Shown one piece after another: positions 1 to 64,000 of a stretch of DNA of 64,000 nucleotides; within the stretch, counting starts at the first letter, position 1, and every line of letters begins with the position of its first letter. Both the position numbers and the translations under genes were made by a program. The notes under the pieces are model-generated. The model was not told the origin of the DNA and searched no databases. It worked only from the letters and a program-made list of their open reading frames with translations. Source of the DNA: Dehalococcoidia bacterium (lineage in GTDB: Bacteria > Chloroflexota > Dehalococcoidia > Lucifugimonadales > UBA3495); contig OZ241860.1 of the NCBI GenBank assembly GCA_965203195.1, positions 1,986,334 through 2,050,333 on the forward strand, given 5' to 3'.

Positions 1-331
1 CGATGACCTCCCGGCTTACCAGCGACGCCTTCATCCCCTCGGTGCCCATTGAGATGCCGTCGCTCACGGTGATGGTGCCGAACTGGAACGGCGTCCCGTC
101 GCCCTGCCGGATGCCCTCTTTGACGGCGGCGGCAATGCGGTCCAGATGCACATTGCAGGGCGTAACGTCGCTGGCCAGGTTGGCCACGGCGACAAAGGGC
201 TTGTCCAGGTCGGCGCTGGTCAGGCCCATGGCCATCAGCATAGCGCGGGCCGGCGCCCGTTCCGGCCCTTCGGTGATGTCGCGGCTGCGGTGCTTCAGCA
301 GGGCCCGGGGGCTGCGCGTGGTAGTAGTCAA
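1..331 (-). CDS. ilvD: dihydroxy-acid dehydratase, N-terminal part (gene continues past window start)
   Basis: Minus-strand translation from TTG at 331, preceded by GGAGGA, reads MTTTTRSPRALLKHRSRDITEGPERAPARAMLMAMGLTSADLDKPFVAVANLASDVTPCNVHLDRIAAAVKEGIRQGDGTPFQFGTITVSDGISMGTEGMKASLVSREVI. This is a typical IlvD N-terminus. It is absent from the ORF track because it is partial. Confidence 0.85.
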   Translation of the reverse strand, partial: MTTTTRSPRALLKHRSRDITEGPERAPARAMLMAMGLTSADLDKPFVAVANLASDVTPCNVHLDRIAAAVKEGIRQGDGTPFQFGTITVSDGISMGTEGMKASLVSREVI

Positions 332-778
332 AATGTCCTCCTCATCGGGCCGGCGCGCCCGGCGTCGTACAGCAATTGCGCCGCCTGATTGTAAATTGCC
401 CCCCCAACCGGCGGCAAGCAAAGCCCGGCGGGGCCGGCCGGCGCGATACGATGGCGTCGTCCAAAGAGTCCACGGACGGTGGCGGACGGCAAGGGCGGCG
501 GCGGAGGCGACCTATGGCAAAAGTGCGCGGCCTCGTCGACAGCGCGGCCCGGCCTGGCGGCAGCGATGGGCGCGCCGGCCGGCAAACATTGGCGCATAGC
601 CGGCGTAGCGCGCCTGTGACCGGTCTGCCCGTTAGAGAACGGCAATGTCATAATGCCGTCGGGCTTGATTTCCCGCAGCTGCGGGTAGCCCAAGCCTACA
701 GCCGGGCCATTACGCCGGGCCGGAAATTTTCTTTGCCGGCATTGACCTGCCTGGTGAGCTCGGTGGGGCGGATGGCCG

Positions 779-1075
779 CTATTGCCCGTTGGCGCGGTTC
801 TGATACCGGGCCTGGTACTCCTGCAACAGATGGGGCAGAAGGTCGGGATTGGTTTGCACCGCCGCGTTGAGCACGTCCAGCATCGCGGCGGTTTCCCGCC
901 GGCTTTCAGCCCTGCCTTTCGCTATGCCTTTGGCCCGGCCTTCCGCCCGCGCCTGGTTCAGTTTGCGGCGGCGCTCCGCCAGTGCGATGAACATTTTTAC
1001 CCCCCAGTTCCGTCAGAATCGCCGGCGAGAGCGAGACGAACAGGCTCCACTACTCCCGCAGGTTCATAATTGCCA
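779..1075 (-). pseudogene. decayed tandem copy of the EG-repeat small membrane protein gene
   Basis: About 360 bp tandem duplication of 1137-1574. The C-terminal 71 codons (779-994) are intact. The region homologous to the TM part carries an in-frame TAG (cgg gag tag tgg versus tgg gag tgg) and a 1-nt indel just upstream of ATG 994. Confidence 0.5.
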
Positions 1076-1136
1076 GGGCAACGGAGCGTTTGCCGGCGTT
1101 GACCTGCCTGATGAGCTCGGTTGGGGCGGATGGCCG

Positions 1137-1574
1137 CTATTGCCCGGTGTCGTGGTTCTGATACCGGGCCCGGTACTCCTGCAACAGATGAGGCAGAAGG
1201 TCGGGATTGGTTTGCACCGCCGCGTTGAGCACGTCCAGTATCGCGGCGGTTTCTCGCCGGCTTTCGGCTATGCCTTCCACCCGGCCTTCCACCCGGCCTT
1301 CCACCCGGCCTTCCGTTATGCCCTCCGCTCTCGCCTGGTTCAGTTTGCGGCGGCGCTCCGCCAGTGCGATGAACATTTTGACCCCCAGTTCCGTCAGAAT
1401 CGCCAGCGAGAGCGAGACGAACAGGCCCCACTCCCACAAGCCCATAATTGCCGGCGGCGTCTGTTCCCAACCCCAGCTGTGACCCTGCGCCCACAAAGTC
1501 AGCAGGTTGACCGGCCAGATGCCGAGGATGATAAGCGGGATATGTTTTACCGCATCGCGCGGCAGTATGTCCAT
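1137..1574 (-). CDS. small membrane protein with (E-G-R-V)n repeat and conserved NPDLLPHLLQEY tail
   Basis: 145-aa ORF with a hydrophobic N-terminal half (IPLIILGIWPVNLL, GLFVSLSLAILTEL). This is followed by ARAEGITEGRVEGRVEGRVEGIAE, encoded by a 12-bp tandem repeat. Paralogue at 34851-35309. Confidence 0.6.
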   Translation of the reverse strand: MDILPRDAVKHIPLIILGIWPVNLLTLWAQGHSWGWEQTPPAIMGLWEWGLFVSLSLAILTELGVKMFIALAERRRKLNQARAEGITEGRVEGRVEGRVEGIAESRRETAAILDVLNAAVQTNPDLLPHLLQEYRARYQNHDTGQ

Positions 1575-1664
1575 GATAACCCGACTCCAATGATAACCCG
1601 GCTCCGGCGGGGGCGCCAGCCGCCGCCGGCGGGGGGCGTCGCCGGAGCCGGCCGGTTCGCCGCG

Positions 1665-2483
1665 CTAGTAGTACACGGCGTTGCCCGTGCCGCCGCCGGC
1701 GGCGATCAGCTCGCCGGTGACGGCCCACGCCTTGTCCGACGCCAGGAACGCCGTCAGGTAGCCGATTTCCGAGGCGTCCACCATCCGGCAGATGTGGTTG
1801 CCCCGGGGCGAGCCGGGGGCGAAGTCCTGCTGTTCGGCCTCCGCCGGCGAAACGCCCAGCTGTTCGGCGCGGGCCGCCAGCAGGCCGGGCGTGCGCTCGG
1901 TGCGCGTAGTGCCGGGATGGATGCAGTTGACGGTGATGCCGAACTGCCCCAGCTGCGTGGCCAGCGTCTTGGTCAGATGCACCATTGACACATTGCGCGC
2001 GCCGCCGCTGAGGTTGCCGGCGTTGCGGGCGTTCAGGCCGCTGATGTTGATGATGCGCCCGTAGCCCTGCGCCTTAAGCAGGGGTATGGCCGCCCGGCAG
2101 CAGCGCAGCGCGCCCACGAATTTGACATCAAAGTCGCTGATGAGATCCTCGTCAACCAGCCCCTCAATGGGGCCGGTGGCCGAGGGCGAACCGCCGGGCA
2201 GCGACGCGCTGTTGACCAGTATGTGCAGCCCGCCCAGGGCATCGGCCGCCGCATTCACCACCCGGTCAACCTGTTCCCGCTGGGTGGCGTCAAAGGACAT
2301 CGGGATGGCCCGGCGTCCGGTGGTTTCCACAATTTCGGCGGCGGCCTTTTCCAGGTCGGGCATAGAGCGCGAGGCCACGACCACGTCGGCGCCCTCCCGC
2401 GCCAGTTCCAGGGCAATGGCCTTGCCGATGCCGCGGCTGGCGCCGCCCACGAATGCCAGCTTGTCTTCCAGTCCAAAATCCAT
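1665..2483 (-). CDS. SDR-family oxidoreductase
   Basis: Glycine-rich Rossmann motif VGGASRGIGKAIALELA, then NSAS and later GITVNCIHPG, a typical short-chain dehydrogenase layout. Start set at ATG 2483, which has GGAGGC upstream. The longer track ORF reaching 2591 is Arg/Pro-rich read-through. Confidence 0.85.
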   Translation of the reverse strand: MDFGLEDKLAFVGGASRGIGKAIALELAREGADVVVASRSMPDLEKAAAEIVETTGRRAIPMSFDATQREQVDRVVNAAADALGGLHILVNSASLPGGSPSATGPIEGLVDEDLISDFDVKFVGALRCCRAAIPLLKAQGYGRIINISGLNARNAGNLSGGARNVSMVHLTKTLATQLGQFGITVNCIHPGTTRTERTPGLLAARAEQLGVSPAEAEQQDFAPGSPRGNHICRMVDASEIGYLTAFLASDKAWAVTGELIAAGGGTGNAVYY

Positions 2484-2540
2484 AACGATAGCCTCCGTTG
2501 TCCGCATACTTGCGATGCGGGGTTGCGCTTGACGGGCGGC

Positions 2541-2546
2541 ATTATA
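2541..2546 (-). promoter_or_regulatory. candidate -10 box (TATAAT) for the SDR gene
   Basis: Minus strand reads gttgTATAATgcc, 57 nt upstream of ATG 2483. It belongs to a recurring gcTATAATgcc-like motif in this window. Confidence 0.35.
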
Positions 2547-2666
2547 CAACCCCCGGGGCAGGGCGCGGGCTGGCGTGGGCCGGGCTGGCACCGGGCCCAG
2601 TTTCGTTTCCGGCGGTAAGCGGTCAAACGCTGCCGGGGCGACGGATTGACCAGGAGGGGGCGGATT

Positions 2667-5528
2667 TTACTCAGATGGCAACCGGGGCGGTTTCGTACCG
2701 TGAATTGACGGTTCCGCGGCCAGCAGGGCCCGCCAGCGGGCCGCCGCGGCGCCGGCGGCATCGTCCAGGCCCAGCAGATCCCCAAGCAGCCGCTCGTCCA
2801 GGGCAATGCGGGCCGGGTCGACGGCGCAGTGGTGGCCGGGTTGGAACCGGCGCGGGCGAAAATCGCGGTAGATGGCTTGCGCCGCATCCAGCTGCCAGGC
2901 CGCCAGCTGCCGCGCATCCAGCGTCGCCATACTTTCCAGCATCCCCTTGTTGCCTATGCCCCGGCCCTGCTGCGCCCGGTTGGAGTGGTTGGCGTGAAGC
3001 AGCATCCCCAGCGTGGAGTTGCACCACAGCGCCAGCGCGATTTCCCGCGCGTGCCTGACCGATGGGTCATCGTCCCGAACCTGCATTGTGTACCAGGAAT
3101 TGACGCCCAACACGCGAAAATCGGTCATTGCCGCCATTATCCGCTGGGAGTTGTATCTGACATTGCGGGTCAGGTGCAGCGTACCCGCCCGTTCCCAAAG
3201 GGGCCGGTGGTCGCGGCCCGGCCGGGGCAGCAGCCAGGCGTTGGGGGCGGCGGTTATGCCTTGATGCGCCGCCGCCGAATGCCGCCAGAGTGCGGGGTAC
3301 TGCGCCGGTTCGTTCCGTCCGTGATGGGAATCAAAGACGCCGTTGGGTCCGTGTATCGCCCGGTCCTCCGGCCCGACCGCGCAGACCCGGCCCAGAGGGG
3401 CGACGGGAATTGTCCCCGCGATTCGGCTGCCGTCGGCGGTCCAGATTTCGCCCCGTTCGATGGCCGCCGCAAACTGCGCGGTCAGCGCGTGTTGCCAGCG
3501 GGCGGCGGCCCAGGGCGGGGCGCCTACCGGGCCGTCCACGATTTCGCCCCACTGTTCGCCGCCGATGAACAAGGGCGTACCGCCAACCGGAGGCCCGTCG
3601 GAACGCAGTGACGGGGCCGCCGCCGCAGTGTGCACCGCGCTAACCACCGCCAGGGCGTCGGTATCCCGGCGCAGGCCGCGCCACAGGTTGACGAACCGGC
3701 CCCGGCCCGACGGGGTTTCGTCATTGCGCAACTTGCGGGCCACCAGCAGGATTTCCGCAATGCCGGTGTCGTAGGACATAGAACGCAAGTGGCTGTCCTG
3801 GGAGGACACGACGAACTCAATGTCATAGCGCTCGGCAAGCATCCGGCGAATGCCGCGCCACGATTGGCCCGACAAGGCGGTTACCGGCAGCACCAGGGCG
3901 ATGCGCCCACCCGGTTTGACCATCCGGTCGGCAAGCACAGTGAACGATGAACCATGCCCGGCAATTTTGTTAGCCGGCGTGCCACGCTGCAAGTTGGTTA
4001 TATGGGCAATCATATGTTCCAACTTCTCTGTATCCTCTTTTGGCAGCGAAAACACGCTTGCCAACGCGACTTCGTCCTTGCCGCCATCATTCCCGCTCCG
4101 CGTATATGGGGGATTGCTGATGACCAGGTCGACATTAGGTCGCTGGACAACGCTTCCCGCGCCGCTGGTAGCTCCAATCTGTTCCCGTGTGGCTGAAAAG
4201 GACGATTGCGCTTCGGGAGCTTTCAGCCAGTCTAAGGAGCCGAAATGAGCGCCGCCGGACATTTCATCAATGCCGTACATCAGGGTATGCAGCTGCATCC
4301 GTTCAAAGCGCACTGACGGGGACATTGCGGCCAGGGTGGCCGCGGTGAGGTGGATCGCCGCCGGCACGACGTCGGTTCCGATGATGATGCGTTCTACCAG
4401 GGCCTGATGCAGCGCCGGGTCGGTGGCGCCGCCGCCGCTGGCGGAGCAGTTTTGGAGTATCCGGCGATATGCCGCCATCAGCAGGGTTCCGGTGCCGCAG
4501 GCCGGGTCGACCAGGCGGAATTGGGACAGGGCGTCAACTTGATTCCAGGCCAGGCCGGGCCAGCGTTCCGGGGCCAGGGCCAGGCCGGCCAGCAGGGTTG
4601 AGGAAGGGATGCTGGTATAGTAGGCGGCCAGCAGTTTGCGCTCGGCAATCAGCCGGTTGAAAATGCGCCCGGCGAGGTCATGCCGGCCCAGGGCGCGCAT
4701 TGCCAGCAGGTCGGCGGCGGTCTGGGCGCAGGCGGCGAGCACGGCGTCGGCTTCAAGGTCGGAAAGTTCCGCCACCACCTGTTTCGCCATATGAAATATG
4801 GGGTAGTAGTCAACGGACAGGATGGCTTCCCACATTTGCAGCAGCCGGATGCGGGAAAATATGCCGCCGCGCCGGGCCGCGCTGACGGGCTGGTACAGGG
4901 CGTCGGCGCTGGCCAGTCGTTCCTGAAAGGCCATGGCGTTGATGATGACCAGGGCGGCCATATTGGCGGATTCGGCGCTGGCGTCGGCGCCGAAAACCCG
5001 GGCCACCCGCGTCAGGGTTCCCGGCGACTGGCCGAGGCGGGAACCGGCCCGGCGGGCGCCCTCGTCGAGCAGGGCCACGGCGGCCTCCAGATTGCCGGCG
5101 GGCGGAGTGGCGCGCGCCACGGCCGCGCCGAGTTCGGCCACGTCGCCGGCCAATTTGGGGCCGGCCGTGCCGTCGGCGCGCCATTCCTGCCACTGCAAGG
5201 CAGCGGCGGCCAACCTGGCGTGGAGATGCTGCTGGGGCGTGGCGCGGACGCTTTCGGGTACGACTACGGCAAAGGCGGTCTGTACGCTGCGCCCGTCGAT
5301 TTCCATACCCAGCCGGGAGAGGGCGTCGGCGGCCACTGTAGGCGCCGGGGCAATTTCAACCTCCAGGATGGCCGGCCCGCCGGGCCGGCGTGCCAGAATG
5401 TCGGGGCGCCGGCCGGCGTGGAGGGTTTCGGCGACGGCGTCCAGCCCGACCCGTTCCCGGAGCAGCCGGGCCAGCGCGTCGTTGATGACGCTTTCGTGGC
5501 TGCGGTCGTGGTCGGATGCTACAATCAT
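2667..5528 (-). CDS. large (953 aa) gamma-class N6-adenine DNA methyltransferase with extra N- and C-terminal domains; possible single-chain type IIG/IIL-like enzyme
   Basis: Motif I LVDPACGTGTLLMAA lies upstream of motif IV VISNPPYTRS. About 330 aa precede the MTase core and about 400 aa follow it. The N-terminus has RRPDILARRPGGPAILEVEI. Start moved to ATG 5528 so the gene does not overlap the divergent gene at 5620. Confidence 0.75.
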   Translation of the reverse strand: MIVASDHDRSHESVINDALARLLRERVGLDAVAETLHAGRRPDILARRPGGPAILEVEIAPAPTVAADALSRLGMEIDGRSVQTAFAVVVPESVRATPQQHLHARLAAAALQWQEWRADGTAGPKLAGDVAELGAAVARATPPAGNLEAAVALLDEGARRAGSRLGQSPGTLTRVARVFGADASAESANMAALVIINAMAFQERLASADALYQPVSAARRGGIFSRIRLLQMWEAILSVDYYPIFHMAKQVVAELSDLEADAVLAACAQTAADLLAMRALGRHDLAGRIFNRLIAERKLLAAYYTSIPSSTLLAGLALAPERWPGLAWNQVDALSQFRLVDPACGTGTLLMAAYRRILQNCSASGGGATDPALHQALVERIIIGTDVVPAAIHLTAATLAAMSPSVRFERMQLHTLMYGIDEMSGGAHFGSLDWLKAPEAQSSFSATREQIGATSGAGSVVQRPNVDLVISNPPYTRSGNDGGKDEVALASVFSLPKEDTEKLEHMIAHITNLQRGTPANKIAGHGSSFTVLADRMVKPGGRIALVLPVTALSGQSWRGIRRMLAERYDIEFVVSSQDSHLRSMSYDTGIAEILLVARKLRNDETPSGRGRFVNLWRGLRRDTDALAVVSAVHTAAAAPSLRSDGPPVGGTPLFIGGEQWGEIVDGPVGAPPWAAARWQHALTAQFAAAIERGEIWTADGSRIAGTIPVAPLGRVCAVGPEDRAIHGPNGVFDSHHGRNEPAQYPALWRHSAAAHQGITAAPNAWLLPRPGRDHRPLWERAGTLHLTRNVRYNSQRIMAAMTDFRVLGVNSWYTMQVRDDDPSVRHAREIALALWCNSTLGMLLHANHSNRAQQGRGIGNKGMLESMATLDARQLAAWQLDAAQAIYRDFRPRRFQPGHHCAVDPARIALDERLLGDLLGLDDAAGAAAARWRALLAAEPSIHGTKPPRLPSE

Positions 5529-5619
5529 AATTGGACGGGATAAGGGGACGGCCCAGCGGGTCGCGGCCCGGCCGATAATCCGGTAGCCGGATAATATCAG
5601 AGAGTCTTGAGGGGCGAGT

Positions 5620-5973
5620 ATGAGTTCTTTTGAGATTGAAATCGGCGTCGCGGGCGGCAACGGGGATGCCCCGGTACGCCTGTCCGCTCTGGTGGACACC
5701 GGGGCGGCGCATTCGATGCTGCCGGCGTCTTTGCTGGCGCGGCTGGGTGTCAAACCGAGCCGGCAGCGCACCTTTACGGTAGCCGACGGCCGCGCCGTGA
5801 ACTACGACCTCGGCCGCGCTATGTTTTTCATCGGACCGGAAGTGGCGACTTGCCCGGTTATTTTCGGACCGGAGGGGCGCTACCTGCTGGGCGCGACGAC
5901 TTTGGGGAGCCTCGACCTGGCGGTTGACCCGGTGAACCGGCGGCTGATGCCGGTGCAGACGCTATACCTCTGA
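5620..5973 (+). CDS. retropepsin-like (clan AA) aspartic protease, single-domain
   Basis: 117 aa with LVDTGAAHSMLP (D-T-G active-site signature) and a later LLGATTL flap-like segment. GAGGGG lies upstream of the ATG. Confidence 0.7.
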   Translation: MSSFEIEIGVAGGNGDAPVRLSALVDTGAAHSMLPASLLARLGVKPSRQRTFTVADGRAVNYDLGRAMFFIGPEVATCPVIFGPEGRYLLGATTLGSLDLAVDPVNRRLMPVQTLYL

Positions 5974-6058
5974 TTATCCCGCAACCGGGGATGACAGATG
6001 ATAATGGACGGCGGGCAGCAGGCGGCGGCGCCAAGCTGCCGGGAGCATAATCGCCGGG

Positions 6059-7414
6059 CTAGATGACGCCGGCCCGCGCCAGGGCCGCCAGTTCCGGCGG
6101 CGGCAGCCCCAGCAGGCCGCCGTACACCGCCGCGTTGTGTTCGCCCAGCAGCGGCGCGCGGGACAACACGGTGGGCGTGGCGTCCAGGGTAAAGGGGGCG
6201 CCGGCGTATTCCAGCGGCCCCGTTTCGGGGTGGTCAACCGTCGCATAAAAGCCCCGCTCCCGCTGCTGGGGGCTGTGGAACACTTCGGACGGCGTGTAGT
6301 AGGGGGCGATGGGAACGCCGTGCGCCTGCCCCTCCGCGTACAGCCAGGCGCGGGTATGCCCGGCGAACCATTCCCGCAGCCGGCGGTTGAGTTCGGGGCC
6401 GTGGGTTGCCGGGTCGCGGAACATCTCCGGCGAGGCCCAGTCCGGGTGGCCCATAAAGGCCAGCAGGCCCTCAAACTGGCGGGGTTCCAGGGTCAGCAGC
6501 TCCACATAGCCGTCGGATGCCGGCATTACGCCGCCGACGCGGAAATAGCGCGTAAAACGGGTTTCGGTGATGCCCTCGGCCTCGTGGCGCTGGATGGGCA
6601 TATAGCCTACGGACAGCTGGGCTTCCTGGGCGGAGGCGTCCACCAGCTGGCCGCGCTGTGGCCGTCCGCCGTCCGTCTCAATGCGGTCAATACTGTCACT
6701 GCCGTCACTGCCGTCACTGCTATCACTGCTATCACTGCTATCACCGCCATCAGTGCCGTCAATGCCGCCGCTGTGGTCGGCGCCCATCCGGCGATAGACG
6801 GCGGCCAGGGCGCCCACGGCGGCGGTCAGGCCGGCCTGGTAGTCGCCCATATTGCCGCCGGCCGCGATGGGGGCGCGGTCGGGAAATGTGTCCAGCGCCA
6901 GTCCGTTGGGCAGCAGCCAGCCCTCGCCGCCGGCGTGAAAGACGGCCAGATGCCCGGCGCGGTAATCGGCATAGGGGCCGCTGCTGCCAAAGGGGGTGGC
7001 GGCGACGATGATGACATCCGGGTTGGCGGCCAGCAAGGCATCCGCGTCCAGCCCGGCGGCCACGGCGGCGGCCGGGGCGTAGTCGTGGATGACCACATCA
7101 ACCCGGCCCGCCAGCCGGCGCAACAGATCTTGGCCGGCGGCGTCCGTCAGGTTGAGCGTAACCGACTGCTTGCCAGTGTTCAGGTACAGATACAGCCCGC
7201 TGCGTTCCGGGTGGGGAATGTCGTTGGGGAAGGGGCCGCGCCGGCGGACCGGGTCGCCGGCGGGGGGCGGTTCCGCCTTGATGACCGCGGCGCCCAGGGA
7301 CGCCAGCAGCTTGCCGCAGTAGGGGCCGGGGATCAGCGAGGCCAGCTCCAGTATGCGGAGGCCGGACAGGGCGCCGACAGGGGATACATCGGGAGTAGTC
7401 ATAATGGCGGTCAC
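6059..7414 (-). CDS. family III CoA-transferase (CaiB/BaiF type) with an internal Asp/Ser/Gly low-complexity insert
   Basis: N-terminus LSGLRILELASLIPGPYCGKLLASLGAAVIKAE is typical of CaiB/BaiF enzymes. The insert reads GGIDGTDGGDSSDSSDSSDGSDGSDSIDRIE. Confidence 0.8.
   Translation of the reverse strand: MTAIMTTPDVSPVGALSGLRILELASLIPGPYCGKLLASLGAAVIKAEPPPAGDPVRRRGPFPNDIPHPERSGLYLYLNTGKQSVTLNLTDAAGQDLLRRLAGRVDVVIHDYAPAAAVAAGLDADALLAANPDVIIVAATPFGSSGPYADYRAGHLAVFHAGGEGWLLPNGLALDTFPDRAPIAAGGNMGDYQAGLTAAVGALAAVYRRMGADHSGGIDGTDGGDSSDSSDSSDGSDGSDSIDRIETDGGRPQRGQLVDASAQEAQLSVGYMPIQRHEAEGITETRFTRYFRVGGVMPASDGYVELLTLEPRQFEGLLAFMGHPDWASPEMFRDPATHGPELNRRLREWFAGHTRAWLYAEGQAHGVPIAPYYTPSEVFHSPQQRERGFYATVDHPETGPLEYAGAPFTLDATPTVLSRAPLLGEHNAAVYGGLLGLPPPELAALARAGVI
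6694..6768. repeat. 9-bp in-frame tandem repeat (gtcactgcc / atcactgct, about 8 units)
   Basis: Read directly from the sequence. It encodes the (D-S-S/D-G-S)n insert inside the CoA-transferase. Confidence 0.8.
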
Positions 7415-7665
7415 GCTTTACCAGGATCGGCACACGCTCACCCGGGAACCGCGGCAAGATGGGCGACTTTGCCGGAGCCCGGCAGTGCGGTTTGATGCCG
7501 CAATTCCAGGTTGCCAGCGTTCAGGGCGTACACTGCTCCATCGGTGGACGGTTAGGCAGCGCCGGCAATGTTCCCGTCCTGCGGATAATTGTCGTCGCCT
7601 GCCGAGACAAAATAGTGTTGGGGCTCTGACATCAGAATGTGAACGGCGGGCAGACGCCGGCGGCA

Positions 7666-9063
7666 TTATACCATACGCGACTGCACCGGCTGCCCTGTAT
7701 TGGGGTCAAGCATCGTCGGGATGCGGGGCATCCGATTGTCAAAGTACTCGGCGATTGACCAGAGCTGCACACGAGGATAGCTCTGGGCGCCTACGGTTAT
7801 CTGCCCTTTGCCGGCGGTTTCGCGCCAGGCATTGCTGCGCGGCCCGAATTGATCCAAAGTGACAAATATGCCCATCGCCGCGTTGTCCCGTTCCATAGCG
7901 GTCATAAATGCGCGCACTTGGTCGATGGTAGGGCGCCCGCCTTTGACCTGGGCCAGCACCAGAGGGGAAGCGTAGTCGCTGGGCTTGACCTGCATTCGGC
8001 CGCGTCCGTCGATGCCGCCGTCGCCGACCTTGGTTTCATTGGGGGCCAGCCCCGGTATTCGGGTTACGGCCCAAGCCTCAAAGTCCTGCGGATTGGCCTG
8101 CGCCAGACGCCGCGCGCCAGCCATATCTTGTGGTATGCCATCTACGCTGGCCTGTATTCCCAGCGGGGCCAGCCGATTTTGGGTAATGTCAACAGCGTGC
8201 GGCGATAGATCAATGCCGATCCACTGCCGATTGAGGGCGGCGGCGGCAACGATGGTAGTACCCCCGCCGCAGAAAGGATCCAACACCAAATCGCCCTCGT
8301 TGGACGAAGCGCTGATGATGCGTTTGAGCAGAGCGGCCGGCTTTTGCGTGGGGTAGCCGATGCGCTCCGGAGACCAAGTTTGCAGGGAATTGATGTCCGT
8401 CCACCAGTCCGGCATCCTGGCCCCGCGTTCCAAATCGCGCGGCTGGTTGTCAATGGAGACCCCGCCGCGGCTTTCAACCAATGCGGTTGAGGCGTCGGAA
8501 TACGGAACATACAGCCGATTAAATGTAACTGCCGCGGATTTGGTGTAGCGCAGGATGACATCGTGCTTGCGGGCAAAGTCATTGGCGGGAACGCCGCCGC
8601 CGCGATAGCACCAGATGATTTCGTTGCGAAAGCGGCTGGCCCCAAACACGCAGTCCAGCAGCATTTTGATGTAGTGACTGGCGGTGGGGTCGCAGTGCAA
8701 ATAGATAGTGGCCGTCTTTTTCATCAGCCGCCGCATTTCGGGCAAGCGATCCGCAAGGTAGCTCAGATAGGCCAGCATACCGGAATCGCCCAAAAACGCG
8801 CGCAGCCCGGTAATCACCCGATGCGCCGGGTGCGCGATGGCGTTGGCGATGCGCCGGGTGCGTTCTATTGCCGCCGCGTCCCATTTCCAGGTGTCCTGGA
8901 AAGCGCGGACCTGCGCCGGAACGCCGTTGCCTTCGCCAAAGAGGATGTTGTAGTTGGCGTTGCTGTTGAACGGCGGGTCAAGGTAGATGAGGTCAACGCT
9001 GCTGTCCGGCCACTGCCGCATCCAGTCCAGGCAGTCGCCGTAATACAGGGTTTGGGGGTTCAT
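7666..9063 (-). CDS. beta-class N4/N6 DNA methyltransferase fused to a C-terminal Mrr-like restriction-endonuclease domain
   Basis: Motif IV LIYLDPPFNSNANY precedes motif I VLDPFCGGGTTIVAA. The C-terminus GDGGIDGRGRMQV...LVLAQVKGGRPT...GIFVT resembles the Mrr-type PD-(D/E)XK core. ATG 9063 has GGAGAA upstream. The track start at 9192 reads through a repeat element. Confidence 0.8.
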   Translation of the reverse strand: MNPQTLYYGDCLDWMRQWPDSSVDLIYLDPPFNSNANYNILFGEGNGVPAQVRAFQDTWKWDAAAIERTRRIANAIAHPAHRVITGLRAFLGDSGMLAYLSYLADRLPEMRRLMKKTATIYLHCDPTASHYIKMLLDCVFGASRFRNEIIWCYRGGGVPANDFARKHDVILRYTKSAAVTFNRLYVPYSDASTALVESRGGVSIDNQPRDLERGARMPDWWTDINSLQTWSPERIGYPTQKPAALLKRIISASSNEGDLVLDPFCGGGTTIVAAAALNRQWIGIDLSPHAVDITQNRLAPLGIQASVDGIPQDMAGARRLAQANPQDFEAWAVTRIPGLAPNETKVGDGGIDGRGRMQVKPSDYASPLVLAQVKGGRPTIDQVRAFMTAMERDNAAMGIFVTLDQFGPRSNAWRETAGKGQITVGAQSYPRVQLWSIAEYFDNRMPRIPTMLDPNTGQPVQSRMV

Positions 9064-9080
9064 GGTATTCTCCTGATTCT

Positions 9081-9216
9081 GGTAGCGTTTTGTTGTAGGT
9101 AGTTTGATGTTCCCCGTCATTCCCGCGCAAGCCGGAATCCAGTAGCCTTGCCTGGACTCCGGCTTATGCCGGAGAGGTGGCCGTCCGGCCAAACCACCTG
9201 AAAAGAAACGCTACCG
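9081..9216. repeat. MITE/REP-like hairpin element, copy A
   Basis: Terminal inverted repeats GGTAGCGTTT (9081-9090) and AAACGCTACC (9207-9216). The inner arm is ccaaaccacctg and the palindromic core is gtcattcc...ccggaat. Related copies lie near 15541, 19835 and 35321. Confidence 0.6.
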
Positions 9217-9376
9217 TGATGATTTCGGCTTGATGACCGGGGACGACATCAAGGCCAAGCTCCGTAATGGCTTGCGGTTGCAGGGACAACCAGGTAGCAC
9301 CGGTGTCCACCAGAAACGTGATCTGACGGGACATCAATGGACCATTGATAATACCTTGCGCAAAAGTTACGCCCAT
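9164..9376 (-). pseudogene. truncated retropepsin-like aspartic protease gene
   Basis: 70-aa ORF with FLVDTGATWLSL (DTG motif), only about 60% of the length of the 5620 paralogue. Its 3' end runs into MITE copy A. Confidence 0.45.
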
Positions 9377-9609
9377 ATTTTCCCTCTAATTCTGTTCCAA
9401 TCGCTTGTAACGGCAGTAGTAGCGGAGCTTGCTCCGACCGGGGCTGGCAGGGCAATGAGGTCGCCGTGAGCGCGGCAGGGGCAATGCGGTTGCGGGACAG
9501 GAAAATTGCCGGGGCTGTGCCGGGTGCGACGCCTTGCTGGCGGGGGTTCTGACCGGCTGGCGATGCTGCCCCGGTCAGCATAAGTGACGCCCATAGTATT
9601 GGCCCTTTG

Positions 9610-10035
9610 CTATCCCGTCAATTGCTTGGCGTCGCCAATCGCCAACGCGAAGCGGCTGATGTCGGCAGGGCGATTGCCGGGATAGGTGGGGCGCTTGGGC
9701 GGCCTGGTGTCCAGCCCCATTCCCGAGACCGCCGCCACGGGCAAGGTCAGCCACTTTGAGTCGGGCTGAACCAGGCAGTCAAATTCCGGCGCGGCCGGCC
9801 AGCCGTTGATTGCGCCCGGCGCAACAGCGACGTCCAGCCGGAACGGGGCCAGGCTTACCAGGTGGCTGGCCAGGAACAGAACCTCTATGCCTTCCACTAT
9901 GCCGGTGCGCGGATGAAACCGGGCGACTACCGAATCGCCAATTTCATCCGAATCCTGCTCCCGGTAAGGCGGGCGTATCTCAATGGTGAGAATATCGCCA
10001 ATTCGGTCGTACTGAAATGTCAGGTTCGCCCCCAT
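9610..10035 (-). CDS. DUF2283-like protein (putative antitoxin) with C-terminal extension
   Basis: N-terminus LTFQYDRIGDILTIEIRPPY...ARFHPRTGIVEGIEVL matches the DUF2283 pattern as I recall it. It overlaps the upstream toxin-like gene by 16 nt. Confidence 0.55.
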   Translation of the reverse strand: MGANLTFQYDRIGDILTIEIRPPYREQDSDEIGDSVVARFHPRTGIVEGIEVLFLASHLVSLAPFRLDVAVAPGAINGWPAAPEFDCLVQPDSKWLTLPVAAVSGMGLDTRPPKRPTYPGNRPADISRFALAIGDAKQLTG

Positions 10036-10334
10036 TCCGTTTCTCCTCTCGCTGGCCGGCGCGCGATGCGCGCGGTGATAATCCAGTATCGTGGTCCGTC
10101 ATCAATGACGACCGCGACAACTACGTACTTGCTCAAATCATCGTGCCAGCGCGTGAACAGACGAACTTTCGCGTCGCTTGGACTGATCTGTACGCGGTCA
10201 GGGGCTGTCAGAGTGAGCGCAATGCACCGGCGATGGGCAGGAAGCAAATCGGGATGCCGGTTTCTGATATGCCCTTCCCTCTCGTCGGTAAGTTCGACCG
10301 CGCCGCCCAGGTAGGGGCATTGGAAAAGTTCCAT
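10020..10334 (-). CDS. putative toxin (Barnase/EndoU/RelE-like, H-x3-RHP motif)
   Basis: 104 aa with LTDEREGHIRNRHPDLL followed by APDRV and YVVVAVVID. This layout recalls small nuclease toxins paired with DUF2283. TATAAT lies 23 nt upstream. Confidence 0.4.
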   Translation of the reverse strand: MELFQCPYLGGAVELTDEREGHIRNRHPDLLPAHRRCIALTLTAPDRVQISPSDAKVRLFTRWHDDLSKYVVVAVVIDDGPRYWIITARIARRPARGETEWGRT

Positions 10335-10363
10335 TGCTCCCTCCGCAACCCGTCCTAATTATA

Positions 10364-11608
10364 TCAAACCGGCAGAATGGGCGGCGCATCCTCCGGCAGC
10401 GTGGCGTCCCGCAGGGACAGGTGGCTGCCGTCGGTGAACCAGGGGTGGCGCGGGTTCCGGGAGGGCAGCAGCACCGTTGCCATCCCCGGCGCCGTAACTT
10501 CGCCCCGCTGGTTTTCGGCCCAAATGTCCACATCAACCAGTGGGCTGCCGTTATGCAGATACTTGCGGGCGACGCGACCCCGGCAGAACTGGGTATCGCC
10601 GTACACATTGAACCGGCGCACCTCCACCCGCAGCCGCTTCAGAAAGGCGTCGTCGCCCATCCAGTTCGTCATCAGCGTGCCCAGCCAGGACACCCGCTGC
10701 GGGCCGTAGTCATAGGCGCCCGGTACGCCCACCGCCTCGGCCACGGAGTCGCGCAGATGCCCGATGCCGGTGTATTCCAGCCCGCCGCCGGCTTCCGGGT
10801 TGCGGAAAAAGTGGTCGGGATGGCGCATCGCCTCGCGCAGCAGCACGCCGTGGGCGCTGCTGCGGCCGGTTCCCACCAGGAAGGCGCTGACATCCTGCAA
10901 GGACAGGGGGCCGCGCGCTACGGTGGGCAGTTCCGCGCCGACTTCCGTATCCTCCCAGTAGCGGGGCTGGCCGCCGCGGGCGGTTTCGCGCAGCACCTGC
11001 TCGTCAATGGCGGCCAGTTCCTCCGGGGTGTACTCGTGGCGTTTCGGCACGCCGGCGTACTTGCCCTGTTCCCGGGCGGCGCGGCGCTGGTGGCGGGTGC
11101 ACCAGCCCACCACGCGGGCAACCACCTCATCCCGCTGGTTGGAGTAGATGGTTTCCACATACTGGATGACCAGCCGGCCGGAGTAGGCGCTGCGCTTTTC
11201 CTGCACATCCAGCACCCGCTCCACGCAGTTGACGGCGTCGCCGGGGCGCAGGACGCGGAAAAATTCCCAGTCGTTGCCCGCGAAAAAGCCGTGCACGCCG
11301 GGCAGTCCCCAGCGGGTGCGGCCCGACCAGTGGCGCATATAGGGCGCGCAGGGGTGGCCGATGACGCTGCCGTACTTGGAATAGGCGGCATATTCCTGGT
11401 CGCGGAACAGTGGGTTGGCGTCGCCAATGCCGTTGACGAAGTTGAGCATCGTATCCAGGTTGGCCTGGCGCACGTACTGTTCGGTGCGCATTCGCACGCC
11501 GATCATCGCTTGGGCGGCGGCGATGGCCTCGTCGGAGATGCCGTCGGCCACTTCGGGCAGCGTGTCGGCGACCTGCCGGCGAGTGTCGGTGTCCTGCTGC
11601 TGGGTCAT
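10364..11608 (-). CDS. MaoC/FAS1-like double hot-dog (de)hydratase
   Basis: 414 aa. The N-terminal half has ...FVNGIGDANPLFRD... and the C-terminal half has ...GAYDYGPQRVSWLGTLMTNWMGDDAFLKRL.... This is typical of N-terminal-MaoC dehydratase pairs. Confidence 0.65.
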   Translation of the reverse strand: MTQQQDTDTRRQVADTLPEVADGISDEAIAAAQAMIGVRMRTEQYVRQANLDTMLNFVNGIGDANPLFRDQEYAAYSKYGSVIGHPCAPYMRHWSGRTRWGLPGVHGFFAGNDWEFFRVLRPGDAVNCVERVLDVQEKRSAYSGRLVIQYVETIYSNQRDEVVARVVGWCTRHQRRAAREQGKYAGVPKRHEYTPEELAAIDEQVLRETARGGQPRYWEDTEVGAELPTVARGPLSLQDVSAFLVGTGRSSAHGVLLREAMRHPDHFFRNPEAGGGLEYTGIGHLRDSVAEAVGVPGAYDYGPQRVSWLGTLMTNWMGDDAFLKRLRVEVRRFNVYGDTQFCRGRVARKYLHNGSPLVDVDIWAENQRGEVTAPGMATVLLPSRNPRHPWFTDGSHLSLRDATLPEDAPPILPV

Positions 11609-11964
11609 AGGGTTATTCCTCTGGTGGGGCCGGCGCCGGCCGGGTTCGGGGATGGGCGGGCCGTCAGTATAATATAAATAGTCGGAACGATGGCGGTTCG
11701 GGCGCTGTCAGGAGCTTGCCGCCGGCCGCCGCCGTCGCAATGCCATATTCCGCAGCAGCGCCCATTGCCGGCGTTGCCAGCGCGGCGTTGCCGACACGCC
11801 CCGGGGGGCTTTGCCATCTACCGGGCCGGCAGCCTCAAAGCTGCCCGTCCCCGCAGTTAACGCCTGACGCCGGCGACGCGACTGAACCGGCTGCGGCAAT
11901 GCGGGCCGTAGCCTCAATCGCCTCCCGGTTTAATCGCCTTCCGGTCAGGCCGTATGCGCTGCGG

Positions 11965-12393
11965 CTAGCGCCCCGCCATCAGCCGCTCCGGCAGTTGATA
12001 CCAGAACACCTTGCCGGATTCAATCGTCGCGGCGATTTCCCAATCCTGGCGGATGCCGGCGATGGCGGCCAAGGCCGGCTTTCCGGTGAAACGGGTCATA
12101 TAGCCGGCGTTGCGTATGGCGCGGCGCGTATCCCGTTCGTCGACGGTGTACGATGACTCAACGGCCACATAGACCGTTTCGCCATCCCCGTTGCGGGCTT
12201 CCATAATCAGGTCGGCCAGCAGGAAACTTTCCAGCTCGTTGTGGGATATGCCGGACAGATCCCGGCCCGTGATCAGGGCCGACAAATCCGGGCCGCTGAG
12301 ATTTCCGGCGAAGGACAGCCCCATTTTAAAGGCAATGACGGGGGCTACCCGATACGCCAGGCTATCAATTGCCAAACTGGTGAGCATTCCCAT
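11965..12393 (-). CDS. PD-(D/E)XK-like C-terminal module of a split or pseudogenised coiled-coil nuclease-like gene
   Basis: 142 aa with LLADLIMEARNGDGETVYVAVESSYTVDERDTRRAIRNAGYM...PALAAIAG. It lies in the same frame as ORF 12529-12705, separated by two stop codons. Confidence 0.5.
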   Translation of the reverse strand: MGMLTSLAIDSLAYRVAPVIAFKMGLSFAGNLSGPDLSALITGRDLSGISHNELESFLLADLIMEARNGDGETVYVAVESSYTVDERDTRRAIRNAGYMTRFTGKPALAAIAGIRQDWEIAATIESGKVFWYQLPERLMAGR

Positions 12394-12528
12394 ATCAACT
12401 CAACCTGCATCCGTTCCAGCCGGCGGCCAAACTGGTCCATCACAGGCAACCGCTTCCTGGACAGACACATTGAAAGCCCGGGTCATTTCGGCAACCTGCT
12501 CCATAAGCCGAGCAACGCGTTCCGCAAG

Positions 12529-12705
12529 TTAGTCAGCGCGCTCCGCAATCCGGTCCACGCGCAAGGACAGGTTGGCCACAATTTGCGGCAGTTCCCGCAC
12601 TTCCCGCGTCAGCACGCGGGAGCGCACCGCCTCCAGCAGACGCGGGTTTTCGTCCAGCGTCTGCATCAGGCGTTCTACCGCGCGTATGTCGTCAATGGTA
12701 GTCAT
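12529..12705 (-). CDS. 58-aa coiled-coil ORF (N-terminal module of the same split gene)
   Basis: ATG 12705 ... TAA 12531-12529. The product is MTTIDDIRAVERLMQTLDENPRLLEAVRSRVLTREVRELPQIVANLSLRVDRIAERAD. TATAAT lies 73 nt upstream. Confidence 0.4.
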   Translation of the reverse strand: MTTIDDIRAVERLMQTLDENPRLLEAVRSRVLTREVRELPQIVANLSLRVDRIAERAD

Positions 12706-12829
12706 CGGCGCGCTCCAAGCGTGATGGGATGTGTCCGGTTCAATCGGCGTCCGGTTCAGTTGGCGTCCGTCCGGTTCAATTATAGCAGATCGGATTGCCG
12801 CCGAACTGGACGGGGCGGGGGGATGTTCG

Positions 12830-14356
12830 CTAAATGTCTTTCAGGGCCAGCGCGTCCGCCCCCGCGCTGCTGCCGGCCAGCCTGCCGAGCACCATTCCCG
12901 CGCTCAATCCGCTGCCGCCGGGGTAGTTGTGGTAGAACAGGCCGCCCACCATTTCGCCGGCGGCATACAGGCCGGGGATGGGATCCTGGGCGTTGGTGAC
13001 CACCTGGCCCCGGTTGTTGACCTTGACGCCGCCAAAGGTAAAGGTGATGCCGGTAGTCACCGCCCAGCCGCGATAGGGGGGCGTGTCCAGGGTTTGCGCC
13101 CAGTTGGTCTTGTTGACGGCCAGGCCCTCGGTGCCGCGCCCGTCCTTGACCGTGGGGTTGTACTCAATATCGGCGCGGACGGCGGCGTTGTATTCGGCCA
13201 CGGTGCGTTCCAGCCCGTCGGGGTCAATGTCCAGCATCCGCGCCAGTTCGGCAATGGAGTTGGCTTCGGCGGTGGTAGCCTGGGGGATCCAGTATTCGTC
13301 CCGCAGCAGGTGTTTCACCTTTTCGTCGAAAATCTGGAAGGCCAGGCCCTGGGGCTGGGTCATCAGGGCGCGTCCGTAGGTGACATAAGTGTAGTTGCGG
13401 AAATCGGCGCCCTCGTCCAGGAAGCGCTCGCCGTTGACATTGACGATGAGGCCGAAGGGGTAGGAATGTTTCTGGAACAGTTCGGTTACGGCGCGGTCGC
13501 CGAAGGCGGGGGCATTCATGTCCCAGGCCACGGCGTGGCAGGATGACCAGTGTCCGTAGGATTGGGCGCCTACGTCCAGCGCCATTCTGATGCCGTCGCC
13601 GGTGTTGTAGGGAATGCCGCGCACCTTGACGGTTTCCCAGCCGGGTCCCAGGTAGCGGCAGCGCATTTCGGCGTTGGCCTCAAAGCCCCCGGCGGCCAGG
13701 ACGACGGCCCGCGCCGGGATGTCCTCAAAGCCGTCGGGGCCCTTGACCCGCAGGCCGGCGACATTGCCGCGCTGGTCCTGGATCAGGGAAACGCCCTCGG
13801 TGGCGTAGCGGACGGCCACGCCCATCTTTTCACAGACTTCAAACTGCTGGTCGGAGAGGCCCTTGCCGGCGCCCACGGCCTCCACCACCAGGCCGCCCCA
13901 GAAGCGGAACTTGTCGCCGTCGCGGAACGCCTGCCGCCCGAAGGAGAGGACGAAGCGGACGCCGTGTTCTTGCAACCACTTCATGGTGGGGTAGGACTGG
14001 CTGACCAGGATTTCGGCCAGCTCGGGGTCGGAAAGGCCGTGGGTGACCCGCATCAGGTCGTCGTAGAACTGGTTTTCGGTGTACTGGCCGACTTCGATGG
14101 AATTGGCTTCGGTTTCCGACAGGTCGGGGATGAGACCCCTGATGTCGTCCAGTCCGTTGTAGGCGAAGCGGATGATGCCGCCGGTGAAGTAGGTGTTGCC
14201 GCCGCGGAAGTATTCGGGGGCTTTTTCGATGACCAGTACGGATTGGGTTTGCTCGCGGGCGGCGATGGCGGCGGAGAGGGCGGCGTTGCCGGCGCCCACC
14301 ACGATGACATCGTAGGGATTGCCGGCAGAGGCGTTGTCGCTGGTAGCAGTAGGCAA
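12830..14356 (-). CDS. FAD-binding dehydrogenase (fumarate reductase flavoprotein / TcuA-like)
   Basis: Dinucleotide-binding motif YDVIVVGAGNAALSAAIAA, then RGGNTYFTGG, and C-terminal GLYAAGEMVGG. The start is uncertain. TTG 14356 has GAGGTG upstream and GTG 14365 is an alternative. The track start 14548 gives an Arg/Pro-rich leader. Confidence 0.8.
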   Translation of the reverse strand: MPTATSDNASAGNPYDVIVVGAGNAALSAAIAAREQTQSVLVIEKAPEYFRGGNTYFTGGIIRFAYNGLDDIRGLIPDLSETEANSIEVGQYTENQFYDDLMRVTHGLSDPELAEILVSQSYPTMKWLQEHGVRFVLSFGRQAFRDGDKFRFWGGLVVEAVGAGKGLSDQQFEVCEKMGVAVRYATEGVSLIQDQRGNVAGLRVKGPDGFEDIPARAVVLAAGGFEANAEMRCRYLGPGWETVKVRGIPYNTGDGIRMALDVGAQSYGHWSSCHAVAWDMNAPAFGDRAVTELFQKHSYPFGLIVNVNGERFLDEGADFRNYTYVTYGRALMTQPQGLAFQIFDEKVKHLLRDEYWIPQATTAEANSIAELARMLDIDPDGLERTVAEYNAAVRADIEYNPTVKDGRGTEGLAVNKTNWAQTLDTPPYRGWAVTTGITFTFGGVKVNNRGQVVTNAQDPIPGLYAAGEMVGGLFYHNYPGGSGLSAGMVLGRLAGSSAGADALALKDI

Positions 14357-14580
14357 GGGAGGCACCTCACTGGGCAGGATGATGGCCGCGCGGCCGGGCC
14401 GGCAGCGGGGCATACGCGCTGCCGGCGCCGGCCGGGGCGGAAATTTTGCCCCCCGATGATACCATAGCAGGGGCGCGCCATTTTTTGATACCATTTGATG
14501 CCGGTACGATATTTGCCCCGGCACAAAGGGGCGCGGAACCGCCACCATTGGCGGGACGATGACAGCGTGGAGACGCCGCC

Positions 14581-15483
14581 ATGGCTCGGTTGGAAAACGC
14601 GCCGGCGCAAGGAACGCCCGGGCGAGATATGCGGGCTTGGGAAGTGGCGCGCCTGATCAGCGAATATGTCGCGCCGGCCACAACCATCCTGTTCGGCTCC
14701 CGGGCCAAAGGCGCCTGGCACGAACTCTCGGACATCGACATCGCCATCATCCATGACGGCACGGCAGACGAAGCGGCGCTGGAAACGGCCTGCCTGGCGC
14801 TGGGCAAAAGCATTGTGCGGCGGCTCTATGACCAGCCCGTTGCCCTGGAACTGGTTATTGAAAGCGAGGCGGTCTTTGACTACTACCGCAAGGCGCGCAA
14901 CAGCCTACAGCGCAGCATTGCCGTTGAAGGGACGGTTATGGGAAACGGAACCACCGGCTATGAACCGGACGCCGCGATTGAACCGGACGAATGGCCTGAA
15001 ACCGCGCTGCGGCTGAGGGACGCGCAGGAATATCTGCAAGCGCTGGAGGACGCTGTAACCCTGAACCGGGGGGAACGCATCATCGGGGTGAACGCCCACC
15101 AGGCGCTGGAACACGCCCTGAAAGCGGTGGCGTCCGCCGCGCAGCTGGAGTACCGGGAACATCGCACGCACGACCTGGAAACGCTGACGCGCATCGTTGC
15201 CGAACTGATAGATGACGACTTGCTGGACTTCGATTTGGAAATGCCGGCATATATCCGCTGGTTCGCCCAATTCGCGGGCACGCGCCGCTACCGGGCCACC
15301 AGCAGGGGCGTGGCGGATCGGCAGCGACTGATGGCAAGCGTACGCAATGCGGTGCACCGGCTGACCGAACTGGCCCTAACCGCCAGCGGAAAAACGCGGG
15401 CCGACATAGATGCCGCCACAATGCCGCCGATTCCACCCAACGAGCGCGTGGAATGGGCAGAGGACGACCGGGAGCGCTACTGA
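14581..15483 (+). CDS. single-chain nucleotidyltransferase (MNT)-HEPN fusion protein
   Basis: NTase motif ILFGSRAKG...LSDIDIAII in the N-terminal half. HEPN-like AHQALEHALKAV...YREHRTHDL (R-x4-H) in the C-terminal half. ATG 14629 is an alternative start. Confidence 0.7.
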   Translation: MARLENAPAQGTPGRDMRAWEVARLISEYVAPATTILFGSRAKGAWHELSDIDIAIIHDGTADEAALETACLALGKSIVRRLYDQPVALELVIESEAVFDYYRKARNSLQRSIAVEGTVMGNGTTGYEPDAAIEPDEWPETALRLRDAQEYLQALEDAVTLNRGERIIGVNAHQALEHALKAVASAAQLEYREHRTHDLETLTRIVAELIDDDLLDFDLEMPAYIRWFAQFAGTRRYRATSRGVADRQRLMASVRNAVHRLTELALTASGKTRADIDAATMPPIPPNERVEWAEDDRERY

Positions 15484-15540
15484 CGGGCCGGTGAAACAAG
15501 ACTGGCCAGCGCCGGGAGCAGAGCGACTTCCATAGCTGCC

Positions 15541-15608
15541 GCATCCCGTATTCCGGCGCCGGCCGGAATGACGGGCAAAGATCAAACCGCCCGAATGGAA
15601 ACGATACC
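15541..15608. repeat. MITE/REP-like element, copy B (partial)
   Basis: Core catcccgtattccggcgccggccggaatgacgg, plus the arm gatcaaaccgcccgaatggaaacgatacc, which is related to copies A and D. Confidence 0.45.
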
Positions 15609-15739
15609 ACCAGGGTAGCGGCGCGCATTGAAACGGTGGCTTTCTGTGTATAGAATTAGCCGGGTTTTGCGGGCAATCCGATGATGCCGCTTTGCCCGTA
15701 TGATAGCGTACCAGACCAGAAAGCTCACCGGAGGATTTT

Positions 15740-17623
15740 ATGTTCCGCAGTTCGTTTCGTCTGCCGGCAATGCTGGCCGTCCTGGCGGTGGCGGCGGTGC
15801 TCATTGCCTGCGGCGGAAGCGGCGCCCCGGCGTCGTCCGTGCCCGCGGCGGCCGCCACGGCCGCGCCGGCGGTAGCCGGCATCGCCGCGGCGCCGGAGGG
15901 CGCCGCCAGCGCGGCGACGACAACGCCGGCCGCCCAGACCGCCGGCGCCGGCAGCGGCGCCGCCATCGCGGCCGCCACCGCCGTTCCGACTGCCGCCGCG
16001 GCCGCGGCCGGCGCTTCGCCGGCAACAGCGCCGGCAATGAGCGCCGCCGCCGTCCCCGGCGGCGAAAGCTGCGGCATCGCCTCCGCAGACCTCACTTTTG
16101 ACGACCGGCCCCCGCAAGGCGGCACGCTGGTGCGGCTCTCTTCCGACCCCCCTACCCTGGACCCGCATCTGACGGGCGATGTCACCTCCAGCGCCATTGT
16201 GCATGAGGTGTTCGGCGGGCTGGTTACGCTGGGGTTGGACTACCAGCCGGCGCTGGATCTGGCCGAAAGCTGCGTGGTCAGCGGCGACGGCGTGGTGTAC
16301 ACCTTCACGCTGCGGGAAAACGCCCGGTTCCACAACGGGCGGCCCGTTACGGCGCAGGATGTGAAGTGGTCCATTGAGCGCGCCGCCGACCCCGCTACCC
16401 TGTCCAACAACGCCCAGAACTACCTGGGCGACATCCTGGGCGTAGTGGAGAAGCTCAACGGAAACGCCAGCGAAGTCAGCGGCGTGCGCGTGATTGACGA
16501 CCGCACCATTGAGCTGACCATTGACGCGCCCAAAGCCTACTTCCTCGCCAAGCTTTCCTACCCCACCGCCTTTGTCCTGGACCGGGAGCAGGTGTCGGAC
16601 GACGATTCGTGGCTGGATCAGCCCAACGGCACCGGCCCCTTCCGGCTGGGCACTTACGACATTGGCGAGCTGATTATCCTGGAACGGAACGAACTGTATC
16701 ATCTGGGGCCGCCGCACGTAGCCAGCGTGCATATGATTTTGCGGGGCGGCACGGCGATGATTATGTACGAAAACGACGAAATTCATGTGACCGGCGTGGG
16801 GCTGGACGACCTGCCCCGTCTGCTGGATCCCAATGACCCGCTGAACCCGGAGCTGAATCGCTCGCCGCAGGACTTTGATGTGTTCTACATTGGCCTCAAT
16901 GTGGATGTGCCGCCCTTTGACGATGTCAAGGTGCGGCAGGCGATGAACTACGCCATTGACCTGGAGGCCATTGCCGAGAATGTGCTGGACGGGCGCGTTT
17001 CGCCGGCGCGGGGCGTCATTCCGCCGGGGTTTCCCTCCTACAACGAAAACCTGACGGGCTACAGCTATGACCCCGACCGGGCGCGGCAGCTGCTGCAAGA
17101 ATCCGGCTACGGGGACGCGATGGCGGCGGGCGATTTCCCCCGGGTCACATTGAGCATTTCCGGCAGTTTCGGCGCCGCCATCCCCTCTTATCTGGAGGTA
17201 ATGCTGGAACAATGGCGGCAGGAGCTGGGCATTGAAATTGACATCCAGCAGACGGAATGGGCCACCTTCTTGCAGGATGTGAACGACCGCGAGTATCAGA
17301 TGTTTGTCCTGGGCTGGGTGGCGGACTATCCCGACCCAGAGAATTTTTTGGATCTGCTGTTCCGCACGGGCAGCCAGAACAACAACACCAACTACTCCAA
17401 CCCTGAGGTGGACCGGCTGCTGGCCGAGGCGGCGGTGGAACTGGACCGGGAAAGGCGCTTTGAAATCTACAACCGGGTGGAGCAGATGGTGCTGGACGAG
17501 GCCCCCTGGGTGTGGACCTGGTTCAGCGGCGAGGGCTACGCGCTCATCAAGCCGCAGGTGTCGGACTACTTCCTGTTGCAGATGAGCATCCCCAAGTACC
17601 GCTACATCTACTTTAACCAGTAG
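15740..17623 (+). CDS. ABC transporter substrate-binding lipoprotein, peptide/nickel (family 5) type
   Basis: Signal peptide with lipobox (LAVAAVLIACGG), an Ala/Pro-rich linker, then a family-5 SBP body (...YTFTLRENARFHNGRPVTAQDV...). GGAGG lies upstream. Confidence 0.85.
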   Translation: MFRSSFRLPAMLAVLAVAAVLIACGGSGAPASSVPAAAATAAPAVAGIAAAPEGAASAATTTPAAQTAGAGSGAAIAAATAVPTAAAAAAGASPATAPAMSAAAVPGGESCGIASADLTFDDRPPQGGTLVRLSSDPPTLDPHLTGDVTSSAIVHEVFGGLVTLGLDYQPALDLAESCVVSGDGVVYTFTLRENARFHNGRPVTAQDVKWSIERAADPATLSNNAQNYLGDILGVVEKLNGNASEVSGVRVIDDRTIELTIDAPKAYFLAKLSYPTAFVLDREQVSDDDSWLDQPNGTGPFRLGTYDIGELIILERNELYHLGPPHVASVHMILRGGTAMIMYENDEIHVTGVGLDDLPRLLDPNDPLNPELNRSPQDFDVFYIGLNVDVPPFDDVKVRQAMNYAIDLEAIAENVLDGRVSPARGVIPPGFPSYNENLTGYSYDPDRARQLLQESGYGDAMAAGDFPRVTLSISGSFGAAIPSYLEVMLEQWRQELGIEIDIQQTEWATFLQDVNDREYQMFVLGWVADYPDPENFLDLLFRTGSQNNNTNYSNPEVDRLLAEAAVELDRERRFEIYNRVEQMVLDEAPWVWTWFSGEGYALIKPQVSDYFLLQMSIPKYRYIYFNQ

Positions 17624-17733
17624 CGGGGGCGGAGACGCGGCGCCGGGGCGGGCCACCCGCCGGTTCGCCCCGGCGCCGCAATCCGATTGGCGATAAAGCG
17701 ACCAGGCGACAAGCGGAGGCCGAGGCCGGAGAT

Positions 17734-18681
17734 ATGGGCGCCTACGCAGTGCGGCGGCTGGTGTGGCTGCCTTTTCTGCTGCTGATTGTGACTTTCGTCA
17801 CTTTCGCCCTGTTGCGCGCCGGGCCGGGCGACCCGGTGCAGGTGTGGCTGGGGCAGCATCAGAACGATGAAGTGCGGCAGCGGATCCGGGCGCGGCTGGG
17901 TCTGGACGACCCGCTGGCGGTCCAGTATCTGCGCTATGTGGAGGGCGTCGTTACGCGGCTGGACTTCGGGGAAAGCTTCCGCTACCGCAACACTTCGGTG
18001 CGGGAACTGCTGGCCAAGCGCATCCCCGTATCATTCCAGCTCAACCTGGCGGCAATCATCATTACGCTGGGGGTGGGCATTCCGGTAGGGCTGTTCGCCG
18101 CTCTGCGCCAGGGGACGGGTTGGGACAATGTAGTCGTCGCCATTGCCCTGGCCTTTCAGTCGCTGCCGGTGTTTATCACCGCGCCCGTGCTGCTGCTGGT
18201 GTTCGCCCTGTATCTGGACCTGCTGCCCACCGGCGGCTGGGGCGGCTTCTTTTCGCCCAAGATCGTAATGCCCGCCGTGGTGATGGGCGTGCCGGGCATT
18301 GCCATCGTAGTGCGACTGGTGCGGGCCAGCGTGCTGGATGTGCTGGGGCAGGATTACATCCGCACGGCGCGGGCCAAGGGTCTCAACGAGCGGGTTGTCC
18401 GCTACCGCCACATTCTGCGCAACGCGATGATTCCGGTAGTAACCAGCTTTGGCTTTACCATCGCCGGGCTGGCCGGCGGCACCTTTATCGTGGAAATCTA
18501 CTTCGGCATTCCGGGAGTCGGCCTGTTCGCCATCGAATCCCTGTTCCAGCGCGACTACCCGGTGCTGATGGCCTTCGCCATTATCACGACTACCCTGTTT
18601 ATGCTGGCCAACCTGGTGGTTGACCTGATGTATCCGCTGCTGGACCCGCGCATCCGGCTGGGGGCGGGCAATGCGGTCTGA
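17734..18681 (+). CDS. ABC transporter permease (DppB/OppB-like)
   Basis: N-terminus RRLVWLPFLLLIVTFVTFALLRAGPGDPV and the EAA-loop region YIRTARAKGLNERVVRYRHILRNA. Confidence 0.9.
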   Translation: MGAYAVRRLVWLPFLLLIVTFVTFALLRAGPGDPVQVWLGQHQNDEVRQRIRARLGLDDPLAVQYLRYVEGVVTRLDFGESFRYRNTSVRELLAKRIPVSFQLNLAAIIITLGVGIPVGLFAALRQGTGWDNVVVAIALAFQSLPVFITAPVLLLVFALYLDLLPTGGWGGFFSPKIVMPAVVMGVPGIAIVVRLVRASVLDVLGQDYIRTARAKGLNERVVRYRHILRNAMIPVVTSFGFTIAGLAGGTFIVEIYFGIPGVGLFAIESLFQRDYPVLMAFAIITTTLFMLANLVVDLMYPLLDPRIRLGAGNAV

Positions 18682-19687
18682 CGGAAACCGGGCGGGCGCC
18701 AACCGGGCGGATTTGGCGGCGCCGGCGGCGGCCGCCGCCGCGGCCGATGAGGTCATACCCGGGCGGCATTACAGCTACTGGGGCCTGTCCGTGCGCCGGC
18801 TGGCGCGCAAGAAGCTGGCCATGGTGTGCCTGTCGCTGATTGCGTTGATGTACGGCGGGGCGCTGCTGGCGCCGCTGATTACACCCTATGAATACACGGC
18901 GCAGGATTTGTCGCAGAGCCGGGCCGGGCCGTCGCTGGCGCATCCCTTCGGCGCCGACCGGCTGGGACGGGATATGCTGACGCGGGTCATCTACGGGCTG
19001 CGGACGACCGTCATCATCACCATAACCTCGCTGCTGGGCGGCACGCTGCTGCTGGGCCTGGCGCTGGGGCTGCTCAGCGGCTATATGGGACGCTGGGTGG
19101 ATTCGGTCATTATGCGGACGGGAGAAATCACCTCCTCGTTCCCCGACATTCTGCTCATACTGATTTTTGTGGCCGCCTTGAAACCCCGTTTGATTGACGC
19201 CGTGCGGCGGTTTGAGGACGCCAGCGGGCTGGACTGGATAATCCGGCTGGGGATTGTGGATTACGCCATCATCGCGGTGGCGCTGTCCATATTCGGGTGG
19301 TTCGGCATGGCGCGGCTGGTGCGCGGGCAAGTATTGCAGGCGCGGGAAAGCCAGTACACGGAGGCGGCGCTGGTTACCGGCGCTTCCACCGCCCGCATCC
19401 TGCGCGCCCATGTGCTGCCCAATATACTGAGCCCGCTGATTGTGTCCATATCGGCGGGACTGGCCGGCGTGGCGGGTTCGGAGCTGGTGTTGAGCTGGAT
19501 TGGCATCGGGGTGCAGCCGCCGGTGCCCAGCCTGGGGCGGATGATGTTTGAGAACGGCAGCATCCAGGTGCTGCGGAACGAGCCGCATCTGATACTCTTT
19601 CCCATCGGCACGGTGACGCTGCTGTTTTTCTGCTTCAACATCCTGGGGGATGCGGTGAACGACGCCTTCAACCCGCGGGCGCGGTGA
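18671..19687 (+). CDS. ABC transporter permease (DppC/OppC-like)
   Basis: Overlaps the upstream permease by 11 nt. Contains ...LGADRLGRDMLTRVIYG... and YTEAALVTGASTARILRAHVLPN. No ATPase genes follow. Confidence 0.9.
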   Translation: MRSDGNRAGANRADLAAPAAAAAAADEVIPGRHYSYWGLSVRRLARKKLAMVCLSLIALMYGGALLAPLITPYEYTAQDLSQSRAGPSLAHPFGADRLGRDMLTRVIYGLRTTVIITITSLLGGTLLLGLALGLLSGYMGRWVDSVIMRTGEITSSFPDILLILIFVAALKPRLIDAVRRFEDASGLDWIIRLGIVDYAIIAVALSIFGWFGMARLVRGQVLQARESQYTEAALVTGASTARILRAHVLPNILSPLIVSISAGLAGVAGSELVLSWIGIGVQPPVPSLGRMMFENGSIQVLRNEPHLILFPIGTVTLLFFCFNILGDAVNDAFNPRAR

Positions 19688-19834
19688 CGGCGCCGGCAAT
19701 GATTGAAAAGACTACCCATCCGGGCGTCCGTTTGACATATCCTGTATCCCATCCCTATACTGCCCCCGCGCCCATACCGGGCTGGCGGTCATATTCGCCG
19801 GGGCGGCGTCGGGAACGGGCCCATTTCCGCAGCG

Positions 19835-19900
19835 GCCGCATCCCGGATTCCGGCCGGCGCCGGAATGGCGGAAACCAACCCGGAATGAATGAAGGAAACC
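19835..19900. repeat. MITE/REP-like element, copy C (partial)
   Basis: Core gcatcccggattccggccggcgccggaatggcgg, followed by aaaccaacccgg...ggaaaccgg. Confidence 0.4.
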
Positions 19901-19974
19901 GGGCCGGGGCGATGATGAATCGTGAATCGCAAGTTGCCCCCACGCCCTGACCAGCGACCAGACCAGACCAGCTG

Positions 19975-21129
19975 ATGCCCCGAAAGAACATTGTCGTCGT
20001 CGGCGGCGGCGCCGGCAACCATACCACGCTTACCGGCCTGCGCGCCTGCGACTGCAACCTCACCGCTGTGGTGGCGATGACCGACAGCGGCGGCAGCAGC
20101 GGGCGTCTGCGCCAGGAGCTGGGGCATCTGCCGCCCGGCGACCTGCGCCGCTGCCTGATGGCGCTGGCCGGCGATGACGAATCCGCCAACCTGATGCGCC
20201 GCCTTTTTGACTACCGCTTCGCCGCCGGCAACGGCCTCAAAGACCACAGCTTCGGCAACCTGCTGCTGGCGGCGCTTACCGAAGTCACCGGCGACACTAT
20301 TACCGCCATCGCCGAGGCCGCCCGGATTTTGGGCATCGACGACACCCGCTCCGTGCTGCCCGTTACCCTCACCAAAGCCACCCTCTGCGCCCGGCTGGAG
20401 GACGGCGCCCGGCTGGTGGGCGAATCGGCCATTGACCTGCGCCGCGACAATCTTGATGTCGCCATCGACTATATTTACCTGGACCCCAAAGCCTACGCCT
20501 ATCCCCCCGTTCTGGAGGCCATTGCCCGCGCCGACGCCATTGTGCTGGGGCCGGGGGACATTTACACCAGCGTTCTGCCCAACCTGCTAGTTGAGGATGT
20601 GGCCCAGGCCATCAACGCCTCGGACGCCGTCAAGATTCATATTGTCAACCTGATGACCAAGCCCAACGAAAGCGCCGGCTTCCGCGCTTCCAACTTTCTG
20701 GCGCTGCTTACCGAATACCTGGGGACGGCCCAGCCGCTGGACTTTCTGCTGGTCAACGACGCGCCCTTCCCGCCGCGTCTGCTGGAGCGCTACGCCGCCG
20801 ACGGGCAGTATCCGGTGACGCTGGACGAGGCGGAATCGCTGACGATGGCCGGGCGGGTGGTGCGTCGTCCGCTGCTGGCGCCCGGCGTTTTTATCCGGCA
20901 TGACCCCCACGCGCTGGCCGCCGCCATAATGGCGCTGGGGGCCGGGCGGCCGGCGCCGCGCCGTCCGGTCGCGTTGCCCCCGCCGGTGATTGACTGCGAT
21001 GACTATGCCGGGAACGGCGTCCGGCCGGCGCCCGCCGGCGCCGCTGCCAATGCTAATGTCAATGCCAATGCCGGTGCCAATATCAATGCCGGCGCGAATG
21101 CCGGCGCCAATGCCGGCGGAGGAGATTAA
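19975..21129 (+). CDS. YvcK/CofD-family (UPF0052) protein with (Ala-Asn)n C-terminal tail
   Basis: N-terminus IVVVGGGAGNHTTLTGL...AVVAMTDSGGSSGRLR is the family signature. The tail NANVNANAGANINAGANAGANAGGGD is encoded by a hexamer repeat at about 21040-21120. Confidence 0.8.
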   Translation: MPRKNIVVVGGGAGNHTTLTGLRACDCNLTAVVAMTDSGGSSGRLRQELGHLPPGDLRRCLMALAGDDESANLMRRLFDYRFAAGNGLKDHSFGNLLLAALTEVTGDTITAIAEAARILGIDDTRSVLPVTLTKATLCARLEDGARLVGESAIDLRRDNLDVAIDYIYLDPKAYAYPPVLEAIARADAIVLGPGDIYTSVLPNLLVEDVAQAINASDAVKIHIVNLMTKPNESAGFRASNFLALLTEYLGTAQPLDFLLVNDAPFPPRLLERYAADGQYPVTLDEAESLTMAGRVVRRPLLAPGVFIRHDPHALAAAIMALGAGRPAPRRPVALPPPVIDCDDYAGNGVRPAPAGAAANANVNANAGANINAGANAGANAGGGD

Positions 21130-21135
21130 GTCGGT

Positions 21136-23022
21136 ATGTGCGGCATTGTCGGTTATGTGGGCGACCGTCCGGCGTGGCCCATCGTGGTGGAGGGGTTGCG
21201 GCGGCTGGAGTACCGGGGCTACGACAGCGCCGGCGTGGCCATCCTGGAGGCCGACGGCGGGATGCGCGTCCGCAAGACCGTGGGCCGGGTGGCCGGCCTG
21301 GTTGACGATGCCCCGCGCCCGGAGTCCCGGGGTTTCGCCGGCCTGGGCCACACCCGCTGGGCCACCCACGGACGGCCCTCGGAGGCCAACGCCCATCCCC
21401 ATACCGACTGCGCCGGCCGCATCGCCGTAGTCCACAACGGCATTGTGGAAAACTACCTGGAACTGAAAGCCGACTTGCAGCGGCGCGGCCATCGCTTTGT
21501 TTCCGAAACCGACACGGAAGTGATTTCCCATCTCATTGAGGAGGGTCTCAACGCCGGCCAGACCCTGCCCCAGGCGGCGCTGGGGATGGCGGAACGGGTG
21601 CGCGGCGCCCAGGCCGTGGTGGCGATGCGGAAAGACGGCGACCAGAGCATCTGCGCCCTGCGGATTGGCAACGCCGGCGGCGGCGTAACGGTAGCCTACC
21701 AGGACGGGCAGGGCATTGTGTCCAGTGATTTGCCCGCCCTGCTGCCGCTGATTGGCGAGGGCGCGGGCAGCGGCCGGCCGCTGCCCGTGGGCTTTCTGGA
21801 GGACGGAGAGGTGGCCGTAATTACCCGGCAGGGCGTTAATTTTCTGGACCGCGCCGGCCGGCCTCTGGACAAGCCCCTGCGTCCGGTTACCCTTGAGGAT
21901 GTGCTGGTGGACCGGGGCGGCTACCGCCATTTTATGCTCAAGGAGATAATGGAGCAGCCCCAGGCGGTGGTTTCTGCCCTGCGGGACCGGGTTGATTTCG
22001 CCGCCGGCCGGGTAACGCTGCCCGACCTGGCCCTGTCCGATGCCGAGCTGCGGCGAATCCGCCGGGTGGCGCTCATCGGGTGCGGCACCAGCCTGCACGC
22101 GGCGCAGGTGGGGCGGCATTTGATCGAAACGCTGGCGGGCGTGCTGGCCGAAGCGGAATCGGCGTCCGAGTTCCGCTACCGGGAACCGTTCCTGGACGAC
22201 AGGACGCTGGTGGTCGCCGTGGGCCAGTCGGGGGAGACGGCCGACACCATTGCCGCCATGGCCGCGGCGCGGCGCAGCGATGCCCGGCTGATTGCCGTCT
22301 GCAACGCCGCCGGCAGCCAGGCCGCCCGGCTGGCCGACCATACCCTGCTGATGCGCTCCGGCGTGGAAATCGGAGTCGCCAGCAGCAAGACTTTTTTGGC
22401 CTCTCTGACCATCCTCAACCTGTTGGCGATGCGGATGGGGGCGGCGCGCCGGGGGAACGACGCTGCCGGCGGCTCCGGCGGCGCCCGGCAGTGGGTGGAC
22501 GGGCTGGCGCGGCTGCCCGGCCAGCTCGCCGCTGCCCTGGAGCAGTCGGACGCCATTGCCGGCATTGCCCGCCGCTACTACACCCGCCGCAACTTTCTGT
22601 ACCTGGCGAGGGGCGTCAATGCGCCCATCGCCGCCGAGGGCGCCCTGAAGCTCAAGGAAATCAGCTACATCCACGCCGAAGCGTACCCCGCCGGGGAGAT
22701 GAAACACGGCCCCATTGCCCTGATTGACCGCAAGATGCCTACTCTCGCCATTGCCCCGGCGGACGCTCTTTATGACAAGATGGTGAACAGCGTGCAGGAA
22801 GTCAAAGCCCGCGACGGCGCTGTCATCGCGGTGGTCACCGCCGGCGACGCCGGGCTGTCGGCCATTGCCGATGACGCCATACCGATTCCAGAGGCGCCCC
22901 GGCACCTGACGCCCATTCTGGCTACGGTGCCGCTACAGCTGCTGGCCTACCAGATCGCCTTGCGGCGGGGCTGCGATGTGGACAAACCCCGCAACCTGGC
23001 CAAATCCGTTACCGTAGAATAA
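21136..23022 (+). CDS. glmS: glutamine--fructose-6-phosphate aminotransferase
   Basis: MCGIVGYVG N-terminal nucleophile, two SIS domains, C-terminal ...DVDKPRNLAKSVTVE. GGAGGAG lies upstream. Confidence 0.95.
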   Translation: MCGIVGYVGDRPAWPIVVEGLRRLEYRGYDSAGVAILEADGGMRVRKTVGRVAGLVDDAPRPESRGFAGLGHTRWATHGRPSEANAHPHTDCAGRIAVVHNGIVENYLELKADLQRRGHRFVSETDTEVISHLIEEGLNAGQTLPQAALGMAERVRGAQAVVAMRKDGDQSICALRIGNAGGGVTVAYQDGQGIVSSDLPALLPLIGEGAGSGRPLPVGFLEDGEVAVITRQGVNFLDRAGRPLDKPLRPVTLEDVLVDRGGYRHFMLKEIMEQPQAVVSALRDRVDFAAGRVTLPDLALSDAELRRIRRVALIGCGTSLHAAQVGRHLIETLAGVLAEAESASEFRYREPFLDDRTLVVAVGQSGETADTIAAMAAARRSDARLIAVCNAAGSQAARLADHTLLMRSGVEIGVASSKTFLASLTILNLLAMRMGAARRGNDAAGGSGGARQWVDGLARLPGQLAAALEQSDAIAGIARRYYTRRNFLYLARGVNAPIAAEGALKLKEISYIHAEAYPAGEMKHGPIALIDRKMPTLAIAPADALYDKMVNSVQEVKARDGAVIAVVTAGDAGLSAIADDAIPIPEAPRHLTPILATVPLQLLAYQIALRRGCDVDKPRNLAKSVTVE

Positions 23023-23137
23023 TCCGCCGGTAGAATAAGCATCGCCCGGACGCAATGCCGACCGGCGCCCGTTCCGGTTTGCCACCGGGCATCGCCATTG
23101 CCGTTGCCATTGACGCCCATTCAGTGCGGGAAACGCT

Positions 23138-24052
23138 ATGACTACTCCCAATGTCGCTACTACCACCGCTCCCCCAACCCGGCCGGCGGATGCGCCGGCT
23201 CTCGCCTCAACCCTGGACCAGTTCCCCGACTTTCCGCCGCGTACCGATATGATGAACACAACGCACCTCCACGACTACGGGAACCAGCCCACGCTGCGCC
23301 TGCATCTGGGCAACCCGGAGACCACCGTAGTACTTGGCGAGGTTCCACTTTACTGGCAGGTTACCCGGCGGCGCGCCGAAGTCCGCATCCCGGATCTGCT
23401 CATCGCCTTTGACATCCGGCGCGCCCGGGTCATTGCCCAGAAGGGGTACTCCATTCGCGACCAGGGCAAGCCGCCCGAATTCGTGCTGGAGGTGGCGTCG
23501 GACACCACGGCGCGCAACGACCAGCTGGACAAGTGGGTTGACTACGCCGCCTTCGGGGTGCTGGAGTACTGGCTTTTTGACCCGGACTGGGGCTTGCGCT
23601 ACCCCAGCGGGCTGATCGGCTGGCGACTGGTGAACGGACGCTTTGTGCGCATCATCGTCCACGAATATGCGCCGGGTATGTATTTTGCCTGGAGCGCGGT
23701 TCTGGGGCTGTATGTCTGCTGGGAATTCGGCCGGCTGCGCTGGTACGACCCGCTGAAGGGATACTTGCGCACCCACGATGAGGAGCGGAGCAGCCGCATC
23801 GCCGCCGTGGCGCAGCGTAACGAGGAGCGGAGCAGCCGCATCGCCGCGGAGGCGCAGCGGAATGAGGAGCGGAGCAGCCGCATCGCCGCCGAAGTGCAGC
23901 GCGACGAGGAGCGGGACAGCCGCATCGCCGCCGAAGCGCAGCGCGACGAGGAGCGCAACAGCCGTATCGCCGCCGAGGCGGAACTCCAGCGCCTGCGCGC
24001 CGCAATGGCCCGCCGGCAAGCCGGGGCCGCCGGCAACGGCGACGCGGCATAG
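23138..24052 (+). CDS. Uma2-family (DUF820) PD-(D/E)XK endonuclease with C-terminal 14-aa tandem repeats
   Basis: Core ...RIPDLLIAF...PPEFVLEVASDTT...YAAFGVLEYWLFDP. The tail is (EERSSRIAAEAQRN) x about 5. Confidence 0.75.
   Translation: MTTPNVATTTAPPTRPADAPALASTLDQFPDFPPRTDMMNTTHLHDYGNQPTLRLHLGNPETTVVLGEVPLYWQVTRRRAEVRIPDLLIAFDIRRARVIAQKGYSIRDQGKPPEFVLEVASDTTARNDQLDKWVDYAAFGVLEYWLFDPDWGLRYPSGLIGWRLVNGRFVRIIVHEYAPGMYFAWSAVLGLYVCWEFGRLRWYDPLKGYLRTHDEERSSRIAAVAQRNEERSSRIAAEAQRNEERSSRIAAEVQRDEERDSRIAAEAQRDEERNSRIAAEAELQRLRAAMARRQAGAAGNGDAA
23780..23980. repeat. 42-bp tandem repeat, about 4.8 units (in-frame)
   Basis: The unit gaggagcggagcagccgcatcgccgccgtggcgcagcgtaac is repeated with point differences. 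Confidence 0.85.
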
Positions 24053-24093
24053 CCGGCAGCGCGCATTCCGTATGGCGCTGAAACTGCGTTCCC

Positions 24094-24960
24094 TTGTCGC
24101 CGGCATACCTGACTGCCCTGCTTTTCGCCGTGGTGCAGGGCGCCACCGAATTCCTGCCCGTATCCAGCAGCGGACATCTGCTGCTGCTGGCCATCCTTGT
24201 GGGGGCCGGCGGCGGCGAACCCTTTTTTACGGTGGCCATGCTGCATTCGGCTACGGCGCTGGCCGCCGTTATCTACTACCGCCGCGCCTGCGGGCAGGCG
24301 GCGCGGGGGTTATGGCGGGCGGGGCCGGCGCGCCGGTTTCTGTGGCGCTACGCCCTGGCCCAGGCCGCCACGGCCGCCGTGGCGCTGCCGCTGTTTTTCA
24401 TCCTGACCCGCACGCCGGCGGCGCAATGGCGGCTGTCGCTGTGGGCAATCGGCGTAGCAATGCTGGTCAACGCCCTCGTTCTGCTGCTCGCCCCGCGCGG
24501 GGGCGATGACTCCGGCGATGGCTCCGGCGGCGGCGCGCCGGCGGCGGGCCACGGGCTGCCCGGGCCGGGCTGGCGCGCGGCGCTGTGGGTGGGGCTGGCG
24601 CAGGGCATCGCCGTGCTGCCCGGCCTTTCCCGCGCCGGCCTTACCGTGGCGGTTGGACGGCGCGCCGGACTTGACGGCGCTGCGGCGGCCGGTTTCTCCT
24701 TTCTGCTGGCGCCGCCGGTCATCCTGGCGGCCGCCGCGCTCTGGACGATACAAACCTGGCCGGAGCCGAAAAGCGGGCTGGCGGACGGGCAGTCGGCCAG
24801 CGTGGCGCTGGCAATGGGCGCGGTTACCTTCGTCATCGCGCTGGGCGCCATTCACTGGACGGCGTCGTGGGCGCGCGCCGGGCGGCTGTGGTGGTTTGCG
24901 CCGTGGAATGCGGCGTTGGGCGCCGGGGCGCTGGCCGTGGCCGCCGCGGGCGCTATTTAA
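24094..24960 (+). CDS. uppP: undecaprenyl-diphosphate phosphatase
   Basis: N-terminus LLFAVVQGATEFLPVSSSGHLLL and later GLAQGIAVLPGLSRAGLT, the BacA/UppP signatures. TTG start. Confidence 0.85.
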   Translation: MSPAYLTALLFAVVQGATEFLPVSSSGHLLLLAILVGAGGGEPFFTVAMLHSATALAAVIYYRRACGQAARGLWRAGPARRFLWRYALAQAATAAVALPLFFILTRTPAAQWRLSLWAIGVAMLVNALVLLLAPRGGDDSGDGSGGGAPAAGHGLPGPGWRAALWVGLAQGIAVLPGLSRAGLTVAVGRRAGLDGAAAAGFSFLLAPPVILAAAALWTIQTWPEPKSGLADGQSASVALAMGAVTFVIALGAIHWTASWARAGRLWWFAPWNAALGAGALAVAAAGAI

Positions 24961-25046
24961 GGCTGAAACGGCGTCGCCGGCGCCGGTGCGGGCGATTGCC
25001 GCAGCCGCTATAGTAGGCGCCGGCCACGCTGTTCTGCCGCTGCCCC

Positions 25047-25121
25047 GGCTTTACCGCCGCTTACGCGACTTTACTGGTTGCCAGACTTTACTCTTGACCA
25101 GACTTTACTCTTGACCAGACC
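25047..25121 (+). promoter_or_regulatory. 17-bp direct repeats (gactttactSttgMcca, 3 full units plus degenerate flanks) upstream of the glycosyltransferase gene
   Basis: Units at 25067-25083, 25084-25100 and 25101-25117. They end 10 nt before GGAGG (25128-25132) and the TTG at 25141. Confidence 0.4.
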
Positions 25122-25140
25122 GCGATCGGAGGCAACCGGG

Positions 25141-26430
25141 TTGATTGATCTTATTGAGTATCCCCAGATCGATGCCGGCCGTTACCTTGACCTGCTGCCG
25201 CCGGAAACGGCCGGCAGCCTGGCGGAGCTGGCCGAGGGGTTCCGCGACCGGAGCGTCATCCACATCAACAGCACGGCCTACGGCGGCGGCGTGGCGGAAA
25301 TCCTCCATTCGCTGGTGCCGTTGAGCAACGCCCTGGGCGTGAACACCAGGCGCGCCGTGATTACGCCGCCGGACGCCCGGTTTTTCGCCGTCACCAAGCG
25401 CATCCACAATATGCTGCAAGGCGCGCCCGGCGAACTTTCCGATGACGAGCTCGCCATATACTATGGCTGTCTGGACGATGTGGCCGGTGCCGTTAAGCGC
25501 AGCGGGCTGGAGGCGGACATCTGGTTTCTGCATGACCCGCAGCTGCTGCCGCTGGGCCGTCTGCTGAATGGCGCCGCCCGGACCCGCATCTGGATTGTCC
25601 ACATTGACCTGACCCGGCCCAACCCCGGGCTGCTGGACGAACTGCTGCCGCTGACCGCCGCCTACGATACGCTGGTCTGTTCACTGGACGATTACATTCC
25701 GGCCCGGCTGCCGGCCGGTTTGCCGGCGCGCACGGCCCCGCCGGCCATTGACCCGCTGACCGCCAAGAATGCGGTTATGCCCCCGGAGCGCGCCGCTCAA
25801 ATCGTGGCCGCCCTGGGCATTGACCCGGCCCGCCGCCTGGCCACGCAGGTATCCCGCTTTGATGTGTGGAAAGACCCCTGGGGCGTTATTGACGCCTACC
25901 GGATGGCGCGGCGGACGCACCCCGGCTTGCAGCTGGCGCTGCTGGGTTTGAGCCAGGCCAACGATGACCCGGAAGGCGCGCAGGTGGCGGCGTCCGTGCG
26001 CGACTACGCCGCCGGCGATGCCGACATTCATCTGTTCTTTGCGCCGGAGGGCCTGCCGGCGGGCAACGATGAAATCGTCAACGCCCTGCAAACCCATTCC
26101 GATGCGCTGTTGCAAAAGTCAACCCGCGAGGGATTCGGGCTTACCGTTGCCGAAGGGATGTGGAAGGGCAAGCCCATGGTGGGCGGCAATGTGGGCGGCA
26201 TCCGCTTGCAGATTGAGGACGGGCGGTCGGGCTACCTGGTCAATTCGGCGGCGGAAGCCGGGGAACGCATTGCCCGGCTGCTTGCCCAACCGGATTTGCG
26301 CGCTGAAATCGGACGCAACGCCAAAGAGCGGGTGCGGCAGCGTTTCCTGATGCCGCGCCTGCTGCGCGACTATCTGAAGGCGGCGCAATGCGCCCGGCGC
26401 CGGGGCCGTTCCCGCAACGGAACGCATTAA
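25141..26430 (+). CDS. GT4-family glycosyltransferase, trehalose-synthase (TreT)-like
   Basis: ...VIHINSTAYGGGVAEILHSLVPLSNALGV... and C-terminal ...STREGFGLTVAEGMWKGKPMVGGNVGGI.... Start placed at in-frame TTG 25141, 8 nt after GGAGG. The track start 25078 would translate the direct repeats. Confidence 0.7.
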   Translation: MIDLIEYPQIDAGRYLDLLPPETAGSLAELAEGFRDRSVIHINSTAYGGGVAEILHSLVPLSNALGVNTRRAVITPPDARFFAVTKRIHNMLQGAPGELSDDELAIYYGCLDDVAGAVKRSGLEADIWFLHDPQLLPLGRLLNGAARTRIWIVHIDLTRPNPGLLDELLPLTAAYDTLVCSLDDYIPARLPAGLPARTAPPAIDPLTAKNAVMPPERAAQIVAALGIDPARRLATQVSRFDVWKDPWGVIDAYRMARRTHPGLQLALLGLSQANDDPEGAQVAASVRDYAAGDADIHLFFAPEGLPAGNDEIVNALQTHSDALLQKSTREGFGLTVAEGMWKGKPMVGGNVGGIRLQIEDGRSGYLVNSAAEAGERIARLLAQPDLRAEIGRNAKERVRQRFLMPRLLRDYLKAAQCARRRGRSRNGTH

Positions 26431-26659
26431 TATGCCCGTTGCCGTACTGCCCGTTGCCGGGACGAAATACGGCGGCATTCCGTATTTGGGCCAGGGGCGG
26501 GGCGATGCCGGCACAGGTCGCATTGCGCCGCTATAATGACGGGAAGGCAACGAGGGCAGAAACGCGACAGGACGCCCGCCCGTCCGCCAACGCCAATGCC
26601 GAAGCCAGCCGCCGCCGAGCCGCCGCCCGCCGGCGGGTTCCGACAGGGGGACAGCCAAA

Positions 26660-27763
26660 ATGCCGCGCGCCACCATACTGGTAATGATTGACGGGCTGGA
26701 CCCGGAATACCTGGCTGCCTGCCCGGCGCCCAACCTGCGGCGGTTCGCCGAGCAGGGCTTCCGGGCCCACGGCGGCGGGATGATGCCCAGCGTCACCAAT
26801 GTGAACAACGCCTCAATGGTCACCGGCCACTACCCGGCCCAGCACGGCATCGTCTCCAACTACTGGCGCGACCGGCAGGCGGGAATTGAGCAGTATGTGG
26901 AATCGGGCGAGTTCATCTGCTCCGACACCATCTTTGCCCAGTGCCGGCGGCGGGGCGGAAGGTCGCTGCTGGCGGCGTCCAAAGACAAGCTGCGGCGTCT
27001 GCTGGGCGACGATGCCCACTTGGCTTTTTCCGCGGAACAGCCCACGTCGGCGGCCGTTGCCGACGCCGGCGACCCGCCGCATATCTACTCGCTGGAAGTC
27101 AACGGCTGGACGATCGACGCCGCCCGCGCCGCCCTGCAACGGGAGCATTACGACCTGGCGTTTATCGCCACCACCGATTACGCCATGCATACCTACGGGC
27201 CGCAGCATCCCGAATCGGCGCGCCACCTCGCCATCCTGGACGCCGCCCTGGGGCGGCTGGTGGACGACCTGCCCGATGTGCAGATTCTGATTACCGCCGA
27301 CCACGGTATGTCGGACAAGCGCCGTATGCTGCATCTGCCGGCCATCCTGGCGGAGCATGGCATCGGCGCCCAGGCGGTTCCCGTCATCAAAGACCGCTAT
27401 GTGGCGCATCATTACAACCTGGGCGGCTGCATTTATGTGCATCTGGACGACCCGGCGGCGGTTGACGACGCCCTGGGCGCGCTGCGGGCCGCCGACGGCG
27501 TTGAGGAGGCGATGCCGCGCGGGGAGGCCGCCGCCCGTATGTCGCTGATGGGCGCGCGGCTGGGCGACATTCTGGTCACCGGCGCGGCGGATGTGGTGTT
27601 CGGCGACCCGACGGAAGTCACCCTGCCCCCCGGCCTGCGTTCCCACGGCTCCCGTCACGAGACGCAGGTGCCCATCATCGGCTACGGCGGCGATTTCGGG
27701 GGCTTTGCGTTCCGCGAAAACCGCGACCTGGGACGCTATGTCAGCCAGCGGGTGTTCGCCTAG
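26660..27763 (+). CDS. alkaline-phosphatase-superfamily enzyme (nucleotide pyrophosphatase / phosphonoacetate hydrolase-like)
   Basis: ILVMIDGLDPEYL (metal-ligand Asp) and MPSVTNVNNASMVTGHYPAQHGI (nucleophile Thr motif), later ITADHGM. Confidence 0.75.
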   Translation: MPRATILVMIDGLDPEYLAACPAPNLRRFAEQGFRAHGGGMMPSVTNVNNASMVTGHYPAQHGIVSNYWRDRQAGIEQYVESGEFICSDTIFAQCRRRGGRSLLAASKDKLRRLLGDDAHLAFSAEQPTSAAVADAGDPPHIYSLEVNGWTIDAARAALQREHYDLAFIATTDYAMHTYGPQHPESARHLAILDAALGRLVDDLPDVQILITADHGMSDKRRMLHLPAILAEHGIGAQAVPVIKDRYVAHHYNLGGCIYVHLDDPAAVDDALGALRAADGVEEAMPRGEAAARMSLMGARLGDILVTGAADVVFGDPTEVTLPPGLRSHGSRHETQVPIIGYGGDFGGFAFRENRDLGRYVSQRVFA

Positions 27764-27841
27764 GGCGCACTGTCCCTTCACTATACTGCCGGGCCACGCT
27801 ACTGGCTCTTGCTTCCCCCAACCTCTGCGGTGAAAATCATT

Positions 27842-28756
27842 ATGGCTACCCTGTCGGTGCGCGCTCCGGCCACTACTGCCAACCTCGGCCCCGGCTACGA
27901 TTGCCTGGGGATGGCCCTTGACCTGTGGAACCGCCTCACCGTAAGCACGGAGACGGCGGCGCCGGCGGTGCGCGTGCGCGGCGAAGGCGCCGGCGAACTG
28001 GCGGCGGATACGGAAAACCTGACCTACCGGGCGATGCGGTTTCTGTATGACGAAGCCGGCGTGCCGATGCCCCCGCTGGCACTGGAATGCGACAACGCCA
28101 TACCCCTCAGCCGGGGCCTGGGCAGCAGCGCGGCGGCCATCGCCGGCGGGCTGGTCGCCGCCAACGCCCTGCTGGACCATCCCTTTACGCCCGGCGAAAT
28201 GCTGGAAATGGCGGCCACTATTGAGGGGCATCCCGACAATGTGGCGGCGGCGCTGCACGGCGGCCTGCAACTGGTGGTGACGGACGAGGGCAGCCGCATC
28301 TACACCGCGCCCATCGGCGTCCCCGATGATTTGCAGGCGGCGCTGTTCATCCCGGAGCGGCGCATCGCTACGGCGGACGCCCGCCGGGTTCTGCCGGCGC
28401 AGGTGGGGATGGCCGACGCCGTGCATAATATGAGCCGCGCCGCCCTGCTGGTGGCGGGGATGATGGGCAACCGCCCGGAGTATTTGGGGATTGCCACGCA
28501 GGATCGGCTGCATCAGCCCTACCGCCAGGCGCTGTTCCCGGCGATGAAGGTTATTTTCGCCGCCGCGCGCAACGCCGGGGCGCTGGGCGTGTTTCTGTCC
28601 GGGAGCGGCAGCGTCATCCTGGCGTTGACGCGGGAACGGACGATGACGGTGGCCTACGAGATGTTTGACGCCGCGCGGACGGCCGGCGTGGAGGGCCGGG
28701 TGACCATCACCCAACCGGCGGCGCAGGGGGCGCACCTGATGCCGGCGGCGGAATAA
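27842..28756 (+). CDS. thrB: homoserine kinase
   Basis: MATLSVRAPATTANLGPGYDCLGMALD and PLSRGLGSSAAAIAGG (GHMP kinase motif). TATACT lies about 55 nt upstream. Confidence 0.9.
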   Translation: MATLSVRAPATTANLGPGYDCLGMALDLWNRLTVSTETAAPAVRVRGEGAGELAADTENLTYRAMRFLYDEAGVPMPPLALECDNAIPLSRGLGSSAAAIAGGLVAANALLDHPFTPGEMLEMAATIEGHPDNVAAALHGGLQLVVTDEGSRIYTAPIGVPDDLQAALFIPERRIATADARRVLPAQVGMADAVHNMSRAALLVAGMMGNRPEYLGIATQDRLHQPYRQALFPAMKVIFAAARNAGALGVFLSGSGSVILALTRERTMTVAYEMFDAARTAGVEGRVTITQPAAQGAHLMPAAE

Positions 28757-28776
28757 AACCTGGCCGGGTCTGCTGA

Positions 28777-30345
28777 TTACGCGGTGGCCGGCGGCGCTTT
28801 CGGCCGGGCCAGTTCGGCCAGATAGTCCGTGGCCCACTGGCGGGCGATGCGGAGTTCAATGCGCCGGTCAATCGCCCGGTCGCCGTACCAGCGACCGTTG
28901 CGCCGGTTATCCTGGCGCAGGGCGGTCAGCGTCATCGTGTTGGATTTGCGCTTGTTGCAGGGGCCGCACAGCGGGGCGCGGTTCTCCAGCTCGTTGCTGC
29001 CGCCTTCGGAATCGGGCAGAATGTGGTCCAGCTCCAGAAACTCGGCGGTGGGCGGCTCAAAGCCGCAGCCCCAGCAGCGGACGCCCCACTGCTCAACCAG
29101 GATGTCCAGCATTTCCTGGCGGCGCATTGTAGCCGGCCGGCGGCGGCGGTACACCGGCCCCAGATGCGGGGCGCTTTCGCCATCATCGGTGCGCGCGGGC
29201 GGGATGTAGCGGATTTCACAGGCGGCTTGCAGCTGGGGCATCAGGCTCTGCTGCTGCGCCTTGAAATCGTCAACATTGATGCCCAGACCGAGCAGACGGT
29301 TGGCGACGTGATAGGCGGCATCCTCGCGGCGGTCGATGCCCACCCAGCGGCGGCCCAGATTCTGGGCGGCAATCGGCGTGGTGGCACACCCGCAAAATGG
29401 GTCCAGCACAATATCACCAGGGTTTGAGCCCGCCGCGACAATGCGTTCATACAGGGCCAGCGGCTTTTGGTCGGGCGAGCCGGTGCGCTCGCGACGCGGG
29501 GCGTGCATCATATCGGCAATGTCCGTCCAGGTATCGCCAAGCATTACATTTTCGATGACATCATTGCCACGAGTCTCCAAGTCGTATCTGATTCTGATGT
29601 TACCGCTTGCCGTGCGGTGAATCCTACTTTCCGATTCCAGACGCGCAACGCTGGAATCGGTATAGTTCCCGCGTGGGGCCGTTTTAAAAGCCTGGCCGTT
29701 ATTGTCGATGCGGATGTGCGACGGGAGGGATGACTTCGGATGGCGGATTTCCCCGCTTACCCGGTTGTACCGGGCTTCGGGCGACTTGCCGTAAACGTAG
29801 ATAATTTCGTGGTTACGCGGGAACTGGCGGGATGTAGCCTTTCCTCCGCGGCCGCTTTTCCCATAAACCCAAATTACCTCGTTCCTGAAATTCCGCTTGC
29901 CAAAGATGGCGTCCAATACCATGCGGATATAGGCATTGGCGCTGTGGTCGCAGTGCAGGTAGATGCTGCCCGTCGGTTTCAGCACCCGGTGCATTTCCAG
30001 CAGGCGGACGCCCAGGAAGCAGAGGAACGCCGCCGTGTCGTCGTCCTGCGTCATCCGGGTGGATTCGATGACCTGGAACAGGGCCCGGTTTTCGTCCTGG
30101 ATTTGGTCCAGCCAGATGCGGTGGACGGGTTGCCAGAGCCACTGGTCAGGGCGGTTCAGCATAGTCGGGTCGTCGGCCCAGCGCCAGGCGTCCTCGTACT
30201 GGCTGGCCGAGGCGGCGCGGTTGCGCTTTTTGTTGAAAGGCGGGTCGGTGGCGATTAGGTCCACGGTTTCGCTGTTCATCCCGCGCAGGACATCCAGGTT
30301 GTCCATATTGTAGAGGACGCGGTCGGGGAAGTTCTGCTGGGCCAT
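28777..30345 (-). CDS. beta-class N4/N6 DNA methyltransferase fused to a C-terminal HNH endonuclease domain (copy 1)
   Basis: Motif IV LIATDPPFNKKRN, motif I VLDPFCGCATTPIAA, C-terminal CWGCGF...LELDHILPDSEGGSNELENRAPLCGPCNKRK (HNH). ATG 30345 has AGGAG upstream. Confidence 0.85.
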   Translation of the reverse strand: MAQQNFPDRVLYNMDNLDVLRGMNSETVDLIATDPPFNKKRNRAASASQYEDAWRWADDPTMLNRPDQWLWQPVHRIWLDQIQDENRALFQVIESTRMTQDDDTAAFLCFLGVRLLEMHRVLKPTGSIYLHCDHSANAYIRMVLDAIFGKRNFRNEVIWVYGKSGRGGKATSRQFPRNHEIIYVYGKSPEARYNRVSGEIRHPKSSLPSHIRIDNNGQAFKTAPRGNYTDSSVARLESESRIHRTASGNIRIRYDLETRGNDVIENVMLGDTWTDIADMMHAPRRERTGSPDQKPLALYERIVAAGSNPGDIVLDPFCGCATTPIAAQNLGRRWVGIDRREDAAYHVANRLLGLGINVDDFKAQQQSLMPQLQAACEIRYIPPARTDDGESAPHLGPVYRRRRPATMRRQEMLDILVEQWGVRCWGCGFEPPTAEFLELDHILPDSEGGSNELENRAPLCGPCNKRKSNTMTLTALRQDNRRNGRWYGDRAIDRRIELRIARQWATDYLAELARPKAPPATA

Positions 30346-30416
30346 TGTGGGGTACTCCTGTCCTGCGACCATACTGTTGCCGGTATAATGAGGATTTCCG
30401 CAGCACTGTCCGGTTA

Positions 30417-30446
30417 GATATATTGTATTTACAGCGTCCGTGTCAA
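30417..30446 (-). promoter_or_regulatory. near-consensus sigma70-type promoter for MTase-HNH copy 1
   Basis: Minus strand reads TTGACA (30446-30441), N18, TATATC (30422-30417). It is an AT-rich island in GC-rich DNA, about 70 nt upstream of ATG 30345. Confidence 0.45.
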
Positions 30447-30455
30447 GTTGGGGCA

Positions 30456-30537
30456 GTTCCCGGCGATGAAGGTTATTTTTGCCGCCGCGCGCAACGCCGG
30501 GGCGCAGGGGGCGCACCTGATGCCGGCGGCGGAATAA
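30456..30537 (+). pseudogene. remnant copy of the thrB 3' end (internal 141-bp deletion)
   Basis: 30456-30505 matches thrB 28534-28583. 30506-30537 matches thrB 28725-28756, including the TAA stop. The junction falls in a shared ggcgc microhomology. Confidence 0.85.
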
Positions 30538-30589
30538 AGCGGGGCCGGGCCGCGCCGGGCCGCTTGCCCGCATTGAATCGCCTTGCCGT

Positions 30590-32053
30590 CTATTCCCGCA
30601 ATTCCGCCGGCACCGGAAAGTCTTTGATAAATGACTTGGCGTATGACATCCAGCCGCCCTGGTAGGGTCGTCCGGTCTGCCGGATGTAAAAGTCCATATC
30701 ATCCGAATTCAGCGCCGACAGCAGACGCTTCCGGTCGACGCCGGGCTTGGGCTTGACGCAGTAGCCGGAATAAAAGGTCGCATCCGCGTTGGGGCAAACC
30801 TGAAAGTTGGGGCGCCGGTTCATGCCGGAGGTCAAAATCTTGTCGCCAAACCCGGAGACGATGGAAACCTGCCGGCCGAAAGCGTACCAGCGCGCCGGGT
30901 CAAATCGCCCCTTGTCCCGGTTGAGCAGCCGTTCCCGGTGGGAAATCAGCCACCGGTAGGCCACGGGAGCATTGGCGGCAATATCGCCTTCGGGCAGCAG
31001 CCGGCCGTGGTCATCATACGGGAAAATGGCGACGCGGCGCACCGGATCCTGCCCGTCGCGCATCACCGACGCTTTGACCACGGGGCGCAGGAGCCGGGGT
31101 TCCAGCCCGATGGCGCGGGCCTCGCCCGCCGGCAGGATGAATACCCGGTCGGCCAGTGTCTGTATGCCTACATGGATGTCCGCAACCGCCGCCAGGCGCG
31201 GCCCCCGGCGGGCCAGTTCCTGCATCCGCCGCCGTTCCGCCGCCGTGGCCGCCAACCAGGTATGCGCGGGATTGCCGGCGTCCAACGCGATTGCCCCGGC
31301 GTCATAGAAACGCGCGCCGTCATACTTTGATACCGGGATGTCTGCCGGCGCGCCGTCTTTTCGTATGATGGTGACGGCGGTGTAGGTGGTAACATCGTCA
31401 AAGACTTGGTGTTCGCCGAAGTCAATAATTCGTTCCACCCGGTGGGATTGCGCCAGCAACTGGCGCAGTGCCGCCCCGGAGGCCGACCGCAGCCAGCTGG
31501 AGGGGGCAATGTAGCCCAGCAAACCGCCGCTGCCGAGCAGGGCCAATCCCAGCTCGTAAAACACCAGGAACAAATCAGTGGCGCCGCGCGTAACGCGCCA
31601 GCGGCCGGCGATGCGATGGCGGCCTGACTGCTCCAGATGCTGCACCCGCACATAAGGCGGGTTGCCGACGATATGCGTAAATCGGCCCCAATCGGCGGCG
31701 AAAGCGTCCCGGTCAAAAGCATTTCGTACTTGCAGGTTCCATTGGACCCGCGCGCCGGGATGCCATTGAGCCAGAGTGTCATCCAGGCGGGAGCGGCAGC
31801 GGGCGATGGCGGCGGCGTCTATGTCGTAGCCGGCCATACGGCCCAGAGCGGCCAGGGCATCGGCGCGGCCCAGGCGCGTCAGCAGCCGGCGGGCCACGGC
31901 GACCAGAAAGGCTCCTTCGCCGCAGGCCGGGTCGCAGATGGATGCCGCGCCCAGCCCGTCGGCGCCGGCCGGCAGCGCATTGTCTAGTACCAGAGCCACG
32001 ATGGACGCCGGGGTATAGACTACGCCTTGCCGCTTGCGGGTGGAAATACTCAT
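30590..32053 (-). CDS. gamma-class N6-adenine DNA methyltransferase (Eco57I/TaqI-like), M subunit of type II R-M pair 1
   Basis: VVYTPASIV, motif I ICDPACGEGAFLVA, motif IV IVGNPPYVRV. The ATG overlaps the upstream R gene stop (ATGA). Confidence 0.85.
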   Translation of the reverse strand: MSISTRKRQGVVYTPASIVALVLDNALPAGADGLGAASICDPACGEGAFLVAVARRLLTRLGRADALAALGRMAGYDIDAAAIARCRSRLDDTLAQWHPGARVQWNLQVRNAFDRDAFAADWGRFTHIVGNPPYVRVQHLEQSGRHRIAGRWRVTRGATDLFLVFYELGLALLGSGGLLGYIAPSSWLRSASGAALRQLLAQSHRVERIIDFGEHQVFDDVTTYTAVTIIRKDGAPADIPVSKYDGARFYDAGAIALDAGNPAHTWLAATAAERRRMQELARRGPRLAAVADIHVGIQTLADRVFILPAGEARAIGLEPRLLRPVVKASVMRDGQDPVRRVAIFPYDDHGRLLPEGDIAANAPVAYRWLISHRERLLNRDKGRFDPARWYAFGRQVSIVSGFGDKILTSGMNRRPNFQVCPNADATFYSGYCVKPKPGVDRKRLLSALNSDDMDFYIRQTGRPYQGGWMSYAKSFIKDFPVPAELRE

Positions 32054-32739
32054 GGCGACAGGCGTCTCAATTCAATGCGTCGGGCCATACGCGGGAAAAA
32101 CAGCGGGACGCGCAGCGCATTGTCCAGCGCGGCGCAGCCTTCGGCGCTGATGCCCATTGCGGCGGGGTTGGCAATGCCGATTATGGCGTTGGCGTCGGTA
32201 TCCAGCTCAGCAATGCCGATTGCCATTTCCTGCGGGGCGTGAATATGCTCGTGGTCGGCGCGGAGCCGGGCGTAGCGCTGGATGTCATTATCTCTGATGG
32301 CTTCCCGGCGCACAATCTGCCCGGCCCGGTTTTTGTAGGGTATAGGGTTGGTTACACAGAAAAGGTTGCCGTACACAATGTTGCGGCGACGCAGGTTGGC
32401 GGTTTCGCCAATCTGCTGCTCCAGGTAGTTGACGGAGTTTTGCCAGTAATTGGAGATGACAAACTTGACGCTGATTACCCCCAGTTCCTCGCCATCCCGC
32501 GCGACAAGCACATCAACATTTTTGTCGTAATACATACCGACAACGCCGGCTTCCTGCGCGCTGACCGGAGATTGCCCGGTGAAAGTGTACCCGTCTCCCA
32601 GCTCGCGACGCAACTCATCCTGCACCCAACCGTGCAGGACTTTGGTCTTTTCATTGGAACGAACGCCGTGCCGGAGTACCATCCGGTAGGATTCCTGCAT
32701 CGCCGCCAGGAAGCGTTGCTCTACACTGTCGGTTGGCAT
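32050..32739 (-). CDS. putative type II restriction endonuclease (R subunit of pair 1)
   Basis: 229 aa with a PD-(D/E)XK-like KNVDVLVARDGEELGVISVKFVISNY. 4-nt overlap with the methylase gene. GC visibly lower than in the neighbouring genes. Confidence 0.6.
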   Translation of the reverse strand: MPTDSVEQRFLAAMQESYRMVLRHGVRSNEKTKVLHGWVQDELRRELGDGYTFTGQSPVSAQEAGVVGMYYDKNVDVLVARDGEELGVISVKFVISNYWQNSVNYLEQQIGETANLRRRNIVYGNLFCVTNPIPYKNRAGQIVRREAIRDNDIQRYARLRADHEHIHAPQEMAIGIAELDTDANAIIGIANPAAMGISAEGCAALDNALRVPLFFPRMARRIELRRLSP

Positions 32740-33045
32740 CTGTTCACCTCAATTTCAATAGCAAGTTACGCCAATGGGCATCTTGGTCAAAGCGTTGCCC
32801 AACCCGGCCATTGTTGGAACGATGGTACCGCAGAGCGTGGGTTGGGCGCAAGCGCTGCTGTACCGGGTTAGGATTATTCAAAACTCAGAAAGGATCGAAA
32901 CGCGCTACGAATTCCGTCACTTTCGTGAGCAATTTCCGCAATCGCCCGCGCATCGTTCCCACGCCAGATCACCAGCCATGTCCCCAATCGACTCTGGGGG
33001 ATTATAGCACCGCAGGCCCTCCAGAACGAACCCCACGAACGCGCG

Positions 33046-33078
33046 CCAAAGAAAACCGGCCGCTCGGCAAGCGGCCGG
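33046..33078 (-). terminator. intrinsic-terminator-like hairpin (orphan)
   Basis: Minus strand shows a 9-bp perfect stem ccggccgct/agcggccgg with a 5-nt loop, followed by ttttctttgg. It lies just outside the IS end and has no intact upstream gene. Confidence 0.45.
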
Positions 33079-33168
33079 CCCGGAACGCTATCGGCAGACA
33101 TCCAACAAACAGGACGCCAGCCTGCTTGGCCGACTATCCCACGCTACGCTCCGTCGCCTTTTTCGCCA

Positions 33169-33978
33169 GGCCGTGTTGACATTTCAGCGTAGCCAGATGA
33201 GGGCCGCCGCAAAATGCCAAAACCCCAAGTAGCGCCGGCTCAATTTCTCAAACCGGGTGAACACCCGCCGGTAGCGCTTCACTTTGCCAATAAAGCACTC
33301 CACCAAATGACGCTCGCCGTACAGGTCCGGATCATACACCACCACTACCTTCCGGTTGGAACGCCCCGGTATCACCGCCGTCATCCCCAACTCCGCAATC
33401 CACTCCCGCAGCCACTGGGCATCGTATCCCTTGTCCGCAATCACATACTCGCCGGCGTAGCCGGACAGCAACGCTTCGGCCTGGGTAATATCGTTCTCCT
33501 GGCCTCCCGTCAGGATGAACCGCAAAGGATTGCCCAGCCCGTCCACTGTGATGTGTACTTTGGTACTGAACCCGCCCCGACTGCGCCCTAACGCTTGAGC
33601 GTCTTGACCGCCCCCTTTTTCGGGGCGCCGGCGGCGTCGGGATGAGCGCGGACGATGGTACTGTCAATGATGAGGTATTCGGTGTCCGGGTCATCGGCCA
33701 AGTGTTGGTGGAGCGCCGTCCAGATGCCACGGTCGCACCAGTTGGCGTAGCGTCGGTAGATGGAGTTCCATTTGCCGTATTCCGCAGGCAGCATTCGCCA
33801 GGGGGCGCCGGAGCGGGCAATCCAAAGTACGGCGGTAACGAAGCGTCGGCAATCGGTTTCACAGCCGACGTAGAGGTCGGAGCGGCTGCGGAGGAAGGCG
33901 AGGATTTTGTCCCATTGGTAGGATGTCAGTTCCAAGTTTGCCATGCCGCAATGATAACACCAAAATGTCAACACGACC
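33169..33978 (-). mobile_element. IS5-family (IS427/IS1031-like) insertion sequence, copy 1
   Basis: About 17-bp terminal inverted repeats: GGCCGTGTTGACATTT at the left end and AAAATGTCAACACGACC at the right end. The element is about 810 bp and has a two-frame transposase. Confidence 0.85.
33184..33944 (-). CDS. IS5-family DDE transposase, orfA-orfB joined by a -1 frameshift
   Basis: orfA is MANLELTSYQWDKIL...GAPKKG. The slippery AAAAAG lies at 33620-33615. The -1 frame continues GGGQDAQALGRSRGGFSTKVHITVDGLGNPL...ADKGYD...ERHLVECFIGKVKRYRRVFTRFEK. Confidence 0.85.
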
Positions 33979-33980
33979 TA

Positions 33981-34790
33981 GGCCGTGTTGACATTTCAGC
34001 GTAGCCAGATGAGGGCCGCCGCAAAATGCCAAAACCCCAAGTAGCGCCGGCTCAATTTCTCAAACCGGGTGAACACCCGCCGGTAGCGCTTCACCTTGCC
34101 AATAAAGCACTCCACCAAATGACGCTCGCCGTACAGGTCCGGGTCATACACCACCACTACCTTCCGGTTGGAACGGCCCGGTATCACCGCCGTCATCCCC
34201 AACTCCGCAATCCACTCCCGCAGCCACTGGGCATCGTACCCTTTGTCCGCAATCACATACTCGCCGACGTAGCCGGACAGCAGCGCTTCGGCCTGGGTAA
34301 TGTCGTTCTCCTGGCCTCCCGTCAGGATGAACCGCAAAGGATTGCCCAGCCCGTCCACTGTGATGTGCACTTTGGTACTGAACCCGCCCCGACTGCGCCC
34401 TAACGCTTGAGCGTCTTGACCGCCCCCTTTTTAGGGGCGCCGGCGGCGTCAGGATGGGCGCGGACGATGGTGCTGTCAATGATGAGGTATTCGGTGTCCG
34501 GGTCATCGGCCAAGTGTTGGTGGAGCGCCGTCCAGATGCCGCGGTCGCGCCAGTTGGCGTAGCGTCGGTAGATGGAGTTCCATTTGCCGTATTCCGCAGG
34601 CAGCATTCGCCAGGGGGCGCCGGAGCGGGCAATCCAAAGTACGGCGGTAACGAAACGGCGGCAATCGGTTTCACAGCCGACGTAGAGGTCGGAGCGGCTG
34701 CGGAGGAAAGTGAGGATTTTGTCCCATTGGTAGGATGTCAGTTCCAAGTTTGCCATGCCGCAATGATAACACCAAAATGTCAACACGGCC
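33981..34790 (-). mobile_element. IS5-family insertion sequence, copy 2 (head-to-tail with copy 1, separated by TA)
   Basis: Same inverted repeats (perfect GGCCGTGTTGACATTT / AAAATGTCAACACGGCC). It is flanked by TA on both sides. It is near-identical to copy 1, with scattered substitutions. Confidence 0.85.
33996..34756 (-). CDS. IS5-family DDE transposase, orfA-orfB joined by a -1 frameshift
   Basis: Same architecture as copy 1, with the slippery AAAAAG at 34432-34427. Confidence 0.85.
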
Positions 34791-34850
34791 TAGGGTAGGG
34801 CAAAGTCCGGCGGCAGTACGGACGAACCGCAAAGGAGGGCAACCGGCCTT

Positions 34851-35309
34851 ATGAATCTGATGAACCGGGTGATCACCGGCGGCTACTGGGTGGCGTACTA
34901 CCTGGTCTATGCGCTCGGTGTGGTATATTTGACGTGCCATTTCCGGCGCGAGTTGCCGTTTCTGGTCGCCGGGCCTGGGCAGCTGGATTTGCACCAGCTG
35001 TTTATACTGGCCGCCATCTTCGCGGTGGCGGGGGGAACGGCGCTGTTCGTGGCAATCAATGTGGAGGTGACCGGACGCATGGTTTTGCTGATACCCAAAG
35101 CGTGGAACAGGGCGAAAGCCGAGGGCCGGGCGGAGGGCCTGACTACGGGTCGGGCGGAGGGCTTGACCGAGGGCCTGACTGTGGGGCAGGCCGAGGAACG
35201 GGACCGGGTGCAGGCCATTCTGTCCCGGTACGCGCGGCGCGACCCGGCAACCGGGGAACTTGTCCTGGACCGGGACGCCGAGGAACGCCTGCGCAACGGC
35301 AAGGGCTAG
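34851..35309 (+). CDS. small membrane protein with EG-repeat (paralogue of 1137-1574)
   Basis: Hydrophobic N-terminal half, then KAEGRAEGLTTGRAEGLTEGLTVGQAEE. Confidence 0.55.
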   Translation: MNLMNRVITGGYWVAYYLVYALGVVYLTCHFRRELPFLVAGPGQLDLHQLFILAAIFAVAGGTALFVAINVEVTGRMVLLIPKAWNRAKAEGRAEGLTTGRAEGLTEGLTVGQAEERDRVQAILSRYARRDPATGELVLDRDAEERLRNGKG

Positions 35310-35320
35310 GCTGCGCGCCA

Positions 35321-35432
35321 GCCGCGTTTCTTTATCGGGTGGTTTGGCGGCGGGCCGGCAGCCCATCCCGCCGGCGAAAGCCGGCCGGCCGGAATGACCG
35401 GAAAACCAAACCACCTGACCGGAAACGCTACC
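35321..35432. repeat. MITE/REP-like hairpin element, copy D
   Basis: The left arm is gccgcgtttc...ggtggtttgg and the right arm is ccaaaccacctgaccggaaacgctacc. The core is cccatcccgccggcgaaagccggccggccggaatgaccgg. Confidence 0.55.
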
Positions 35433-35555
35433 GCCTAACCGGGAACGACACCGGGGCGATAGCCGCAGCAGCGCTGGCCGCCGCCGGTGTAGCATCCCGC
35501 CGGCCGGTGTAGTATCCTGCCGGCTATGGACGCGCTGCCCGGCATTCCGCCTTCC

Positions 35556-35645
35556 ATTCCGGTTGAGCCGGTTCCGGTTGAACCGATTCGGACTGAACCG
35601 ATTCCGGTTGAGCCGGTTCTGATTGAGCCGGTTCTGATTGAGCCG
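35556..35645 (+). repeat. 15-bp tandem repeat (ccgRttcYgRttgaR, about 6 units) abutting the acetyltransferase ATG
   Basis: Read directly from the sequence. If translated from ATG 35526 it would encode (PVEPx)n. Confidence 0.7.
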
Positions 35646-36206
35646 ATGACGCCCGCCGACTGGCCGGCCGTGCGGCGCATTTACGCGGAGGGCATCGCCA
35701 CCGGGCAGGCTACCTTTGAGACGGAAGCGCCGGGCTGGGATGCCTGGAACCGCAGCCACCTGCCCCTATGCCGCCTGGTGGCCCGCGCCGCCGGCAGTGG
35801 CAACGGCGCTGATAGCGGCAGAGATGGCGATGGCAGTAGCGGCGGCAATGGCGGGAATAACGCCGGCGGCGTTCTGGCCTGGGCGGCCCTGTCGCCCGTG
35901 TCGGGCCGCGCCTGTTACTCGGGTGTGGCCGAACACAGCATCTATGTTGACGCCGCCGCCCGGGGACGGGGCATCGGCAAACTGCTGCTGGGCGAACTGG
36001 CGCGGCAGTCGGAAGCCGCCGGCATCTGGACATTGCAGAGCAGCATATTCCCGGAAAACGCCGCCAGCATTGCTATCCACCTGGCGTGCGGCTTCCGCAT
36101 CCTGGGCCGCCACAAGCGGGTAGCGATGCACAACGGCGTCTGGCGCGACACCGTAATTATGGAACGCCGCAGCAATGTAGTCGGAGTCGAAGGTATGCAA
36201 CACTAG
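35646..36206 (+). CDS. GNAT N-acetyltransferase, phosphinothricin-acetyltransferase-like, with Gly/Asn/Ser insert
   Basis: MTPADWPAVRRIYAEGIATGQATFETE...EHSIYVDAAARGRGIGKLLL...NAASIAIHLACGF. Confidence 0.75.
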   Translation: MTPADWPAVRRIYAEGIATGQATFETEAPGWDAWNRSHLPLCRLVARAAGSGNGADSGRDGDGSSGGNGGNNAGGVLAWAALSPVSGRACYSGVAEHSIYVDAAARGRGIGKLLLGELARQSEAAGIWTLQSSIFPENAASIAIHLACGFRILGRHKRVAMHNGVWRDTVIMERRSNVVGVEGMQH

Positions 36207-36340
36207 CATTGATTACAGGTACGATACTTGCTCTCGATGTCAACGGCTAGTTTGTCGTCGGCTTCTGCCAGCCGATACAACAAAGCAGAGATAGCGTACA
36301 TCTGGCTATCATAATCAAAATCGAAACCGGTATATTCCAT
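36203..36340 (-). CDS. 45-aa hypothetical ORF downstream of MTase-HNH copy 2
   Basis: Product is MEYTGFDFDYDSQMYAISALLYRLAEADDKLAVDIESKYRTCNQC. The ATG lies 18 nt after the methylase stop, with GGGGTGA upstream. The segment is markedly AT-richer than its surroundings. Confidence 0.3.
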   Translation of the reverse strand: MEYTGFDFDYDSQMYAISALLYRLAEADDKLAVDIESKYRTCNQC

Positions 36341-36357
36341 GATTGTCACCCCGCTTT

Positions 36358-37749
36358 TCAGGCCGCAATCCCCATTTCCCGCAGGCGGGCCAGCAGGTAT
36401 TCCTGCGATCGGACGCCCTTGACGCGGTTGCAGTGGCCGCAGAGGAGTTGCAGGTTTTCAATGTGGTCGGCGCCGCCGGCGGACTGGGGGATGATGTGGT
36501 CAACCTCCATATGCCGGAACTCAAAGGCGGAGCGGCAGCCCCGGCAGCGGCCCTCCTGCTGCCCAAAGAGGATGTGCCGGTTCTGGCGGTAGGGGCGGGG
36601 CGCGTCAATGTCAGTGCGGCGGGGTATGTCGGCGCGGGCGGTTACCAGGCGGTTGTGAAAGAGGTTGCCCATTGACTGCCGCAAGCGCATATTGACCAGC
36701 TCCACGGCCTTGGGCGAGATGTCAATGCCAATCCAGCGGCGGCCCAGCTGCTCGGCGGCCACGCAGGCGGTGGCGCAGCCGCAGAACGGGTCCAGCACTA
36801 CATCGCCGGGGTTGGACGAGGCTTTGATGATGCGTTCCAGCAGGGCCAGCGGCTTTTGCGTGGGATAGCCGATGCGCTCTTTGGCTTGGGATGCAATGGG
36901 CGATATGTCCGTCCAAATATCCTGCAACGGCACGCCGGGCATTTCATCAAGATAACGCTTATATTGAGGCACACCTCCCGGCCTTCTCTGGACTATCCGG
37001 CCCTCGTCAATCAGTTCCTGCATTCGCGCTTCGCTGTAACGCCAGTACCGGGTCACTCCCATCATTTCGTAATGCGGGTTGCCTTTGGAGGCACCGCCGG
37101 GGGCGGTCAGATCGCTCAGCCTGTAACGGCGGTTGGTTCCCGGCTCTGTGTACCTGTAGAACTTGGCTACATACTCCGGGTTATAGGCCGTATAGACCGG
37201 GTTCCAGTTCCATTGGTCCGACTTGGTGTAAAAAAGCAGGATGTCGTGAATGCGGCCATGCTGCCGTCGGCCTTGTCGGGTATCGCTATGGGCGTTAGTG
37301 CGCCGCCAGGTAATTTCGCTGCGGAAATTGCCGGCGCCGTAGATGCTGTCCAGCAGCAGTTTGAGGTAATGGCCGGCGGTGGGGTCGCAGTGCAGGTAGA
37401 TGGAGCCGGTGTCTTTCAGCACGCGGCGCATTTCCAGCAGTCGGACGGCCATCATACAGAGGTAGGATTGCATTCCCTTGCCGTGGGTGAGGCCGGCGGC
37501 GGCCAGGGCCTGGTAGAGGGCGGGCTGTTGGTCGGCGACTAGGCCCATCCAGGCGGTGTCCAGGTCGGACAGGGTCCAGGTGTCCTTGAAGGCGGCGCCG
37601 GCGGCGGCGCTGCCCACGGGGGCGGCGTAGTTGCGGTTGGAGTTGAAGGGCGGGTCGAGGTAGATGAGGTCAACCGAGGCGGAGTTGAGGCCGCGCAGGA
37701 TGTCCAGGTTGTCGCCCGTCCAGATGGTTTTGTCGGCGAAGTTGGTCAT
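36358..37749 (-). CDS. beta-class N4/N6 DNA methyltransferase fused to a C-terminal HNH endonuclease domain (copy 2)
   Basis: Motif IV LIYLDPPFNSNRNY, motif I VLDPFCGCATACVAA, C-terminal CRGCRSAFEFRHMEVDHIIPQSAGGADHIENLQLLCGHCNRVKG. Confidence 0.85.
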   Translation of the reverse strand: MTNFADKTIWTGDNLDILRGLNSASVDLIYLDPPFNSNRNYAAPVGSAAAGAAFKDTWTLSDLDTAWMGLVADQQPALYQALAAAGLTHGKGMQSYLCMMAVRLLEMRRVLKDTGSIYLHCDPTAGHYLKLLLDSIYGAGNFRSEITWRRTNAHSDTRQGRRQHGRIHDILLFYTKSDQWNWNPVYTAYNPEYVAKFYRYTEPGTNRRYRLSDLTAPGGASKGNPHYEMMGVTRYWRYSEARMQELIDEGRIVQRRPGGVPQYKRYLDEMPGVPLQDIWTDISPIASQAKERIGYPTQKPLALLERIIKASSNPGDVVLDPFCGCATACVAAEQLGRRWIGIDISPKAVELVNMRLRQSMGNLFHNRLVTARADIPRRTDIDAPRPYRQNRHILFGQQEGRCRGCRSAFEFRHMEVDHIIPQSAGGADHIENLQLLCGHCNRVKGVRSQEYLLARLREMGIAA

Positions 37750-37764
37750 AGTGATTGCCTGGCT

Positions 37765-38138
37765 TCACCCGTTGCGGGCCAGGCCCGGCGCGGCCAGAGG
37801 TTCCATTATGTCCAGGAATCGCTCCAAATCGAGCAGGTCGCCGGCCACGTTCGCGGCATTATCCCAGTTCTCATAAAAATTTGCCTCGAGGCTGATGGCA
37901 ACCTGGAACAGGACCGGATGTCGTCGTCGCCGGTTTCGGAGGCCAGCCGGGAGATGACATTATAGAGGGCGGCATGGTCGTGATGCGCCCAACCGCGTCG
38001 CACGGCCACGGATTTGACGATTTGGGCGGCGGCGGCCCAGCCCTTTTGGGATGCCTGGCGGGTGTCGCCGGCGGCGAGTTCCTCACGCGCCTGCGTCAGC
38101 AGGTGCCGGCTGGCGGTCTGATAAGTTTGCGCTACCAT
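37765..38138 (-). pseudogene. HEPN-like (PaREP1-type) paralogue 1, frameshifted
   Basis: Same N-terminus as paralogues 2-4 (MVAQTYQTASRHLL...). A 1-nt deletion within 37903-37920 relative to paralogue 4 shifts the frame. The shifted frame restores LFQVAISLEANFYENWDNAANVAGDLLDLERFLDIMEPLAAP. Confidence 0.7.
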
Positions 38139-38148
38139 AGATTGCCTC

Positions 38149-38505
38149 CTACGGCGTGGCCAGCGGTTCCAGCTGGTCCAGGAACTGTGCGATGTCGTCA
38201 AGACTGTCGGCCACGTTCGCGGCGTTATTCCAGTTTTCGTGGAAGTTCACCTGGAGGTTGCCGGCAACGTCGAACAGCCGCCGTATGTCCTCGTCTCCGG
38301 TTTCGTCCGCCAGTCTCCGGATGACGCGATACAGGGCGGCATGGTCGTGATGCGCCCAGCCGCGCGTTTCGGCTACGGATTTGACGATTTGGGCGGCGGC
38401 GGCCCAGCCCTTTTCGGATGCCTGGCGGGTATCGCCAGCGGCGAGTTCCTCATGCGCCTGCGCCAGCAGGTGGCGGCTGGCGGTCTGGTAGGTTTGGGCT
38501 ACCAT
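38149..38505 (-). CDS. HEPN-like (PaREP1-type) paralogue 2
   Basis: 118 aa: MVAQTYQTASRHLLAQAHEELAAGDTRQASEKGWAAAAQIVKSVAETRGWAHHDHAALYRVIRRL.... GGAGGC lies upstream. Confidence 0.75.
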   Translation of the reverse strand: MVAQTYQTASRHLLAQAHEELAAGDTRQASEKGWAAAAQIVKSVAETRGWAHHDHAALYRVIRRLADETGDEDIRRLFDVAGNLQVNFHENWNNAANVADSLDDIAQFLDQLEPLATP

Positions 38506-38515
38506 AGATTGCCTC

Positions 38516-38872
38516 CTACGGCGCGGCCAGCGGTTCCAGCCGGTCCACAAACCGCTCAATTCGGGACAGGGCGCCGGCTACGTTTTCGGCGTTGTCCCAA
38601 TTTTCGTAAAAGTTGGTGTGGAGGGCGTTGGCGATATGGAACAGGTCGCGGATGTCGCCATCGCCGGTTTCGTTGGTCAGGCGCCTGACGACGCGATACA
38701 GGGCGGCATGGCTACCGTGTTCCCATCCGCGTCGCGCGGCTACGGATTTGACGATTTGGGCGGCGGCGCCCCAGCCTTTTTCGGAGGCTTGGCGGGTGTC
38801 GCCGGCGGCGAGTTCCTCATGCGCCTGCGCCAGCAAATGCCGGCTGGCGGTCTGATAGGTTTGCGCTACCAT
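38516..38872 (-). CDS. HEPN-like (PaREP1-type) paralogue 3
   Basis: 118 aa, same pattern (…VAARRGWEHGSHAALYRVVRRL…). GGAGGC lies upstream, with a 10-nt spacer to the next gene. Confidence 0.75.
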   Translation of the reverse strand: MVAQTYQTASRHLLAQAHEELAAGDTRQASEKGWGAAAQIVKSVAARRGWEHGSHAALYRVVRRLTNETGDGDIRDLFHIANALHTNFYENWDNAENVAGALSRIERFVDRLEPLAAP

Positions 38873-38882
38873 AGATTGCCTC

Positions 38883-39239
38883 CTACGGCGTAGCCAGCGG
38901 TTCCAGCTTATCCAGGAACTGTGCGATGTCATCCAGGTCGCCGTCCACGCTCACGCCGGGTATCCAGTTTTCGTAGAAATTTGCCTCGAGGCTGATGGCA
39001 ACGTTGAACAGCCGGCGTATATCGTCGTCGCCGGTTTCAGCGACCAGCCTGGAGATGACGATAAAGAGGGCGGCGTGGTCGTGATGCGCCCAACCGCGCG
39101 TTTCGGCTACGGATTTGACGATTTGGGCGGCGGCGGCCCAGCCCTTATGGGATGCCTGGCGGGTGTCGCCGAGATACAAATCCGCGCGGGCTTGCGCCAG
39201 CAGGTGACGGCTGTCGGCTGGGCAGGTTGGCATTGCCAT
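38883..39239 (-). CDS. HEPN-like (PaREP1-type) paralogue 4
   Basis: 118 aa with a divergent N-terminus (MAMPTCPADSRHLLAQARADLYLGDTRQASHKGW...). The remainder is conserved. Confidence 0.75.
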   Translation of the reverse strand: MAMPTCPADSRHLLAQARADLYLGDTRQASHKGWAAAAQIVKSVAETRGWAHHDHAALFIVISRLVAETGDDDIRRLFNVAISLEANFYENWIPGVSVDGDLDDIAQFLDKLEPLATP

Positions 39240-39350
39240 AGGTCAATCCATGCTGGCAGCGGTACGGACGGCGTTGCCATCCGGTCTGCGGGGCGTACGC
39301 AGAGCGTGGTTGGGCCGGTTCAAGGTTAGCCTGTTTCAGGGAAGTTCCGG

Positions 39351-39716
39351 CTAGGCTTCGAGGGCCTTGGCCAGCTTCGCCAAAGTGGCCTTCGGGTTGA
39401 GCGCGGAGCGGCGCGCCAGCTGGTGCAAGTGGCGCAGCCGGAGGGCCTGTTCGCCGGTTGCGAGACTCTCATTCGAAAGCGTCGCGAATTTGTGGCTGGT
39501 CTCCAAAACCTCGGCCGTGTAGCCGTCATCGTCAAAAATTTCAAGCTGATGGCGGGCCGCAGGAGAGTATTTGCCGGTACTCAACTCCCGCACCACAACC
39601 GCGATGGTATCTACGGATGTCACGAACGCGTCGTTGGTCACGGAAGGACGCCAGCGCAATTTCCCGTCATCGGTTTGCCGGATCAATCCTTCCAAAATCC
39701 GGTCCATTTCGCTCAT
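39351..39716 (-). CDS. hypothetical 121-aa protein
   Basis: Clean ORF, translationally coupled (ATGA overlap) to the upstream TM-protein gene. I recognise no motif in it. Confidence 0.55.
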   Translation of the reverse strand: MSEMDRILEGLIRQTDDGKLRWRPSVTNDAFVTSVDTIAVVVRELSTGKYSPAARHQLEIFDDDGYTAEVLETSHKFATLSNESLATGEQALRLRHLHQLARRSALNPKATLAKLAKALEA

Positions 39717-40237
39717 CTCGTGTCCTCCTGTTGATTGCCAAAGCCCAAGTCGCTGGCCAATTCCTCCAGGTCGCTCTGTATCAGGTTCAGTATCCGATAC
39801 AGCAACGCCGTGTCAGGTTCCTCACCGGGTTGTCCGAAGTGCGCTGCAACGAGGTTTTCCATCTCCCTGACAGCGACTATGGCGTCGGACAACCGGGCTT
39901 GGAACCCGGTTTGACCCTCCGGGCAGCGTTTGCGGATGTCGGACAGCATTTGCCGCAGCGACTGGTACTGCTCCAGAGCCGCATCCCACCGGCGGGCGCC
40001 GTGCAGGATTTTGATGCGCTGGATGAGAGCTATGGCGCGTTGCAGATCTACCGCTTGCAGATGGCGGGCGATGTCGCTGCGCGTTTCGTTGGCCGCGGCG
40101 CGCGCCGCCTGCGATGCGGAGCGGGCGCCCCGCGCCTCGATGATGGCCCACGCCAGCCCGGCAAGCGAAACGACCACGCCTGTAACGCTGGCTAAACTCC
40201 CCCAGTTGTCCGCCAAGTATCCCATCAGGTATTCCAT
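39713..40237 (-). CDS. hypothetical N-terminally membrane-anchored helical protein
   Basis: The start is taken at ATG 40237 (MEYLMGYLADNWGSLASVTGVVVSLAGLAWAII), giving one predicted TM helix and then a helical soluble domain. The track start 40399 adds an Arg/Cys-rich leader. Confidence 0.5.
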   Translation of the reverse strand: MEYLMGYLADNWGSLASVTGVVVSLAGLAWAIIEARGARSASQAARAAANETRSDIARHLQAVDLQRAIALIQRIKILHGARRWDAALEQYQSLRQMLSDIRKRCPEGQTGFQARLSDAIVAVREMENLVAAHFGQPGEEPDTALLYRILNLIQSDLEELASDLGFGNQQEDTR

Positions 40238-40326
40238 AATGCGAGGCCCAATATAGCGCCATCCCCACATACTGGCAAGGCATACTGGCAAGCAGCATTC
40301 CGGCAAGCCGGGCGGGCGCGGCGCGG

Positions 40327-40353
40327 TTGCGCTGCCCGTCTCTGTGCTAGAAT
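40327..40353 (+). promoter_or_regulatory. candidate promoter for the LLM oxidoreductase gene
   Basis: TTGCGC, N15, then tgcTAGAAT (extended -10-like), 84 nt upstream of ATG 40437. Confidence 0.35.
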
Positions 40354-40436
40354 GACGCCGGCAACGGCAGCGCCAACGCCCGCGCCATCCCGCGCTCAAC
40401 CCGTCCCCCGTCCCCCAACTTGCCAGGAGGCACTAT

Positions 40437-41603
40437 ATGACCGCCCCCGCCCGTATGAAATTCGGCGTATTTATGGCCCCTTTCCACCGGGTTGGCGAAA
40501 ACCCCACCCTCGCCCTGGAACGGGATCTGGAGCTGCTCCAGTGGCTGGACCATCTGGGCTACGATGAAGCCTGGATTGGCGAGCACCACAGCGCCGGCTG
40601 GGAAACCATCGCCTCCCCCGAAGTGTTTATGGCCACTGCCGCCGAGCGCACCCGCAACCTGCGCCTGGGCACGGGCGTGGTCAGCCTGCCCTACCACCAT
40701 CCCTATATGGTTGCCAACCGGATGGCGCTGCTGGACCACCTCACCCGCGGGCGGGTAATGCTGGGCGTGGGCCCCGGCGCTTTGGCCTCGGACGCCTATA
40801 TGTTCGGCATCGACCCGGCCCGGCAGCGGGAGATGATGGACGAGTCCCTGGGCGTCATCAAGCGGCTGATGGACAGCCCCGAACCGTACACTTATAAAAG
40901 CGACTGGTTTGAGCTGCACGACGCGCATCTCCAGCTGCGGCCTTACCAACAGCCCTTCCCGCTGGTGGTGGCGTCGGTGCAGTCGCCGGCCGGGGTGACT
41001 ACGGCGGGCAAGTACGGCGCCGGCGTCATTTCGTTGAGCGTGCCCCGCGATATGGTGCGTTCCACCAGCCTCAAGGATCAGTGGGCCATCGCCGAGGAAA
41101 CCGCCGCCGAACATGGGCAGACGGTGAAGCGCGCGGAATGGCGCCTCTCCGTGGGCGTCCACCTGGCGGAGAGCAAGAAGCAGGCGATGGCGGACATCCG
41201 CGAAGGCTCCGCCCGGGTAGTTACCGAATACTTCGGCAACACCCTGGGCCACGAAGTGCCGGATGTGCCGCGCGACCAGATCGTTGACTTTATGACCGAC
41301 AACAAGCAGTGGATTGTAGGCACGCCCGACGACTGCATCCAGCGTATCAACGAGCTGCAAGAGCTGTCCGGCGGCTTCGGCGGGATGCTGGTGCGGGTGG
41401 AGGACTGGGCGCCGCGGGACAAGCTGCATCGTTCCTACGAGCTGCTGGCGCGCTATGTGATGCCGCAGTTCCAGGGCACATTGACCGGCATACAGACTTC
41501 GCAGCAGTGGGCCGCCAACCTGCGGGAAACCTTGCAGGTCAACCGGCGCGCCGGCCTGGAACGCGCCACCCAAACCTACGAAGCGTCCCGCCGCGCATCC
41601 TGA
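40437..41603 (+). CDS. LLM-class (luciferase-like) flavin-dependent oxidoreductase
   Basis: MKFGVFMAPFH...LGYDEAWIGEHHSAGWE... is typical of luciferase-like monooxygenases. AGGAGG lies upstream of ATG 40437. Confidence 0.8.
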   Translation: MTAPARMKFGVFMAPFHRVGENPTLALERDLELLQWLDHLGYDEAWIGEHHSAGWETIASPEVFMATAAERTRNLRLGTGVVSLPYHHPYMVANRMALLDHLTRGRVMLGVGPGALASDAYMFGIDPARQREMMDESLGVIKRLMDSPEPYTYKSDWFELHDAHLQLRPYQQPFPLVVASVQSPAGVTTAGKYGAGVISLSVPRDMVRSTSLKDQWAIAEETAAEHGQTVKRAEWRLSVGVHLAESKKQAMADIREGSARVVTEYFGNTLGHEVPDVPRDQIVDFMTDNKQWIVGTPDDCIQRINELQELSGGFGGMLVRVEDWAPRDKLHRSYELLARYVMPQFQGTLTGIQTSQQWAANLRETLQVNRRAGLERATQTYEASRRAS

Positions 41604-41888
41604 CGCCTCGCGCCGGGCCGGCCATGCCGCGCAACGGGAAACTCGCCCGCCGGCCGGCCCGCGCGCGCCGCAGCGATCCTCCGTATTACGGGTACCGCGC
41701 ATTGCCGGCCCCGGCGCGGCGCCGCCGAATGCGTCCGCTCAGATCCCCGGCGGATACGGGCGGGCCGGCGCATTGCGCCGCCGCATACAGTATGAATATA
41801 GTGTAGTATATTGATTGTCCGTGGCCTATTGAGAACGATTCCCCATTCCCCGGCGGCAGCGCCGGCAATGAACGCGAGGGCAGGAACT

Positions 41889-43346
41889 ATGCGGAAGACC
41901 AAAATCATCGCCACCATCGGCCCCAAGTCCAACTCCCCCGAAGCGCTCAGCCAGCTGGTCGCCGCCGGCATGGATGTGGCGCGCCTCAACTTTTCTCACG
42001 GCACCCTGGAGGAACACGCCGCCGTCATTGCCAACGTGCGCGCGGCCTCCCGCCAGCACAACCGCCCCGTGGCCGTCCTGCAAGACCTCGGCGGCAACAA
42101 GTTCCGGCTGGGGCATATGGCCCAAGCCATCCAGCTCAATGTGGGCGACAGCGTGTCCATCGTCAACGAAAACGCTTCCGACGACGCCGGCCGCCTTCCT
42201 TTCCCGGAACCCGCCATTCTCCGCAACCTGCGCCCCGGCAACCGCGTGTTCCTCTCCGACGGCACCGTATGCCTGGAAGTGCAGGACATCGCCGCCGACC
42301 TGGAAATCAAAACCAGAGTCCTCATCGGCGGCAACCTGTCCTCTTACAAGGGCGTCAACCTGCCCGACGTTTCGATGGATATGCCCGTCATCACCGAAAG
42401 CGACAAAATCGCCCTGCAATTCGGCGTGGAACAGGGCGTGGACTGGGTTGCGCTCTCTTTCGTCCGCACCGGCGAGGACGTGCGTTACGCCCGCGCCTAC
42501 CTTAACCAGCTCAACAGCCGCGCCCCGGTAATGGCCAAGCTGGAGCGCCGGGAATGCGTGGACAACCTGGACGACATTCTCCACGCGGTGGAAGGCATCA
42601 TGGTCGCCCGCGGCGACCTGGGCGTGGAAATGCCGATGGAGGAGGTTCCCGGCATCCAGAAAAAAATGGTGCGCCGCGCCAACGAACTGGGCAAAATATC
42701 CTCCGTAGCCACCCAAATGCTGCGCTCCATGGTCAACTCGCCCACGCCCACCCGCGCCGAAATCTCGGACATCCACAACGCCGTGCTGGACGGCTGCGAT
42801 TCCATCCTCCTCTCCGACGAAATCGCCGTGGGCAACCACCCCGTAGAAGCCGTGCAAATCGCCGCTTCCACCATCGTTGAGGCGGAAAAGTCCTACGACT
42901 ACTACAAAGAGTTCCCTCAGCAGAACGGCCAGACCCAGGCCATTACCGGCGCCGCCGCGCGGCTCATCCAGTCCCTGGACGCCAAGCCCATCGTCATCAC
43001 CAGCACCGGGCGCGCGGCCTACGAAATGTGCCGCTTCCGCCCAGAGAACGACATCCTCGTCTTTTCCCACGAGGAAAGCGTGCAGCCCCGCGTGTGCATG
43101 GCCTGGGGTCTGGCCCCCAAGGGCGTCATTCCCGTGGAGCCCGATGTGGCCCGTCTGGTGGCTCGCCTGGTGGACGCCGCCCTGGCTACCGGGCTGGTCT
43201 CCGAATCCGACACTGCCGTCCTGGTGTACGGCTTCCTGCCCGGCGTCTCCGGCACGACCAACACCATCCAGGTGCTCAACATCCGCGAGTACCTGGACCA
43301 CATCGGACGCAGCGCCGTTCCCCACGCCGCCCCGGTTCCCGCCTAG
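41889..43346 (+). CDS. pyk: pyruvate kinase
   Basis: MRKTKIIATIGPKSNSPE...GMDVARLNFSHG...MVARGDLGVEMP. Confidence 0.95.
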   Translation: MRKTKIIATIGPKSNSPEALSQLVAAGMDVARLNFSHGTLEEHAAVIANVRAASRQHNRPVAVLQDLGGNKFRLGHMAQAIQLNVGDSVSIVNENASDDAGRLPFPEPAILRNLRPGNRVFLSDGTVCLEVQDIAADLEIKTRVLIGGNLSSYKGVNLPDVSMDMPVITESDKIALQFGVEQGVDWVALSFVRTGEDVRYARAYLNQLNSRAPVMAKLERRECVDNLDDILHAVEGIMVARGDLGVEMPMEEVPGIQKKMVRRANELGKISSVATQMLRSMVNSPTPTRAEISDIHNAVLDGCDSILLSDEIAVGNHPVEAVQIAASTIVEAEKSYDYYKEFPQQNGQTQAITGAAARLIQSLDAKPIVITSTGRAAYEMCRFRPENDILVFSHEESVQPRVCMAWGLAPKGVIPVEPDVARLVARLVDAALATGLVSESDTAVLVYGFLPGVSGTTNTIQVLNIREYLDHIGRSAVPHAAPVPA

Positions 43347-43478
43347 CCGCCTAAACCTTACCGCCCGACCCTGGCACCGGACGCCGCCCGGTGTCCGGGC
43401 CGGCCCCACACCTGCCCAAGACACACCGGCATCCCACCGCATTGCCCCTCGCCTCTGCCGCCACAACGGAGACCCGCA

Positions 43479-43835
43479 ATGACCTATTCCGAATACGCCC
43501 GCTGCGCCCGCAAGTTCCTTGTCGACTCCGACCGCGAATTCGCCGTCGGCGAAAGGCAGCAGGCATCCGAAAAGCTCTACGGCGCCGCCAACGAAGCCCT
43601 TACCGCCGTCGCAATCCGGCGCGGCTGGAAATACCGCACCCACCGGGATATGAAAAACGCCGCCCAGCGACTGGCCGCCGAGCTGGACGACCCCTTCCTG
43701 GTAGGCGGGTTCGGCCTCGCCGAAAAATTCCACAAAAACTTTTTCCACGACGAAATGGAGGACTACGAAATCGCATCCGACCGCCCCTACGTTCATCTGT
43801 ATGTCAACCGGGTGCTGGCCCTGCTGGATGGCTAA
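43479..43835 (+). CDS. solitary divergent HEPN-like (PaREP1-type) protein
   Basis: 118 aa: ...DREFAVGERQQASEKLYGAANEALTAVAIRRGWKYRTHRDM...AEKFHKNFFHD. It has the same length and helix pattern as the 38-39 kb array. Confidence 0.65.
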   Translation: MTYSEYARCARKFLVDSDREFAVGERQQASEKLYGAANEALTAVAIRRGWKYRTHRDMKNAAQRLAAELDDPFLVGGFGLAEKFHKNFFHDEMEDYEIASDRPYVHLYVNRVLALLDG

Positions 43836-43848
43836 CACCCAAACGGCG

Positions 43849-43877
43849 ATGACATCCCCGCCCCAATAGGCTATAAT
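43849..43877 (+). promoter_or_regulatory. candidate ileS promoter
   Basis: ATGACA (43849-43854), N17, TATAAT (43872-43877), 39 nt upstream of ATG 43917. Confidence 0.5.
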
Positions 43878-43916
43878 CCCGTTCTAACCGCAAACTGCCA
43901 CCGAGGTATCCCGGCT

Positions 43917-47087
<3,171 letters not shown>

Positions 47088-47093
47088 TCCGCG

Positions 47094-47936
47094 ATGCCCG
47101 AACTGCCCGAAGTAGAAAATACCCGCCAGTACCTGCTCCGTTCCGGGCTGGCGGGCTGTCGTCTGGGCACCCCGGAAATCACCTGGCCCAATACCGTCCG
47201 CCAGCCCTCGGTAGGCGAGTTTATTGAGGGCGTGGCCGGCCGCTGCGTTGCCGATGTGGGCCGGCGCGGCAAATATCTGCTGGCGGCGCTGGATGACGGC
47301 GGCCATCTCGCGTTGCACCTCGGCATGACCGGCAGCCTACGCATCCACGCCGCCGCCCGGGAACGCCCCCCGATGACCCGGCATATATTCCCGCTGGACG
47401 ACGGGCGGGAGCTGCGCTTTATGGATCCGCGCAAGTTCGGCCATCTCTGGTTGCTGGACGACCCGGCGCAGGCTTACGGCCGAATGGGGCCGGAACCGCT
47501 GTCGGCGGATTTTACCGCCGCGGCGCTGGCGACGGCATTGCGGGGCCGCAAGGCACCCGTCAAGGCTCTGCTGCTGGAGCAGTCCGTAGTGGCCGGCATC
47601 GGCAATCTGTACGCCGACGAAGCCCTGTACCAGGCGGGCATACACCCGGAACGGCCCGCCGGCAGCCTTGCCGATGCCGAGCTGACCCGTCTCCACCGTG
47701 CTATTGTGGCCGCCCTGGCCCGCGCCACCGCCGCCTATGACGACGCCCGCAACGCCCACTGGCCCGACCCGCCGGTTGCCCTCTCCCCGTGGGACATCCC
47801 CCGCCGCAAGGACGCCCAATGCCCCCGCTGCGCCGCCTCAGTCCAACTCCTCAAAATCCGCAACCGCAGCAGCTGGCACTGCCCCCGGTGCCAGCCTCCG
47901 CACCAACAGACACCGCCCCCGTCCTTGACCGACTGA
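47094..47936 (+). CDS. mutM: formamidopyrimidine-DNA glycosylase
   Basis: MPELPEVE N-terminus, and a C-terminal zinc finger CPRCAASVQLLKIRNRSSWHCPRC. Confidence 0.9.
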   Translation: MPELPEVENTRQYLLRSGLAGCRLGTPEITWPNTVRQPSVGEFIEGVAGRCVADVGRRGKYLLAALDDGGHLALHLGMTGSLRIHAAARERPPMTRHIFPLDDGRELRFMDPRKFGHLWLLDDPAQAYGRMGPEPLSADFTAAALATALRGRKAPVKALLLEQSVVAGIGNLYADEALYQAGIHPERPAGSLADAELTRLHRAIVAALARATAAYDDARNAHWPDPPVALSPWDIPRRKDAQCPRCAASVQLLKIRNRSSWHCPRCQPPHQQTPPPSLTD

Positions 47937-48138
47937 TACGGCGCTGACCGCAGCCTGACCACGGCATACGGATGGCTTTGCCCCACTGCCCCTCGGCGGT
48001 TCCGGCCGGCTCCGGGCACCGCCGGCGCCGCTGTGTTATCATTGCGCCCAAACGCCGGCGCCCGCCTTCCCTTTGGCCGCCCCGCCGGCGCGCGACCTCA
48101 TTCACCGCGCACAGACGCCGCGCACAGGAGGCACTACT

Positions 48139-49164
48139 ATGCCCTTCGGAGGCAATGACTGGCACTCCCTCCGGCAGGAGGAAACGCTGGAACCCGAAAT
48201 CCCCATCTGCGACCCGCACCACCACTTCTGGGATTTTCGCAGCGAGCGCATTCCCTACCAGCGCTATCTGCTGCACGAACTGGCCGCGGACATCAACAGC
48301 GGCCACAATGTGACTTCCACCGTCTTTGTGGAGGCCCGGTCAATGTACCGCGCCGCCGGGCCGGAGGAAATGCGGCCGGTGGGCGAGGTTGAATTCGTGC
48401 AGGGCCTGGCGGCGGCGTCAGCCAGCGGGCTGTACGGCCCCGGCCGGGCGGCGGCGTCCATCGTGGGCCACGCCAACCTGAACCTGGGCGACGGCGTCAA
48501 GCCCGTGCTGGAGGCGTTGCAGGCCGCCAGCCCCAACCGCTTCCGCGGCATCCGCCACTCCGTTACTTGGGATCCGCACCCGGAGGTGGAAAACACCGCC
48601 GCCCACCGGATGCCGCAGCAGCTGGGCAGCGACAACTTCCGCGCCGGCGCCCGCGTCCTGGCCGGTATGGGACTGTCGCTGGAAGGCTGGCTCTACTTCC
48701 CGCAAATGCCTGAACTGGCCGACTTCGCCAACGCCGTTCCCGACCTGACCATCATCCTCAACCACATCGGCGGGCTGCTGCGGGTTGGCCCCTACGCCAA
48801 CAGCGCCGAAACGCTGGCCACCTGGCGCAACGGCATTGCCGCCTGCGCCGCCGCGCCGAACATCGTCATCAAGCTGGGCGGCATCGGAATGCCCCGCACC
48901 GGCTTTGACTGGCACGAACGCGCCGTCCCCGCCGGCTCGGAGGAACTGGCGGAGCAGATGGCGCCGCTGATGCACTACTGCATTGAGCAGTTCGGCCCCG
49001 ACCGCTGTATGTTTGAGAGCAACTTCCCGGTGGACAAGGTGTCCTACTCGTACAATGTGATGTACAACGCCTTCAAGCGGCTGTCGGCCGGCTACTCGCC
49101 CGCCGAGCGGGCCGCTATGTTCCACGACACCGCCGTGCGCGTGTACCGGGTGGACGAAAGCTGA
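48139..49164 (+). CDS. amidohydrolase-2 family metal-dependent hydrolase
   Basis: ICDPHHHFWD (HxH metal motif) and later ILNHIGG. AGGAGG lies upstream of ATG 48139. Confidence 0.75.
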   Translation: MPFGGNDWHSLRQEETLEPEIPICDPHHHFWDFRSERIPYQRYLLHELAADINSGHNVTSTVFVEARSMYRAAGPEEMRPVGEVEFVQGLAAASASGLYGPGRAAASIVGHANLNLGDGVKPVLEALQAASPNRFRGIRHSVTWDPHPEVENTAAHRMPQQLGSDNFRAGARVLAGMGLSLEGWLYFPQMPELADFANAVPDLTIILNHIGGLLRVGPYANSAETLATWRNGIAACAAAPNIVIKLGGIGMPRTGFDWHERAVPAGSEELAEQMAPLMHYCIEQFGPDRCMFESNFPVDKVSYSYNVMYNAFKRLSAGYSPAERAAMFHDTAVRVYRVDES

Positions 49165-49231
49165 CCACGCGCGCCAAACGGCAAAAACCCTGGGGGCGCG
49201 GCCTGCCTCGCCCCCGCTTCGGAGATTTGAT

Positions 49232-50815
<1,584 letters not shown>

Positions 50816-51014
50816 CCGCCGCCTGGTCGCAAAAGCAGGGATGGGGGTAGGGGGTTGCTCCCCTGCCCCCTGTGCCGCCGGCCGGCGCGGCCCGTTTGAC
50901 GGGATAGGCGCCAAGTGGTAAGTTAGGCGCACAGGAAATTTAAGGCGTCCCCCTCCTCCCGGTTGGGGACGCTGCTGTCGACTATCGCCGCAGCAACGGC
51001 ATGGAGGCGAGGTT

Positions 51015-51176
51015 ATGACGACGCCGGAATCCGACCGTCAGGCAACTCCCCAGCCGGAGCAGATTAACTGGTGGATGACGCCGACGCAGCGACGCCATAT
51101 CAAACGCCTGGAGCGCAAGGCGGATGCCGCTATGGAAAATCTGTACCGGCTGCTCCCGGAATTGCCCCGCAGCTAG
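51015..51176 (+). CDS. 53-aa hypothetical ORF between the protease paralogues
   Basis: GGAGG lies 7 nt upstream of the ATG. Product is MTTPESDRQATPQPEQINWWMTPTQRRHIKRLERKADAAMENLYRLLPELPRS. Confidence 0.35.
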   Translation: MTTPESDRQATPQPEQINWWMTPTQRRHIKRLERKADAAMENLYRLLPELPRS

Positions 51177-51255
51177 TCCGCGCGAGCAATGCCAGGGACT
51201 GTCGCCGGCTGCTGCCCTCGCCACCCCATCGCAACCTTTGCTGGAACCACGCTGA

Positions 51256-52914
<1,659 letters not shown>

Positions 52915-53050
52915 CGCAAACGCGCCGCCCCGGGCGGATGCCGCCCGGCGCAAATCATACCCGGTTGTGCTACCATTAAAGCCGACGCCGGCAAACCCGA
53001 TGCCGGCGCGACCTCGGGTTCGGAAGGCAAACAGGCAGGAGGCGGTCAAT

Positions 53051-53242
53051 ATGGTAGTCGCAGAACGCGCCATGACGCATCACCACCGGGAACACCACCC
53101 GCACCGGAGCAACGAGCTGGCGGAACACGACCACTGCCAGGGGAATATGGACTGCGTGTGCCATCACGACGGCCATTGCTGCTGTTGCCATAGCGCCCAC
53201 TGCAACGGCAGCAGCTGCAACTGCCACGGCGGCGATGCCTGA
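53051..53242 (+). CDS. 63-aa His/Cys-rich metal-binding-like peptide
   Basis: AGGAGG lies upstream of ATG 53051. Product is MVVAERAMTHHHREHHPHRSNELAEHDHCQGNMDCVCHHDGHCCCCHSAHCNGSSCNCHGGDA, with 14 His and 10 Cys. Confidence 0.55.
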   Translation: MVVAERAMTHHHREHHPHRSNELAEHDHCQGNMDCVCHHDGHCCCCHSAHCNGSSCNCHGGDA

Positions 53243-53377
53243 GCCCGGCGCCCGCATCCCCGGCGCCGGGCCCTTCGGGAGGACAAGTTGCCGGACAACA
53301 AGCTCTCGGACGCCGGCGCGGGCCGGCTGCCCCTGCGGTCGGGCCGGCCGCGAATGGTCAGGAGGTTGGGTTTGACG

Positions 53378-54037
53378 ATGAACCCCGACAGCTTCCCGCC
53401 GGAGTTTTTCCGCCGCGAGGACGAAAGCGACGATGCCGAGTTCTACACGACGCCCCGTCTGGTGGTGCATATTGACGACGGGGCCATCGGCGCCGTGGGC
53501 CGGCTGTTCCGGCAGCTGATTCCCCCGGACTCCGAAACCCTGGACCTGATGAGCAGCTGGCGCACGCACTGGCCGGCGGAACACCCCCGCCGGCGCATTG
53601 TCGGCTTGGGGATGAACGCTACGGAGCTGGCGGAGAACCCGCAGCTGGACGATTACCTGGTGCGCGACATCAACGCCGACCCGTCCCTGCCCTTTGCCGA
53701 AGCCTCCTTTGACGCCGTGGTCATCACCGTTTCGGTGCAGTACCTCACCAGCCCGGTTGCGGTGTTCGCCGAGGTGTCCCGCATCCTGCGGCCCGGCGGC
53801 GTGTTCATCGTCACCTTTTCCAACCGCTGCTTCCCCACCAAAGCCGTCCGCGTCTGGCGCGCCACCAACGATGCGGATCATATTGAGCTGGTGGCGTCAT
53901 ATCTGCACCGGGCCGGCGGGTTCAACGGCGTGCGCGGCGGGCTGGCCAACCCCGACCTGGCGCCGCCGGGCGACCCGCTGTTCGCCGTCTATGCCTATAA
54001 AGAGGCCGCCGGCGATGGCGACGCTGCGGGGGCGTGA
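53378..54037 (+). CDS. class I SAM-dependent methyltransferase (Methyltransf_11-like)
   Basis: ...IVGLGMN...FDAVVITVSVQYLTSPVAVFAEVSRILRPGGVFIVTFSN. The start at ATG 53378 follows GGAGG. Confidence 0.7.
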   Translation: MNPDSFPPEFFRREDESDDAEFYTTPRLVVHIDDGAIGAVGRLFRQLIPPDSETLDLMSSWRTHWPAEHPRRRIVGLGMNATELAENPQLDDYLVRDINADPSLPFAEASFDAVVITVSVQYLTSPVAVFAEVSRILRPGGVFIVTFSNRCFPTKAVRVWRATNDADHIELVASYLHRAGGFNGVRGGLANPDLAPPGDPLFAVYAYKEAAGDGDAAGA

Positions 54038-54078
54038 TACACTGGAAAAGAGATTTGCGGGGTAGGAAAGACTGGACT

Positions 54079-54705
54079 ATGAGCGGCGTTTTCGTTTATT
54101 GGGACAATTCCAACATTTGCCACGAGGCGCAGCGGCTGGCCGAGGAGCGGGACGCCACTCCCGGGGCGCGCTATCTGGTACGAATCCATTTTGAAAACCT
54201 GCTGCGCCTGGCCCACGCCGACCGTCCCCTGACCAAAGCCTGGGCCGCCGGCTCCATCCCGCCGGAACTGAACCAGCTATGGAACCGGCTGGAGAACCGG
54301 GGCGTGGCAGTGGAACTGTTCGACCGGGGCGGGCGCGAGCGCGGCGAACAGGATATACCCGACCGCTGGTTGCAACTGCGTATGCTGGAGGACGGCTGGG
54401 ATTACAACGGCGATCCCGGCATTGTGGCGCTGCTGACTGGAGACGGCGCCGGCTATGTGGAAGGCCGGGGTTTTCACCGCACCCTGGAGCGTATGCACCG
54501 GCGCGGCTGGCGGGTGGAAGTCCTGTCCTGGTTGCATTCCTGCCGGCGCGGGATGCGCCTGTGGGCAGAGGAAAACGGCGTATTTGTGCCACTGGACGAT
54601 TATTATGACGCCATAACTTTCCGGGAACCGTCCCGCCCCGGTCACGAGCTGGCCCTGGCGCGGCGCGTGGCCGATCTTGACCTGTCCGGTCGCCCGACAG
54701 CGTGA
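54079..54705 (+). CDS. NYN-domain (LabA-like) protein
   Basis: VFVYWDNSNICH...GIVALLTGDGAGY... fits the NYN/PIN-like layout. Confidence 0.6.
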   Translation: MSGVFVYWDNSNICHEAQRLAEERDATPGARYLVRIHFENLLRLAHADRPLTKAWAAGSIPPELNQLWNRLENRGVAVELFDRGGRERGEQDIPDRWLQLRMLEDGWDYNGDPGIVALLTGDGAGYVEGRGFHRTLERMHRRGWRVEVLSWLHSCRRGMRLWAEENGVFVPLDDYYDAITFREPSRPGHELALARRVADLDLSGRPTA

Positions 54706-54731
54706 AGCCGCCGTGGGTGGAGGGAATTGCG

Positions 54732-55295
54732 ATGACGACGACAATGACGACGCCCAAGCTACTGACCGCCGCCGACCTGCTCCGCCTGCACAGCGAAGGC
54801 GTGCGCGGCGAACTAATCCAGGGGGTACTGCACCAAACTATGCCAGCCGGATTCAGGCATGGCAAGATAATAATGCTCCTGGGCGCCCGGCTGGTATCGC
54901 ACGTGGAGCCGGCCGGTCTGGGCCACGTGTTCGGCTCCGACACCGGCGTCCTGCTGGAACGCAACCCCGACACCGTGCGGGAACCGGACATAGCCTATGT
55001 TTCCGCGGCCCGCCTCCCCCTAGATGCCGAAATCAGCGGCTACTGCCCGGTCGTCCCCGACCTGGTAGTGGAGATAGTGTCCCCAACCGACGACGAACGG
55101 GAAGTGGCTAACAAGGCCGCAATGTGGCTGCATTACGGCGCCCGCATGGTCCTGGTGATAAACCCGGCATCCCGCACGATACAGATGCGCCGGCCCGGCG
55201 CGCCGACTGCTATCCTCACCATCCACGATACGCTGGACGGCGGGGATGTGCTGCCGGGTTTCACCTGCCCGGTGCGGGATATTCTGGAGCGTTAG
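54732..55295 (+). CDS. Uma2-family endonuclease, tandem paralogue 1
   Basis: ...REPDIAYVS...VPDLVVEIVSPTDD...KAAMWLHYGARMVLVINP. Confidence 0.8.
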   Translation: MTTTMTTPKLLTAADLLRLHSEGVRGELIQGVLHQTMPAGFRHGKIIMLLGARLVSHVEPAGLGHVFGSDTGVLLERNPDTVREPDIAYVSAARLPLDAEISGYCPVVPDLVVEIVSPTDDEREVANKAAMWLHYGARMVLVINPASRTIQMRRPGAPTAILTIHDTLDGGDVLPGFTCPVRDILER

Positions 55296-55371
55296 GCCAG
55301 TCAGCCATCTCCGGCGCCATCTCCACCGGCGCCCCGCCGGGCCTGGCGGATCTGCCCACGAGGGAATTGCG

Positions 55372-55935
55372 ATGACGACGACAATGACAACGCCCAAACT
55401 GCTGACCGCCGCCGACCTGCTCCGCCTGCACAGCAAAGGCGTGCGCGGCGAACTAATCCGGGGAGCGTTGCGAGAAACTATGCCAGCCGGACTGAAACAC
55501 GGCGAGATAGCCGCCGCCCTGATGTCCCTGCTCTGGATACACGTCCACCCTGCCCGACTGGGCCACGTGTTCGGCTCCGACACCGGCGTCCTGCTGGAGC
55601 GCAACCCCGACACCGTGCGGGAACCGGATGTAGCCTATGTTTCCGCGGCCCGCCTGCCCCTGGACGCCGACATCAGCGGTTACTGCCCCGTCGTCCCCGA
55701 CCTGGTAGTGGAAATAGTTTCCCCAACCGACGACGAACGGGAAGTGGCTAACAAGGCCGCAATGTGGCTGCATTACGGCGCCCGCATGGTGCTGGTGATA
55801 AACCCGGAATCCCGCACTATACAGGTGCGCCGGCCCGGCGCGCCGGCAGTTATCCTGACCGTCCACGATACGCTGGACGGCGGGGATGTGCTGCCGGGTT
55901 TCACCTGCCCGGTGCGGGATATTCTGGAGCGTTAG
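55372..55935 (+). CDS. Uma2-family endonuclease, tandem paralogue 2
   Basis: 640-bp tandem duplicate of 54732-55295. Both copies are preceded by the same agggaattgcgATG leader. Confidence 0.8.
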   Translation: MTTTMTTPKLLTAADLLRLHSKGVRGELIRGALRETMPAGLKHGEIAAALMSLLWIHVHPARLGHVFGSDTGVLLERNPDTVREPDVAYVSAARLPLDADISGYCPVVPDLVVEIVSPTDDEREVANKAAMWLHYGARMVLVINPESRTIQVRRPGAPAVILTVHDTLDGGDVLPGFTCPVRDILER

Positions 55936-55940
55936 GCCGG

Positions 55941-56405
55941 TCAGTCGGCCACTTCCAGCACCATCTCCACTTCCACCGGCGCCCCGCGCGGCAGGGCGGC
56001 CATGCCCACGGCGGAACGGGCGTGGCGTCCGTTTTCGCCGTACAACTCCACCAGCAGGTCGGAAGCGCCGTTGCCCACCGCCGGCTGCTGGTCAAACTCC
56101 GGGTCGCTGTTGACCATCACCAGCAGCTTCACCACGCGCCGCACCCGGTCCAGGTCGCCGATGATGCTTTTGGCGGAGGAAAGGCAGTTGACGGCGCACT
56201 GGCGGGCCGCCTCATAGCCCTGCTCAACGCTCACCTCCCGCCCCAGCTTGCCGCTGGCGACCATCGCGCCGTCGGGACGCCGGGGCAGGTTGCCGGATAC
56301 GAACAGCAGATTGCCGGCGCGCACCGCGGGAACAAAATTGCCCAGAGAGGGGTTGGGTTCGGTTACTTCCAGGCCCATTGCGGCCAGCTTGCTTTCAATT
56401 TCCAT
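55941..56405 (-). CDS. RidA/YjgF-family protein
   Basis: ...AGNLLFVSGNLP...RHARSAVGMAALPRGAPVEVEMVLEV. Confidence 0.8.
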   Translation of the reverse strand: MEIESKLAAMGLEVTEPNPSLGNFVPAVRAGNLLFVSGNLPRRPDGAMVASGKLGREVSVEQGYEAARQCAVNCLSSAKSIIGDLDRVRRVVKLLVMVNSDPEFDQQPAVGNGASDLLVELYGENGRHARSAVGMAALPRGAPVEVEMVLEVAD

Positions 56406-56519
56406 AACGACAATCGTCTCCTTGATGCGTTGGCAGGACAGGTCGGACGGGATGGGGACAGGACAGGCAGAGTAAAGTCAGGGCAAGCCGGACGGGACGA
56501 TGGCAAGGCGGAGTCTGCG

Positions 56520-58328
56520 CTACCCGTCGGCCGGACGGTAGCGGTTGACGATGGGCAGACGCCGGTCTTTGCCGAAAGCGCGGGGCGTAATTTTGACGCC
56601 GGGCGGCGCCTGCCTTCGCTTGTACTCGTTGCGGTCCACGGCGGCGATCACCTGGAGCACCCATTCCGGCTTATGCCCCATGGCCACCATTTCCGTGTAG
56701 TCGCAATCATCCTCAACATAGGCTTTGATGATGGGATCCAGCAGCTCGTAGGGCGGCAAGGTATCCCGGTCGGTCTGGTCGGGCCGCAGTTCGGCGCTGG
56801 GTGGCTTGTCCAGTATCGCCCGGGGGATGACCGGGCCGACGGCGGCGCCAACGCTGACCTCGACGTCGTATGCCGGCCGGGAGTTGCGCCAGTGGCAGAG
56901 TTCGTACACCATCGTTTTGGGGACATCCTTCAGCGCCGCGAACCCCCCGGCCATATCCCCGTACAAGGTGGCGTAGCCCATCGCCAGCTCGCTCTTGTTG
57001 CCGGTGGTCAGCGCCAGCCAGCCGAACTTGTTGGAGATGGTCATCAGCACATTGCCCCGGATGCGGGCCTGCACATTCTCCTCGGCGGTGTTGGGCGCCG
57101 TGCCGGCAAAGCGCGGGGCCAGCATATCGGCAAAGGCTTCGTGGGCCGGCTCTATGGGGATGCGCCACAGCGGAATGCCCAGATTGTCGGCCAGCTCCTG
57201 GGAATCGGCCACGCTGCCCTCCGATGAGTAGCGCGACGGCATCGTGACTCCGACTACATTGTCCGCGCCGAGGGCATCGGCGGCAATAACCGCCGTCAGC
57301 GCCGAATCCACGCCGCCGGACAGCCCCACCAGGGCTTTGCGGAAGCCGGATTTGCGGACATAATCGCCGACGCCGGTGACCAGCGCCCGATAGACTTCGG
57401 CAACAGCGTCCGGCGGCGGGCAAAGGGGCGGGGCAGCAATGGCCGGCCGGCGGCCGGCGGGGATAGCGGGGCCGGCGGCGGCGGGTTCGGAAAGGGCAAT
57501 TACGGGTGCCGGGGCAATTTCCCCCGCCGCCGGCCGCTGGTGCGGGTTCGCCTTGCGGGGGCGCGGGTCGCGGAGCCGCTGCCGGAGCGCGGCGCCGGCG
57601 TCCAGGTCGGCAATCAGCAGACTTTCCGCAAAAGACGGCGCGCGCGCAATGACGGCGCCGTCCGGGGCGCAAATGACGCTGGCGCCGTCAAACACCAGCT
57701 CATCCTGCCCGCCCACGGTGTTGAGATAGGCGATGAACACGCCGTTGTCGGCGGCGCGGGTGGCCAGCATCCGTTCCCGCTGGGCGGCCTTGCCGGCGTG
57801 AAAAGGCGAGGCGTTGATGTTGACGATAACCTCGGCGCCCGCGGCCCGCTGCGCCACCACAGGGCCGGCGGGATACCAGATGTCCTCGCAGATGTTGACC
57901 CCCACCGGAACGCCGTTGACCGCATAGACCGGGCAGGCGTCGCCCCGCCGGAAGTAGCGTTCCTCGTCAAAGACGCCGTAGTTGGGCAGGTAGATCTTGC
58001 GATACCAGTCCACAATGCGCCCGTTATGAATGATGGCGGCGGCGTTGGCGATGTCATCATCCACCGCAACGCAGCCCACAATGACGGCGATGTCCCGCGC
58101 GGCGGCGGCAATGCGCCAGACGGCGGCGATGTTGTCCGCCAGAAAAGAGGGCTTGAGCAGCAAATCCTCCGGCGGATAGCCGGCCACGGCCAGCTCCGGG
58201 AAGGCTACCAGGTCGGCGCCGGCGGCCCGCGCATCATCGGCCAGGGCGATGATGCGGTCGGCGTTGCCGGCTATGTCGCCGACGGTAGGGTTGAACTGGG
58301 CCAGAGCCAGGCGGAGGATGCGCGGCAT
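56520..58328 (-). CDS. nadE: glutamine-dependent NAD+ synthetase
   Basis: N-terminal nitrilase-like domain (LRLALAQFNPTVGDI...FPELAVAGYPPEDL) plus a synthetase domain (LVGLSGGVDSALTA). Confidence 0.9.
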   Translation of the reverse strand: MPRILRLALAQFNPTVGDIAGNADRIIALADDARAAGADLVAFPELAVAGYPPEDLLLKPSFLADNIAAVWRIAAAARDIAVIVGCVAVDDDIANAAAIIHNGRIVDWYRKIYLPNYGVFDEERYFRRGDACPVYAVNGVPVGVNICEDIWYPAGPVVAQRAAGAEVIVNINASPFHAGKAAQRERMLATRAADNGVFIAYLNTVGGQDELVFDGASVICAPDGAVIARAPSFAESLLIADLDAGAALRQRLRDPRPRKANPHQRPAAGEIAPAPVIALSEPAAAGPAIPAGRRPAIAAPPLCPPPDAVAEVYRALVTGVGDYVRKSGFRKALVGLSGGVDSALTAVIAADALGADNVVGVTMPSRYSSEGSVADSQELADNLGIPLWRIPIEPAHEAFADMLAPRFAGTAPNTAEENVQARIRGNVLMTISNKFGWLALTTGNKSELAMGYATLYGDMAGGFAALKDVPKTMVYELCHWRNSRPAYDVEVSVGAAVGPVIPRAILDKPPSAELRPDQTDRDTLPPYELLDPIIKAYVEDDCDYTEMVAMGHKPEWVLQVIAAVDRNEYKRRQAPPGVKITPRAFGKDRRLPIVNRYRPADG

Positions 58329-58337
58329 AACGCAGGC

Positions 58338-58343
58338 ATTATA
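58338..58343 (-). promoter_or_regulatory. -10 box (TATAAT) only 9 nt upstream of the nadE ATG (possible leaderless mRNA)
   Basis: Minus strand reads gcgcTATAATgcctgcgttATG. Confidence 0.35.
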
Positions 58344-58451
58344 GCGCCAGCGGTCAATACAATGGCGCCGCCGGGCAGTAGCGCCGCCAGGCAAGGCAAT
58401 GAACGGGCGATAACCGGCGGCGCCTTGCGCGCGCCCTGGCCGCGCCGGGCG

Positions 58452-59006
58452 TCATCCGCCCGGATGCCGGGGATGCGTGAACCAGTGGTAACTGAACGCC
58501 CCCTGCGCCCCCCGCACGAACAAAAACAGCAGCAGCAGATAGACGACGACCCAGAACGCGCCCCGTCCGTCCAGCGCCAGCGGCTCCAGCCGGGTCAGCG
58601 CGATGACGCGGGCAATGGCGAACACCACCGGCAGCAGCGCCGCCGCCAGCCGCCAGCGCTGGTTCAGCCCCAAGCCCAGCATACCCACCAGGAAGCCCTC
58701 TACGCCGTAGTAGATGACGATGCGCGCCGGCAGGAAGGCGGCGTCATCCGCCCCGCCGTCGCCGGCCGCCGCCATTCCTTCCTGGATGGCCGGCCCAATC
58801 AGCCAGACCAGCAGCAGCCCGGTGGTCCAGACCCACCAGGCCAGCGCCGCCAACCAGCCCCAGCGTATCCAGCGGCGCGCCGGCCCCGGCCCGGACGCCG
58901 CGAAACGCCCCAGGCGGCCAGGCGGACGGGGATAACGGTATGCGCCACCGCCGTCGTCGGCGACGCCGCTGTCATCATCCCGCGGCGTGTCCGGCGGCGG
59001 CGACAT
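58452..59006 (-). CDS. hypothetical membrane protein
   Basis: 184 aa with four hydrophobic segments after an Asp/Pro/Gly-rich N-terminus. Confidence 0.5.
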   Translation of the reverse strand: MSPPPDTPRDDDSGVADDGGGAYRYPRPPGRLGRFAASGPGPARRWIRWGWLAALAWWVWTTGLLLVWLIGPAIQEGMAAAGDGGADDAAFLPARIVIYYGVEGFLVGMLGLGLNQRWRLAAALLPVVFAIARVIALTRLEPLALDGRGAFWVVVYLLLLFLFVRGAQGAFSYHWFTHPRHPGG

Positions 59007-59035
59007 TGCGATGAGCCGGGCGGAGTACGGGCCGC

Positions 59036-59275
59036 CTACCCGGCGTCCTCGTCCAGCAGGGGAATGGTCGTCCAGACCACGCCGTCGGGGTCTGCGGAAA
59101 GCCCCTGCTCTCCCACCATCCGCCGGATGTCCAGCAGGGTGGCGTTCACTTCACCGGTCACTTTCCGCCATTCCGGTTCCGGCGGGAACCAGTAGGGGGA
59201 GTTGATCCGCACTACCTTGTTGTCGGCGGCGTGGTGGTAGATGCCGAACCGGGCGGCTTGCTGTTGCATCGTCAT
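59036..59275 (-). CDS. hypothetical 79-aa protein
   Basis: The start is taken at ATG 59275 (MTMQQQAARFGIYHH...). The gene is co-directional with the DoxX gene upstream. I recognise no motif in it. Confidence 0.35.
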   Translation of the reverse strand: MTMQQQAARFGIYHHAADNKVVRINSPYWFPPEPEWRKVTGEVNATLLDIRRMVGEQGLSADPDGVVWTTIPLLDEDAG

Positions 59276-59378
59276 AATAAGGCCACACTTCCCGCCCGGC
59301 GCCGGGGACAGGATGGCGCGGCGCCGGGCGATGCGTACGATGGTACTGGTACCGGGACAGGTTGCGGGAGTTCCCTGA

Positions 59379-59867
59379 TTACAGGATTTCCCTCTTGAGG
59401 ATGAGGCGTTCAATGCCGTACTTGCGGCTGCCCAGGATGCCGATGATGCCGGCGCAGGCGAACCACAGGATGGTCACTTCGCCGCCGTGGGCGCCAAAAG
59501 CGGAGCCCATATCCCCCGGCGGGTTGGGGTACAGGTGCGGCAGAATGCCGTTGGGCGCGTGCACCATAAAGTAGGCCACCACCATAGTGACCACCAGGGC
59601 GCCGGCGCCCAGCCGGGTCAAAACGCCCAGCCCCACCAGAAAGGCGGCGACCAGTTCCACCCACCCGGCCACATACACGATGTCCGGCGGCCCGCTGCCC
59701 GGCAGCGGAAAGTTCCAGACGAAAGCCTTCTGCGCCCCGTGCAGGAATACCAGAAAGGCGAAAATCAGCCGGAACAGCAGGTAGAATTCGTCCGTATAGC
59801 GCCGGAAAAAGCGCCCCAGAAAAGCGCTTTCCGCAGCCGGCGCCGGCGCGGCGTTGTTGGCAGCCAT
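59379..59867 (-). CDS. DoxX-family membrane protein
   Basis: ...LLFRLIFAFLVFLHGAQK...VAGWVELVAAFLVGLGVLTRL... GGAGAGGAGAGG lies upstream of ATG 59867. Confidence 0.7.
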   Translation of the reverse strand: MAANNAAPAPAAESAFLGRFFRRYTDEFYLLFRLIFAFLVFLHGAQKAFVWNFPLPGSGPPDIVYVAGWVELVAAFLVGLGVLTRLGAGALVVTMVVAYFMVHAPNGILPHLYPNPPGDMGSAFGAHGGEVTILWFACAGIIGILGSRKYGIERLILKREIL

Positions 59868-60143
59868 AGTCAGACCCTCTCCTCTCCATTCAATTGCTTG
59901 CTCAACAGGTATCCCCGGGAGGCGTCCCCAGGATGTGTTCCCCAGATATGTCCACAGGAATGTTCGCGCGGCGCGCTGCGGCCCGGAGCGAAGCTGCGCC
60001 CGGCAGCCCTGGTGTGGCCGGACTGCCGGAGTTCCCATTGTGACAACCCGTTTAGTTTGACATGAATCGCGCCACGCCATTGCCGCCGGCGCAAATGCCA
60101 ATGCCGGCGCCGGCGTCAGGCTATCGGCGTCAGGCTATCGGCT

Positions 60144-61433
60144 TCAGGGTATGATGGAGCTGATGGCAATGGTTTCGTCCCGCCGGGGGCCGGTGGAGAT
60201 GATTTGCGCCTGGCAACCCACCAGTTCCTCAATGCGGCTGACATAGTCGCGGGCGTTGGCCGGCAGCCGCCCGTAGTCGGTGACGCTGGCGGTCGGTTCC
60301 GTCCAGCCGGGCATCTTTTCGTAAATCGGTTCGCAGCGTTCCAGCAGGGCGGTGTCGGCGGGAAAGCGATCGGTTTCGGCGCCGTCCTCGTCCCGGTAGC
60401 CCACGCCGATTTTGACCTCCGGCATACCGTCCAGTATGTCCAGCCGGGTCAGCACCATTCCGGTAAAGCCGTTGATGCGCTGGCTGTAGCGGGCGGCCAC
60501 GGCGTCAAACCAGCCCACCCGGCGCGGACGCCCGGTGGTGGTGCCGTACTCGTGAGCTTTCTCCCGCAGCTCCTCGGCGGCGGCGCCATGCATTTCCGTA
60601 GGCATCGGCCCGCCGCCCACGCGGGTGGAGTACGCCTTGAACACTCCCACCACGCCGGCGATGTCCTGCGGACGAATGCCCAGCCCGGTAATCGCGCCGC
60701 CAATGGACGGCGAGGACGAAGTCACATAGGGATAAGAGCCGTGGTCAATATCCAGCAGCGTGCCTTGCGCGCCTTCCAGCAGCGCGCTTTTGCCCTGCTC
60801 CAGCAGATCCTGCACCATCTGCTCGGTGGGGCAAACCCTGGACTCCAGCCGTTTCGCCCAGGTTTGGCACTGCGCCAGCACGGCGTCGGCGTCCAGGGGC
60901 TTGCCATCATACACGCCGGTGATGACCCGGTTTTTCATCGCCACGGCGTCGCGTATGCGGTCGGGCAGCTGCCGGGCATCCAGCAGGTCGCCGATGCGGA
61001 TGCCGTCGCGGGCGGCCTTGTCCACATAGGCGGGGCCAATGCCCTGCCCGGTGGTGCCGATGGCGGAACGGCCGCGCGCCTGCTCCTGCAACCCGTCCAG
61101 CAGTATGTGGTAGGGCATAATGATGTGGGCGCGGTCGCTGACGAACAGCCGGTCGGTGGCGATGCCCTGTTGGTGCAGGCCGTCGATTTCGCCGAGCAGC
61201 ACATCGGGATTGACCACCACGCCGTTGCCGATGACGCCGGTGACGCCGGGCCAGCAGATGCCGGATGGCACCAGGTGCAGCTGGAACTCGCCCCGCTCGT
61301 TGACCACCGTATGGCCGGCGTTGTTGCCGCCGGCGTAGCGCACGACGCAATCGGACCGGCCGGCCAAATAGTCAATGACCTTGCCCTTGCCCTCGTCGCC
61401 CCATTGCCCCCCGATTACGGCGTAAGCCGGCAT
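60144..61433 (-). CDS. purA: adenylosuccinate synthase
   Basis: MPAYAVIGGQWGDEGKGKVIDYL...GTTGQGIGPAY... Confidence 0.95.
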   Translation of the reverse strand: MPAYAVIGGQWGDEGKGKVIDYLAGRSDCVVRYAGGNNAGHTVVNERGEFQLHLVPSGICWPGVTGVIGNGVVVNPDVLLGEIDGLHQQGIATDRLFVSDRAHIIMPYHILLDGLQEQARGRSAIGTTGQGIGPAYVDKAARDGIRIGDLLDARQLPDRIRDAVAMKNRVITGVYDGKPLDADAVLAQCQTWAKRLESRVCPTEQMVQDLLEQGKSALLEGAQGTLLDIDHGSYPYVTSSSPSIGGAITGLGIRPQDIAGVVGVFKAYSTRVGGGPMPTEMHGAAAEELREKAHEYGTTTGRPRRVGWFDAVAARYSQRINGFTGMVLTRLDILDGMPEVKIGVGYRDEDGAETDRFPADTALLERCEPIYEKMPGWTEPTASVTDYGRLPANARDYVSRIEELVGCQAQIISTGPRRDETIAISSIIP

Positions 61434-61700
61434 TGTGCTCTGCTCCTGGATTTTGCTGAAACTAGCCGGATGTTGCCACCAGCCCGAAACGCCGCCCGGT
61501 CTCCGGCGTGGGCCAAAACTGCCCGGCAGGGCAGGGCATCCGCGCCGCGCGCCCCCGGGCAACGGGACGGCTGCCGCAGGGATTATAGCAGAAACCGCCC
61601 CCGGGCAACAGGGCAAACCGCCGCCGCAACCGGGGCAATCACCGGGAACCGGATGCCGGAACCGGATGCCGGATGAATAAGCGCCCGCCCGCGCCGATCC

Positions 61701-61835
61701 TCAATCCGGTGCCGCGCCCGGACCGGAAAGGCGGCCCCATTCAACCCCCCGCCGGCGCAGCCGTTCCGCAATGACCCGCTGCGCCGCCGGCGAGTCGTCC
61801 ATCCCAATGAAGCGGCGCCCCAGCCGGGCAAAGTA
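61701..61835 (-). pseudogene. 3'-terminal remnant of a beta-class DNA methyltransferase gene
   Basis: Translates as ...ARLGRRFIGMDDSPAAQRVIAERLRRRGVEW... 61738-61829 is about 90% identical to 62559-62650, the 3' end of the intact methylase gene. Confidence 0.7.
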
Positions 61836-62531
61836 CTACGGGTTGTTGGCAGCAATATCCGTGAGGATAGGTTGCAGGGCATTAACGCTGGCTACATAGC
61901 TACGCGGGTTTTGCATACGAACCAGCGCCTGCAATTGCGACAACCGCGCCGCGTTGTAATACGGGCCATCAACCAGGACGAAAAGGGCGACATCATTGTT
62001 GATGCGTTGCAAAAAATTTCGCAGCAGCGCCTGAATTTCGTTGAACTGATTGTCCTGATTTCCGCCGCTCTCCCGCGTGTATTTTTGAGCAGCATAGCAG
62101 GTCACTCCACCGGTCCGCCACTGAAAATCAATGGACTTGGACGGACGCTGTGCGCCAGCCAACTGCGCCCCGGTAACTATTTGGCCGTCCCTGTTGACAT
62201 AGCAAGCATTTTGGCCGCTGGATGGCAACTTGCGAAATTCCGCAACGAACGCCAATTTCTCAACATAATCGGCGGCCGCTTTCTCGTGTACGTTTTGACG
62301 GCGCGCCTCTCGCGCCAGAACGGCTGCCAACGGGCCGTTGGGGTTGGCATCTAGATCGCGCCAGAAATCGGCTTCCGGGATGTCAAATTGACCGGCGAAA
62401 TGCAGGATCCGCGTCCGCAATCGTGCGGAGCGTTGGGCAATTTCATCAGCCATCTCAGCCCGATTAGCGAGATTCTGCTGATGCTCTATCGCTTCAAAAT
62501 CCAGTGGTTGCGGTTGCTGTGGTTCTATCAT
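61836..62531 (-). CDS. putative type II restriction endonuclease (R subunit of pair 2)
   Basis: 231 aa with SKSIDFQW...CYAAQKYTRESGGNQDNQFNE (D...QxK-like). The gene is visibly AT-richer. Its ATG lies 13 nt after the methylase stop. Confidence 0.55.
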   Translation of the reverse strand: MIEPQQPQPLDFEAIEHQQNLANRAEMADEIAQRSARLRTRILHFAGQFDIPEADFWRDLDANPNGPLAAVLAREARRQNVHEKAAADYVEKLAFVAEFRKLPSSGQNACYVNRDGQIVTGAQLAGAQRPSKSIDFQWRTGGVTCYAAQKYTRESGGNQDNQFNEIQALLRNFLQRINNDVALFVLVDGPYYNAARLSQLQALVRMQNPRSYVASVNALQPILTDIAANNP

Positions 62532-62543
62532 ATCAATCCTCCA

Positions 62544-63542
62544 TTAAACTAGTTCCTGCCATTCAATCCCCCGTCCCCGCAGCCGTTCCGCAATGACCCG
62601 CTGCGCCGCCGGCGAGTCGTCCATTCCAACGAAGCGGCGCCCCAGCCGGGCGGCGGTCAGCAGCGTGCCCCCGCCCCCGGCGTAGCAGTCCAGCACCGTA
62701 TCGCCGGGGTTGGACGAGGCGCGGATGATGCGCTCCAGCATACGGGCGTTTTTCTGCGTGGGATACTGCGGGCGCTGCGGGTCTTTGTAGAGCCACACAT
62801 CCTGGGGCAGCTTGCCGGCGGCGGCGCTGGCGTAGCGAATCTGGCGCGGGTTGCCGGCGCCGCTCCATTCAATCAGGCCGGCGGCGTCCAGTTCGTCCAA
62901 CCTGGACGGAGGATAGCGCCAGTGGCGGCCCGGCGGGGGCGGCATTCCCCGCCAGGGCTGCCCCGTGGCGCCCTGACGCGTCACGCCGGGCGCGTGCAGC
63001 GGCGTGGTCGTATAGCGCCGGCCGGCGGCGTCCGCGCGGGGGTACAGGCGGGCGATTTCGGCCTCCGACAGCGGTTCCGGCTGGGGATGCCAGGTAATGC
63101 GCCGGGGCGACACGGAGTAAAAGAGGACGGTATCCTTGATGTTGCCATAGGAATGGCGGGCGAAGTTCTTGGGGTTGCACTTGATGCGGGTGATGCTGTT
63201 GCGGAAATTCTCCGGCCCGAAAACGCCATCTAGCAGCAGGCGGACATAATGCTCCATTTTGACATCAATGTGGACATAGACGGAGCCGGCGGGGGCCATC
63301 AGGCCGCGGATGGCGTCCAGCCGTTCCCGCAGGGCGTCCAGGTAGGCGTCGCCGCGCATCCGGTCGGAGTAGGCCGGCCGCCCGGAAGCGCTGACGCTGC
63401 TGGCGCGCCCGTCGTCAATCAGAAAGTCGTTGTTGGTGGCAAAGGGCGGGTCGATATAAACCAGGTCCACGGCAATGCCCGTATCCGCCAGGCGGCGCAG
63501 GCCGTCCCGGTTGTCGCCCGCGTAGAAAAGATGCGGCGTCAT
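62544..63542 (-). CDS. beta-class N4/N6 DNA methyltransferase (M subunit of pair 2)
   Basis: Motif IV LVYIDPPFATNNDF, and motif I VLDCYAGGGGTLLTAARLGRRFVGMD. ATG 63587 is an alternative start. Confidence 0.85.
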   Translation of the reverse strand: MTPHLFYAGDNRDGLRRLADTGIAVDLVYIDPPFATNNDFLIDDGRASSVSASGRPAYSDRMRGDAYLDALRERLDAIRGLMAPAGSVYVHIDVKMEHYVRLLLDGVFGPENFRNSITRIKCNPKNFARHSYGNIKDTVLFYSVSPRRITWHPQPEPLSEAEIARLYPRADAAGRRYTTTPLHAPGVTRQGATGQPWRGMPPPPGRHWRYPPSRLDELDAAGLIEWSGAGNPRQIRYASAAAGKLPQDVWLYKDPQRPQYPTQKNARMLERIIRASSNPGDTVLDCYAGGGGTLLTAARLGRRFVGMDDSPAAQRVIAERLRGRGIEWQELV

Positions 63543-63601
63543 CGCGTCTCTGCTCGCCCCGGCGTCTGTGATAACTCCAGCGTCCATAATAGCCCAGGTG
63601 T

Positions 63602-64000
63602 CTATAATAACCCCGCTTGCGCCAGAATCGCCCGCAGCAGGTTTGCCATCTGCGCCTCGTGGTAGGGGGCGAATTTGGCGAATTCGCGCCGGTTGCGGGC
63701 GGCTTCGGCGTCCGGGTCAAAGCGGTCGCCCATCAGGGCGTAGTCGCCCGCCAGCTCCCGGTTCCAGACCAGCAGCTCGTCCAGCGTCAGTTGCGGTTCA
63801 AACTGGAAGCCGTAGGATACCCCGTAGCGAAAGGCCATGGGGATGCGGACATAACCGCCGTCGCGCCGCAGCATCGTCCCCTCGGCCAGCAGGACGGCGT
63901 CGGGGGGAACGGTGAACTGCTCGCCGTGCAGGGTAGGAACCAGTGGTATGTCAATCCGGCCGAAGGCGGGGTCGGCGGCGCCGGCGGCGGTGAGATCCAG
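63602..64000 (-). CDS. hypothetical protein, C-terminal part (gene continues past window end)
   Basis: The open frame runs to the window edge: ...GRIDIPLVPTLHGEQFTVPPDAVLLAEGTMLRRDGGYVRIPMAFRYGVSYGFQFE... Family not recognised. Confidence 0.5.
   Translation of the reverse strand: MDLTAAGAADPAFGRIDIPLVPTLHGEQFTVPPDAVLLAEGTMLRRDGGYVRIPMAFRYGVSYGFQFEPQLTLDELLVWNRELAGDYALMGDRFDPDAEAARNRREFAKFAPYHEAQMANLLRAILAQAGLL

Follow-up and report, generated by a model that had tools for sequence, protein, structure and literature searches.

In classical single-chain restriction–modification (R-M) enzymes the methylase is gamma-class, as the first-pass annotation of the DNA studied here had also stated, and is joined to an N-terminal PD-(D/E)XK nuclease (Pingoud et al. 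2014, PMC4081073). In these Type IIC/IIG enzymes the nuclease is followed by a methylase with the NPPY motif and then by a C-terminal target-recognition domain (TRD). Retention of a locus between close strains, together with a wide spread within a lineage, is a pattern reported for orphan methylases that are conserved and serve purposes other than defence (PMC4752239). Fusions of beta-class methylases to nucleases had been described in the annotation as poorly characterised, and indeed full-text literature searches yielded no paper on beta-class methylase–HNH fusions; no characterised member of the fusion family was found. Three such fusions occur in the DNA analysed here, and among the three alternatives raised earlier for them (single-polypeptide R-M enzymes, methylation-dependent nucleases, and mobile selfish genes), the evidence favours the first.

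Results

The window, that is, the whole 64-kb stretch of DNA that was analysed, contains the following methylase genes:

2667..5528, minus strand: gamma-class methylase-like protein, 953 aa, with weak N6_Mtase, Eco57I and MmeI_Mtase matches
7666..9063, minus strand: F1, solitary 465-aa beta-class methylase with a C-terminal Mrr/MspJI-type PD-(D/Q)xK nuclease (from Pfam and relatives)
[quoted passage not shown]
30403..32810, minus strand: separate mobile cassette with a gamma-class methylase (30590-32053) and a 229-aa ORF (32050-32739, putative R), absent in strain L006
[quoted passage not shown]
62544..63542, minus strand: beta-class methylase from the subfamily of the fusions, with no nuclease attached (PF01555, 1.7e-35)

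Pfam detected DNA-methyltransferase domains in 6/6 of these ORFs, which bears out the six genes and the coordinates annotated for them. Three of the beta-class genes carry C-terminal nucleases of the kinds previously assigned, one Mrr/MspJI-type PD-(D/Q)xK (F1) and two HNH (F2 and F3). In the beta-class genes, DPPF lies around residues 29-34 and FCG(G/C)(G/A) around residues 264-322, so that the fusions do show the motif order DPPF...FCG(G/C) ascribed to them; the two gamma-class genes have DPACG(E/T)G, then NPPY. The six genes form no single island and are scattered singly among housekeeping genes, their neighbours including glmS, pyk, ileS, purA, and nadE.

F1 matches N6_N4_Mtase (4.8e-43) and Mrr_cat (2.7e-5; 24.7 bits, cut-off 21) and lies in a stretch of lower GC content (0.605 over 8001-10000 versus about 0.66 in the flanks). 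Its two domains are:

8179..8997, minus strand: F1 methylase domain, aa 23-295 (PF01555, 4.8e-43)
7738..8124, minus strand: F1 nuclease domain, about aa 314-442 (from residue conservation, AF2 model and fold match)

The methylase has DPPF (aa 29-32) and FCGGG (aa 264-268) as well as a short TRD; DPPF is kept in 117/117 relatives. The nuclease motif (E329, D348, D352, Q372-V-K374) is intact, and its residues are retained almost throughout these relatives: D348 and Q372 in 117/117, D352 in 116/117, and E329 and K374 in 110/117 each. The AF2 model of this domain has a pLDDT of 91.3, and the PDB entry closest to it in fold is 4f0p, the MspJI endonuclease (E 2e-3, probability 1.0, TM 0.54-0.56). 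Weaker matches to the restriction-endonuclease fold were EcoO109I, EcoT38I, Ecl18kI, and Can2, all with E > 0.01 and interspersed with Rpb5 chains. Neither Pfam nor the AF2 model revealed a modification-reader domain in F1 beyond the Mrr/MspJI catalytic core. The family comprises at least 120 full-length relatives (46-91% identity), and F1 relatives retain this nuclease and have longer TRD inserts. F1-type fusions also occur on plasmids of cultured bacteria: on a Microbacterium plasmid the gene adjoins zeta-toxin and Fic/VbhA modules, and on M. japonicum pMLa its neighbours are hypothetical genes only.

F2 matches N6_N4_Mtase (7e-38), HNH (2.8e-9), and HNH_5 (7e-9), and has at least 120 relatives of 45-96% identity, nearly all with PF01555 plus HNH. 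Two of its parts were delimited:

29491..29897, minus strand: F2 target-recognition cassette (TRD), about aa 150-285, swapped in strain L006
28912..29076, minus strand: F2 HNH domain, aa 424-478 (HNH 2.8e-9, HNH_5 7e-9; invariant columns)

The syntenic gene in L006, a near-identical strain, has an unrelated TRD cassette, with no DNA similarity across 29491..29897, whereas the gene flanks on both sides of this stretch are about 94.5% identical at the DNA level and the neighbouring genes 98.6% identical. At the protein level, identity is 13-30% in the TRD versus 97-100% elsewhere. The HNH motif (C424xxC427, D440-H441, N455, C460xxC463-N464) is intact, and an alignment of 40 sequences shows no variation in its columns. 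Motif I reads FCGCAT in both F2 and F3, with alanine for the second glycine, which is unusual, though invariant.

F3, flanked by a PaREP1 array on one side and a convergent GNAT gene on the other, matches N6_N4_Mtase (8e-43) and HNH (6.6e-14). It divides into three parts:

36691..37674, minus strand: F3 methylase domain with central TRD, aa 26-353 (PF01555, 8e-43)
36547..36669, minus strand: F3 conserved linker, aa 361-401 (from invariant columns and dN/dS)
36394..36546, minus strand: F3 HNH domain, aa 402-452 (HNH 6.6e-14; invariant residues; dN/dS 0.18)

The methylase was modelled by AF2 with pLDDT mostly >85; the top fold match of the model is EcoP15I Mod (4zcf, E 8e-20), and H. pylori Mod (6k0w), CcrM, M.BceJIV, M.MboIIA, and M.RsrI are among the other best. 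The HNH part was modelled with low confidence (pLDDT 50-70), while its motif (C402xxC405, D417-H418, N432, C437xxC440-N441, K444) is intact and invariant in 40 diverse sequences, as is P376-x-R378-T-D380 in the linker. In a simple Nei-Gojobori calculation, for which the pairs were not independent and the genome is GC-rich, dN/dS is 0.083 in the linker, the lowest of the protein, 0.10-0.12 in the methylase core, and 0.32 in the TRD (dN 0.75); the value of about 0.18 for the HNH domain shows purifying selection. Divergence between F3 and its counterpart in L001 is likewise focused on the TRD, although milder than the F2/L006 swap. GTDB species genomes contain 239 relatives of F3, the best 80 of which all belong to Dehalococcoidia/Chloroflexota.

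Of the remaining methylases, the protein of 30590-32053 matches Eco57I (1.6e-23) and N6_Mtase (9e-12), with TaqI_C below threshold (4e-3; 17.8 bits, cut-off 26.5). In L006 the whole stretch 30403..32810 is replaced by an Asp-protease-like gene, with both sides conserved, and this cassette is not tied functionally to F2. The methylase of 62544-63542, with 33% identity to F3 and a PADLOC MTase_II match (PDLC03354, 2.5e-121), is followed downstream by a 231-aa ORF (61836-62531). The first-pass annotation had called this ORF and 32050-32739 R genes, a status that reflects position only; neither has a match in Pfam, NCBIfam, PADLOC, PDB sequences, or plasmid records. The 953-aa protein had been listed as a solitary methylase: it has a weak N6_Mtase match (3.6e-7; 30.3 bits, cut-off 20.4), but aa 1-300 and aa 620-953 show no Pfam match even at E <= 1, and with some 300 residues at the N terminus and 334 at the C terminus thus unaccounted for, "solitary methylase" may understate this gene.

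The earlier implication that beta-class fusions are rare proved wrong. For each of F1, F2, and F3 the full-length relatives make up at least 120 clusters (counted at 90% identity), annotated merely as "DNA methyltransferase" and found mainly in Dehalococcoidia/Chloroflexota MAGs, frequently several per genome. One 3.95-Mb contig bears at least 4 fusions, several MAGs have 2-3 F3-type copies, and L171 shows a tandem duplication. Genomic contexts vary widely across the 65 F3-relative loci that could be scored, no neighbour cluster covering more than 7 of them, and no conserved partner gene was found at these 65, at 5 F1-relative, or at 4 F2-relative loci, in agreement with the annotated absence of a separate R gene. 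Some relatives are tightly packed among housekeeping genes (e.g., hisI-ribD...uvrA and hemL...recQ), and the F2 and F3 loci are kept between close strains. Phage relatives in IMG/VR are methylase-only in 77 of the best 80, the listed Streptomyces phage matches reaching only aa 2-361 or 9-361; since top-match lists favour full-length, fused relatives, the contrast between cells and phages is a qualitative one.

Discussion

We propose, with a probability of roughly 0.55, that F1, F2, and F3 each work alone as a single-chain R-M enzyme whose methylase resembles Type III Mod, a design that departs from the gamma-class plan of the classical Type IIC/IIG enzymes. The N-terminal 300-360 or so residues would form a beta-class DPPF methylase, probably targeting N6 of adenine, with the TRD inserted in mid-domain as in Type III Mod. 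A short conserved linker would join it to a small nuclease devoid of its own DNA-recognition module, which in F1 is an Mrr/MspJI-type PD-(D/Q)xK core and in the other two a zinc-bound HNH domain. A single TRD would direct both methylation and cutting: methylation of host sites would block cutting, and unmethylated incoming DNA would be nicked or cleaved at the site or close to it. Because each chain has one nuclease active site, cutting would probably require two protomers or two sites. Since one TRD would serve both activities, a cassette swap by recombination could re-programme methylation and restriction jointly, thereby avoiding the lethal mismatch of a two-gene system; this would explain why variation in the fusion genes is almost restricted to the TRD.

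Methylase and nuclease halves alike look functional, since DPPF and motif I are invariant and the nuclease residues invariant or nearly so. The annotation had named missing catalytic residues as grounds for doubt, but these are intact in all three fusions and conserved across large families. Predicted folds point the same way, the F1 nuclease resembling the MspJI catalytic domain and the F3 methylase EcoP15I Mod. Purifying selection, the lack of a conserved partner, the TRD swap, the paralogues, and the nuclease-free phage copies also support the R-M reading, the last fitting phages that retain the protective half. Retention of the F2 and F3 loci and the spread of F3 within one class, however, also fit the orphan-methylase pattern.

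That the fusions are instead lineage-specific, orphan-like methylases, the nuclease domain having a housekeeping or other non-defence role, we consider unlikely. Such a domain might act in strand-discriminating nicking that depends on methylation state (a Dam/MutH-like fusion), in recombination or repair, or as a CcrM-like DNA-binding or dimerisation module. The restriction of the F3 family to essentially a single class (239 species-level genomes), the loci shared by close strains, and the tight housekeeping settings would suit this role; conservation is typically higher in orphan than in R-M methylases (PMC4752239), and CcrM, one of the nearest solved structures, carries a C-terminal domain that binds DNA non-specifically. 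Contexts nevertheless differ widely at the scorable loci, paralogues within a genome each have a different TRD, and a complete exchange of the TRD between strains that are nearly identical is hard to square with a motif fixed for regulation or repair. Nor would a pure binding module need invariant nuclease catalytic residues.

It seems quite improbable that the genes are selfish, whether as addiction modules whose nuclease becomes a toxin when methylation lapses (post-segregational killing) or through HNH homing that spreads the gene. The variety of contexts of these solitary genes, the lower GC content around F1, the toxin modules on the Microbacterium plasmid, and the duplication in L171 could all be read in this way, and mobile elements often carry HNH domains of the IscB/Cas9/group II intron type, to which those found here belong. 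Addiction, however, is a trait of many true R-M systems and compatible with the R-M reading, and variation is limited to the TRD rather than affecting gene boundaries. Homing is disfavoured because the locus is kept in near-identical strains with TRD-only variation and because the Mrr-type fusion shares the layout without an HNH; no intron or intein context and no pattern of empty versus filled sites was seen at conserved loci. A modification-dependent, Type IV-like nuclease that cuts foreign DNA with other marks, independently of the methylase half, is very improbable, even though the F1 nuclease best matches Type IV catalytic domains (Mrr_cat in Pfam, MspJI in structure) and HNH Type IV enzymes are numerous (PMC12707154). 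Only the catalytic core is there, with no SRA, EVE, winged-helix, or other reader found in the linker of about 40 residues or elsewhere, which argues against methylation dependence. Moreover, Mrr-type cores also occur in modification-independent enzymes such as LlaGI, as passages of PMC2790908 indicate, and a methyl-dependent nuclease on an active adenine methylase would risk self-attack.

Comparison with known systems

As proposed single-chain R-M enzymes, the fusions share with Type IIC/IIG enzymes (MmeI, Eco57I, BpuSI, TaqII family) a single polypeptide that holds nuclease and methylase together with just one recognition module (PMC4081073), through which specificity can be altered, as passages of PMC2731913 and PMC2582602 indicate; the gene can be solitary there too, as for MmeI. 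Their layout is different: a beta-class (DPPF) methylase whose TRD is central comes first, and the HNH or Mrr-type nuclease sits at the C terminus. At 463-522 aa they are also about half the size of the known enzymes (roughly 900-1100 aa). The atypical Type IIC enzyme BtgZI, likened here by description, offers a precedent in that it also has its methylase N-terminal and its nuclease C-terminal, the latter a PD-D/EXK variant with Q for E reminiscent of the D...Q-x-K of F1 (PMC4081073); its methylase, however, is alpha-class, and it offers no counterpart to the HNH fusions.

Mrr/MspJI Type IV endonucleases have the catalytic fold and D...QxK in common with the C-terminal domain of F1, which, unlike them, has no modification-sensing N-terminal domain and is fused to an active-looking methylase. 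Orphan beta-class methylases of phages and plasmids (the Streptomyces phage "DNA methylase" gp48; CcrM, M.BceJIV) are members of the fusions' methylase subfamily (43-56% identity over aa 1-360) but carry no fused nuclease. The best structural matches, and good sequence matches, are Type III Mod proteins (EcoP15I, H. pylori, Mbo45V), likewise beta-class with a central TRD. The fusions differ from Type III systems in having a small fused nuclease and no adjoining Res helicase-nuclease gene, in the window and at the 65 F3-relative loci, and with such a nuclease in place of Res, ATP-driven communication between sites is not expected. Their allelic variation, limited to the central TRD, presumably resembles the allele diversity of modA/modH.

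Six methylase genes on a chromosomal stretch

The window is chromosomal, with a GC content of about 65% and housekeeping genes throughout (glmS, pyk, ileS, fpg, nadE, purA, and the opp transporter); no tRNA genes were found in it. Six methylase genes had been proposed here by the first-pass annotation, three of them fused to a C-terminal nuclease (F1, F2, and F3). All six open reading frames are present, all lie on the minus strand, and Pfam recognizes methyltransferase domains in them.

Methylase genes of the window (coordinates, strand, product, and Pfam matches with E-values)
2667-5528, minus: 953-aa gamma-class protein; weak N6_Mtase match only
7666-9063, minus: F1, 465 aa; N6_N4_Mtase, 4.8e-43; Mrr_cat, 2.7e-5, over the gathering score
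28777-30345, minus: F2, 522 aa; N6_N4_Mtase, 7e-38; HNH, 2.8e-9
30590-32053, minus: gamma-class methylase; Eco57I and N6_Mtase; TaqI_C below threshold (17.8 bits, cut-off 26.5)
36358-37749, minus: F3, 463 aa; N6_N4_Mtase, 8e-43; HNH, 6.6e-14
62544-63542, minus: beta-class methylase without fused nuclease; N6_N4_Mtase, 1.7e-35

The six were assigned to the beta or gamma class because of their motif order. The circularly permuted order typical of the beta class, in which motif IV (D/S-P-P-Y/F) is followed by the target-recognition domain (TRD) and then by motif I (FxGxG), is seen here, with DPPF at residues 29-34 and FCG(G/C)(G/A) at residues 264-322. The four beta-class methylases form one subfamily with pairwise identities of 33-39%; their PF01555 scores are 148 (F1), 131 (F2), 147 (F3), and 123 bits (62544-63542) against a gathering cut-off of 26.7, and the alignment of F2 with F3 extends across the HNH domain. 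The DPPF motif suggests m6A as the modified base. In F2 and F3, motif I reads FCGCAT (minus strand, 29386-29388 and 36784-36786, respectively), with Ala in place of the second Gly of the canonical FxGxG. This is unusual for the beta class, but since the motif is invariant in 40 aligned relatives, it is presumably functional.

The gene at 2667-5528 had been taken for a solitary gamma-class methylase. A methylase match stands, although a weak one, but its first 300 and last 334 residues match no known family, even when hits up to E ≤ 1 are allowed. Because the N-terminal part holds a PD...E-V-E string, the gene might encode a diverged protein of the Type IIG-like, BREX-like, or MADS-like kind instead of a plain solitary methylase.

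A prophage, a plasmid, and a single defence island were considered as the setting of these genes and rejected: a megablast search of 26000-40000 against plasmids and phages returned nothing, and the methylase genes are separated by housekeeping genes. Conflict-type genes also occur amid the housekeeping genes, at 14581-15483, 23138-24052, and 54034-55935; these comprise a nucleotidyltransferase-HEPN fusion, three Uma2-family nucleases, two of them adjacent, and a NYN-domain protein.

Conserved catalytic residues in the fused nucleases

Loss of catalytic residues, which the first-pass annotation had named as a refuting outcome, was not found; the nuclease modules are intact, and their residues are conserved across relatives. 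In an alignment of F1 with 116 full-length relatives (117 rows), D348 and Q372 are present in every row, D352 in 116, and E329 and K374 in 110 each. This predicted catalytic set is the D...QxK signature of the Mrr/MspJI type. The Mrr_cat family (PF04471) is matched at 24.7 bits (Pfam cut-off 21), and the C-terminal domain modelled alone by AF2 has a pLDDT of 91.3. In the PDB, its predicted structure is matched best by MspJI endonuclease (E 2e-3, probability 1.0); among the weaker matches (E > 0.01) are further restriction-endonuclease folds (EcoO109I, EcoT38I, Ecl18kI, and Can2) and the REase-like domain of Rpb5.

The HNH domains were compared in 40 sequences with 37-95% identity to F3. F3 has the residues expected of the beta-beta-alpha-metal motif of PF01844 (6.6e-14), which calls for a D-H general base, a structural Asn, a metal-binding Asn or His, and two CxxC zinc pairs: C402xxC, D417-H418, N432, and C437xxC-N441; residues C402, C405, D417, H418, N432, C437, C440, N441, and K444 are invariant, as is the linker motif P376-x-R378-T-D380. 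The corresponding layout of F2 (2.8e-9) consists of C424xxC, D440-H441, N455, and C460xxC-N464, likewise invariant in 40 sequences. Nei-Gojobori estimates for the F3 gene of the window and 79 genomic homologues gave dN/dS values of 0.18 for the HNH domain, 0.08 for the linker, 0.10-0.12 for the methylase core, and 0.32 for the TRD (dN 0.75). The purifying selection on the HNH domain lends indirect support to its predicted nuclease activity.

Exchange of the TRD between near-identical strains

The most informative result of the fusion analysis is a swap of the TRD cassette. In a near-identical strain (locus L006), the genes flanking the F2 orthologue, which encode a GHMP kinase, a phosphodiesterase, and TreT, are 98.6% identical to those of the window, and the orthologue itself shares 75% identity overall with F2. 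This identity is distributed very unevenly along the chain.

Identity of F2 to its L006 orthologue
Residues 1-120: 100%
Residues 140-285 (central TRD): 13-30%
Residues 300-522 (motif I, linker, and HNH): 97-100%

At the DNA level, about 410 nt of F2 (29491-29897) show no similarity to L006. A milder form of the same pattern is seen for F3, which is 77-90% identical in the TRD and 100% elsewhere to its orthologue in a close strain (L001), with flanking genes 99.8-100% identical. Some relatives of F1 combine the same nuclease with much longer TRD inserts. Judged from these alignments, what changes hands is the recognition module; methylase core and nuclease remain the same.

If the methylase of a two-gene restriction-modification (R-M) system alone changed its specificity, the genome would be left open to attack by the old nuclease. 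For this reason, the swap is most easily read as meaning that the fused nuclease lacks its own specificity and would be steered by the same TRD, and we infer that the nuclease of the fusions uses the TRD of the methylase. The swap between near-identical strains amounts to a natural experiment: it marks the specificity segment and could guide the engineering of specificity.

Phage relatives without the nuclease

The methylase subfamily of the fusions is also present in phages, where identities are 43-56%. In IMG/VR, 77 of the best 80 relatives end at around residue 360 and have no HNH domain; among GenBank phages, the listed Streptomyces phage matches span only residues 2-361 or 9-361, and only 2 of the matching records, which number 35, reach 80% or more of the length of F3. 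Phages that keep the protective half only are what the R-M reading predicts, although the contrast with cellular copies is qualitative because the cellular match lists favour full-length proteins.

Gene context

The fusions had been described as having no separate R gene, and the related loci agree: no conserved partner, be it an R gene, a helicase, or an antitoxin, occurs among those compared. No helicase or Res gene adjoins F1, F2, or F3, and across 65 related loci there is no conserved one either. Relatives of F1 stand alone amid housekeeping genes (e.g., hisI/ribD...uvrA and hemL...recQ), and the contexts of F2 and F3 relatives vary; across 65 scorable F3 loci, the biggest cluster of neighbouring proteins comprises only 7 loci. 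A 235-aa ORF downstream of one homologue (L002) has no family match and does not recur.

The putative R genes of two other methylases (30590-32053 and 62544-63542) are a 229-aa ORF (32050-32739) and a 231-aa ORF (61836-62531), respectively. Neither has a significant match to any family in the libraries tried, which covered Pfam (E ≤ 1), NCBIfam, PADLOC, phmmer against the PDB, hhalign against the F1 nuclease profile, and tblastn against plasmids. We also considered whether F2 forms one operon or system with its two upstream neighbours, a gamma-class methylase and the 229-aa ORF, resembling a Type IIS system with two methylases. This was rejected, as L006 has F2 without the pair: in place of 30403-32810, which holds the methylase and the 229-aa ORF, it has an Asp-protease-like gene (L006 5528-5949), with both flanks conserved. 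On this comparison, these two genes are a cassette independent of F2, and the spot adjoining F2 is a cassette-exchange hot spot.

Between this cassette and F3, two tandem IS5/IS427-like elements of about 812 bp (33168-34794) are 98% identical across an aligned 300 nt. Each has DUF4096 and DDE_Tnp_1 ORFs, and the second copy is flanked by the 20-nt inverted repeat CCTAGGCCGTGTTGACATTT. Immediately upstream of F3 lie four tandem PaREP1 (HEPN-like) paralogues (37806-39239, minus), with a fifth 4 kb away (43479-43835, plus); in L001, this position is occupied by three of them.

Abundance under generic names

Each family is large, with at least 120 clusters at 46-91% (F1), 45-96% (F2), and 74-97% identity (F3); among the matches listed for F3, all are about 463 aa long and have both PF01555 and HNH. 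The few members with names are called "DNA methyltransferase" or "site-specific DNA-methyltransferase" and come from Chloroflexota, Holophagales, and Poribacteria. With the F3 linker and HNH domain as the query, a representative library yielded 903 clusters at E ≤ 1e-10, many of them short fragments in which stand-alone HNH proteins and truncated fusions are inseparable.

GTDB species genomes contain 239 relatives of F3, the best 80 of which are all from Dehalococcoidia/Chloroflexota MAGs. Several genomes carry two or three F3-type copies, and one 3.95-Mb contig carries both kinds of fusion, at least four in all. Among these MAGs, the bin names RHO3, IRC4, SB0662, and CO36387 resemble, we presume, those of sponge-symbiont bins. 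R-M genes are documented as enriched in sponge symbionts (PMC5649159); against that background, a count of six methylase genes within 64 kb would be less unexpected for this lineage.

The F1 architecture also occurs on plasmids of cultured bacteria, where it is annotated as a methyltransferase only.

F1-type plasmid genes
L169 3989-5713: Mesorhizobium japonicum MAFF 303099 pMLa, WP_044552088.1
L170 4001-5632: Microbacterium amylolyticum plasmid, WP_165137960.1; adjoins zeta-toxin and Fic/VbhA modules

In the Mesorhizobium protein, Ser replaces the catalytic Gln, giving S-V-K. On a metagenome scaffold (L171 5312-8128), two tandem F1-type genes, 96% identical, directly follow an opp transporter operon; they may have arisen by recent duplication or be an artefact of the assembly, and their context is unlike that of F1 in the window.

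The fusions have no models of their own in PADLOC or NCBIfam, where they draw only generic MTase_II or MTase_III matches together with IscB/Cas9-type HNH matches. No papers on beta-class methylase-HNH fusions were found in full-text literature searches. A paper on Haloferax HVO_A0006 treats a gamma-class Type IIG fragment and is not relevant here.

Possible functions of the fusions

We favour the reading that F1, F2, and F3 each combine restriction and modification in one compact chain, in which a single TRD guides both activities, and put its probability at about 0.55. In such an enzyme, one TRD would serve methylation and cleavage, and a swapped central TRD cassette would re-programme both at once. 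A broader proposal is more tentative, and we hold it at slightly worse than even odds: the three would belong to a class of small single-chain R-M enzymes (~460-520 aa), so far uncharacterised, in which a beta-class methylase of the Type III Mod kind, with a swappable TRD, is joined to a C-terminal plug-in HNH or Mrr nuclease.

The fusions could instead be conserved, orphan-like methylases whose nuclease has a non-defence role. Their lineage-wide conservation and the stability of their loci would fit, but TRD swapping and the multiple paralogues argue against this, and we regard it as unlikely. A selfish addiction or homing element, which in part overlaps with R-M behaviour, is less probable still; for homing, there is no evidence. 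A modification-dependent nuclease is very unlikely: no modification-reader domain was found by Pfam, and the residues of F1 beyond the methylase domain are all taken up by the nuclease fold in the predicted structure.

If the single-chain R-M reading is true, many "DNA methyltransferase" genes, possibly counted as orphans in surveys, would be complete restriction systems. Such genes are known from Chloroflexota, Holophagales, and Poribacteria, from rhizobial plasmids, and from other sources. Protection and attack would be directed by a single recognition module in a protein half the size of MmeI-type enzymes, and the fusions could yield small, re-targetable restriction or nicking enzymes. Estimates of defence content would change, especially for symbiont-rich lineages enriched in R-M genes (PMC5649159). 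Should the nuclease be inactive or non-defensive, the fusions would be a common, unremarkable domain architecture.

Comparison with known systems

The AF2 model of F3 (pLDDT 76.8, pTM 0.70) is confident in the methylase part and weak in the HNH part. Its best Foldseek match is EcoP15I Mod (E 8e-20), followed by H. pylori Mod, CcrM, M.BceJIV, M.MboIIA, and M.RsrI; phmmer matches in the PDB are to 6k0w and 4zcf. The match to EcoP15I Mod indicates a scaffold resembling Type III Mod, with which the fusions share a beta-class methylase with a central TRD. In contrast to Type III R-M systems, the adjacent res gene, encoding an SF2 helicase and a PD-(D/E)XK nuclease, is absent beside F1, F2, and F3.

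Classical single-chain R-M enzymes had been said to use gamma-class modules, and the Type II review agrees: Type IIC/IIG enzymes mostly combine an N-terminal PD-D/EXK domain with a gamma-class methylase, with BtgZI as an exception (PMC4081073). In the fusions, both domains lie in one chain, with a single TRD that the nuclease may share. The usual Type IIC/IIG layout has PD-(D/E)XK first, then an NPPY methylase and a C-terminal TRD (PMC4081073), whereas the fusions have a DPPF methylase, a central TRD, and a C-terminal HNH or Mrr-type nuclease. Their architecture is outside the textbook layout, yet abundant in public data under generic names. BtgZI, with an N-terminal alpha-class methylase and a C-terminal PD-(Q)XK domain (PMC4081073), has the same domain order as the fusions, and its Q variant is also that of F1; what sets the fusions apart is their beta-class methylase and, in F2 and F3, the HNH domain. 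From Type IV enzymes of the Mrr/MspJI kind, they differ in lacking a modification-sensing domain (winged helix or SRA-like).

Should the fusions prove active as single-chain R-M enzymes, the combined R-M principle would extend to beta-class methylases on a Type III Mod-like scaffold, paired with two kinds of plug-in nuclease. On the broader proposal, they would be another "MmeI-like" solution, the second to evolve independently, and one that has greatly expanded in Dehalococcoidia, some of which come from bins with sponge-symbiont-like names.

Follow-up and report, generated by a model that had tools for sequence, protein, structure and literature searches.

The window analysed here is a stretch of 64,000 nt from a sponge-associated Dehalococcoidia genome, known only from metagenome assemblies of an uncultured organism. 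At the locus under study the homoserine kinase gene thrB is followed by a convergent gene that fuses a DNA methyltransferase (MTase) to an HNH domain, then by a second, partial copy of the thrB 3′ end, and then by a further MTase gene and a small open reading frame. The features, in window coordinates, are as follows.

27842–28756, plus strand: thrB (homoserine kinase), intact, 304 aa; TIGR00191 at E = 9e-82 over residues 4–299, with GHMP_kinases_N and GHMP_kinases_C
28534–28768, plus strand: left, complete copy of the duplicated unit, comprising the last 223 nt of thrB and about 12 nt of post-stop sequence
28757–28795, no strand: conserved left border of the variable region (blastn), comprising the thrB post-stop spacer and the last 19 nt of the convergent gene
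28777–30345, minus strand: MTase-HNH fusion gene, 522 aa; beta-class N6/N4 DNA methyltransferase at aa 28–345, HNH at aa 424–478 (nt 28912–29076) with two CxxC pairs
29490–29898, minus strand: target-recognition-domain (TRD) segment of the MTase, about aa 150–285, low in G+C (52–58%)
30346–30449, minus strand: 5′ leader of the cassette with a promoter-like AT-rich stretch (–35 TTGACA at 30441–30446, –10 TATATC at 30417–30422)
30450–30464, no strand: recombination joint, GGGGCA from a cobN-side flank as in comparator locus L001, then the 9-bp microhomology GTTCCCGGC (30456–30464)
30456–30557, plus strand: thrB 3′ remnant, 82 nt coding with a 141-bp internal deletion at GGCGC (30501–30505), then about 20 nt of thrB-type post-stop sequence
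30590–32053, minus strand: gamma-class N6-adenine DNA methyltransferase, 487 aa; Eco57I, N6_Mtase and TaqI_C matches, also called by PADLOC
32050–32739, minus strand: orf229, candidate Type II restriction endonuclease with a PD-(D/E)XK-like fold
32782–32868, no strand: 5′ region common to the aspartic-protease-like ORFs of comparator loci L002 and L169, a conserved upstream module on the right side of the alleles (blastn)
33168–34794, minus strand: two tandem IS5-family copies, 815 bp each, 97.5% identical

A repeat search of the window found the thrB 3′ end (28534–28768) again at 30456–30549, in two blocks: 28528–28587 corresponds to 30450–30509 at an offset of 1922, and 28720–28768 to 30501–30549 at an offset of 1781, with similarity running about 12–20 nt beyond the stop codon. 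This repeat had been reported in an initial annotation of the DNA, and its coordinates hold, though the first segments are not equal as stated there: a base count of 28534–28583 against 30456–30505 gives 49/50 identical positions, the single difference being C>T. Between 28720–28756 and 30501–30537 the identity is 37/37, TAA stop included, so that the two copies agree at 86/87 positions over the compared coding segments. The 141-bp deletion that the same annotation placed in the second copy was confirmed, as the two offsets differ by 141 and the missing stretch, 28584–28724, has GGCGC at its bounds. From its sequence the remnant is a pseudogene fragment. Its post-stop sequence reads TAAAGCGGGGCCGGGCCG, which is thrB-type (the L002 counterpart is TAAAGCGCGGCCGGCCGGGCCG), and about 50 nt past it lies the stop of the convergent 487-aa MTase gene, a layout that matches those of thrB with MTase-HNH and of thrB with a Type IIG enzyme. 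When the post-stop regions were checked for terminators or other structure, folding was no better than in shuffles.

The insert between the two thrB copies is 1.7 kb long and holds one gene, as annotated, with MTase and HNH domains only. Searches of Pfam (NCBIfam was also run) gave PF01555 N6_N4_Mtase at E = 7e-38 for aa 28–345 and PF01844 HNH at E = 3e-9, the HNH part (aa 424–478) also matching PF14279 at E = 7e-9. The MTase part has motif IV (DPPF) N-terminal, the TRD in the middle and motif I (FxGxG-like, DPFCGCATT) C-terminal, an order that agrees with the beta class, and PADLOC calls the protein MTase_II. In the HNH part we see CWGCG...LDH...N...CGPCN, with catalytic-type His and Asn and Zn-binding-type CxxC pairs, and the domain looks intact (DH...N...N, two CxxC pairs). 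Sequence matches in the PDB were to CcrM, M.MboIIA, M.RsrI and the HNH domain of Cas9. The proposed promoter of the gene is present as a string, the reverse complement of 30417–30446 being TTGACA-N18-TATATC; our consensus promoter scan made no call there, since the –10 hexamer ends in C. The leader is common to the window, L001 and a third locus, L083, and is absent from L002.

Approximately 7,900 homologues of the MTase-HNH protein were found, the majority with both domains and in varied contexts. The TRD segment cannot be aligned between the allele of the window and L001 and that of L002, while both sides of it are about 94% identical, and TRDs occur as a patchwork among other MTase-HNH homologues. 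This resembles the TRD exchange described for DNA methyltransferases (the domain movement of Furuta and Kobayashi; PMC2853133), with a low-G+C TRD of about 400 bp differing between otherwise similar sequences. It departs from the described cases in that the MTase is of the beta class and fused to HNH, and literature searches found no characterised MTase-HNH fusion. With thousands of members and swappable recognition domains, the family may deserve biochemical attention. A scan of IMG/VR found no relatives in viral contigs, and a phage origin therefore lacks support. Exact-protein look-ups found no records of the window MTase-HNH, the window thrB or the near-identical thrB P0241.

To the right of the remnant, the 487-aa MTase is 98% identical to its copies in L083 and in another contig, L084, and its start overlaps the stop of orf229 by 4 nt. 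orf229 has no match in Pfam, NCBIfam or PADLOC and belongs to a family of 436 clusters at 50% identity. Its AF2 model (pLDDT 96.9) gave best PDB fold matches, all weak (TM 0.24–0.44), to AF1548, NucC, the R.BspD6I small subunit, EcoT38I and BstEII, and D76, K73 and E107/E112 are conserved. Together, orf229 and the 487-aa MTase look like a candidate Type II R-M pair. The initial annotation's statement that no integrase or transposase is present is correct between the repeats, with the qualification that the two IS5-family copies begin 2.6 kb to their right. The L083 and L084 contigs stop at these copies. The right flank of the window, interrupted by them, has only short matches in the comparators (stretches of 87 bp and 86 bp in L169 and one of 58 bp in L002), and a right-hand crossover could not be placed for this reason.

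The arrangement fits what has been described as 'insertion with long target duplication' of R-M genes (Nobusato et al. 2000, Gene 259:99; Furuta, Abe & Kobayashi 2010, PMC2853133), a known R-M rearrangement and not a new self-mobile element. Published cases include R-M genes, orphan MTases and an HNH mcrA, the repeat often spanning a stop codon, and no pathway is proposed beyond double-strand breakage as a suggested common property (PMC2853133). Here too, an R-M-type gene with no mobility gene lies between direct repeats of more than 30 bp, namely 50 bp (49/50) and 37–49 bp (37/37 coding), derived from a unit that was originally about 235 bp long. Relatives (L002, L169, L170 and 80 GTDB loci) have one copy of the thrB end, the repeat spans the stop codon and the neighbouring gene stays intact. 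Such insertions are delimited as shorter than 20 kb and free of transposase, integrase and prophage, limits within which the 1.7-kb insert falls. Furuta et al. screened for R and M homologues both in the inserted sequence, giving orphan-M and mcrA-only cases as well (PMC2853133); at thrB a single polypeptide carries the MTase and a predicted HNH nuclease domain. Points of difference from the published examples are the 141-bp deletion inside one of the repeat copies, the other R-M alleles found in relatives where a clean empty site was looked for, the available parental sequence of one joint with its 9-bp microhomology, and the host, an uncultured member of the Dehalococcoidia, a group absent from those examples.

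Conspecific strains, about 97–98% identical in flanking genes, have differing genes directly 3′ of thrB. Closest to the window is L083, a short-read scaffold from another sample and another assembler that is colinear with 28715–33170 at 97.2%. In a single contig it extends from the thrB end through the cassette and the remnant, whose deletion junction is the same, to the MTase and orf229; it has both copies of the second repeat segment, and its remnant is of the same structure with two extra SNPs. The repeat is therefore neither a chance match nor an assembly artefact, which the initial annotation had named as a condition that would undo its reading. In a metagenome sample with several conspecific strains and differing alleles at the site, where short-read contigs break at the repeat (the ends of L083 and L084), one might have suspected a repeat that was collapsed or wrongly joined, or strains merged into a chimera, but the complete structure in one independent contig makes this barely credible.

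Other strains show what can occupy the site. In L002 an MTase-HNH gene with another recognition domain lies directly after thrB, with no repeat or duplication, and in L169, L170 and L171 a 1080-aa Type IIG-like enzyme follows thrB, with no MTase-HNH gene. In L001 a cassette 95.9% identical to window 28789–30472 has a CRISPR array of at least 160 repeats on one side and the cobN flank on the other. The array, not thrB, forms its 3′ side and fills the entire left 10-kb flank; on the right, L001 and L002 have the cobN flank in common. A search for the same cassette beside other genes, proposed in the initial annotation, thus succeeds on the left side of L001 only. Its companion proposal, a search of relatives for an empty site, met with cassette-free strains that have the Type IIG-like gene in place: thrB running straight into the sequence that lies to the right of the remnant (30538 onwards) was not found in any collection searched, and post-thrB sites in relatives hold other R-M genes or aspartate kinase. 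Since strains lacking the cassette carry another R-M gene at the site, they represent allelic substitution and not empty sites.

Wider sampling places this variability in one lineage. A scan of GTDB genomes with thrB gave 80 loci at 64–79% identity, usable only as an outgroup; in 79 of the 80, aspartate kinase lies right after thrB and there is no MTase-HNH gene within 6 kb, and an MTase-HNH gene was present at none of the 80. This thrB–ask synteny identifies the site as a lineage-specific break occupied by R-M genes. The same scan of JGI metagenomes had a best match of 74% identity and yielded no conspecific loci. More distant MTase-HNH homologues (L166–L168) are in unrelated contexts, those of other genera not beside thrB. 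As flanking direct repeats were absent around the MTase-HNH genes of L001, L002, L166, L167 and L168, the repeat is not a property of the family.

Allelic R-M substitution at a fixed locus, as at the E. coli hsd or immigration control region (Sibley & Raleigh 2004) and in the substitution cases of PMC2853133, offers a close parallel, with unrelated R-M genes (MTase-HNH, Type IIG-like, Type II M and R) between conserved flanks in conspecific strains. The differences are that two alleles stand in tandem here instead of replacing one another, and that the left border falls within the convergent gene, 19 nt from its 3′ end, which leaves different enzymes with the same final six codons. At this border, homology with L002, L169 and L170 stops at 28795 and homology with L001 begins at 28789 (blastn).

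The junction between the cassette and the remnant is informative as to how the tandem arrangement arose. Its sequence reads ...GTCAAGTTGGGGCA, then GTTCCCGGC, then GATGAAGG..., and the matching stretches are ...GTCAAGTTGGGGCAGTTCCCGGCAAAGACGGCCGG... in L001 and ...GGCGCTGTTCCCGGCGATGAAGG... in thrB. The right end of the cassette in the window holds a piece of cobN-side flank, GGGGCAGTTCCCGGC, that is native to L001 and L002. The L001 stretch is 17/21 identical to the L002 cobN-side flank GGCAGTCGCCCGCAAGGACGGCCGG, with homology continuing for about 100 bp, and is therefore a native part of that flank rather than a derivative of thrB. The switch of parents falls inside GTTCCCGGC, a short G+C-rich 9-mer common to thrB (28534–28542) and to the cassette's native right flank, for which the chance expectation is 0.8 occurrences per strand in 64 kb. 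A piece of cobN flank joined within a 9-bp microhomology points to illegitimate recombination, and not to site-specific insertion or homing, an argument made from the sequence of one junction.

Integrative elements classically enter the 3′ ends of genes and supply a replacement end. An alternative account is therefore site-specific integration at an attachment site in the thrB 3′ end, by an integrase or transposase provided in trans, for which the IS5-family copies 2.6 kb away are a candidate source. We consider it very improbable. No integrase or recombinase gene lies in the interval or next to the repeats, the duplicated sequence is a piece of a gene about 235 bp long and not a short core site, and a repeat search found neither inverted repeats nor short target-site duplications at the cassette ends. 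The inner boundary of the repeat is a microhomology with an unrelated flank, and the right end corresponds to sequence that natively adjoins the cassette in L001 and L002. Of the initial annotation's picture of an element that inserted while supplying a replacement thrB end, the geometry stands, with one gene bracketed by a long duplication and thrB intact; the discrete element with ends of its own does not, as L002 has the cassette after thrB without duplication and the right end in the window carries cobN-side flank.

Homing would be expected to insert a gene precisely and without duplicating the target. A self-mobile, homing-like cassette would have its HNH domain cut cassette-free thrB ends, with repair copying in the cassette and a replacement end. 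The locus does resemble those of free-standing HNH homing endonuclease genes, in that an HNH gene lies beside a conserved housekeeping gene and is polymorphic for presence and absence, and the apparently intact HNH domain, the very widespread family in variable contexts, the cassette beside the CRISPR array in L001 and the double-strand breakage that Furuta et al. suggest as common to such insertions can be counted in its favour. The joint itself is imprecise: foreign flank sequence and a microhomology stand where a defined element end would be expected, and the target is duplicated. Moreover, unlike free-standing HNH homing genes, the HNH domain forms one protein with a complete DNA methyltransferase whose recognition domain can be swapped, and the location is not conserved across genera: homologues in other genera do not adjoin thrB, and no relatives appeared in viral contigs. 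The unduplicated thrB in L002, the five repeat-free loci and the cassette-free strains with another R-M gene in place of an empty target add to this, and the homing-like mobility suggested in the initial annotation, which on balance gained no support, is improbable.

The reading that we favour, and hold to be probably correct, is that two alternative R-M alleles of one hot spot came to stand in tandem through illegitimate recombination that was microhomology-mediated and homology-facilitated. The repeat, the joint, the parental flanks, the allelic diversity and the independent assembly are observed; the recombination pathway, and which DNA was donor and which recipient, are inferred. The sequence 3′ of thrB would be a species-specific synteny break at which alternative R-M or methylase alleles are exchanged through conserved flanks. 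Allele 1 would consist of thrB and the convergent MTase-HNH gene with its AT-rich leader and the start of the cobN-side flank (as in L001 and L002), and allele 2, whose separate existence is itself a supposition, of thrB, the convergent Type II MTase and orf229 as candidate endonuclease. One illegitimate crossover in GTTCCCGGC would have joined the allele-1 flank to thrB codons about 231–233 of allele 2, and the other crossover was presumably ordinary homologous recombination in shared flank, a combination that amounts to homology-facilitated illegitimate recombination. The net product would resemble an insertion with a 'target duplication' of about 235 bp that leaves thrB intact, and slippage or deletion between two GGCGC pentamers may later have removed 141 bp from the downstream copy, a decaying pseudogene.

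Homology-facilitated illegitimate recombination has reportedly been described from experiments in naturally transformable bacteria, by de Vries and Wackernagel and by Prudhomme and colleagues, both in 2002. The likeness lies in a presumed homology anchor at one end, a short G+C-rich microhomology at the other and foreign DNA gained beside the anchor; unlike in the experiments, the process is here reconstructed from one joint in an uncultured organism. With regard to direction, the left flank is 97–98% identical among strains over more than 10 kb, which fits the variant with the cassette as incoming DNA. A sliding-window SNP comparison of the window, L002, L169 and L170 over thrB (98% identical at the protein level between the window and L002 and between the window and L169) and upstream sequence showed a mosaic of about 97–98%, with no breakpoint signal for the donor side. 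That the thrB 3′ end and cassette came in together, the original thrB end being now the remnant, is one of two equally possible readings.

The main competitor uses the same joint and is possible, though clearly the less likely account: a tandem duplication within the chromosome at the same 9-bp microhomology, covering 1.92 kb of thrB 3′ end and cassette and arising by unequal exchange or template switching, after which homologous recombination in flanking sequence would have put the Type II R-M pair in place of the second cassette. Copies that agree at 86 of 87 positions are as expected for a within-genome duplication, and allelic replacement is evidently frequent at the site. Set against this, two events are needed rather than one, no trace is left of a second cassette, and the sequence after the remnant's stop departs from the resident thrB version and looks like the L002 one, which fits import from another allele better than a local copy.

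Under stacking by recombination between alleles, the locus illustrates cleanly, in a natural population of uncultured, sponge-associated Dehalococcoidia, how defence genes pile up at one chromosomal hot spot. Alternative R-M alleles normally replace each other; here two would have been stacked by an illegitimate crossover. Sister strains keep the parental sequence of the joint, and the 9-bp microhomology can therefore be read directly. The joint thereby gives a concrete mechanistic candidate for a rearrangement long described and unexplained, and it cautions that a gene bracketed by a duplicated gene end need not be a self-mobile element. A more speculative extension, to which we attach little weight, is that the MTase-HNH nuclease breaks DNA lacking its cognate methylation and that microhomology-assisted repair then installs the cassette with a spare gene end, promoting its own acquisition. 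If true, this would be the first R-M long-target-duplication joint with both parental sequences visible, and it would turn a 25-year-old pattern into a testable pathway of double-strand break and homology-facilitated illegitimate recombination between alleles.

Elsewhere in the window, at 61737–61829 and 62559–62651, another long direct repeat linked to R-M genes shows the same geometry, which counts in favour of stacking between alleles.

The features at the locus are as follows.
27842-28756: thrB, full length (TIGR00191, E = 9e-82)
28777-30345, minus strand: MTase-HNH gene, 522 aa
30456-30537: remnant, a decayed second thrB 3' end
30590-32053: gamma-class N6-adenine methyltransferase (MTase) gene, 487 aa, convergent, with its stop ~50 nt past the remnant stop codon; Eco57I, N6_Mtase and TaqI_C domains
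32050-32739, minus strand: orf229
32782-32868: 87-bp module upstream of orf229, found also ahead of the aspartic-protease-like ORFs on the right of the alleles in the conspecific loci L002 and L169
33168-33982 and 33980-34794: two tandem IS5-family copies at the right edge of the restriction-modification (R-M) region, 815 bp each, 97.5% identical

The 522-aa protein joins a DNA methyltransferase of the beta class, N6/N4 type (PF01555, E = 7e-38), to an HNH nuclease domain (PF01844, E = 3e-9) that carries two CxxC pairs. As the initial annotation had it, its gene is the only one between the thrB copies, and no integrase, transposase or other mobility gene lies inside. The promoter proposed for it is present as a string (TTGACA-N18-TATATC, minus strand, 30446-30417), but the C at the last position of the -10 hexamer keeps a consensus scanner from calling it. 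On the other side of the remnant, the start of the 487-aa MTase gene and the stop of orf229 overlap by 4 nt. The family search with orf229 gave no match; its family comprises 436 clusters, and its predicted model is confident (pLDDT 96.9), with best structural neighbours (AF1548, NucC, the R.BspD6I small subunit, EcoT38I and BstEII) that are all restriction-endonuclease-fold proteins at weak scores (TM 0.24-0.44). We read these two genes as a candidate Type II R-M system. Each IS5-family copy carries two ORFs (DUF4096 and C-terminal transposase), and the short-read contigs of two conspecific loci, L083 and L084, stop exactly there. Small clan-AA aspartic-protease-like ORFs (~128 aa, PF13650) and the conserved upstream module recur beside methylase genes at several loci (window 32782-32868 and 5620-5970; L002 9469-9948; L169 14357-16482; L085, a further locus, 9319-9714), the ORFs lying upstream of MTase-HNH in L002, of a Type IIG gene in L169 and of an Eco57I-type MTase in L085.

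A direct-repeat search of the window matched 28528-28587 with 30450-30509 (93%, offset 1922) and 28720-28768 with 30501-30549 (94%, offset 1781), the offsets differing by 141. The duplicated thrB end described earlier is thus present, though its first segment is not an exact copy: by direct count 28534-28583 and 30456-30505 agree at 49/50 positions, with a single C>T, while 28720-28756 and 30501-30537 agree at 37/37, TAA included. The copies stay alike for 12-20 nt past the stop codon. The deletion noted in the second copy also holds, the missing stretch being 28584-28724 (141 nt) with GGCGC at both borders. That it is in frame has no visible meaning, because the remnant is a fragment lacking the first 231 thrB codons. 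An assembly duplication, raised earlier as a possibility, is excluded by L083 (ENA ERZ23495640), an independent short-read scaffold from a different sample that is colinear with window 28715-33170 at 97.2% and holds the thrB end, the cassette (the MTase-HNH gene with its AT-rich leader), the remnant with the identical deletion joint and both genes to the right. The repeat structure is not an artefact, and the deletion is older than the split between the window and L083, where the remnant is gathering substitutions (2 extra SNPs). By cutting the homology for cassette loop-out from ~235 bp to 50 + 37 bp, the deletion would leave two kinds of exchange: one in the second segment would restore a single R-M allele with intact thrB, and one in the first would yield a thrB short of 47 codons.

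Relatives of thrB place the host in a lineage of Dehalococcoidia (Chloroflexota), and its relatives are mostly MAGs of sponge-associated or marine origin. Among 80 species representatives the gene order upstream of thrB is kept, and in 79 of them an aspartate kinase gene follows thrB, mostly immediately and in the same direction; in L003, a GTDB relative locus, a GT2 glycosyltransferase gene comes next (Pfam check of this locus). No MTase-HNH gene lies within 6 kb of thrB in any of the 80 loci, and no aspartate kinase gene was found anywhere in the 64-kb window. By this contrast, the chromosome of the window's species is rearranged exactly at the thrB stop codon, with R-M genes filling the break.

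Conspecific strains carry other alleles there, and four loci are ~97-98% identical to the window in the genes upstream of and including thrB.

Arrangements in conspecific loci
L002: after thrB, MTase-HNH, then an aspartic-protease-like ORF, then the cobN/cobalt-chelatase cluster; no thrB repeat
L169, L170 and L171: directly after thrB, a 1080-aa Type IIG-like methylase/restriction gene; no MTase-HNH, no thrB repeat
L001: cassette sequence 28789-30472 at 95.9%, right flank the cobN flank of L002, 3' side abutting a CRISPR array that fills the rest of the locus and leaves the thrB side out of view
L083 and L084: same arrangement as the window, with its thrB repeat

Homology between the window and L002, L169 and L170 stops at 28795, 19 nt inside the convergent gene. 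MTase-HNH and the unrelated Type IIG-like gene of L169 have their last six codons and stop in common (TTACGCGGTGGCCGGCGGC, plus strand; window 28757-28795, L169 10916-10954, L002 11575-11619), so, whatever gene occupies the variable region, its coding sequence contains the left recombination border. The L002 MTase-HNH is ~94% identical to that of the window on either side of an unalignable ~400-bp segment, a different target-recognition domain (TRD; window 29490-29898, aa ~150-285; L002 10448-10880; low G+C, 52-58%). TRDs among the homologues P0002-P0013 form a patchwork (e.g. P0002 with P0007; P0003 with P0004 and P0006), which suggests that MTase-HNH specificity is frequently switched by recombination. 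Variation at the site is allelic R-M substitution between conserved flanks together with TRD swapping, not presence or absence of one element. Of the empty site sought in relatives, cassette-free strains exist, but other R-M alleles occupy the position; of the same cassette beside other genes, L001 offers the CRISPR array on its 3' side, while its right flank is that of L002. The array (L001 11672-21520; at least 160 repeats of GTTCCCCCGCACACGCGGGGATAGACC, 61-bp period) directly abuts the MTase-HNH 3' end and is absent from the window, L002, L169, L083 and L170; ORFs called inside it are spurious and lack Pfam matches.

The joint to the right of the cassette leader can be read against both of its sources.

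Sequences at the joint
Window, right of the cassette leader: ...GTCAAGTTGGGGCA GTTCCCGGC GATGAAGGTTATTTT...
L001, corresponding stretch: ...GTCAAGTTGGGGCA GTTCCCGGC AAAGACGGCCGGTTGCGCC...
thrB, corresponding stretch: ...CAGGCGCT GTTCCCGGC GATGAAGGTTATTTT...

In L001 the stretch can be aligned to the L002 flank on the cobN side (GGCAGTCGCCCGCAAGGACGGCCGGTTGCGCC) and continues into common sequence; it is therefore native to that flank and no thrB derivative. The switch from cobN flank to thrB in the window falls inside the 9-bp microhomology GTTCCCGGC (chance expectation of this 9-mer, ~0.8 per strand in 64 kb), which is the signature of illegitimate, microhomology-mediated joining. The remnant retains thrB-type post-stop sequence (TAAAGCGGGGCCGGGCCG), closer to that of L002 (TAAAGCGCGGCCGGCCGGGCCG) than to that of the resident thrB (TAAAACCTGGCCGGG). 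Taken together, remnant and R-M pair resemble a fourth allele, thrB > < M < R, of whose thrB only the end is left.

One recombination between two alleles is the simplest account. An illegitimate crossover at GTTCCCGGC would have linked an L001-type allele, at its cobN-side flank, to the R-M allele at thrB codons ~231-233, a second, presumably homologous, crossover would have fallen in shared flank, and 141 bp would later have been deleted between two GGCGC pentamers in the downstream thrB copy. Such a combination of crossovers is the pattern of homology-facilitated illegitimate recombination, a pathway reportedly known from work on Acinetobacter and pneumococcus. Either the cassette came in with its thrB end, using the upstream region of 97-98% identity as anchor, or, in mirror image, the R-M pair came in with a hitch-hiking thrB end, anchored on the right. 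Both versions give the same product, and SNP patterns between the window and the conspecific loci do not discriminate between them; we mildly favor the first because the window's genome carries a cobN-flank fragment but has no cobN at the right flank. A two-step route, with local tandem duplication at the same microhomology and later replacement of the second cassette, is possible, but it needs an extra event and leaves the different post-stop sequence of the remnant unexplained.

As a description, the favored version is the insertion supplying a replacement gene end that was proposed initially. The initial observation is confirmed and its interpretation supported in part: the geometry stands, the suggested self-mobility does not. 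Homing-like movement of MTase-HNH is not supported: homing does not duplicate its target, sequence of the neighbouring flank is part of the joint, the cassette of L002 comes with no repeat, flanking repeats occur at 0/5 other MTase-HNH loci, more distant homologues lie in unrelated contexts, and no viral relatives were found in IMG/VR. The break that set off the event may nevertheless have come from the HNH nuclease, a double-strand-break role having been suggested for R-M genes in general (Furuta et al., PMC2853133). Integrase-type integration was also considered and rejected, there being neither a recombinase nor att-like cores.

The structure appears to match what was described for R-M genes as 'insertion with long target duplication' (Nobusato 2000; Furuta 2010, PMC2853133), with long repeats flanking an R-M-type gene and no mobility gene inside. 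Orphan methylases and an HNH mcrA gene are among the cases on record, a stop codon often falls within the repeats and spares the neighbour gene, and the mechanism was left open (PMC2853133). No clean empty site was found for the thrB locus, because relatives carry substituting alleles. The locus also fits two further patterns of the same literature, 'allelic substitution of R-M systems' and 'TRD exchange'. The finding belongs to a known kind of R-M rearrangement; what it adds is that the parental joint can be read, and this joint points to recombination, mediated by microhomology, between alternative alleles at a defence hot spot.

A second R-M-linked direct repeat of the same geometry lies in the window (61737-61829 / 62559-62651; ~93 bp, 93.5% identity, 822 bp apart), with purA just beyond. 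The copy at 62559-62651 belongs to a minus-strand gene for a beta-class N6_N4 MTase (62544-63587), near its 3' end, and the only ORF between the copies (61836-62531, 231 aa, no family match) is possibly its partner endonuclease. DNA methylase density in the 64 kb is unusually high: besides the gamma-class gene (30590-32053) there are four beta-class N6_N4 genes (28777-30345, 36358-37749, 8155-9054 and 62544-63587), the first two fused to HNH and 35% identical. Tandem gene-sized repeat units, 77-87% identical, occur at 37786-39241, 49339-52500 and 54720-56016; among them are PaREP1-family ORFs just past the second MTase-HNH gene, at around 37.8-39.2 kb.

Follow-up and report, generated by a model that had tools for sequence, protein, structure and literature searches.

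Gene content of the cluster

The window, the whole 64,000-nucleotide stretch of DNA that was analysed, contains a gene cluster that runs from position 40237 to position 36203 and lies on the minus strand throughout, as an earlier note on this DNA had described. Six intact co-directional genes were identified in it, encoding a transmembrane protein (TM174), a 121-aa partner (P121), three PaREP1/HEPN proteins and a fusion of a beta-class DNA methyltransferase with an HNH domain (MTase-HNH). The flanks are also as described, with a divergent luciferase-like monooxygenase (LLM) gene on one side and a convergent GNAT gene on the other; next to the cluster are IS copies and a further R-M-like set. 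The TM174 gene (39713..40237, minus strand) and the P121 gene (39351..39716, minus strand) share the expected ATGA overlap, and the gap between P121 and the PaREP1 array, given earlier as about 110 nt, measures 111 nt. Using a consensus scan and sequence context, we located a promoter-like sequence (TTGCCA-17-TATATT; 40250..40278, minus strand) 12 nt upstream of the TM174 start codon. No second site of this kind was found where the cluster begins, and this one is a putative site, a pattern match only, from a scan that found three sites against 1.5 expected.

The array is a 367-bp tandem repeat present in four copies. The earlier note counted four 357-bp HEPN-like genes with 10-nt spacers, which holds for the first three copies, all on the minus strand and each encoding 118 aa: 39239..38883 (PF05942 E-value 8e-14; repeat family D1/D2), 38872..38516 (1.5e-20) and 38505..38149 (4e-17). 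The fourth copy (37765..38138, minus strand) carries a 1-nt deletion (ATCCGCGTCC to ATCCG-GTCC) that shortens its repeat spacing to 366. Both halves of the frameshifted gene match the PaREP1 HMM, and alignment places its intact orthologue, of 375 bp (124 aa), at 9611-9985 of locus L081. The 15-nt distance reported between the array and the methylase is recovered only in the repaired frame of this copy; the present ORF stops at 37806. A GGAGGC motif, said to precede every HEPN-like gene, is found upstream of copies 2, 3 and 4 and is absent before copy 1. Downstream of the MTase-HNH gene (36358..37749, minus strand, 463 aa) lies the small ORF that the note had called tiny and AT-rich (36203..36349, alternative start 36340, minus strand; 44% GC). 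Judging by its sequence, this is an N-terminal stump, the first ~40 codons, of a low-GC gene for a 211-aa protein that is intact in locus L001 (11732-12367; tblastn, 59% identity over 32 aa; GC content also 44%). The intact 211-aa protein has an RNKMFHH (Rx4H) motif, and two of its homologues have weak matches to Csx1/HEPN regions (E-values of 0.03-0.04). With one gene frameshifted and one a stump, the cluster is not the unit of eight genes that was proposed. Nor is the juxtaposition of partner-less HEPN and MTase-HNH genes confined to the window, which also contains a fifth PaREP1 gene (43479..43835, plus strand; PF05942 E-value 8.5e-13), located outside the putative operon between the pyruvate kinase and IleRS genes, and a second MTase-HNH fusion (28777..30702). 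The fifth PaREP1 protein is 23-30% identical to the array copies and occupies the same position in L082.

Protein families of the three modules

The methylase has the motifs of a beta-class N6/N4 DNA methyltransferase (DPPF ... DPFCGCAT; PF01555 E-value 8e-43) followed by a C-terminal zinc-finger HNH domain (PF01844 E-value 7e-14) in which the finger is complete (CxxC...DH...N...CxxC), in line with the fusion noted earlier. It is matched by the PADLOC model MTase_II, and its relatives in the PDB include CcrM, MboIIA and RsrI. The nearest phage relatives (about 50% identity) possess the MTase part only. Classical Type IIC/IIG single-polypeptide R-M enzymes, such as Eco57I and MmeI, combine a gamma-class MTase with an N-terminal PD-(D/E)xK nuclease. 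The cassette protein resembles them in joining MTase and nuclease domains in one chain but is predicted from its sequence to differ in having a beta-class MTase and a short C-terminal HNH domain, which shares with HNH-type restriction endonucleases the catalytic D-H...N...H residues and two CxxC pairs. Such a protein would be expected to place its mark on the host genome and to nick or cleave DNA that lacks it.

Profile searches placed the small array proteins in PaREP1 (PF05942, HEPN clan) above the Pfam gathering threshold, and matched 2q00/2jpu in the PDB. The HEPN-like identity suggested for them is thus upheld, as opposed to membership of non-HEPN housekeeping families. Residues R48, W50 and H55 are invariant across 32 sequences, defining an R-x6-H motif (RGWxHxxH), and dN/dS values of 0.17-0.64 indicate that the paralogues are under purifying selection. 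With this motif intact, the array proteins are predicted to be metal-independent RNases. Like the PaREP1/PaREP8 proteins of Crenarchaeota, they are small (about 115-130 aa), single-domain, without an MNT partner and encoded by tandem paralogues, as reported in archaea (PMC3710099, PMC3632139). They differ in that the host is bacterial, a mesophilic sponge-type member of Chloroflexota, that both R and H are invariant whereas the R is described as missing from the archaeal family, and that MTase-HNH and TM/P121 genes accompany the array. In HEPN-MNT (type II/VII) toxin-antitoxin pairs, too, the candidate toxin is a small HEPN protein carrying an Rx4-6H motif, but there is no MNT gene in the cluster and the neighbours are more HEPN paralogues.

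TM174 belongs to an uncharacterised family of 616 cluster representatives (E-value ≤1e-3) and matched no Pfam family. Its AlphaFold2 model is all-helical (pLDDT 93.7), with no significant fold match in the PDB, and suggests a cytoplasmic four-helix bundle preceded by an N-terminal transmembrane helix. In 22 of 75 family members, the PADLOC LeoBC model was matched weakly in its C-terminal region (best E-value 2e-7; window protein 0.003). However, the cassette has neither the dynamin-like GTPase domain nor the LeoA gene of Eleos (LeoA/LeoBC), and the match may be compositional, covering the TM/helical stretch only. P121 is modelled as a small alpha-beta4-alpha2 protein (pLDDT 87.7), for which the fold search gave no informative match; none of its 74 homologues is annotated. 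A TM174-family gene precedes P121 in every locus examined (L081-L086, L167, L169, L170, L171-173 and L179). Compared with strain L081, the N-terminal 105 aa of TM174 are nearly unchanged (104/105 identical), unlike the divergent C-terminal 63 aa (34/63), and between strains this C-terminus and P121 switch alleles jointly. The two are probably a translationally coupled cognate pair, in which variation of the small partner tracks that of the C-terminal part of the membrane-anchored helical bundle.

Recurrence, shuffling and strain variation

The trio of TM/P121, PaREP1 and MTase-HNH occurs repeatedly, with four different sets of flanking genes and in three gene orders, always co-oriented and with spacing from a 4-nt overlap to about 110 nt. 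Downstream of the pyruvate kinase and LLM genes, the order is TM-P121-PaREP1x3-5-MTaseHNH in the window, L081/L082 and L171-173, the last with an ATGA overlap at the final PaREP1/MTase junction as well. The interval between class-V aminotransferase and Fe-S oxidoreductase genes holds TM-P121-PaREP1x2-MTaseHNH-NYN in L167, NYN-PaREP1x3-TM-P121-MTaseHNH in L086 and PaREP1x3-MTaseHNH-211aa in L001; the genes for NYN and the 211-aa Rx4H protein are additional nuclease genes found at these loci. L083 has TM-P121-MTaseHNH (truncated) and L179 has PaREP1-MTaseHNH (93-aa stump)-TM-P107, each with a methylase stump beside intact neighbours. The methylase is missing from L169, where TM and P121 accompany PaREP1, and TM and P121 occur alone in L170 and L084/85. 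In L003 and L025, a PaREP1 array immediately precedes MTase-HNH, and in L074 a divergent PaREP1 subfamily occupies this position. The linkage of these gene types is thus seen again in other genomes, in differing contexts and orders, but 76 of 80 species-level MTase-HNH loci have no PaREP1 array upstream and the TM/P121 pair is absent from all 80. The association is therefore facultative, as each module exists, and presumably works, alone.

These comparisons contradict a reading, built on the earlier note, of the cluster as one integrated system of eight genes with every component required. Co-direction, tight spacing and conservation of the whole set in L081/L082 and L171-173 would fit such a system, but a PaREP1 copy is also broken in L082, PaREP1 copy number ranges from 1 to 5 across loci and the last ORF is a stump, making this reading very improbable.

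Of the 80 MTase-HNH loci, 3-4 have a same-strand PaREP1 gene that ends just before the methylase, which exceeds an expectation of ~0.02, a rough figure from 80 loci, about 1.7 Mb in total and about 6-9 non-adjacent PaREP1 genes; the cassette loci belong to a single group of Dehalococcoidia-like MAGs and are not phylogenetically independent. None of 80 metagenomic PaREP1 loci, many on short contigs or with distant PaREP1 genes, carries the fusion (L098 and L120 have an MTase-domain match alone) or P121.

A different reading is that the modules act independently of one another as selfish or defence elements, the MTase-HNH being a solitary R-M-like enzyme and both the PaREP1 genes and the TM/P121 pair being TA-like. 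On this view they gathered at shared hot spots of insertion or recombination and would be co-inherited without functional interplay. The solo occurrences, the variable gene order, the adjacent IS copies and R-M-like set, the persisting methylase stumps and the other TA-type genes (PIN, ParE-like, FitA-RHH, HTH) that adjoin MTase-HNH elsewhere are all compatible with mere co-location. We nevertheless consider it rather unlikely, given the repeated adjacency and the co-oriented, closely spaced trio in four contexts. Furthermore, stand-alone MTase-HNH genes have a TAAAAT box ~10 nt before the ATG that is absent from cassette copies, and MTase alleles within one architecture fall in different clades of the MTase tree, indicating that methylase alleles are exchanged within a stable architecture.

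Between the window and L081/L082, the flanking pyruvate kinase and LLM are 99-100% identical, whereas within the cassette identity falls to 94-95% for the MTase, 75-82% for TM and 58-59% for P121. By sequence comparison, the cluster forms a hypervariable islet of accessory genes, consistent with the accessory-island setting proposed for it. PaREP1 copies are reshuffled chimeras between strains, and the array may grow, shrink and recombine via unequal crossing-over.

A proposed modular defence cassette

PADLOC matched no component besides the methylase, bar the weak LeoBC match of TM174. PaREP1 has no established function in any organism (PMC3632139), and some MTase-HNH copies sit among metabolic genes. 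On these grounds the locus might not be a defence locus at all: the MTase-HNH could be an orphan, epigenetic or homing-type selfish enzyme, PaREP1 could be inert or act in RNA processing or regulation, and TM/P121 could have a housekeeping membrane role. This is improbable in view of the extreme allelic divergence between near-identical strains, the conserved catalytic motifs, the recurrent recruitment of nuclease genes, and the chimeric paralogues, pseudogenes and IS neighbours that are typical of conflict loci.

The earlier note named no described system with such a combination. Tandem PaREP1 genes that lack a partner have been published, as has HEPN/R-M linkage (PMC3710099, PMC3632139), and the latter is established in comparative genomics as layered defence (PMC3710099); what we did not find in the literature searched is MTase-HNH with PaREP1 and TM/P121. 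HEPN genes embedded in R-M loci include PrrC-EcoprrI and ~16 clades with R-M linkage (Anantharaman et al. 2013), PaREP1 not being among the clades listed there. As in those loci, for which a layered-defence logic has been proposed, an RNase-type HEPN gene runs in the same direction as the gene for a DNA modification/restriction enzyme. In contrast, the cassette HEPN has no ABC-ATPase or other sensor domain and is multiplied in tandem, and a single MTase-HNH polypeptide takes the place of hsdMSR.

The explanation we favour, with about even confidence, is that the locus is a facultative, operon-encoded and strain-variable layered defence cassette of three separable modules. These would be co-transcribed from the putative promoter before the TM gene, with MTase-HNH acting on DNA, the HEPN paralogues acting on RNA as a growth-arrest or abortive back-up, as has been proposed for PrrC/PrrI and further R-M loci with linked HEPN genes, and the TM/P121 pair forming a third effector or sensor layer. 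The cassette would be a variant of the known HEPN/R-M linkage, and plausibly a defence locus assembled from modules, not an invariable machine of eight genes.

Gene content of the minus-strand cluster

All plausible genes in the ORF listing between positions 40237 and 36203 lie on the minus strand, confirming the co-directional cluster proposed in an earlier note. The first gene (TM174, 40237..39713) encodes a 174-aa membrane protein with a hydrophobic helix at its N-terminus and, as had been noted, overlaps by ATGA the gene for a 121-aa partner (P121, 39716..39351). The gap ahead of the array, put at about 110 nt, measures 111 nt. The array itself consists of four tandemly arranged copies of a 367-bp repeat. 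Copies 1-3 are exactly the 357-bp genes with 10-nt spacers that had been described, but copy 4 is frameshifted, and the GGAGGC assigned to every copy is found as TAGGAGGCAATCTATG ahead of copies 2-4 but is absent ahead of copy 1. Copy 4 starts at 38138 and has lost one base, at position ~37914, relative to the sister-strain orthologue, which is intact at 375 bp (ATCCGCGTCC to ATCCG-GTCC); its present stop is at 37806 and its repaired frame ends at 37765. The base loss may represent a true pseudogene or an assembly error. The methylase gene (MTase-HNH, 37749..36358) begins 15 nt after the array only in the repaired frame. The tiny ORF that follows (36349..36203) is AT-rich as stated (44% GC) but is not a separate gene: it comprises the first ~40 codons of a 211-aa gene that is intact downstream of the methylase, with equally low GC, in the related locus L001. 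The intact product carries an RNKMFHH motif and has weak matches to Csx1/HEPN regions. Because copy 4 is frameshifted and the small ORF is a truncated stump, only six of the supposed eight genes are intact. No intergenic minus-strand terminators were found in the cluster, and an Rfam scan of 32000-44500 identified no RNA family.

The array proteins had been called HEPN-like, and profile searches bear this out, placing them in PF05942 (PaREP1/PaREP8, HEPN clan). Copies 1, 2 and 3 score 51.9, 73.6 and 62.5 bits and a fifth PaREP1 gene outside the operon scores 48.7 bits (49-74 bits overall, against a gathering threshold of 24.4 bits), and the family HMM matches both halves of copy 4. Across 32 aligned relatives, R48, W50 and H55 do not vary; they form the R-x6-H HEPN motif, RGWxHxxH. 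The PaREP1 profile also matches the Sulfolobus PaREP1 structure 2q00/2jpu (E 2e-4, a sequence-profile match only). Pairwise dN/dS values among paralogues and orthologues range from 0.17 to 0.64, and the PaREP1 genes therefore code for proteins and evolve under purifying selection. The function and regulation of this HEPN family are uncharacterised, and it was previously thought to be nearly limited to thermophilic archaea (PMC3632139). Archaeal PaREP1 genes form tandem repeats with no identified partner, and no RNase activity has been reported for any PaREP1 protein (PMC3710099, PMC3632139). The archaeal PaREP1/PaREP8 proteins are described as lacking the motif arginine, whereas the proteins of the window's family keep both R48 and H55. 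The fifth gene (43479..43835, plus strand) is solitary and divergent, lies between pyruvate kinase and isoleucyl-tRNA synthetase, has the motif RGWKYRTH, and is found at the same place in sister strain L082 (4272-4628). In another related genome (L074, 8160-9439), three tandem genes of 134, 128 and 109 aa, all beginning MTLPVAARNIFTDAQAVHAQALERLEAGD, belong to a divergent PaREP1 subfamily without RGWxH; an M20-type amidohydrolase gene lies on one side of them and an MTase-HNH gene on the other.

The 463-aa MTase-HNH protein is a beta-class N6/N4 methyltransferase with a C-terminal zinc-finger HNH domain, and Pfam detected both halves of the fusion that had been read from the sequence (PF01555, N6_N4_Mtase, E 8e-43; PF01844, E 7e-14). 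Motif IV (DPPF, residues 32-35) precedes motif I (DPFCGCAT, near residue 320), which is the beta-class order, and the matching PADLOC model is MTase_II. The HNH domain (CRGC...EVDHIIP...ENLQLLCGHCN) is a predicted nuclease in which the D-H, N and H/N residues and the zinc-binding CxxC pairs are all present. Such fusions are very common, with at least 8000 matches and an HNH domain in all of the best 120, and an exact-sequence look-up of the window protein returned no match. "MTase-HNH fusion" was not found as a named system in the literature searched. A prophage or phage-borne origin was rejected, since GenBank phages matched the MTase domain only (at most 50% identity) and IMG/VR yielded only distant partial matches to the MTase and no relatives of P121 or PaREP1.

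Most stand-alone MTase-HNH genes have a TAAAAT box ~10 nt before the ATG, which is absent from the cassette copies. A (G)TGCTAAAATC-like box was seen ~10-20 nt upstream of the ATG in L004-L008, L017, L024, L037, L041, L046, L052, L063 and L080, which suggests that transcripts of the boxed stand-alone genes are leaderless or have a very short leader; similarly, a TATATT lies 12 nt ahead of the TM174 ATG in the window. A conserved 66-aa ORF (MKTVAEIQQAILELPEADYAQLSRWFHELDW...) lies ~0.4-1.2 kb downstream of MTase-HNH in L003, L006, L008, L017, L025, L026, L031, L041 and L055. In many cases another small conserved ORF (MSFRPQRDKPLPKGLVHG...) precedes it, and the two look like a small addiction-module-type pair. 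Elsewhere in the window, at 28777-32739 (minus strand), there is a second MTase-HNH fusion of 641 aa with the same domain order and 35% identity to the first, then an Eco57I/N6_Mtase-type methylase of 487 aa that has a TaqI_C specificity domain, and then a 229-aa protein without a family. A similar pair of Eco57I-type and 229-aa genes stands beside the P121 locus in L083.

TM174 and P121 have no Pfam, NCBIfam or convincing PADLOC match. Among the non-methylase parts searched against PADLOC-DB v2.0.0, P121 and PaREP1 gave no or chance-level matches and TM174 gave only a weak match to a LeoBC C-terminal region. The TM174 family comprises 616 cluster representatives. AF2 modelled TM174 as a long transmembrane helix running into a four-helix bundle (pLDDT 93.7) and P121 as an alpha-beta4-alpha2 fold (pLDDT 87.7). 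Neither model had a significant fold match in the PDB, and a viral fold library returned only low TM-score matches to uncharacterised phage proteins, one of them a marginal match to P121 (E 8.8e-4, TM-score 0.41). A TM-anchored HEPN was considered for TM174, which has a partly conserved R74-x4-H79, and was rejected on a profile-profile probability of 0.7% against PaREP1. P121 is preceded by a TM174-family gene in all loci examined, usually with a 4-nt overlap. A role for P121 as the missing PaREP1 antitoxin was not supported, as P121 and PaREP1 are each found without the other.

Linkage and separate occurrence of the modules

The survey from the methylase side covered 80 loci from species-representative genomes with MTase-HNH proteins 62-89% identical. 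PaREP1 genes lie directly upstream of MTase-HNH in only L001 (three copies), L025 (two) and L003 (one), and L074 has its three divergent-subfamily genes upstream; TM174/P121 was found at 0/80, and most MTase-HNH copies sit singly amid metabolic genes. The 80 metagenomic PaREP1 loci surveyed, many of which lie on short contigs or are only distantly related, often have PaREP1 genes in tandem or in clusters, and neither an MTase-HNH fusion nor P121 was found among them; L098 and L120 had a match to the MTase domain only. For close PaREP1 homologues, all three modules (membrane pair, PaREP1 array and MTase-HNH) were returned in 3/3 look-ups.

The membrane pair adjoins MTase-HNH in L167, L086, L083, L179 and the window-type locus, which lies downstream of pyruvate kinase and a luciferase-like monooxygenase gene (the window, L081/L082 and L171-173). 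It stands beside PaREP1 without a methylase in L169, and alone in L170 and L084/85. The order is TM-P121-PaREP1(n)-MTase in the window-type locus and L167, PaREP1(3)-TM-P121-MTase in L086, and PaREP1-MTase stump-TM-P107 in L179. In L171-173 the final PaREP1 gene and the beginning of the methylase gene share an ATGA overlap, and loci of the same architecture have methylase alleles that belong to separate clades in the MTase tree. The hot spot has also acquired NYN nuclease genes and the 211-aa Rx4H gene. NYN-domain genes lie on one or the other side of the cassette in an aminotransferase/Fe-S hot spot (L086 3530-4057; L167 8898-9518), and the former matches the PADLOC HEC-09 and NYN models.

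Conservation of the neighbourhood, which the earlier note had proposed to check, is partial: the trio recurs across different flanks, gene orders and alleles, but each module is also found by itself and methylase stumps have been retained. If independent elements had simply come to lie together, the solitary modules and the stumps standing by intact neighbours would be accounted for; we nevertheless consider such pure co-location somewhat unlikely, as the neighbourhood is retained despite altered flanks, order and alleles. Such retention, by genes that are always co-oriented and tightly packed, is the usual signature of functional linkage. An obligate eight-gene system is quite improbable given that the modules are found separately and that one copy is frameshifted and one gene a stump. 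We give about an even chance to the cluster being a facultative modular cassette, because this fits both the recurrent linkage and the separate existence of modules and stumps.

Variation among sister strains

All relatives are Dehalococcoidia/Chloroflexota MAGs, and several look like sponge-microbiome bins, judged from isolate names alone. Between the window and the sister strains L081/L082, amino acid identity is 99-100% for the flanking pyruvate kinase and luciferase-like monooxygenase, 94-95% for MTase-HNH, 85-89% for the GNAT protein, 75-82% for TM174 and 58-59% for P121. A breakpoint lies inside the TM gene, with 104/105 residues identical in the N-terminal part and 34/63 in the C-terminal part, and the window's TM C-terminus and P121 are closer to the allele of another species (L171-173; P121 78%) than to that of the sister strains. 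Therefore, the C-terminal bundle of TM174 and P121 switch together, a pattern that would be expected of a cognate interacting pair. PaREP1 copy number also differs (three in L081/L082, one of them broken in L082; four in the window; four to five in L171-173), and individual copies are chimeras of one another; the array recombines actively. Between MTase-HNH and GNAT, L082 has a 290-aa gene (11437-12309, minus strand) with no Pfam or PADLOC match, the window has the stump of the 211-aa gene and L081 has nothing, so the downstream edge of the islet is variable too. These comparisons document a strain-level hypervariable islet in otherwise identical genomes of sponge-symbiont type.

Two further features were observed nearby. 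The GNAT gene (35526-36206) contains a 15-nt tandem repeat at 35556-35660 encoding ~7 N-terminal pentapeptides (PVEPI/PVEPV/LIEPV). At 33168-34794 there is a small IS in two tandem copies (812-bp period, 98% identical), each with two ORFs whose proteins are annotated DUF4096 and DDE_Tnp_1 in L081; a perfect 20-nt inverted repeat (33977-33996/34775-34794) encloses the right copy, and the IS is missing at the corresponding position in L082.

Proposed function and relation to known systems

In the facultative cassette, the core would be the self-sufficient MTase-HNH, a single-chain R-M-like enzyme, to which one lineage would have repeatedly attached a PaREP1 HEPN array, as an RNA-level layer, and the TM174/P121 membrane pair. 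The attached layers would follow the PrrC/PrrI-type logic put forward by Anantharaman et al. for R-M-linked HEPN clades, at least 16 in number; PaREP1 is not among the clades they list (PMC3710099). PrrC/PrrI itself is an ABC-ATPase-HEPN protein within a type I hsdMSR operon, whereas the window cluster has neither an ATPase domain nor hsd genes. It also differs from classical two-gene Type II R-M in that methylase and nuclease domain share one polypeptide; a separate restriction endonuclease gene is absent and the methylase's neighbours are PaREP1 genes and the stump. The adjoining minimal nucleotidyltransferase gene of HEPN-MNT toxin-antitoxin systems is likewise absent, with no NTase-family match among the cluster products. 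The enzymatic activities (methylation, HNH cleavage and RNA cleavage by the HEPN proteins), the action at the membrane, co-transcription and cross-regulation are all predictions, and we regard a role outside defence as quite improbable.

A more ambitious reading, which we think unlikely, is that TM174-P121, the PaREP1 array and MTase-HNH make up one new kind of defence system in which the PaREP1 RNases are the long-sought partner-less toxins, checked and then released. PaREP1 could be held in check by MTase-HNH, by P121, or mutually as heteromers of diversified paralogues, and disabling of the restriction layer would set it free; TM174-P121 would serve as a sensor or a second effector, and specificity variants would arise by recombination in the array.

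The earlier note knew of no system combining a HEPN array with an MTase-HNH. That combination was indeed not found in the literature searched, but both HEPN/R-M linkage and PaREP1 genes in tandem have been described before. The same literature contained no description of a bacterial PaREP1 subfamily with a complete R-x6-H, of recombining arrays of this subfamily, of a recurrent PaREP1 operon with MTase-HNH, or of a co-varying TM174/P121 pair. The cluster is a good candidate for experiments and is not categorically new. If its modules do not cooperate, it still stands as a well-described defence/TA hot spot. Here, PaREP1 occurs in mesophilic bacterial symbionts with its catalytic motif complete, multiplied and reshuffled in tandem, and repeatedly joined in a predicted operon to a methylase-nuclease of one chain and to an uncharacterised membrane/partner pair. 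If the modules do cooperate, the cluster would give PaREP1 function a context in which it can be tested, add a new case of immunity layered over DNA and RNA, and define a new two-gene family whose TM174 member has more than 600 cluster representatives.

Follow-up and report, generated by a model that had tools for sequence, protein, structure and literature searches.

Four repeats of a 367-bp unit, each corresponding to a gene of the PaREP1 family, occupy positions 37766-39239 on the minus strand of the window (the whole 64-kb stretch of Dehalococcoidia DNA that was analysed); three are intact, and the one closest to a DNA methyltransferase gene carries a 1-nt deletion. Tandem Repeats Finder places the array at 37786-39171 (period 367, 3.8 copies, 78% matches, score 1670), and the start codons of its open reading frames, at 39239, 38872, 38505 and 38138 on the minus strand, are spaced by exactly 367 nt, in full agreement with the four-copy array claimed in an earlier, sequence-only reading of this DNA. 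Numbered from the methyltransferase-distal end, unit 1 (38883..39239, minus strand; copy 4 of the sequence-only reading), unit 2 (38516..38872, minus strand) and unit 3 (38149..38505, minus strand) encode 118 amino acids each, and the frameshifted unit 4 (37766..38138, minus strand), adjacent to the methyltransferase gene, was delimited by alignments and by a split match to the family HMM. The N-terminus of unit 1 (MAMPTCPADS) is distinct. Spacers in the array measure 10-16 nt and each contains a Shine-Dalgarno sequence (GGAGG about 7 nt ahead of the ATG in units 2, 3 and the frameshifted 4), an operon-like arrangement, and no internal terminator was found on the coding strand. The divergent fifth member that had been placed between pyk and ileS is confirmed by Pfam PF05942 as a solo PaREP1 gene (43479..43835, plus strand; E=8.5e-13, 48.7 bits), 30% identical to unit 2. 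The family HMM detected no further PaREP1 copies within the 64-kb window, and an Rfam search of the whole window returned no RNA family.

Membership of the PaREP1 family was defined by the PF05942 gathering cut-off of 24.4 bits, which is exceeded by unit 1 (51.9 bits, E=8.3e-14), unit 2 (73.6 bits, E=1.5e-20), unit 3 (62.5 bits, E=4.2e-17) and the solo gene. The Sulfolobus PaREP1 sequence 2jpu/2q00 was found only with a profile built from the family (E=5e-10), a single-sequence search of PDB sequences having given nothing significant. An AlphaFold model of unit 2 (pLDDT 96.6) has five helices, and Foldseek ranks 2q00 first among its matches (TM 0.83/0.82, rmsd 1.8 A over 119 columns), which also include 2hsb (TM 0.84), 1wol (0.72), 1ufb (0.66), 1o3u (0.65), the HEPN domain of sacsin (0.67) and the HEPN toxin 7bxo (about 0.6). 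The window copies match Pfam HEPN below its threshold (E 0.015-0.05), and the two-domain relative P0124 passes that cut-off (31.9 bits versus 22). Searches of the PaREP1 proteins against NCBIfam and PADLOC gave no meaningful match; no relatives were found in viral contigs or among viral structure predictions, which leaves a phage origin of these genes unsupported. On the family scores, the likeness to 2q00 and the matches to classical HEPN domains, the HEPN/PaREP1-type assignment proposed earlier stands: the array proteins belong to the PaREP1 family and are modelled as HEPN-type five-helix bundles.

The segment RGWAHH, previously taken for an Rx4H HEPN motif, proved to be something else. It sits in a clade-specific loop after helix 2 that faces, in the profile alignment, a non-conserved loop of the Sulfolobus PaREP1 structure, and the equivalent of the HEPN histidine is H85 (in LHxNFYE), with no arginine 4-6 residues before it (positions 79-81). 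The canonical Rx4-6H motif before the last core helix is not present in the window copies, in agreement with the published description of PaREP1 as a family that "lacks R but H is conserved" (PMC3710099). Units 1 to 4 have E, H, Q and E, respectively, at position 85, the HEPN histidine being kept in one unit of the four, and the family-consensus pair E31/H85, found in 315 of 400 family sequences, occurs in the array only in unit 2 (position 31 of unit 1 is H). Among family sequences with H85E, 21 have Q, G, N or A in place of E31 and 7 keep E31, and this preferential pairing suggests that positions 31 and 85 touch in the folded protein. The triad R48/H52/H55 is present in 325 of 400 family sequences, and the solo gene keeps R48, H55, E31, H85 and N87. 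RNase activity of the window copies is therefore doubtful: none has the canonical arginine, and units 1, 3 and 4 have E or Q where the histidine would be. Natural fusions of two PaREP1 domains are also found in the family (P0121, P0122, P0124, P0133 and P0161).

A single base, C, is missing from unit 4 between positions 37915 and 37914 of the window (ATCCG-GTCCTG in the window versus ATCCGCGTCCTG in the closest relative, L085). The site falls inside the interval 37903-37920, where a 1-nt deletion had been claimed, and the alignments establish the indel as real in this assembly. Past the deletion, the conserved C-terminal part is found in the second frame and ends with a TGA at 37766-37768. The match to the family HMM is split, with positions 2-78 in the first frame and positions 77-117 in the second; the repaired product would have 124 amino acids and end in ...MEPLAAPGLARNG. 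Unit 4 orthologues are intact, in a single frame, in seven of seven related assemblies (L001, L002, L003, L084, L085, L086 and L094), and the dN/dS ratio of unit 4 versus its L085 counterpart (L085_4) is 0.16. A programmed -1 ribosomal frameshift, by which the proximal copy would yield a full-length protein, could account for the conserved C-terminal part still being open in the -1 frame. It is effectively refuted by these single-frame orthologues, by the absence of an X XXY YYZ slippery heptamer at GAC ATC CGG TCC TGT, and by the 110-aa truncated product being a singleton cluster in a set of 15 billion proteins, traced by exact-sequence look-up to the source contig only. Thus, of the two options offered by the sequence-only reading, a young pseudogene or a frameshift-dependent variant, the second is unlikely; as the seven relatives all have an unbroken proximal copy, the frameshift is either a very recent strain-specific pseudogenisation or an uncorrected assembly error. 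A generally error-prone assembly is unsupported, since 5 kb of flanking coding sequence contains no frame-breaking indels relative to L003; a local assembly error within the repeat could still be the source.

In all seven relatives the cassette occupies one and the same place in the chromosome, next to pyk and a gene for a luciferase-like monooxygenase, with four copies of the unit in L084, L085, L086 and L094, five in L001 and L002, and six in L003. First units orthologous to unit 1 are present in L003, L085 and L086, and the exact proteins of units 2 and 3 were also found in L094 and in L086/L095, respectively. The paralogues are separated by dS values of 0.4-1.0 (0.42-0.95) with omega of 0.14-0.45, and omega among orthologues is 0.07-0.57. 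At such distances the copies are not young duplicates; they are old paralogues, each maintained by purifying selection. The units combine pieces from a small set of sequence types, both edge units being the most distinctive. Because of these mosaic units and distinctive edges, and because close relatives carry four, five or six copies, the array evidently evolves by unequal crossing-over and gene conversion. Recent horizontal transfer of the array was rejected in view of its window-like GC content (0.63-0.65, versus a window mean of 0.653) and of its presence at the same site in genomes that are only ~80% identical in DNA.

The array belongs to a string of genes, closely spaced and all in one orientation, that consists of a ~174-aa ORF, a 121-aa ORF, the four PaREP1 units and the methyltransferase gene. 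The last of these (36358..37749, minus strand) starts 16 nt past the restored stop codon of unit 4 and encodes a 463-aa DNA methyltransferase with a C-terminal HNH nuclease domain (PF01555 E=8e-43, PF01844 E=6.6e-14; PADLOC MTase_II E=1.8e-66), with DPPF at residue 32 and the zinc-finger pairs CRGC and CGHC. With its methyltransferase motif and nuclease domain, this protein (MTase-HNH) is a predicted type II-like restriction-modification enzyme. Compared with its counterpart in L003, a central stretch of ~120 aa is 25-45% identical and both ends are 97-100% identical; a divergent centre between near-identical ends indicates that the presumptive target-recognition region is swapped between strains. 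The surrounding island of the chromosome (class Dehalococcoidia, Chloroflexota) is rich in restriction-modification and insertion-sequence genes, with a second MTase-HNH, an Eco57I-type methyltransferase and two IS copies.

Upstream of the array, the 121-aa ORF (39351..39716, minus strand) has no Pfam or PADLOC match and could not be assigned to a named family, none of its 74 homologues being named; its AlphaFold model (pLDDT 85.8) has an alpha-beta4-alpha2 topology, with a best TM of 0.33 in the PDB. Members of this family mostly occur without PaREP1 and are elsewhere paired with a ~171-aa protein. The ~174-aa ORF (39713..40237, minus strand, the start at 40237 being inferred from relatives) overlaps the 121-aa ORF by 4 nt, has an N-terminal hydrophobic segment and no Pfam match, and has homologues of 170-174 aa at the same position in L001, L003, L084, L085 and L105. 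A promoter-like site lies upstream of it at 40278-40250.

Searches with Pfam, PADLOC and fold comparison found no MNT gene in the cassette, and the called genes of related loci include none. The missing MNT neighbour noted in the sequence-only reading is thus a correct observation, but no anomaly; publications of 2009 and 2013 describe it as typical of paREP1. As an MNT candidate the 121-aa ORF was rejected, since it has neither a Pfam match nor a nucleotidyltransferase-like fold and its family is mostly found elsewhere; that it is a partner of PaREP1 is still conceivable. A toxin-antitoxin system with an unrecognised antitoxin, in which one or more PaREP1 copies would be RNase toxins and their antitoxin either the 121-aa protein or the His-less paralogues, as pseudo-enzymes, would be consistent with the HEPN fold of the proteins, with the occurrence of the 121-aa ORF upstream of PaREP1 both here and at a more distant locus (L014), and with one canonical copy standing beside three without the HEPN histidine; paREP1 as a toxin with an unidentified antitoxin has also been left open in the literature (PMC3632139). 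We nevertheless consider such a system unlikely, given hundreds of solo copies without an adjacent small partner, a 121-aa family that lives mostly apart from PaREP1, the retention of E31/H85 in every copy of other PaREP1 arrays, and the missing catalytic arginine.

MTase-HNH genes directly downstream of PaREP1 were also found in independent Dehalococcoidia genomes (L004, L005, L009 and L012), all of this linkage being confined to one Dehalococcoidia clade. Close homologues of MTase-HNH occur without PaREP1 (L096, L099, L101 and L102), and in L088 and L105 MTase-HNH directly follows the 174/121-aa pair; a metagenome scan and neighbour clustering ruled out an obligatory linkage. Small helical Im proteins hold colicin HNH DNases in check, and by analogy PaREP1 might be an inhibitor or immunity-like protein restraining the HNH domain of MTase-HNH, with the array supplying dosage or cover for variant nucleases. 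Tandem genes directly upstream of an HNH enzyme do recall immunity-gene arrays, and a second MTase-HNH is present in the same island, but this is very improbable: the proteins have no sequence or fold likeness to Im proteins, their Foldseek matches being HEPN domains, strains with differing arrays have HNH regions of 97-100% identity, and MTase-HNH genes exist that have no PaREP1 neighbour at all.

Beyond the window, PaREP1 is greatly expanded in Dehalococcoidia, the counts being at least 594 for matches to species-representative genomes and 1408 for clusters formed at 50% identity. About 80 genome loci were examined, and most hold a solo PaREP1 gene among metabolic genes, with no recurrent partner. 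The solo gene of the window is found at the same position in L003, L085 and L086, differs from those of L003 and L086 by 6-8 nucleotides, all synonymous, and no amino acids, and its exact protein is present on 14 contigs. These observations, together with the existence of MTase-HNH apart from PaREP1 and the incomplete Rx4-6H motif, would fit a housekeeping or regulatory role, in which the proteins are non-toxic ligand-, nucleotide- or RNA-binding bundles, possibly binding metal through their conserved His and Glu residues, and the adjacency to MTase-HNH is a historical accident of a variable island. We regard such a role as a possible, secondary explanation. It is opposed by PaREP1 genes lying directly upstream of, and co-oriented with, MTase-HNH in genomes with 65-73% PaREP1 identity, by the maintenance of four to six diverged copies at 10-16 nt spacing ahead of MTase-HNH, and by archaeal PaREP1 genes marking strain-variable regions too (PMC3558965).

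The interpretation that we favour, with a probability of about 0.5, is that the locus is a copy-variable PaREP1 array forming an accessory RNA-binding, RNA-cutting or regulatory layer to MTase-HNH, with dimers of paralogues. The array proteins would not be classical MNT-controlled toxins; they would probably form homo- and heterodimers, as the two-domain fusions and the general dimerisation of HEPN proteins suggest, around a putative non-canonical polar site made up of R48-G-W-x-H52-x-x-H55, E31/H85, N87 and E90. The three copies without the HEPN histidine may act as non-catalytic partners of the one that keeps H85. Within the island, an accessory layer to MTase-HNH would be their most likely role by analogy with PrrC, following the logic proposed for restriction-modification-linked HEPN genes as a second line of defence (PMC3710099). 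Because the MTase-HNH linkage is restricted to one clade and most members stand alone among metabolic genes, only a candidate role in defence can be inferred for the array. It is a doubtful further step to regard PaREP1 array and MTase-HNH as an undescribed defence module, in which heterodimerising HEPN-fold subunits (one His-bearing and several His-less) would detect failure of MTase-HNH or else regulate this enzyme, setting off an RNA-directed response; changes in copy number, shuffling of units and swapping of the methylase target-recognition region would then diversify specificity between co-existing strains.

Tandem immunity-gene arrays beside HNH toxins are known from colicin E7/E9-Im and polymorphic toxin loci, which resemble the window locus in having diverged, small helical tandem paralogues beside an HNH gene and a strain-variable copy number. 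However, the fold of the window proteins is unrelated, the nuclease is no secreted toxin but part of a methylase fusion protein, and the array is upstream rather than downstream of it. The PrrC-EcoprrI system and further HEPN genes that lie within restriction-modification loci are similar in that a HEPN-superfamily gene is co-oriented with a restriction-modification enzyme, here with other methylases in the island, and their second-line-of-defence logic could apply to the window array. Unlike PrrC, the window proteins are single-domain proteins of 118-124 aa, with no ABC-ATPase and no full Rx4-6H motif, and instead of a type I enzyme they have as partner a single-chain MTase-HNH, to which they are linked in one clade and not obligatorily. 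HEPN-MNT toxin-antitoxin systems of type II/VII (Shewanella SO_3166/SO_3165, PDB 7bxo) likewise contain a small HEPN-fold protein (TM about 0.6), whereas the cassette described here has no MNT gene and an incomplete Rx4-6H motif, and most of its relatives are solo.

The closest known counterparts are the archaeal PaREP1/PaREP8 proteins (PF05942, the HEPN-T clade of Anantharaman et al. 2013), which share with the window proteins the family HMM, the five-helix fold (TM 0.83 to 2q00/2jpu of Sulfolobus), a HEPN histidine without its arginine, tandem repeats (already reported for PaREP genes; PMC3710099), lineage-specific expansions, the lack of MNT and an association with strain-variable regions. 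In contrast to those of thermophilic Crenarchaeota, the genes described here belong to bacterial Dehalococcoidia MAGs, several of which have names suggesting marine sponge microbiomes; the window clade has the additional conserved R-G-W-x-H-x-x-H in a shortened loop, the corresponding Sulfolobus loop being longer and not conserved; and in one clade there is an operon-like linkage to MTase-HNH that is absent from the 2013 table for PaREP1. As the family, its tandem habit and the missing MNT partner are already in the literature, the window locus is a modest, incremental addition and not a new kind of system. So far, PaREP1 has been regarded as a HEPN family of archaea and restricted to thermophiles, and its large expansion in Dehalococcoidia widens this host range. 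The cassette offers a direct test of what PaREP1 proteins are (RNase, regulator or inert partner) and of whether His-less paralogues are pseudo-enzyme subunits. New with respect to the archaeal family are the bacterial clade's own conserved R/H/H motif and, in one clade, a stable yet copy-variable array that leads into a methylase-HNH gene.

The four tandem genes upstream of a DNA methyltransferase-HNH nuclease fusion gene (MTase-HNH), and a fifth, divergent copy (43479-43835, plus strand) between the genes for pyruvate kinase and ileS, encode PaREP1 proteins of the HEPN fold class, an assignment made in the sequence-only reading and supported by profile and structural comparisons. All intact copies exceed the Pfam PaREP1 threshold (48.7-73.6 bits versus 24.4), and the sequence of the Sulfolobus PaREP1 structure (2jpu/2q00) is matched at E=5e-10 by a profile of 86 family members. 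The AlphaFold model is a five-helix bundle (pLDDT 96.6, pTM 0.90) for which Foldseek ranked 2q00 first (TM 0.83, rmsd 1.8 A), and classical HEPN structures were also listed: 2hsb (TM 0.84), 1wol, 1ufb, 1o3u, sacsin HEPN and the HEPN toxin of 7bxo. Tandem Repeats Finder reported a single array (37786-39171; period 367, 3.8 copies, 78% matches, score 1670). All four genes are encoded on the minus strand; their ATG codons are at 39239, 38872, 38505 and 38138, in exact 367-nt steps, as described earlier. Three units (38883-39239, 38516-38872 and 38149-38505) encode intact 118-aa proteins. The sequence TAG-GAGG-CAATCT-ATG leads into each of the three MTase-proximal units; here the Shine-Dalgarno sequence of a unit overlaps the stop codon of the unit before it. 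Beyond the array and the gene at 43479-43835, the family HMM found no further PaREP1 copy within the 64-kb window.

Seven related assemblies, with DNA identities to the window from ~80% (L001) to ~95% (L085), have at the same site an ORF of ~170 aa, an ORF of ~121 aa, a PaREP1 array and MTase-HNH, adjoining a luciferase-like monooxygenase gene and pyk. There are four PaREP1 copies in L084, L085, L086/L095 and L094, five in L001 and L002, and six in L003. The units belong to a few sequence types that recombine: A, B1, C, D in the window; A, B2, C, D in L085; A, B2, C, E in L086; and A, B2, C, B1, a B/C hybrid and F in L003. Distinct sequences mark the 5' end of the first unit and the 3' end of the last, the pattern expected at the edges of arrays that evolve via unequal crossing-over. 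Between paralogues, dS is 0.42-0.95, which rules out young duplicates, and omega is 0.14-0.45; omega is 0.07-0.57 between orthologues of different strains, and 0.16 between a repaired fourth unit and its counterpart in L085. By these estimates the paralogues are old and under purifying selection, and hence are maintained, non-redundant genes.

The MTase-proximal unit (37766-38138, minus strand) lacks one base between positions 37915 and 37914, where the window has ATCCG-GTCCTG and the nearest relative ATCCGCGTCCTG; apart from the missing C, this unit and its counterpart in L085 are near-identical. Conserved sequence continues past the deletion in another frame, to a TGA at 37766-37768, 16 nt ahead of the next gene's ATG, and the family HMM match is split accordingly (positions 2-78 in one frame, 77-117 in the other). 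The deletion noticed earlier is thus present, and the suggestion of a frameshift-dependent variant is not supported: the site lacks a slippery heptamer, and the MTase-proximal copy is intact, with a C-terminal extension (122-130 aa), in every one of the seven related assemblies. Truncated to 110 aa, the product is a singleton, present only on the source contig (3,779,225 bp), and no frame-breaking indels relative to L003 occur in 5 kb of flanking coding sequence. The lesion is therefore not programmed: either this strain alone has recently undergone pseudogenisation of the unit, or the assembly contains a local error. Contig names of the form ctgN_NNx_l suggest HiFi metagenome assemblies, in which case a random indel would be less likely, though still possible.

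Among ~400 non-identical relatives, the conserved residues are D25, Q28, S30, E31, K32, W34, K42, R48-G-W, H52 and H55, followed by E68, F78, A81 and L84-H85-x-N87-F-Y-E90. RGWAHH had been taken for the Rx4H motif of HEPN proteins. In the profile alignment, the stretch from R48 to H55 lies opposite a longer, non-conserved archaeal loop, and the sole histidine in common with the Sulfolobus protein is H85 (LHtNfyE versus LHVEgFHE), so RGWAHH, rather than being the canonical catalytic motif, is specific to the clade and sits in another loop. No arginine precedes H85 by 4-6 residues, in agreement with the description of PaREP1 as a family that 'lacks R but H is conserved' (PMC3710099). Position 85 is E, H, Q and E in the four units of the window; within the array, only the unit at 38516-38872 keeps H85. 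In 315 of 400 sequences the pair is E31/H85; among those with H85E, 21 have Q, G, N or A at position 31 and only 7 have E31. The pair is swapped in the first unit of the window (H31/E85). From this co-variation we infer that residues 31 and 85 probably touch. That at least one PaREP1 copy is a nuclease seems rather unlikely. The array is real and was correctly classified at the family level; its framing was partly wrong.

The absence of an MNT partner was borne out, and its treatment as an anomaly was not, since paREP1 genes have already been noted as not associated with MNT (PMC2701414; PMC3632139). The ORFs upstream of the array, of 121 aa (39351-39716) and ~174 aa (39713-40237), both on the minus strand, share a 4-nt overlap and have no Pfam or PADLOC match. 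The model of the 121-aa protein (pLDDT 85.8, alpha-beta4-alpha2) has no fold match in the PDB (best TM 0.33), and a nucleotidyltransferase was accordingly rejected. Its 74 homologues are all unnamed; the family is mostly paired with a ~171-aa protein, away from any PaREP1 gene, and is also seen immediately before an MTase-HNH remnant. The two ORFs are a separate two-gene module. In other genomes the pair stands alone with neither PaREP1 nor methylase nearby (for example L091-L093, 4489-5330). A toxin whose antitoxin is yet to be recognised is an improbable account of the array.

The family is widespread: 769 close proteins, 1408 clusters at 50% identity (E<=1e-3) and at least 594 matches in species-representative genomes were found, and all but one (an Acidimicrobiia MAG) of the best 80 of these matches are Dehalococcoidia or Chloroflexota MAGs. 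One match is already named 'PaREP1 family protein [Chloroflexota bacterium]' by NCBI, and names such as SAR202 bin87 and Candidatus Spongiisociaceae suggest that several relatives come from marine sponge microbiomes. Arrays of three or more copies (L020, L026, L043, L049) have several separate origins, and genuine two-domain fusions (P0121, P0122, P0124, P0133, P0161) are indirect evidence that neighbouring paralogues pair; homo- or heterodimers are probable. Most PaREP1 loci are lone copies amid metabolic genes with no recurrent neighbour, and homologous MTase-HNH genes occur without PaREP1 (L096, L099, L101, L102), which refutes an obligatory linkage, or directly after the 174/121-aa pair (L088, L105). 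Four further Dehalococcoidia genomes (L004, L005, L009, L012) have one or two PaREP1 copies directly upstream of an orthologous MTase-HNH. The main rival reading, a binding or regulatory role outside defence, the linkage to MTase-HNH being accidental, is conceivable if doubtful.

MTase-HNH (36358-37749, minus strand, 463 aa) is an N6/N4 DNA methyltransferase (PF01555, E=8e-43, DPPF motif) fused to an HNH nuclease with two CxxC pairs; its methylase part is akin to phage and plasmid methylases without an HNH domain. Identity to L003 is 97-100% over the first ~120 and the last ~150 residues and just 25-45% over the central ~120; the corresponding DNA (36918-37306) is unalignable between strains with flanks at least 90% identical, and its GC drops to 0.58. 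This looks like a swapped target-recognition region. MTase-HNH is split into two ORFs in L004 (8792-10168) and in L098 and L100 (3566-5461), so gene inactivation in the cassette recurs across lineages. Inhibition of the HNH nuclease by PaREP1 proteins is very unlikely.

The surrounding 28.7-40.4 kb contain further mobile and modification genes. A second MTase-HNH fusion (28777-30702, minus strand, 641 aa; PF01555 E=1.3e-37, HNH E=3e-9) is 6 kb away from the first. Two enzymes with an architecture that is uncommon thus share one island; a second MTase, of 607 aa and convergent with the first, is also present in L001, L002 and L084. An Eco57I-type N6 methylase (30590-32053, minus strand, 487 aa) overlaps by 4 nt a 229-aa ORF (32050-32739, minus strand) that has no Pfam match and may be its cognate nuclease, and a matching 486-aa and 229-aa pair is near a 121-aa homologue in L088. 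Two direct tandem IS4/IS5-type copies (33184-33974 and 33996-34786, minus strand), each with a DUF4096 orfA (128 aa) and a DDE orfB (120 or 124 aa), have a period of ~812 bp, beyond the 500-nt limit of the tandem repeat finder. A 15-nt repeat (35557-35645, 5.9 copies) gives the N-terminus of a GNAT acetyltransferase ORF (35526-36206, plus strand) a PVEPI-type peptide repeat. Elsewhere in the window, a 42-nt repeat (23780-23980, 4.8 copies, 89% matches) encodes a 14-residue peptide repeat in an ORF at 23138-24052 (plus strand).

The array is probably co-transcribed with MTase-HNH. We tentatively favour, at a probability of roughly 35%, the reading that the array adds an accessory layer, RNA-directed or regulatory, to this restriction-modification enzyme, in line with what has been proposed for HEPN genes in linkage with restriction-modification (PMC3710099). 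Occurrence of paREP1 genes 'in tandem repeats' has been described (PMC3710099); what is new is that the family has expanded in bacteria (Dehalococcoidia) with a motif of its own, that a copy-variable PaREP1 array is coupled to MTase-HNH, and that some PaREP1 paralogues lack the histidine.
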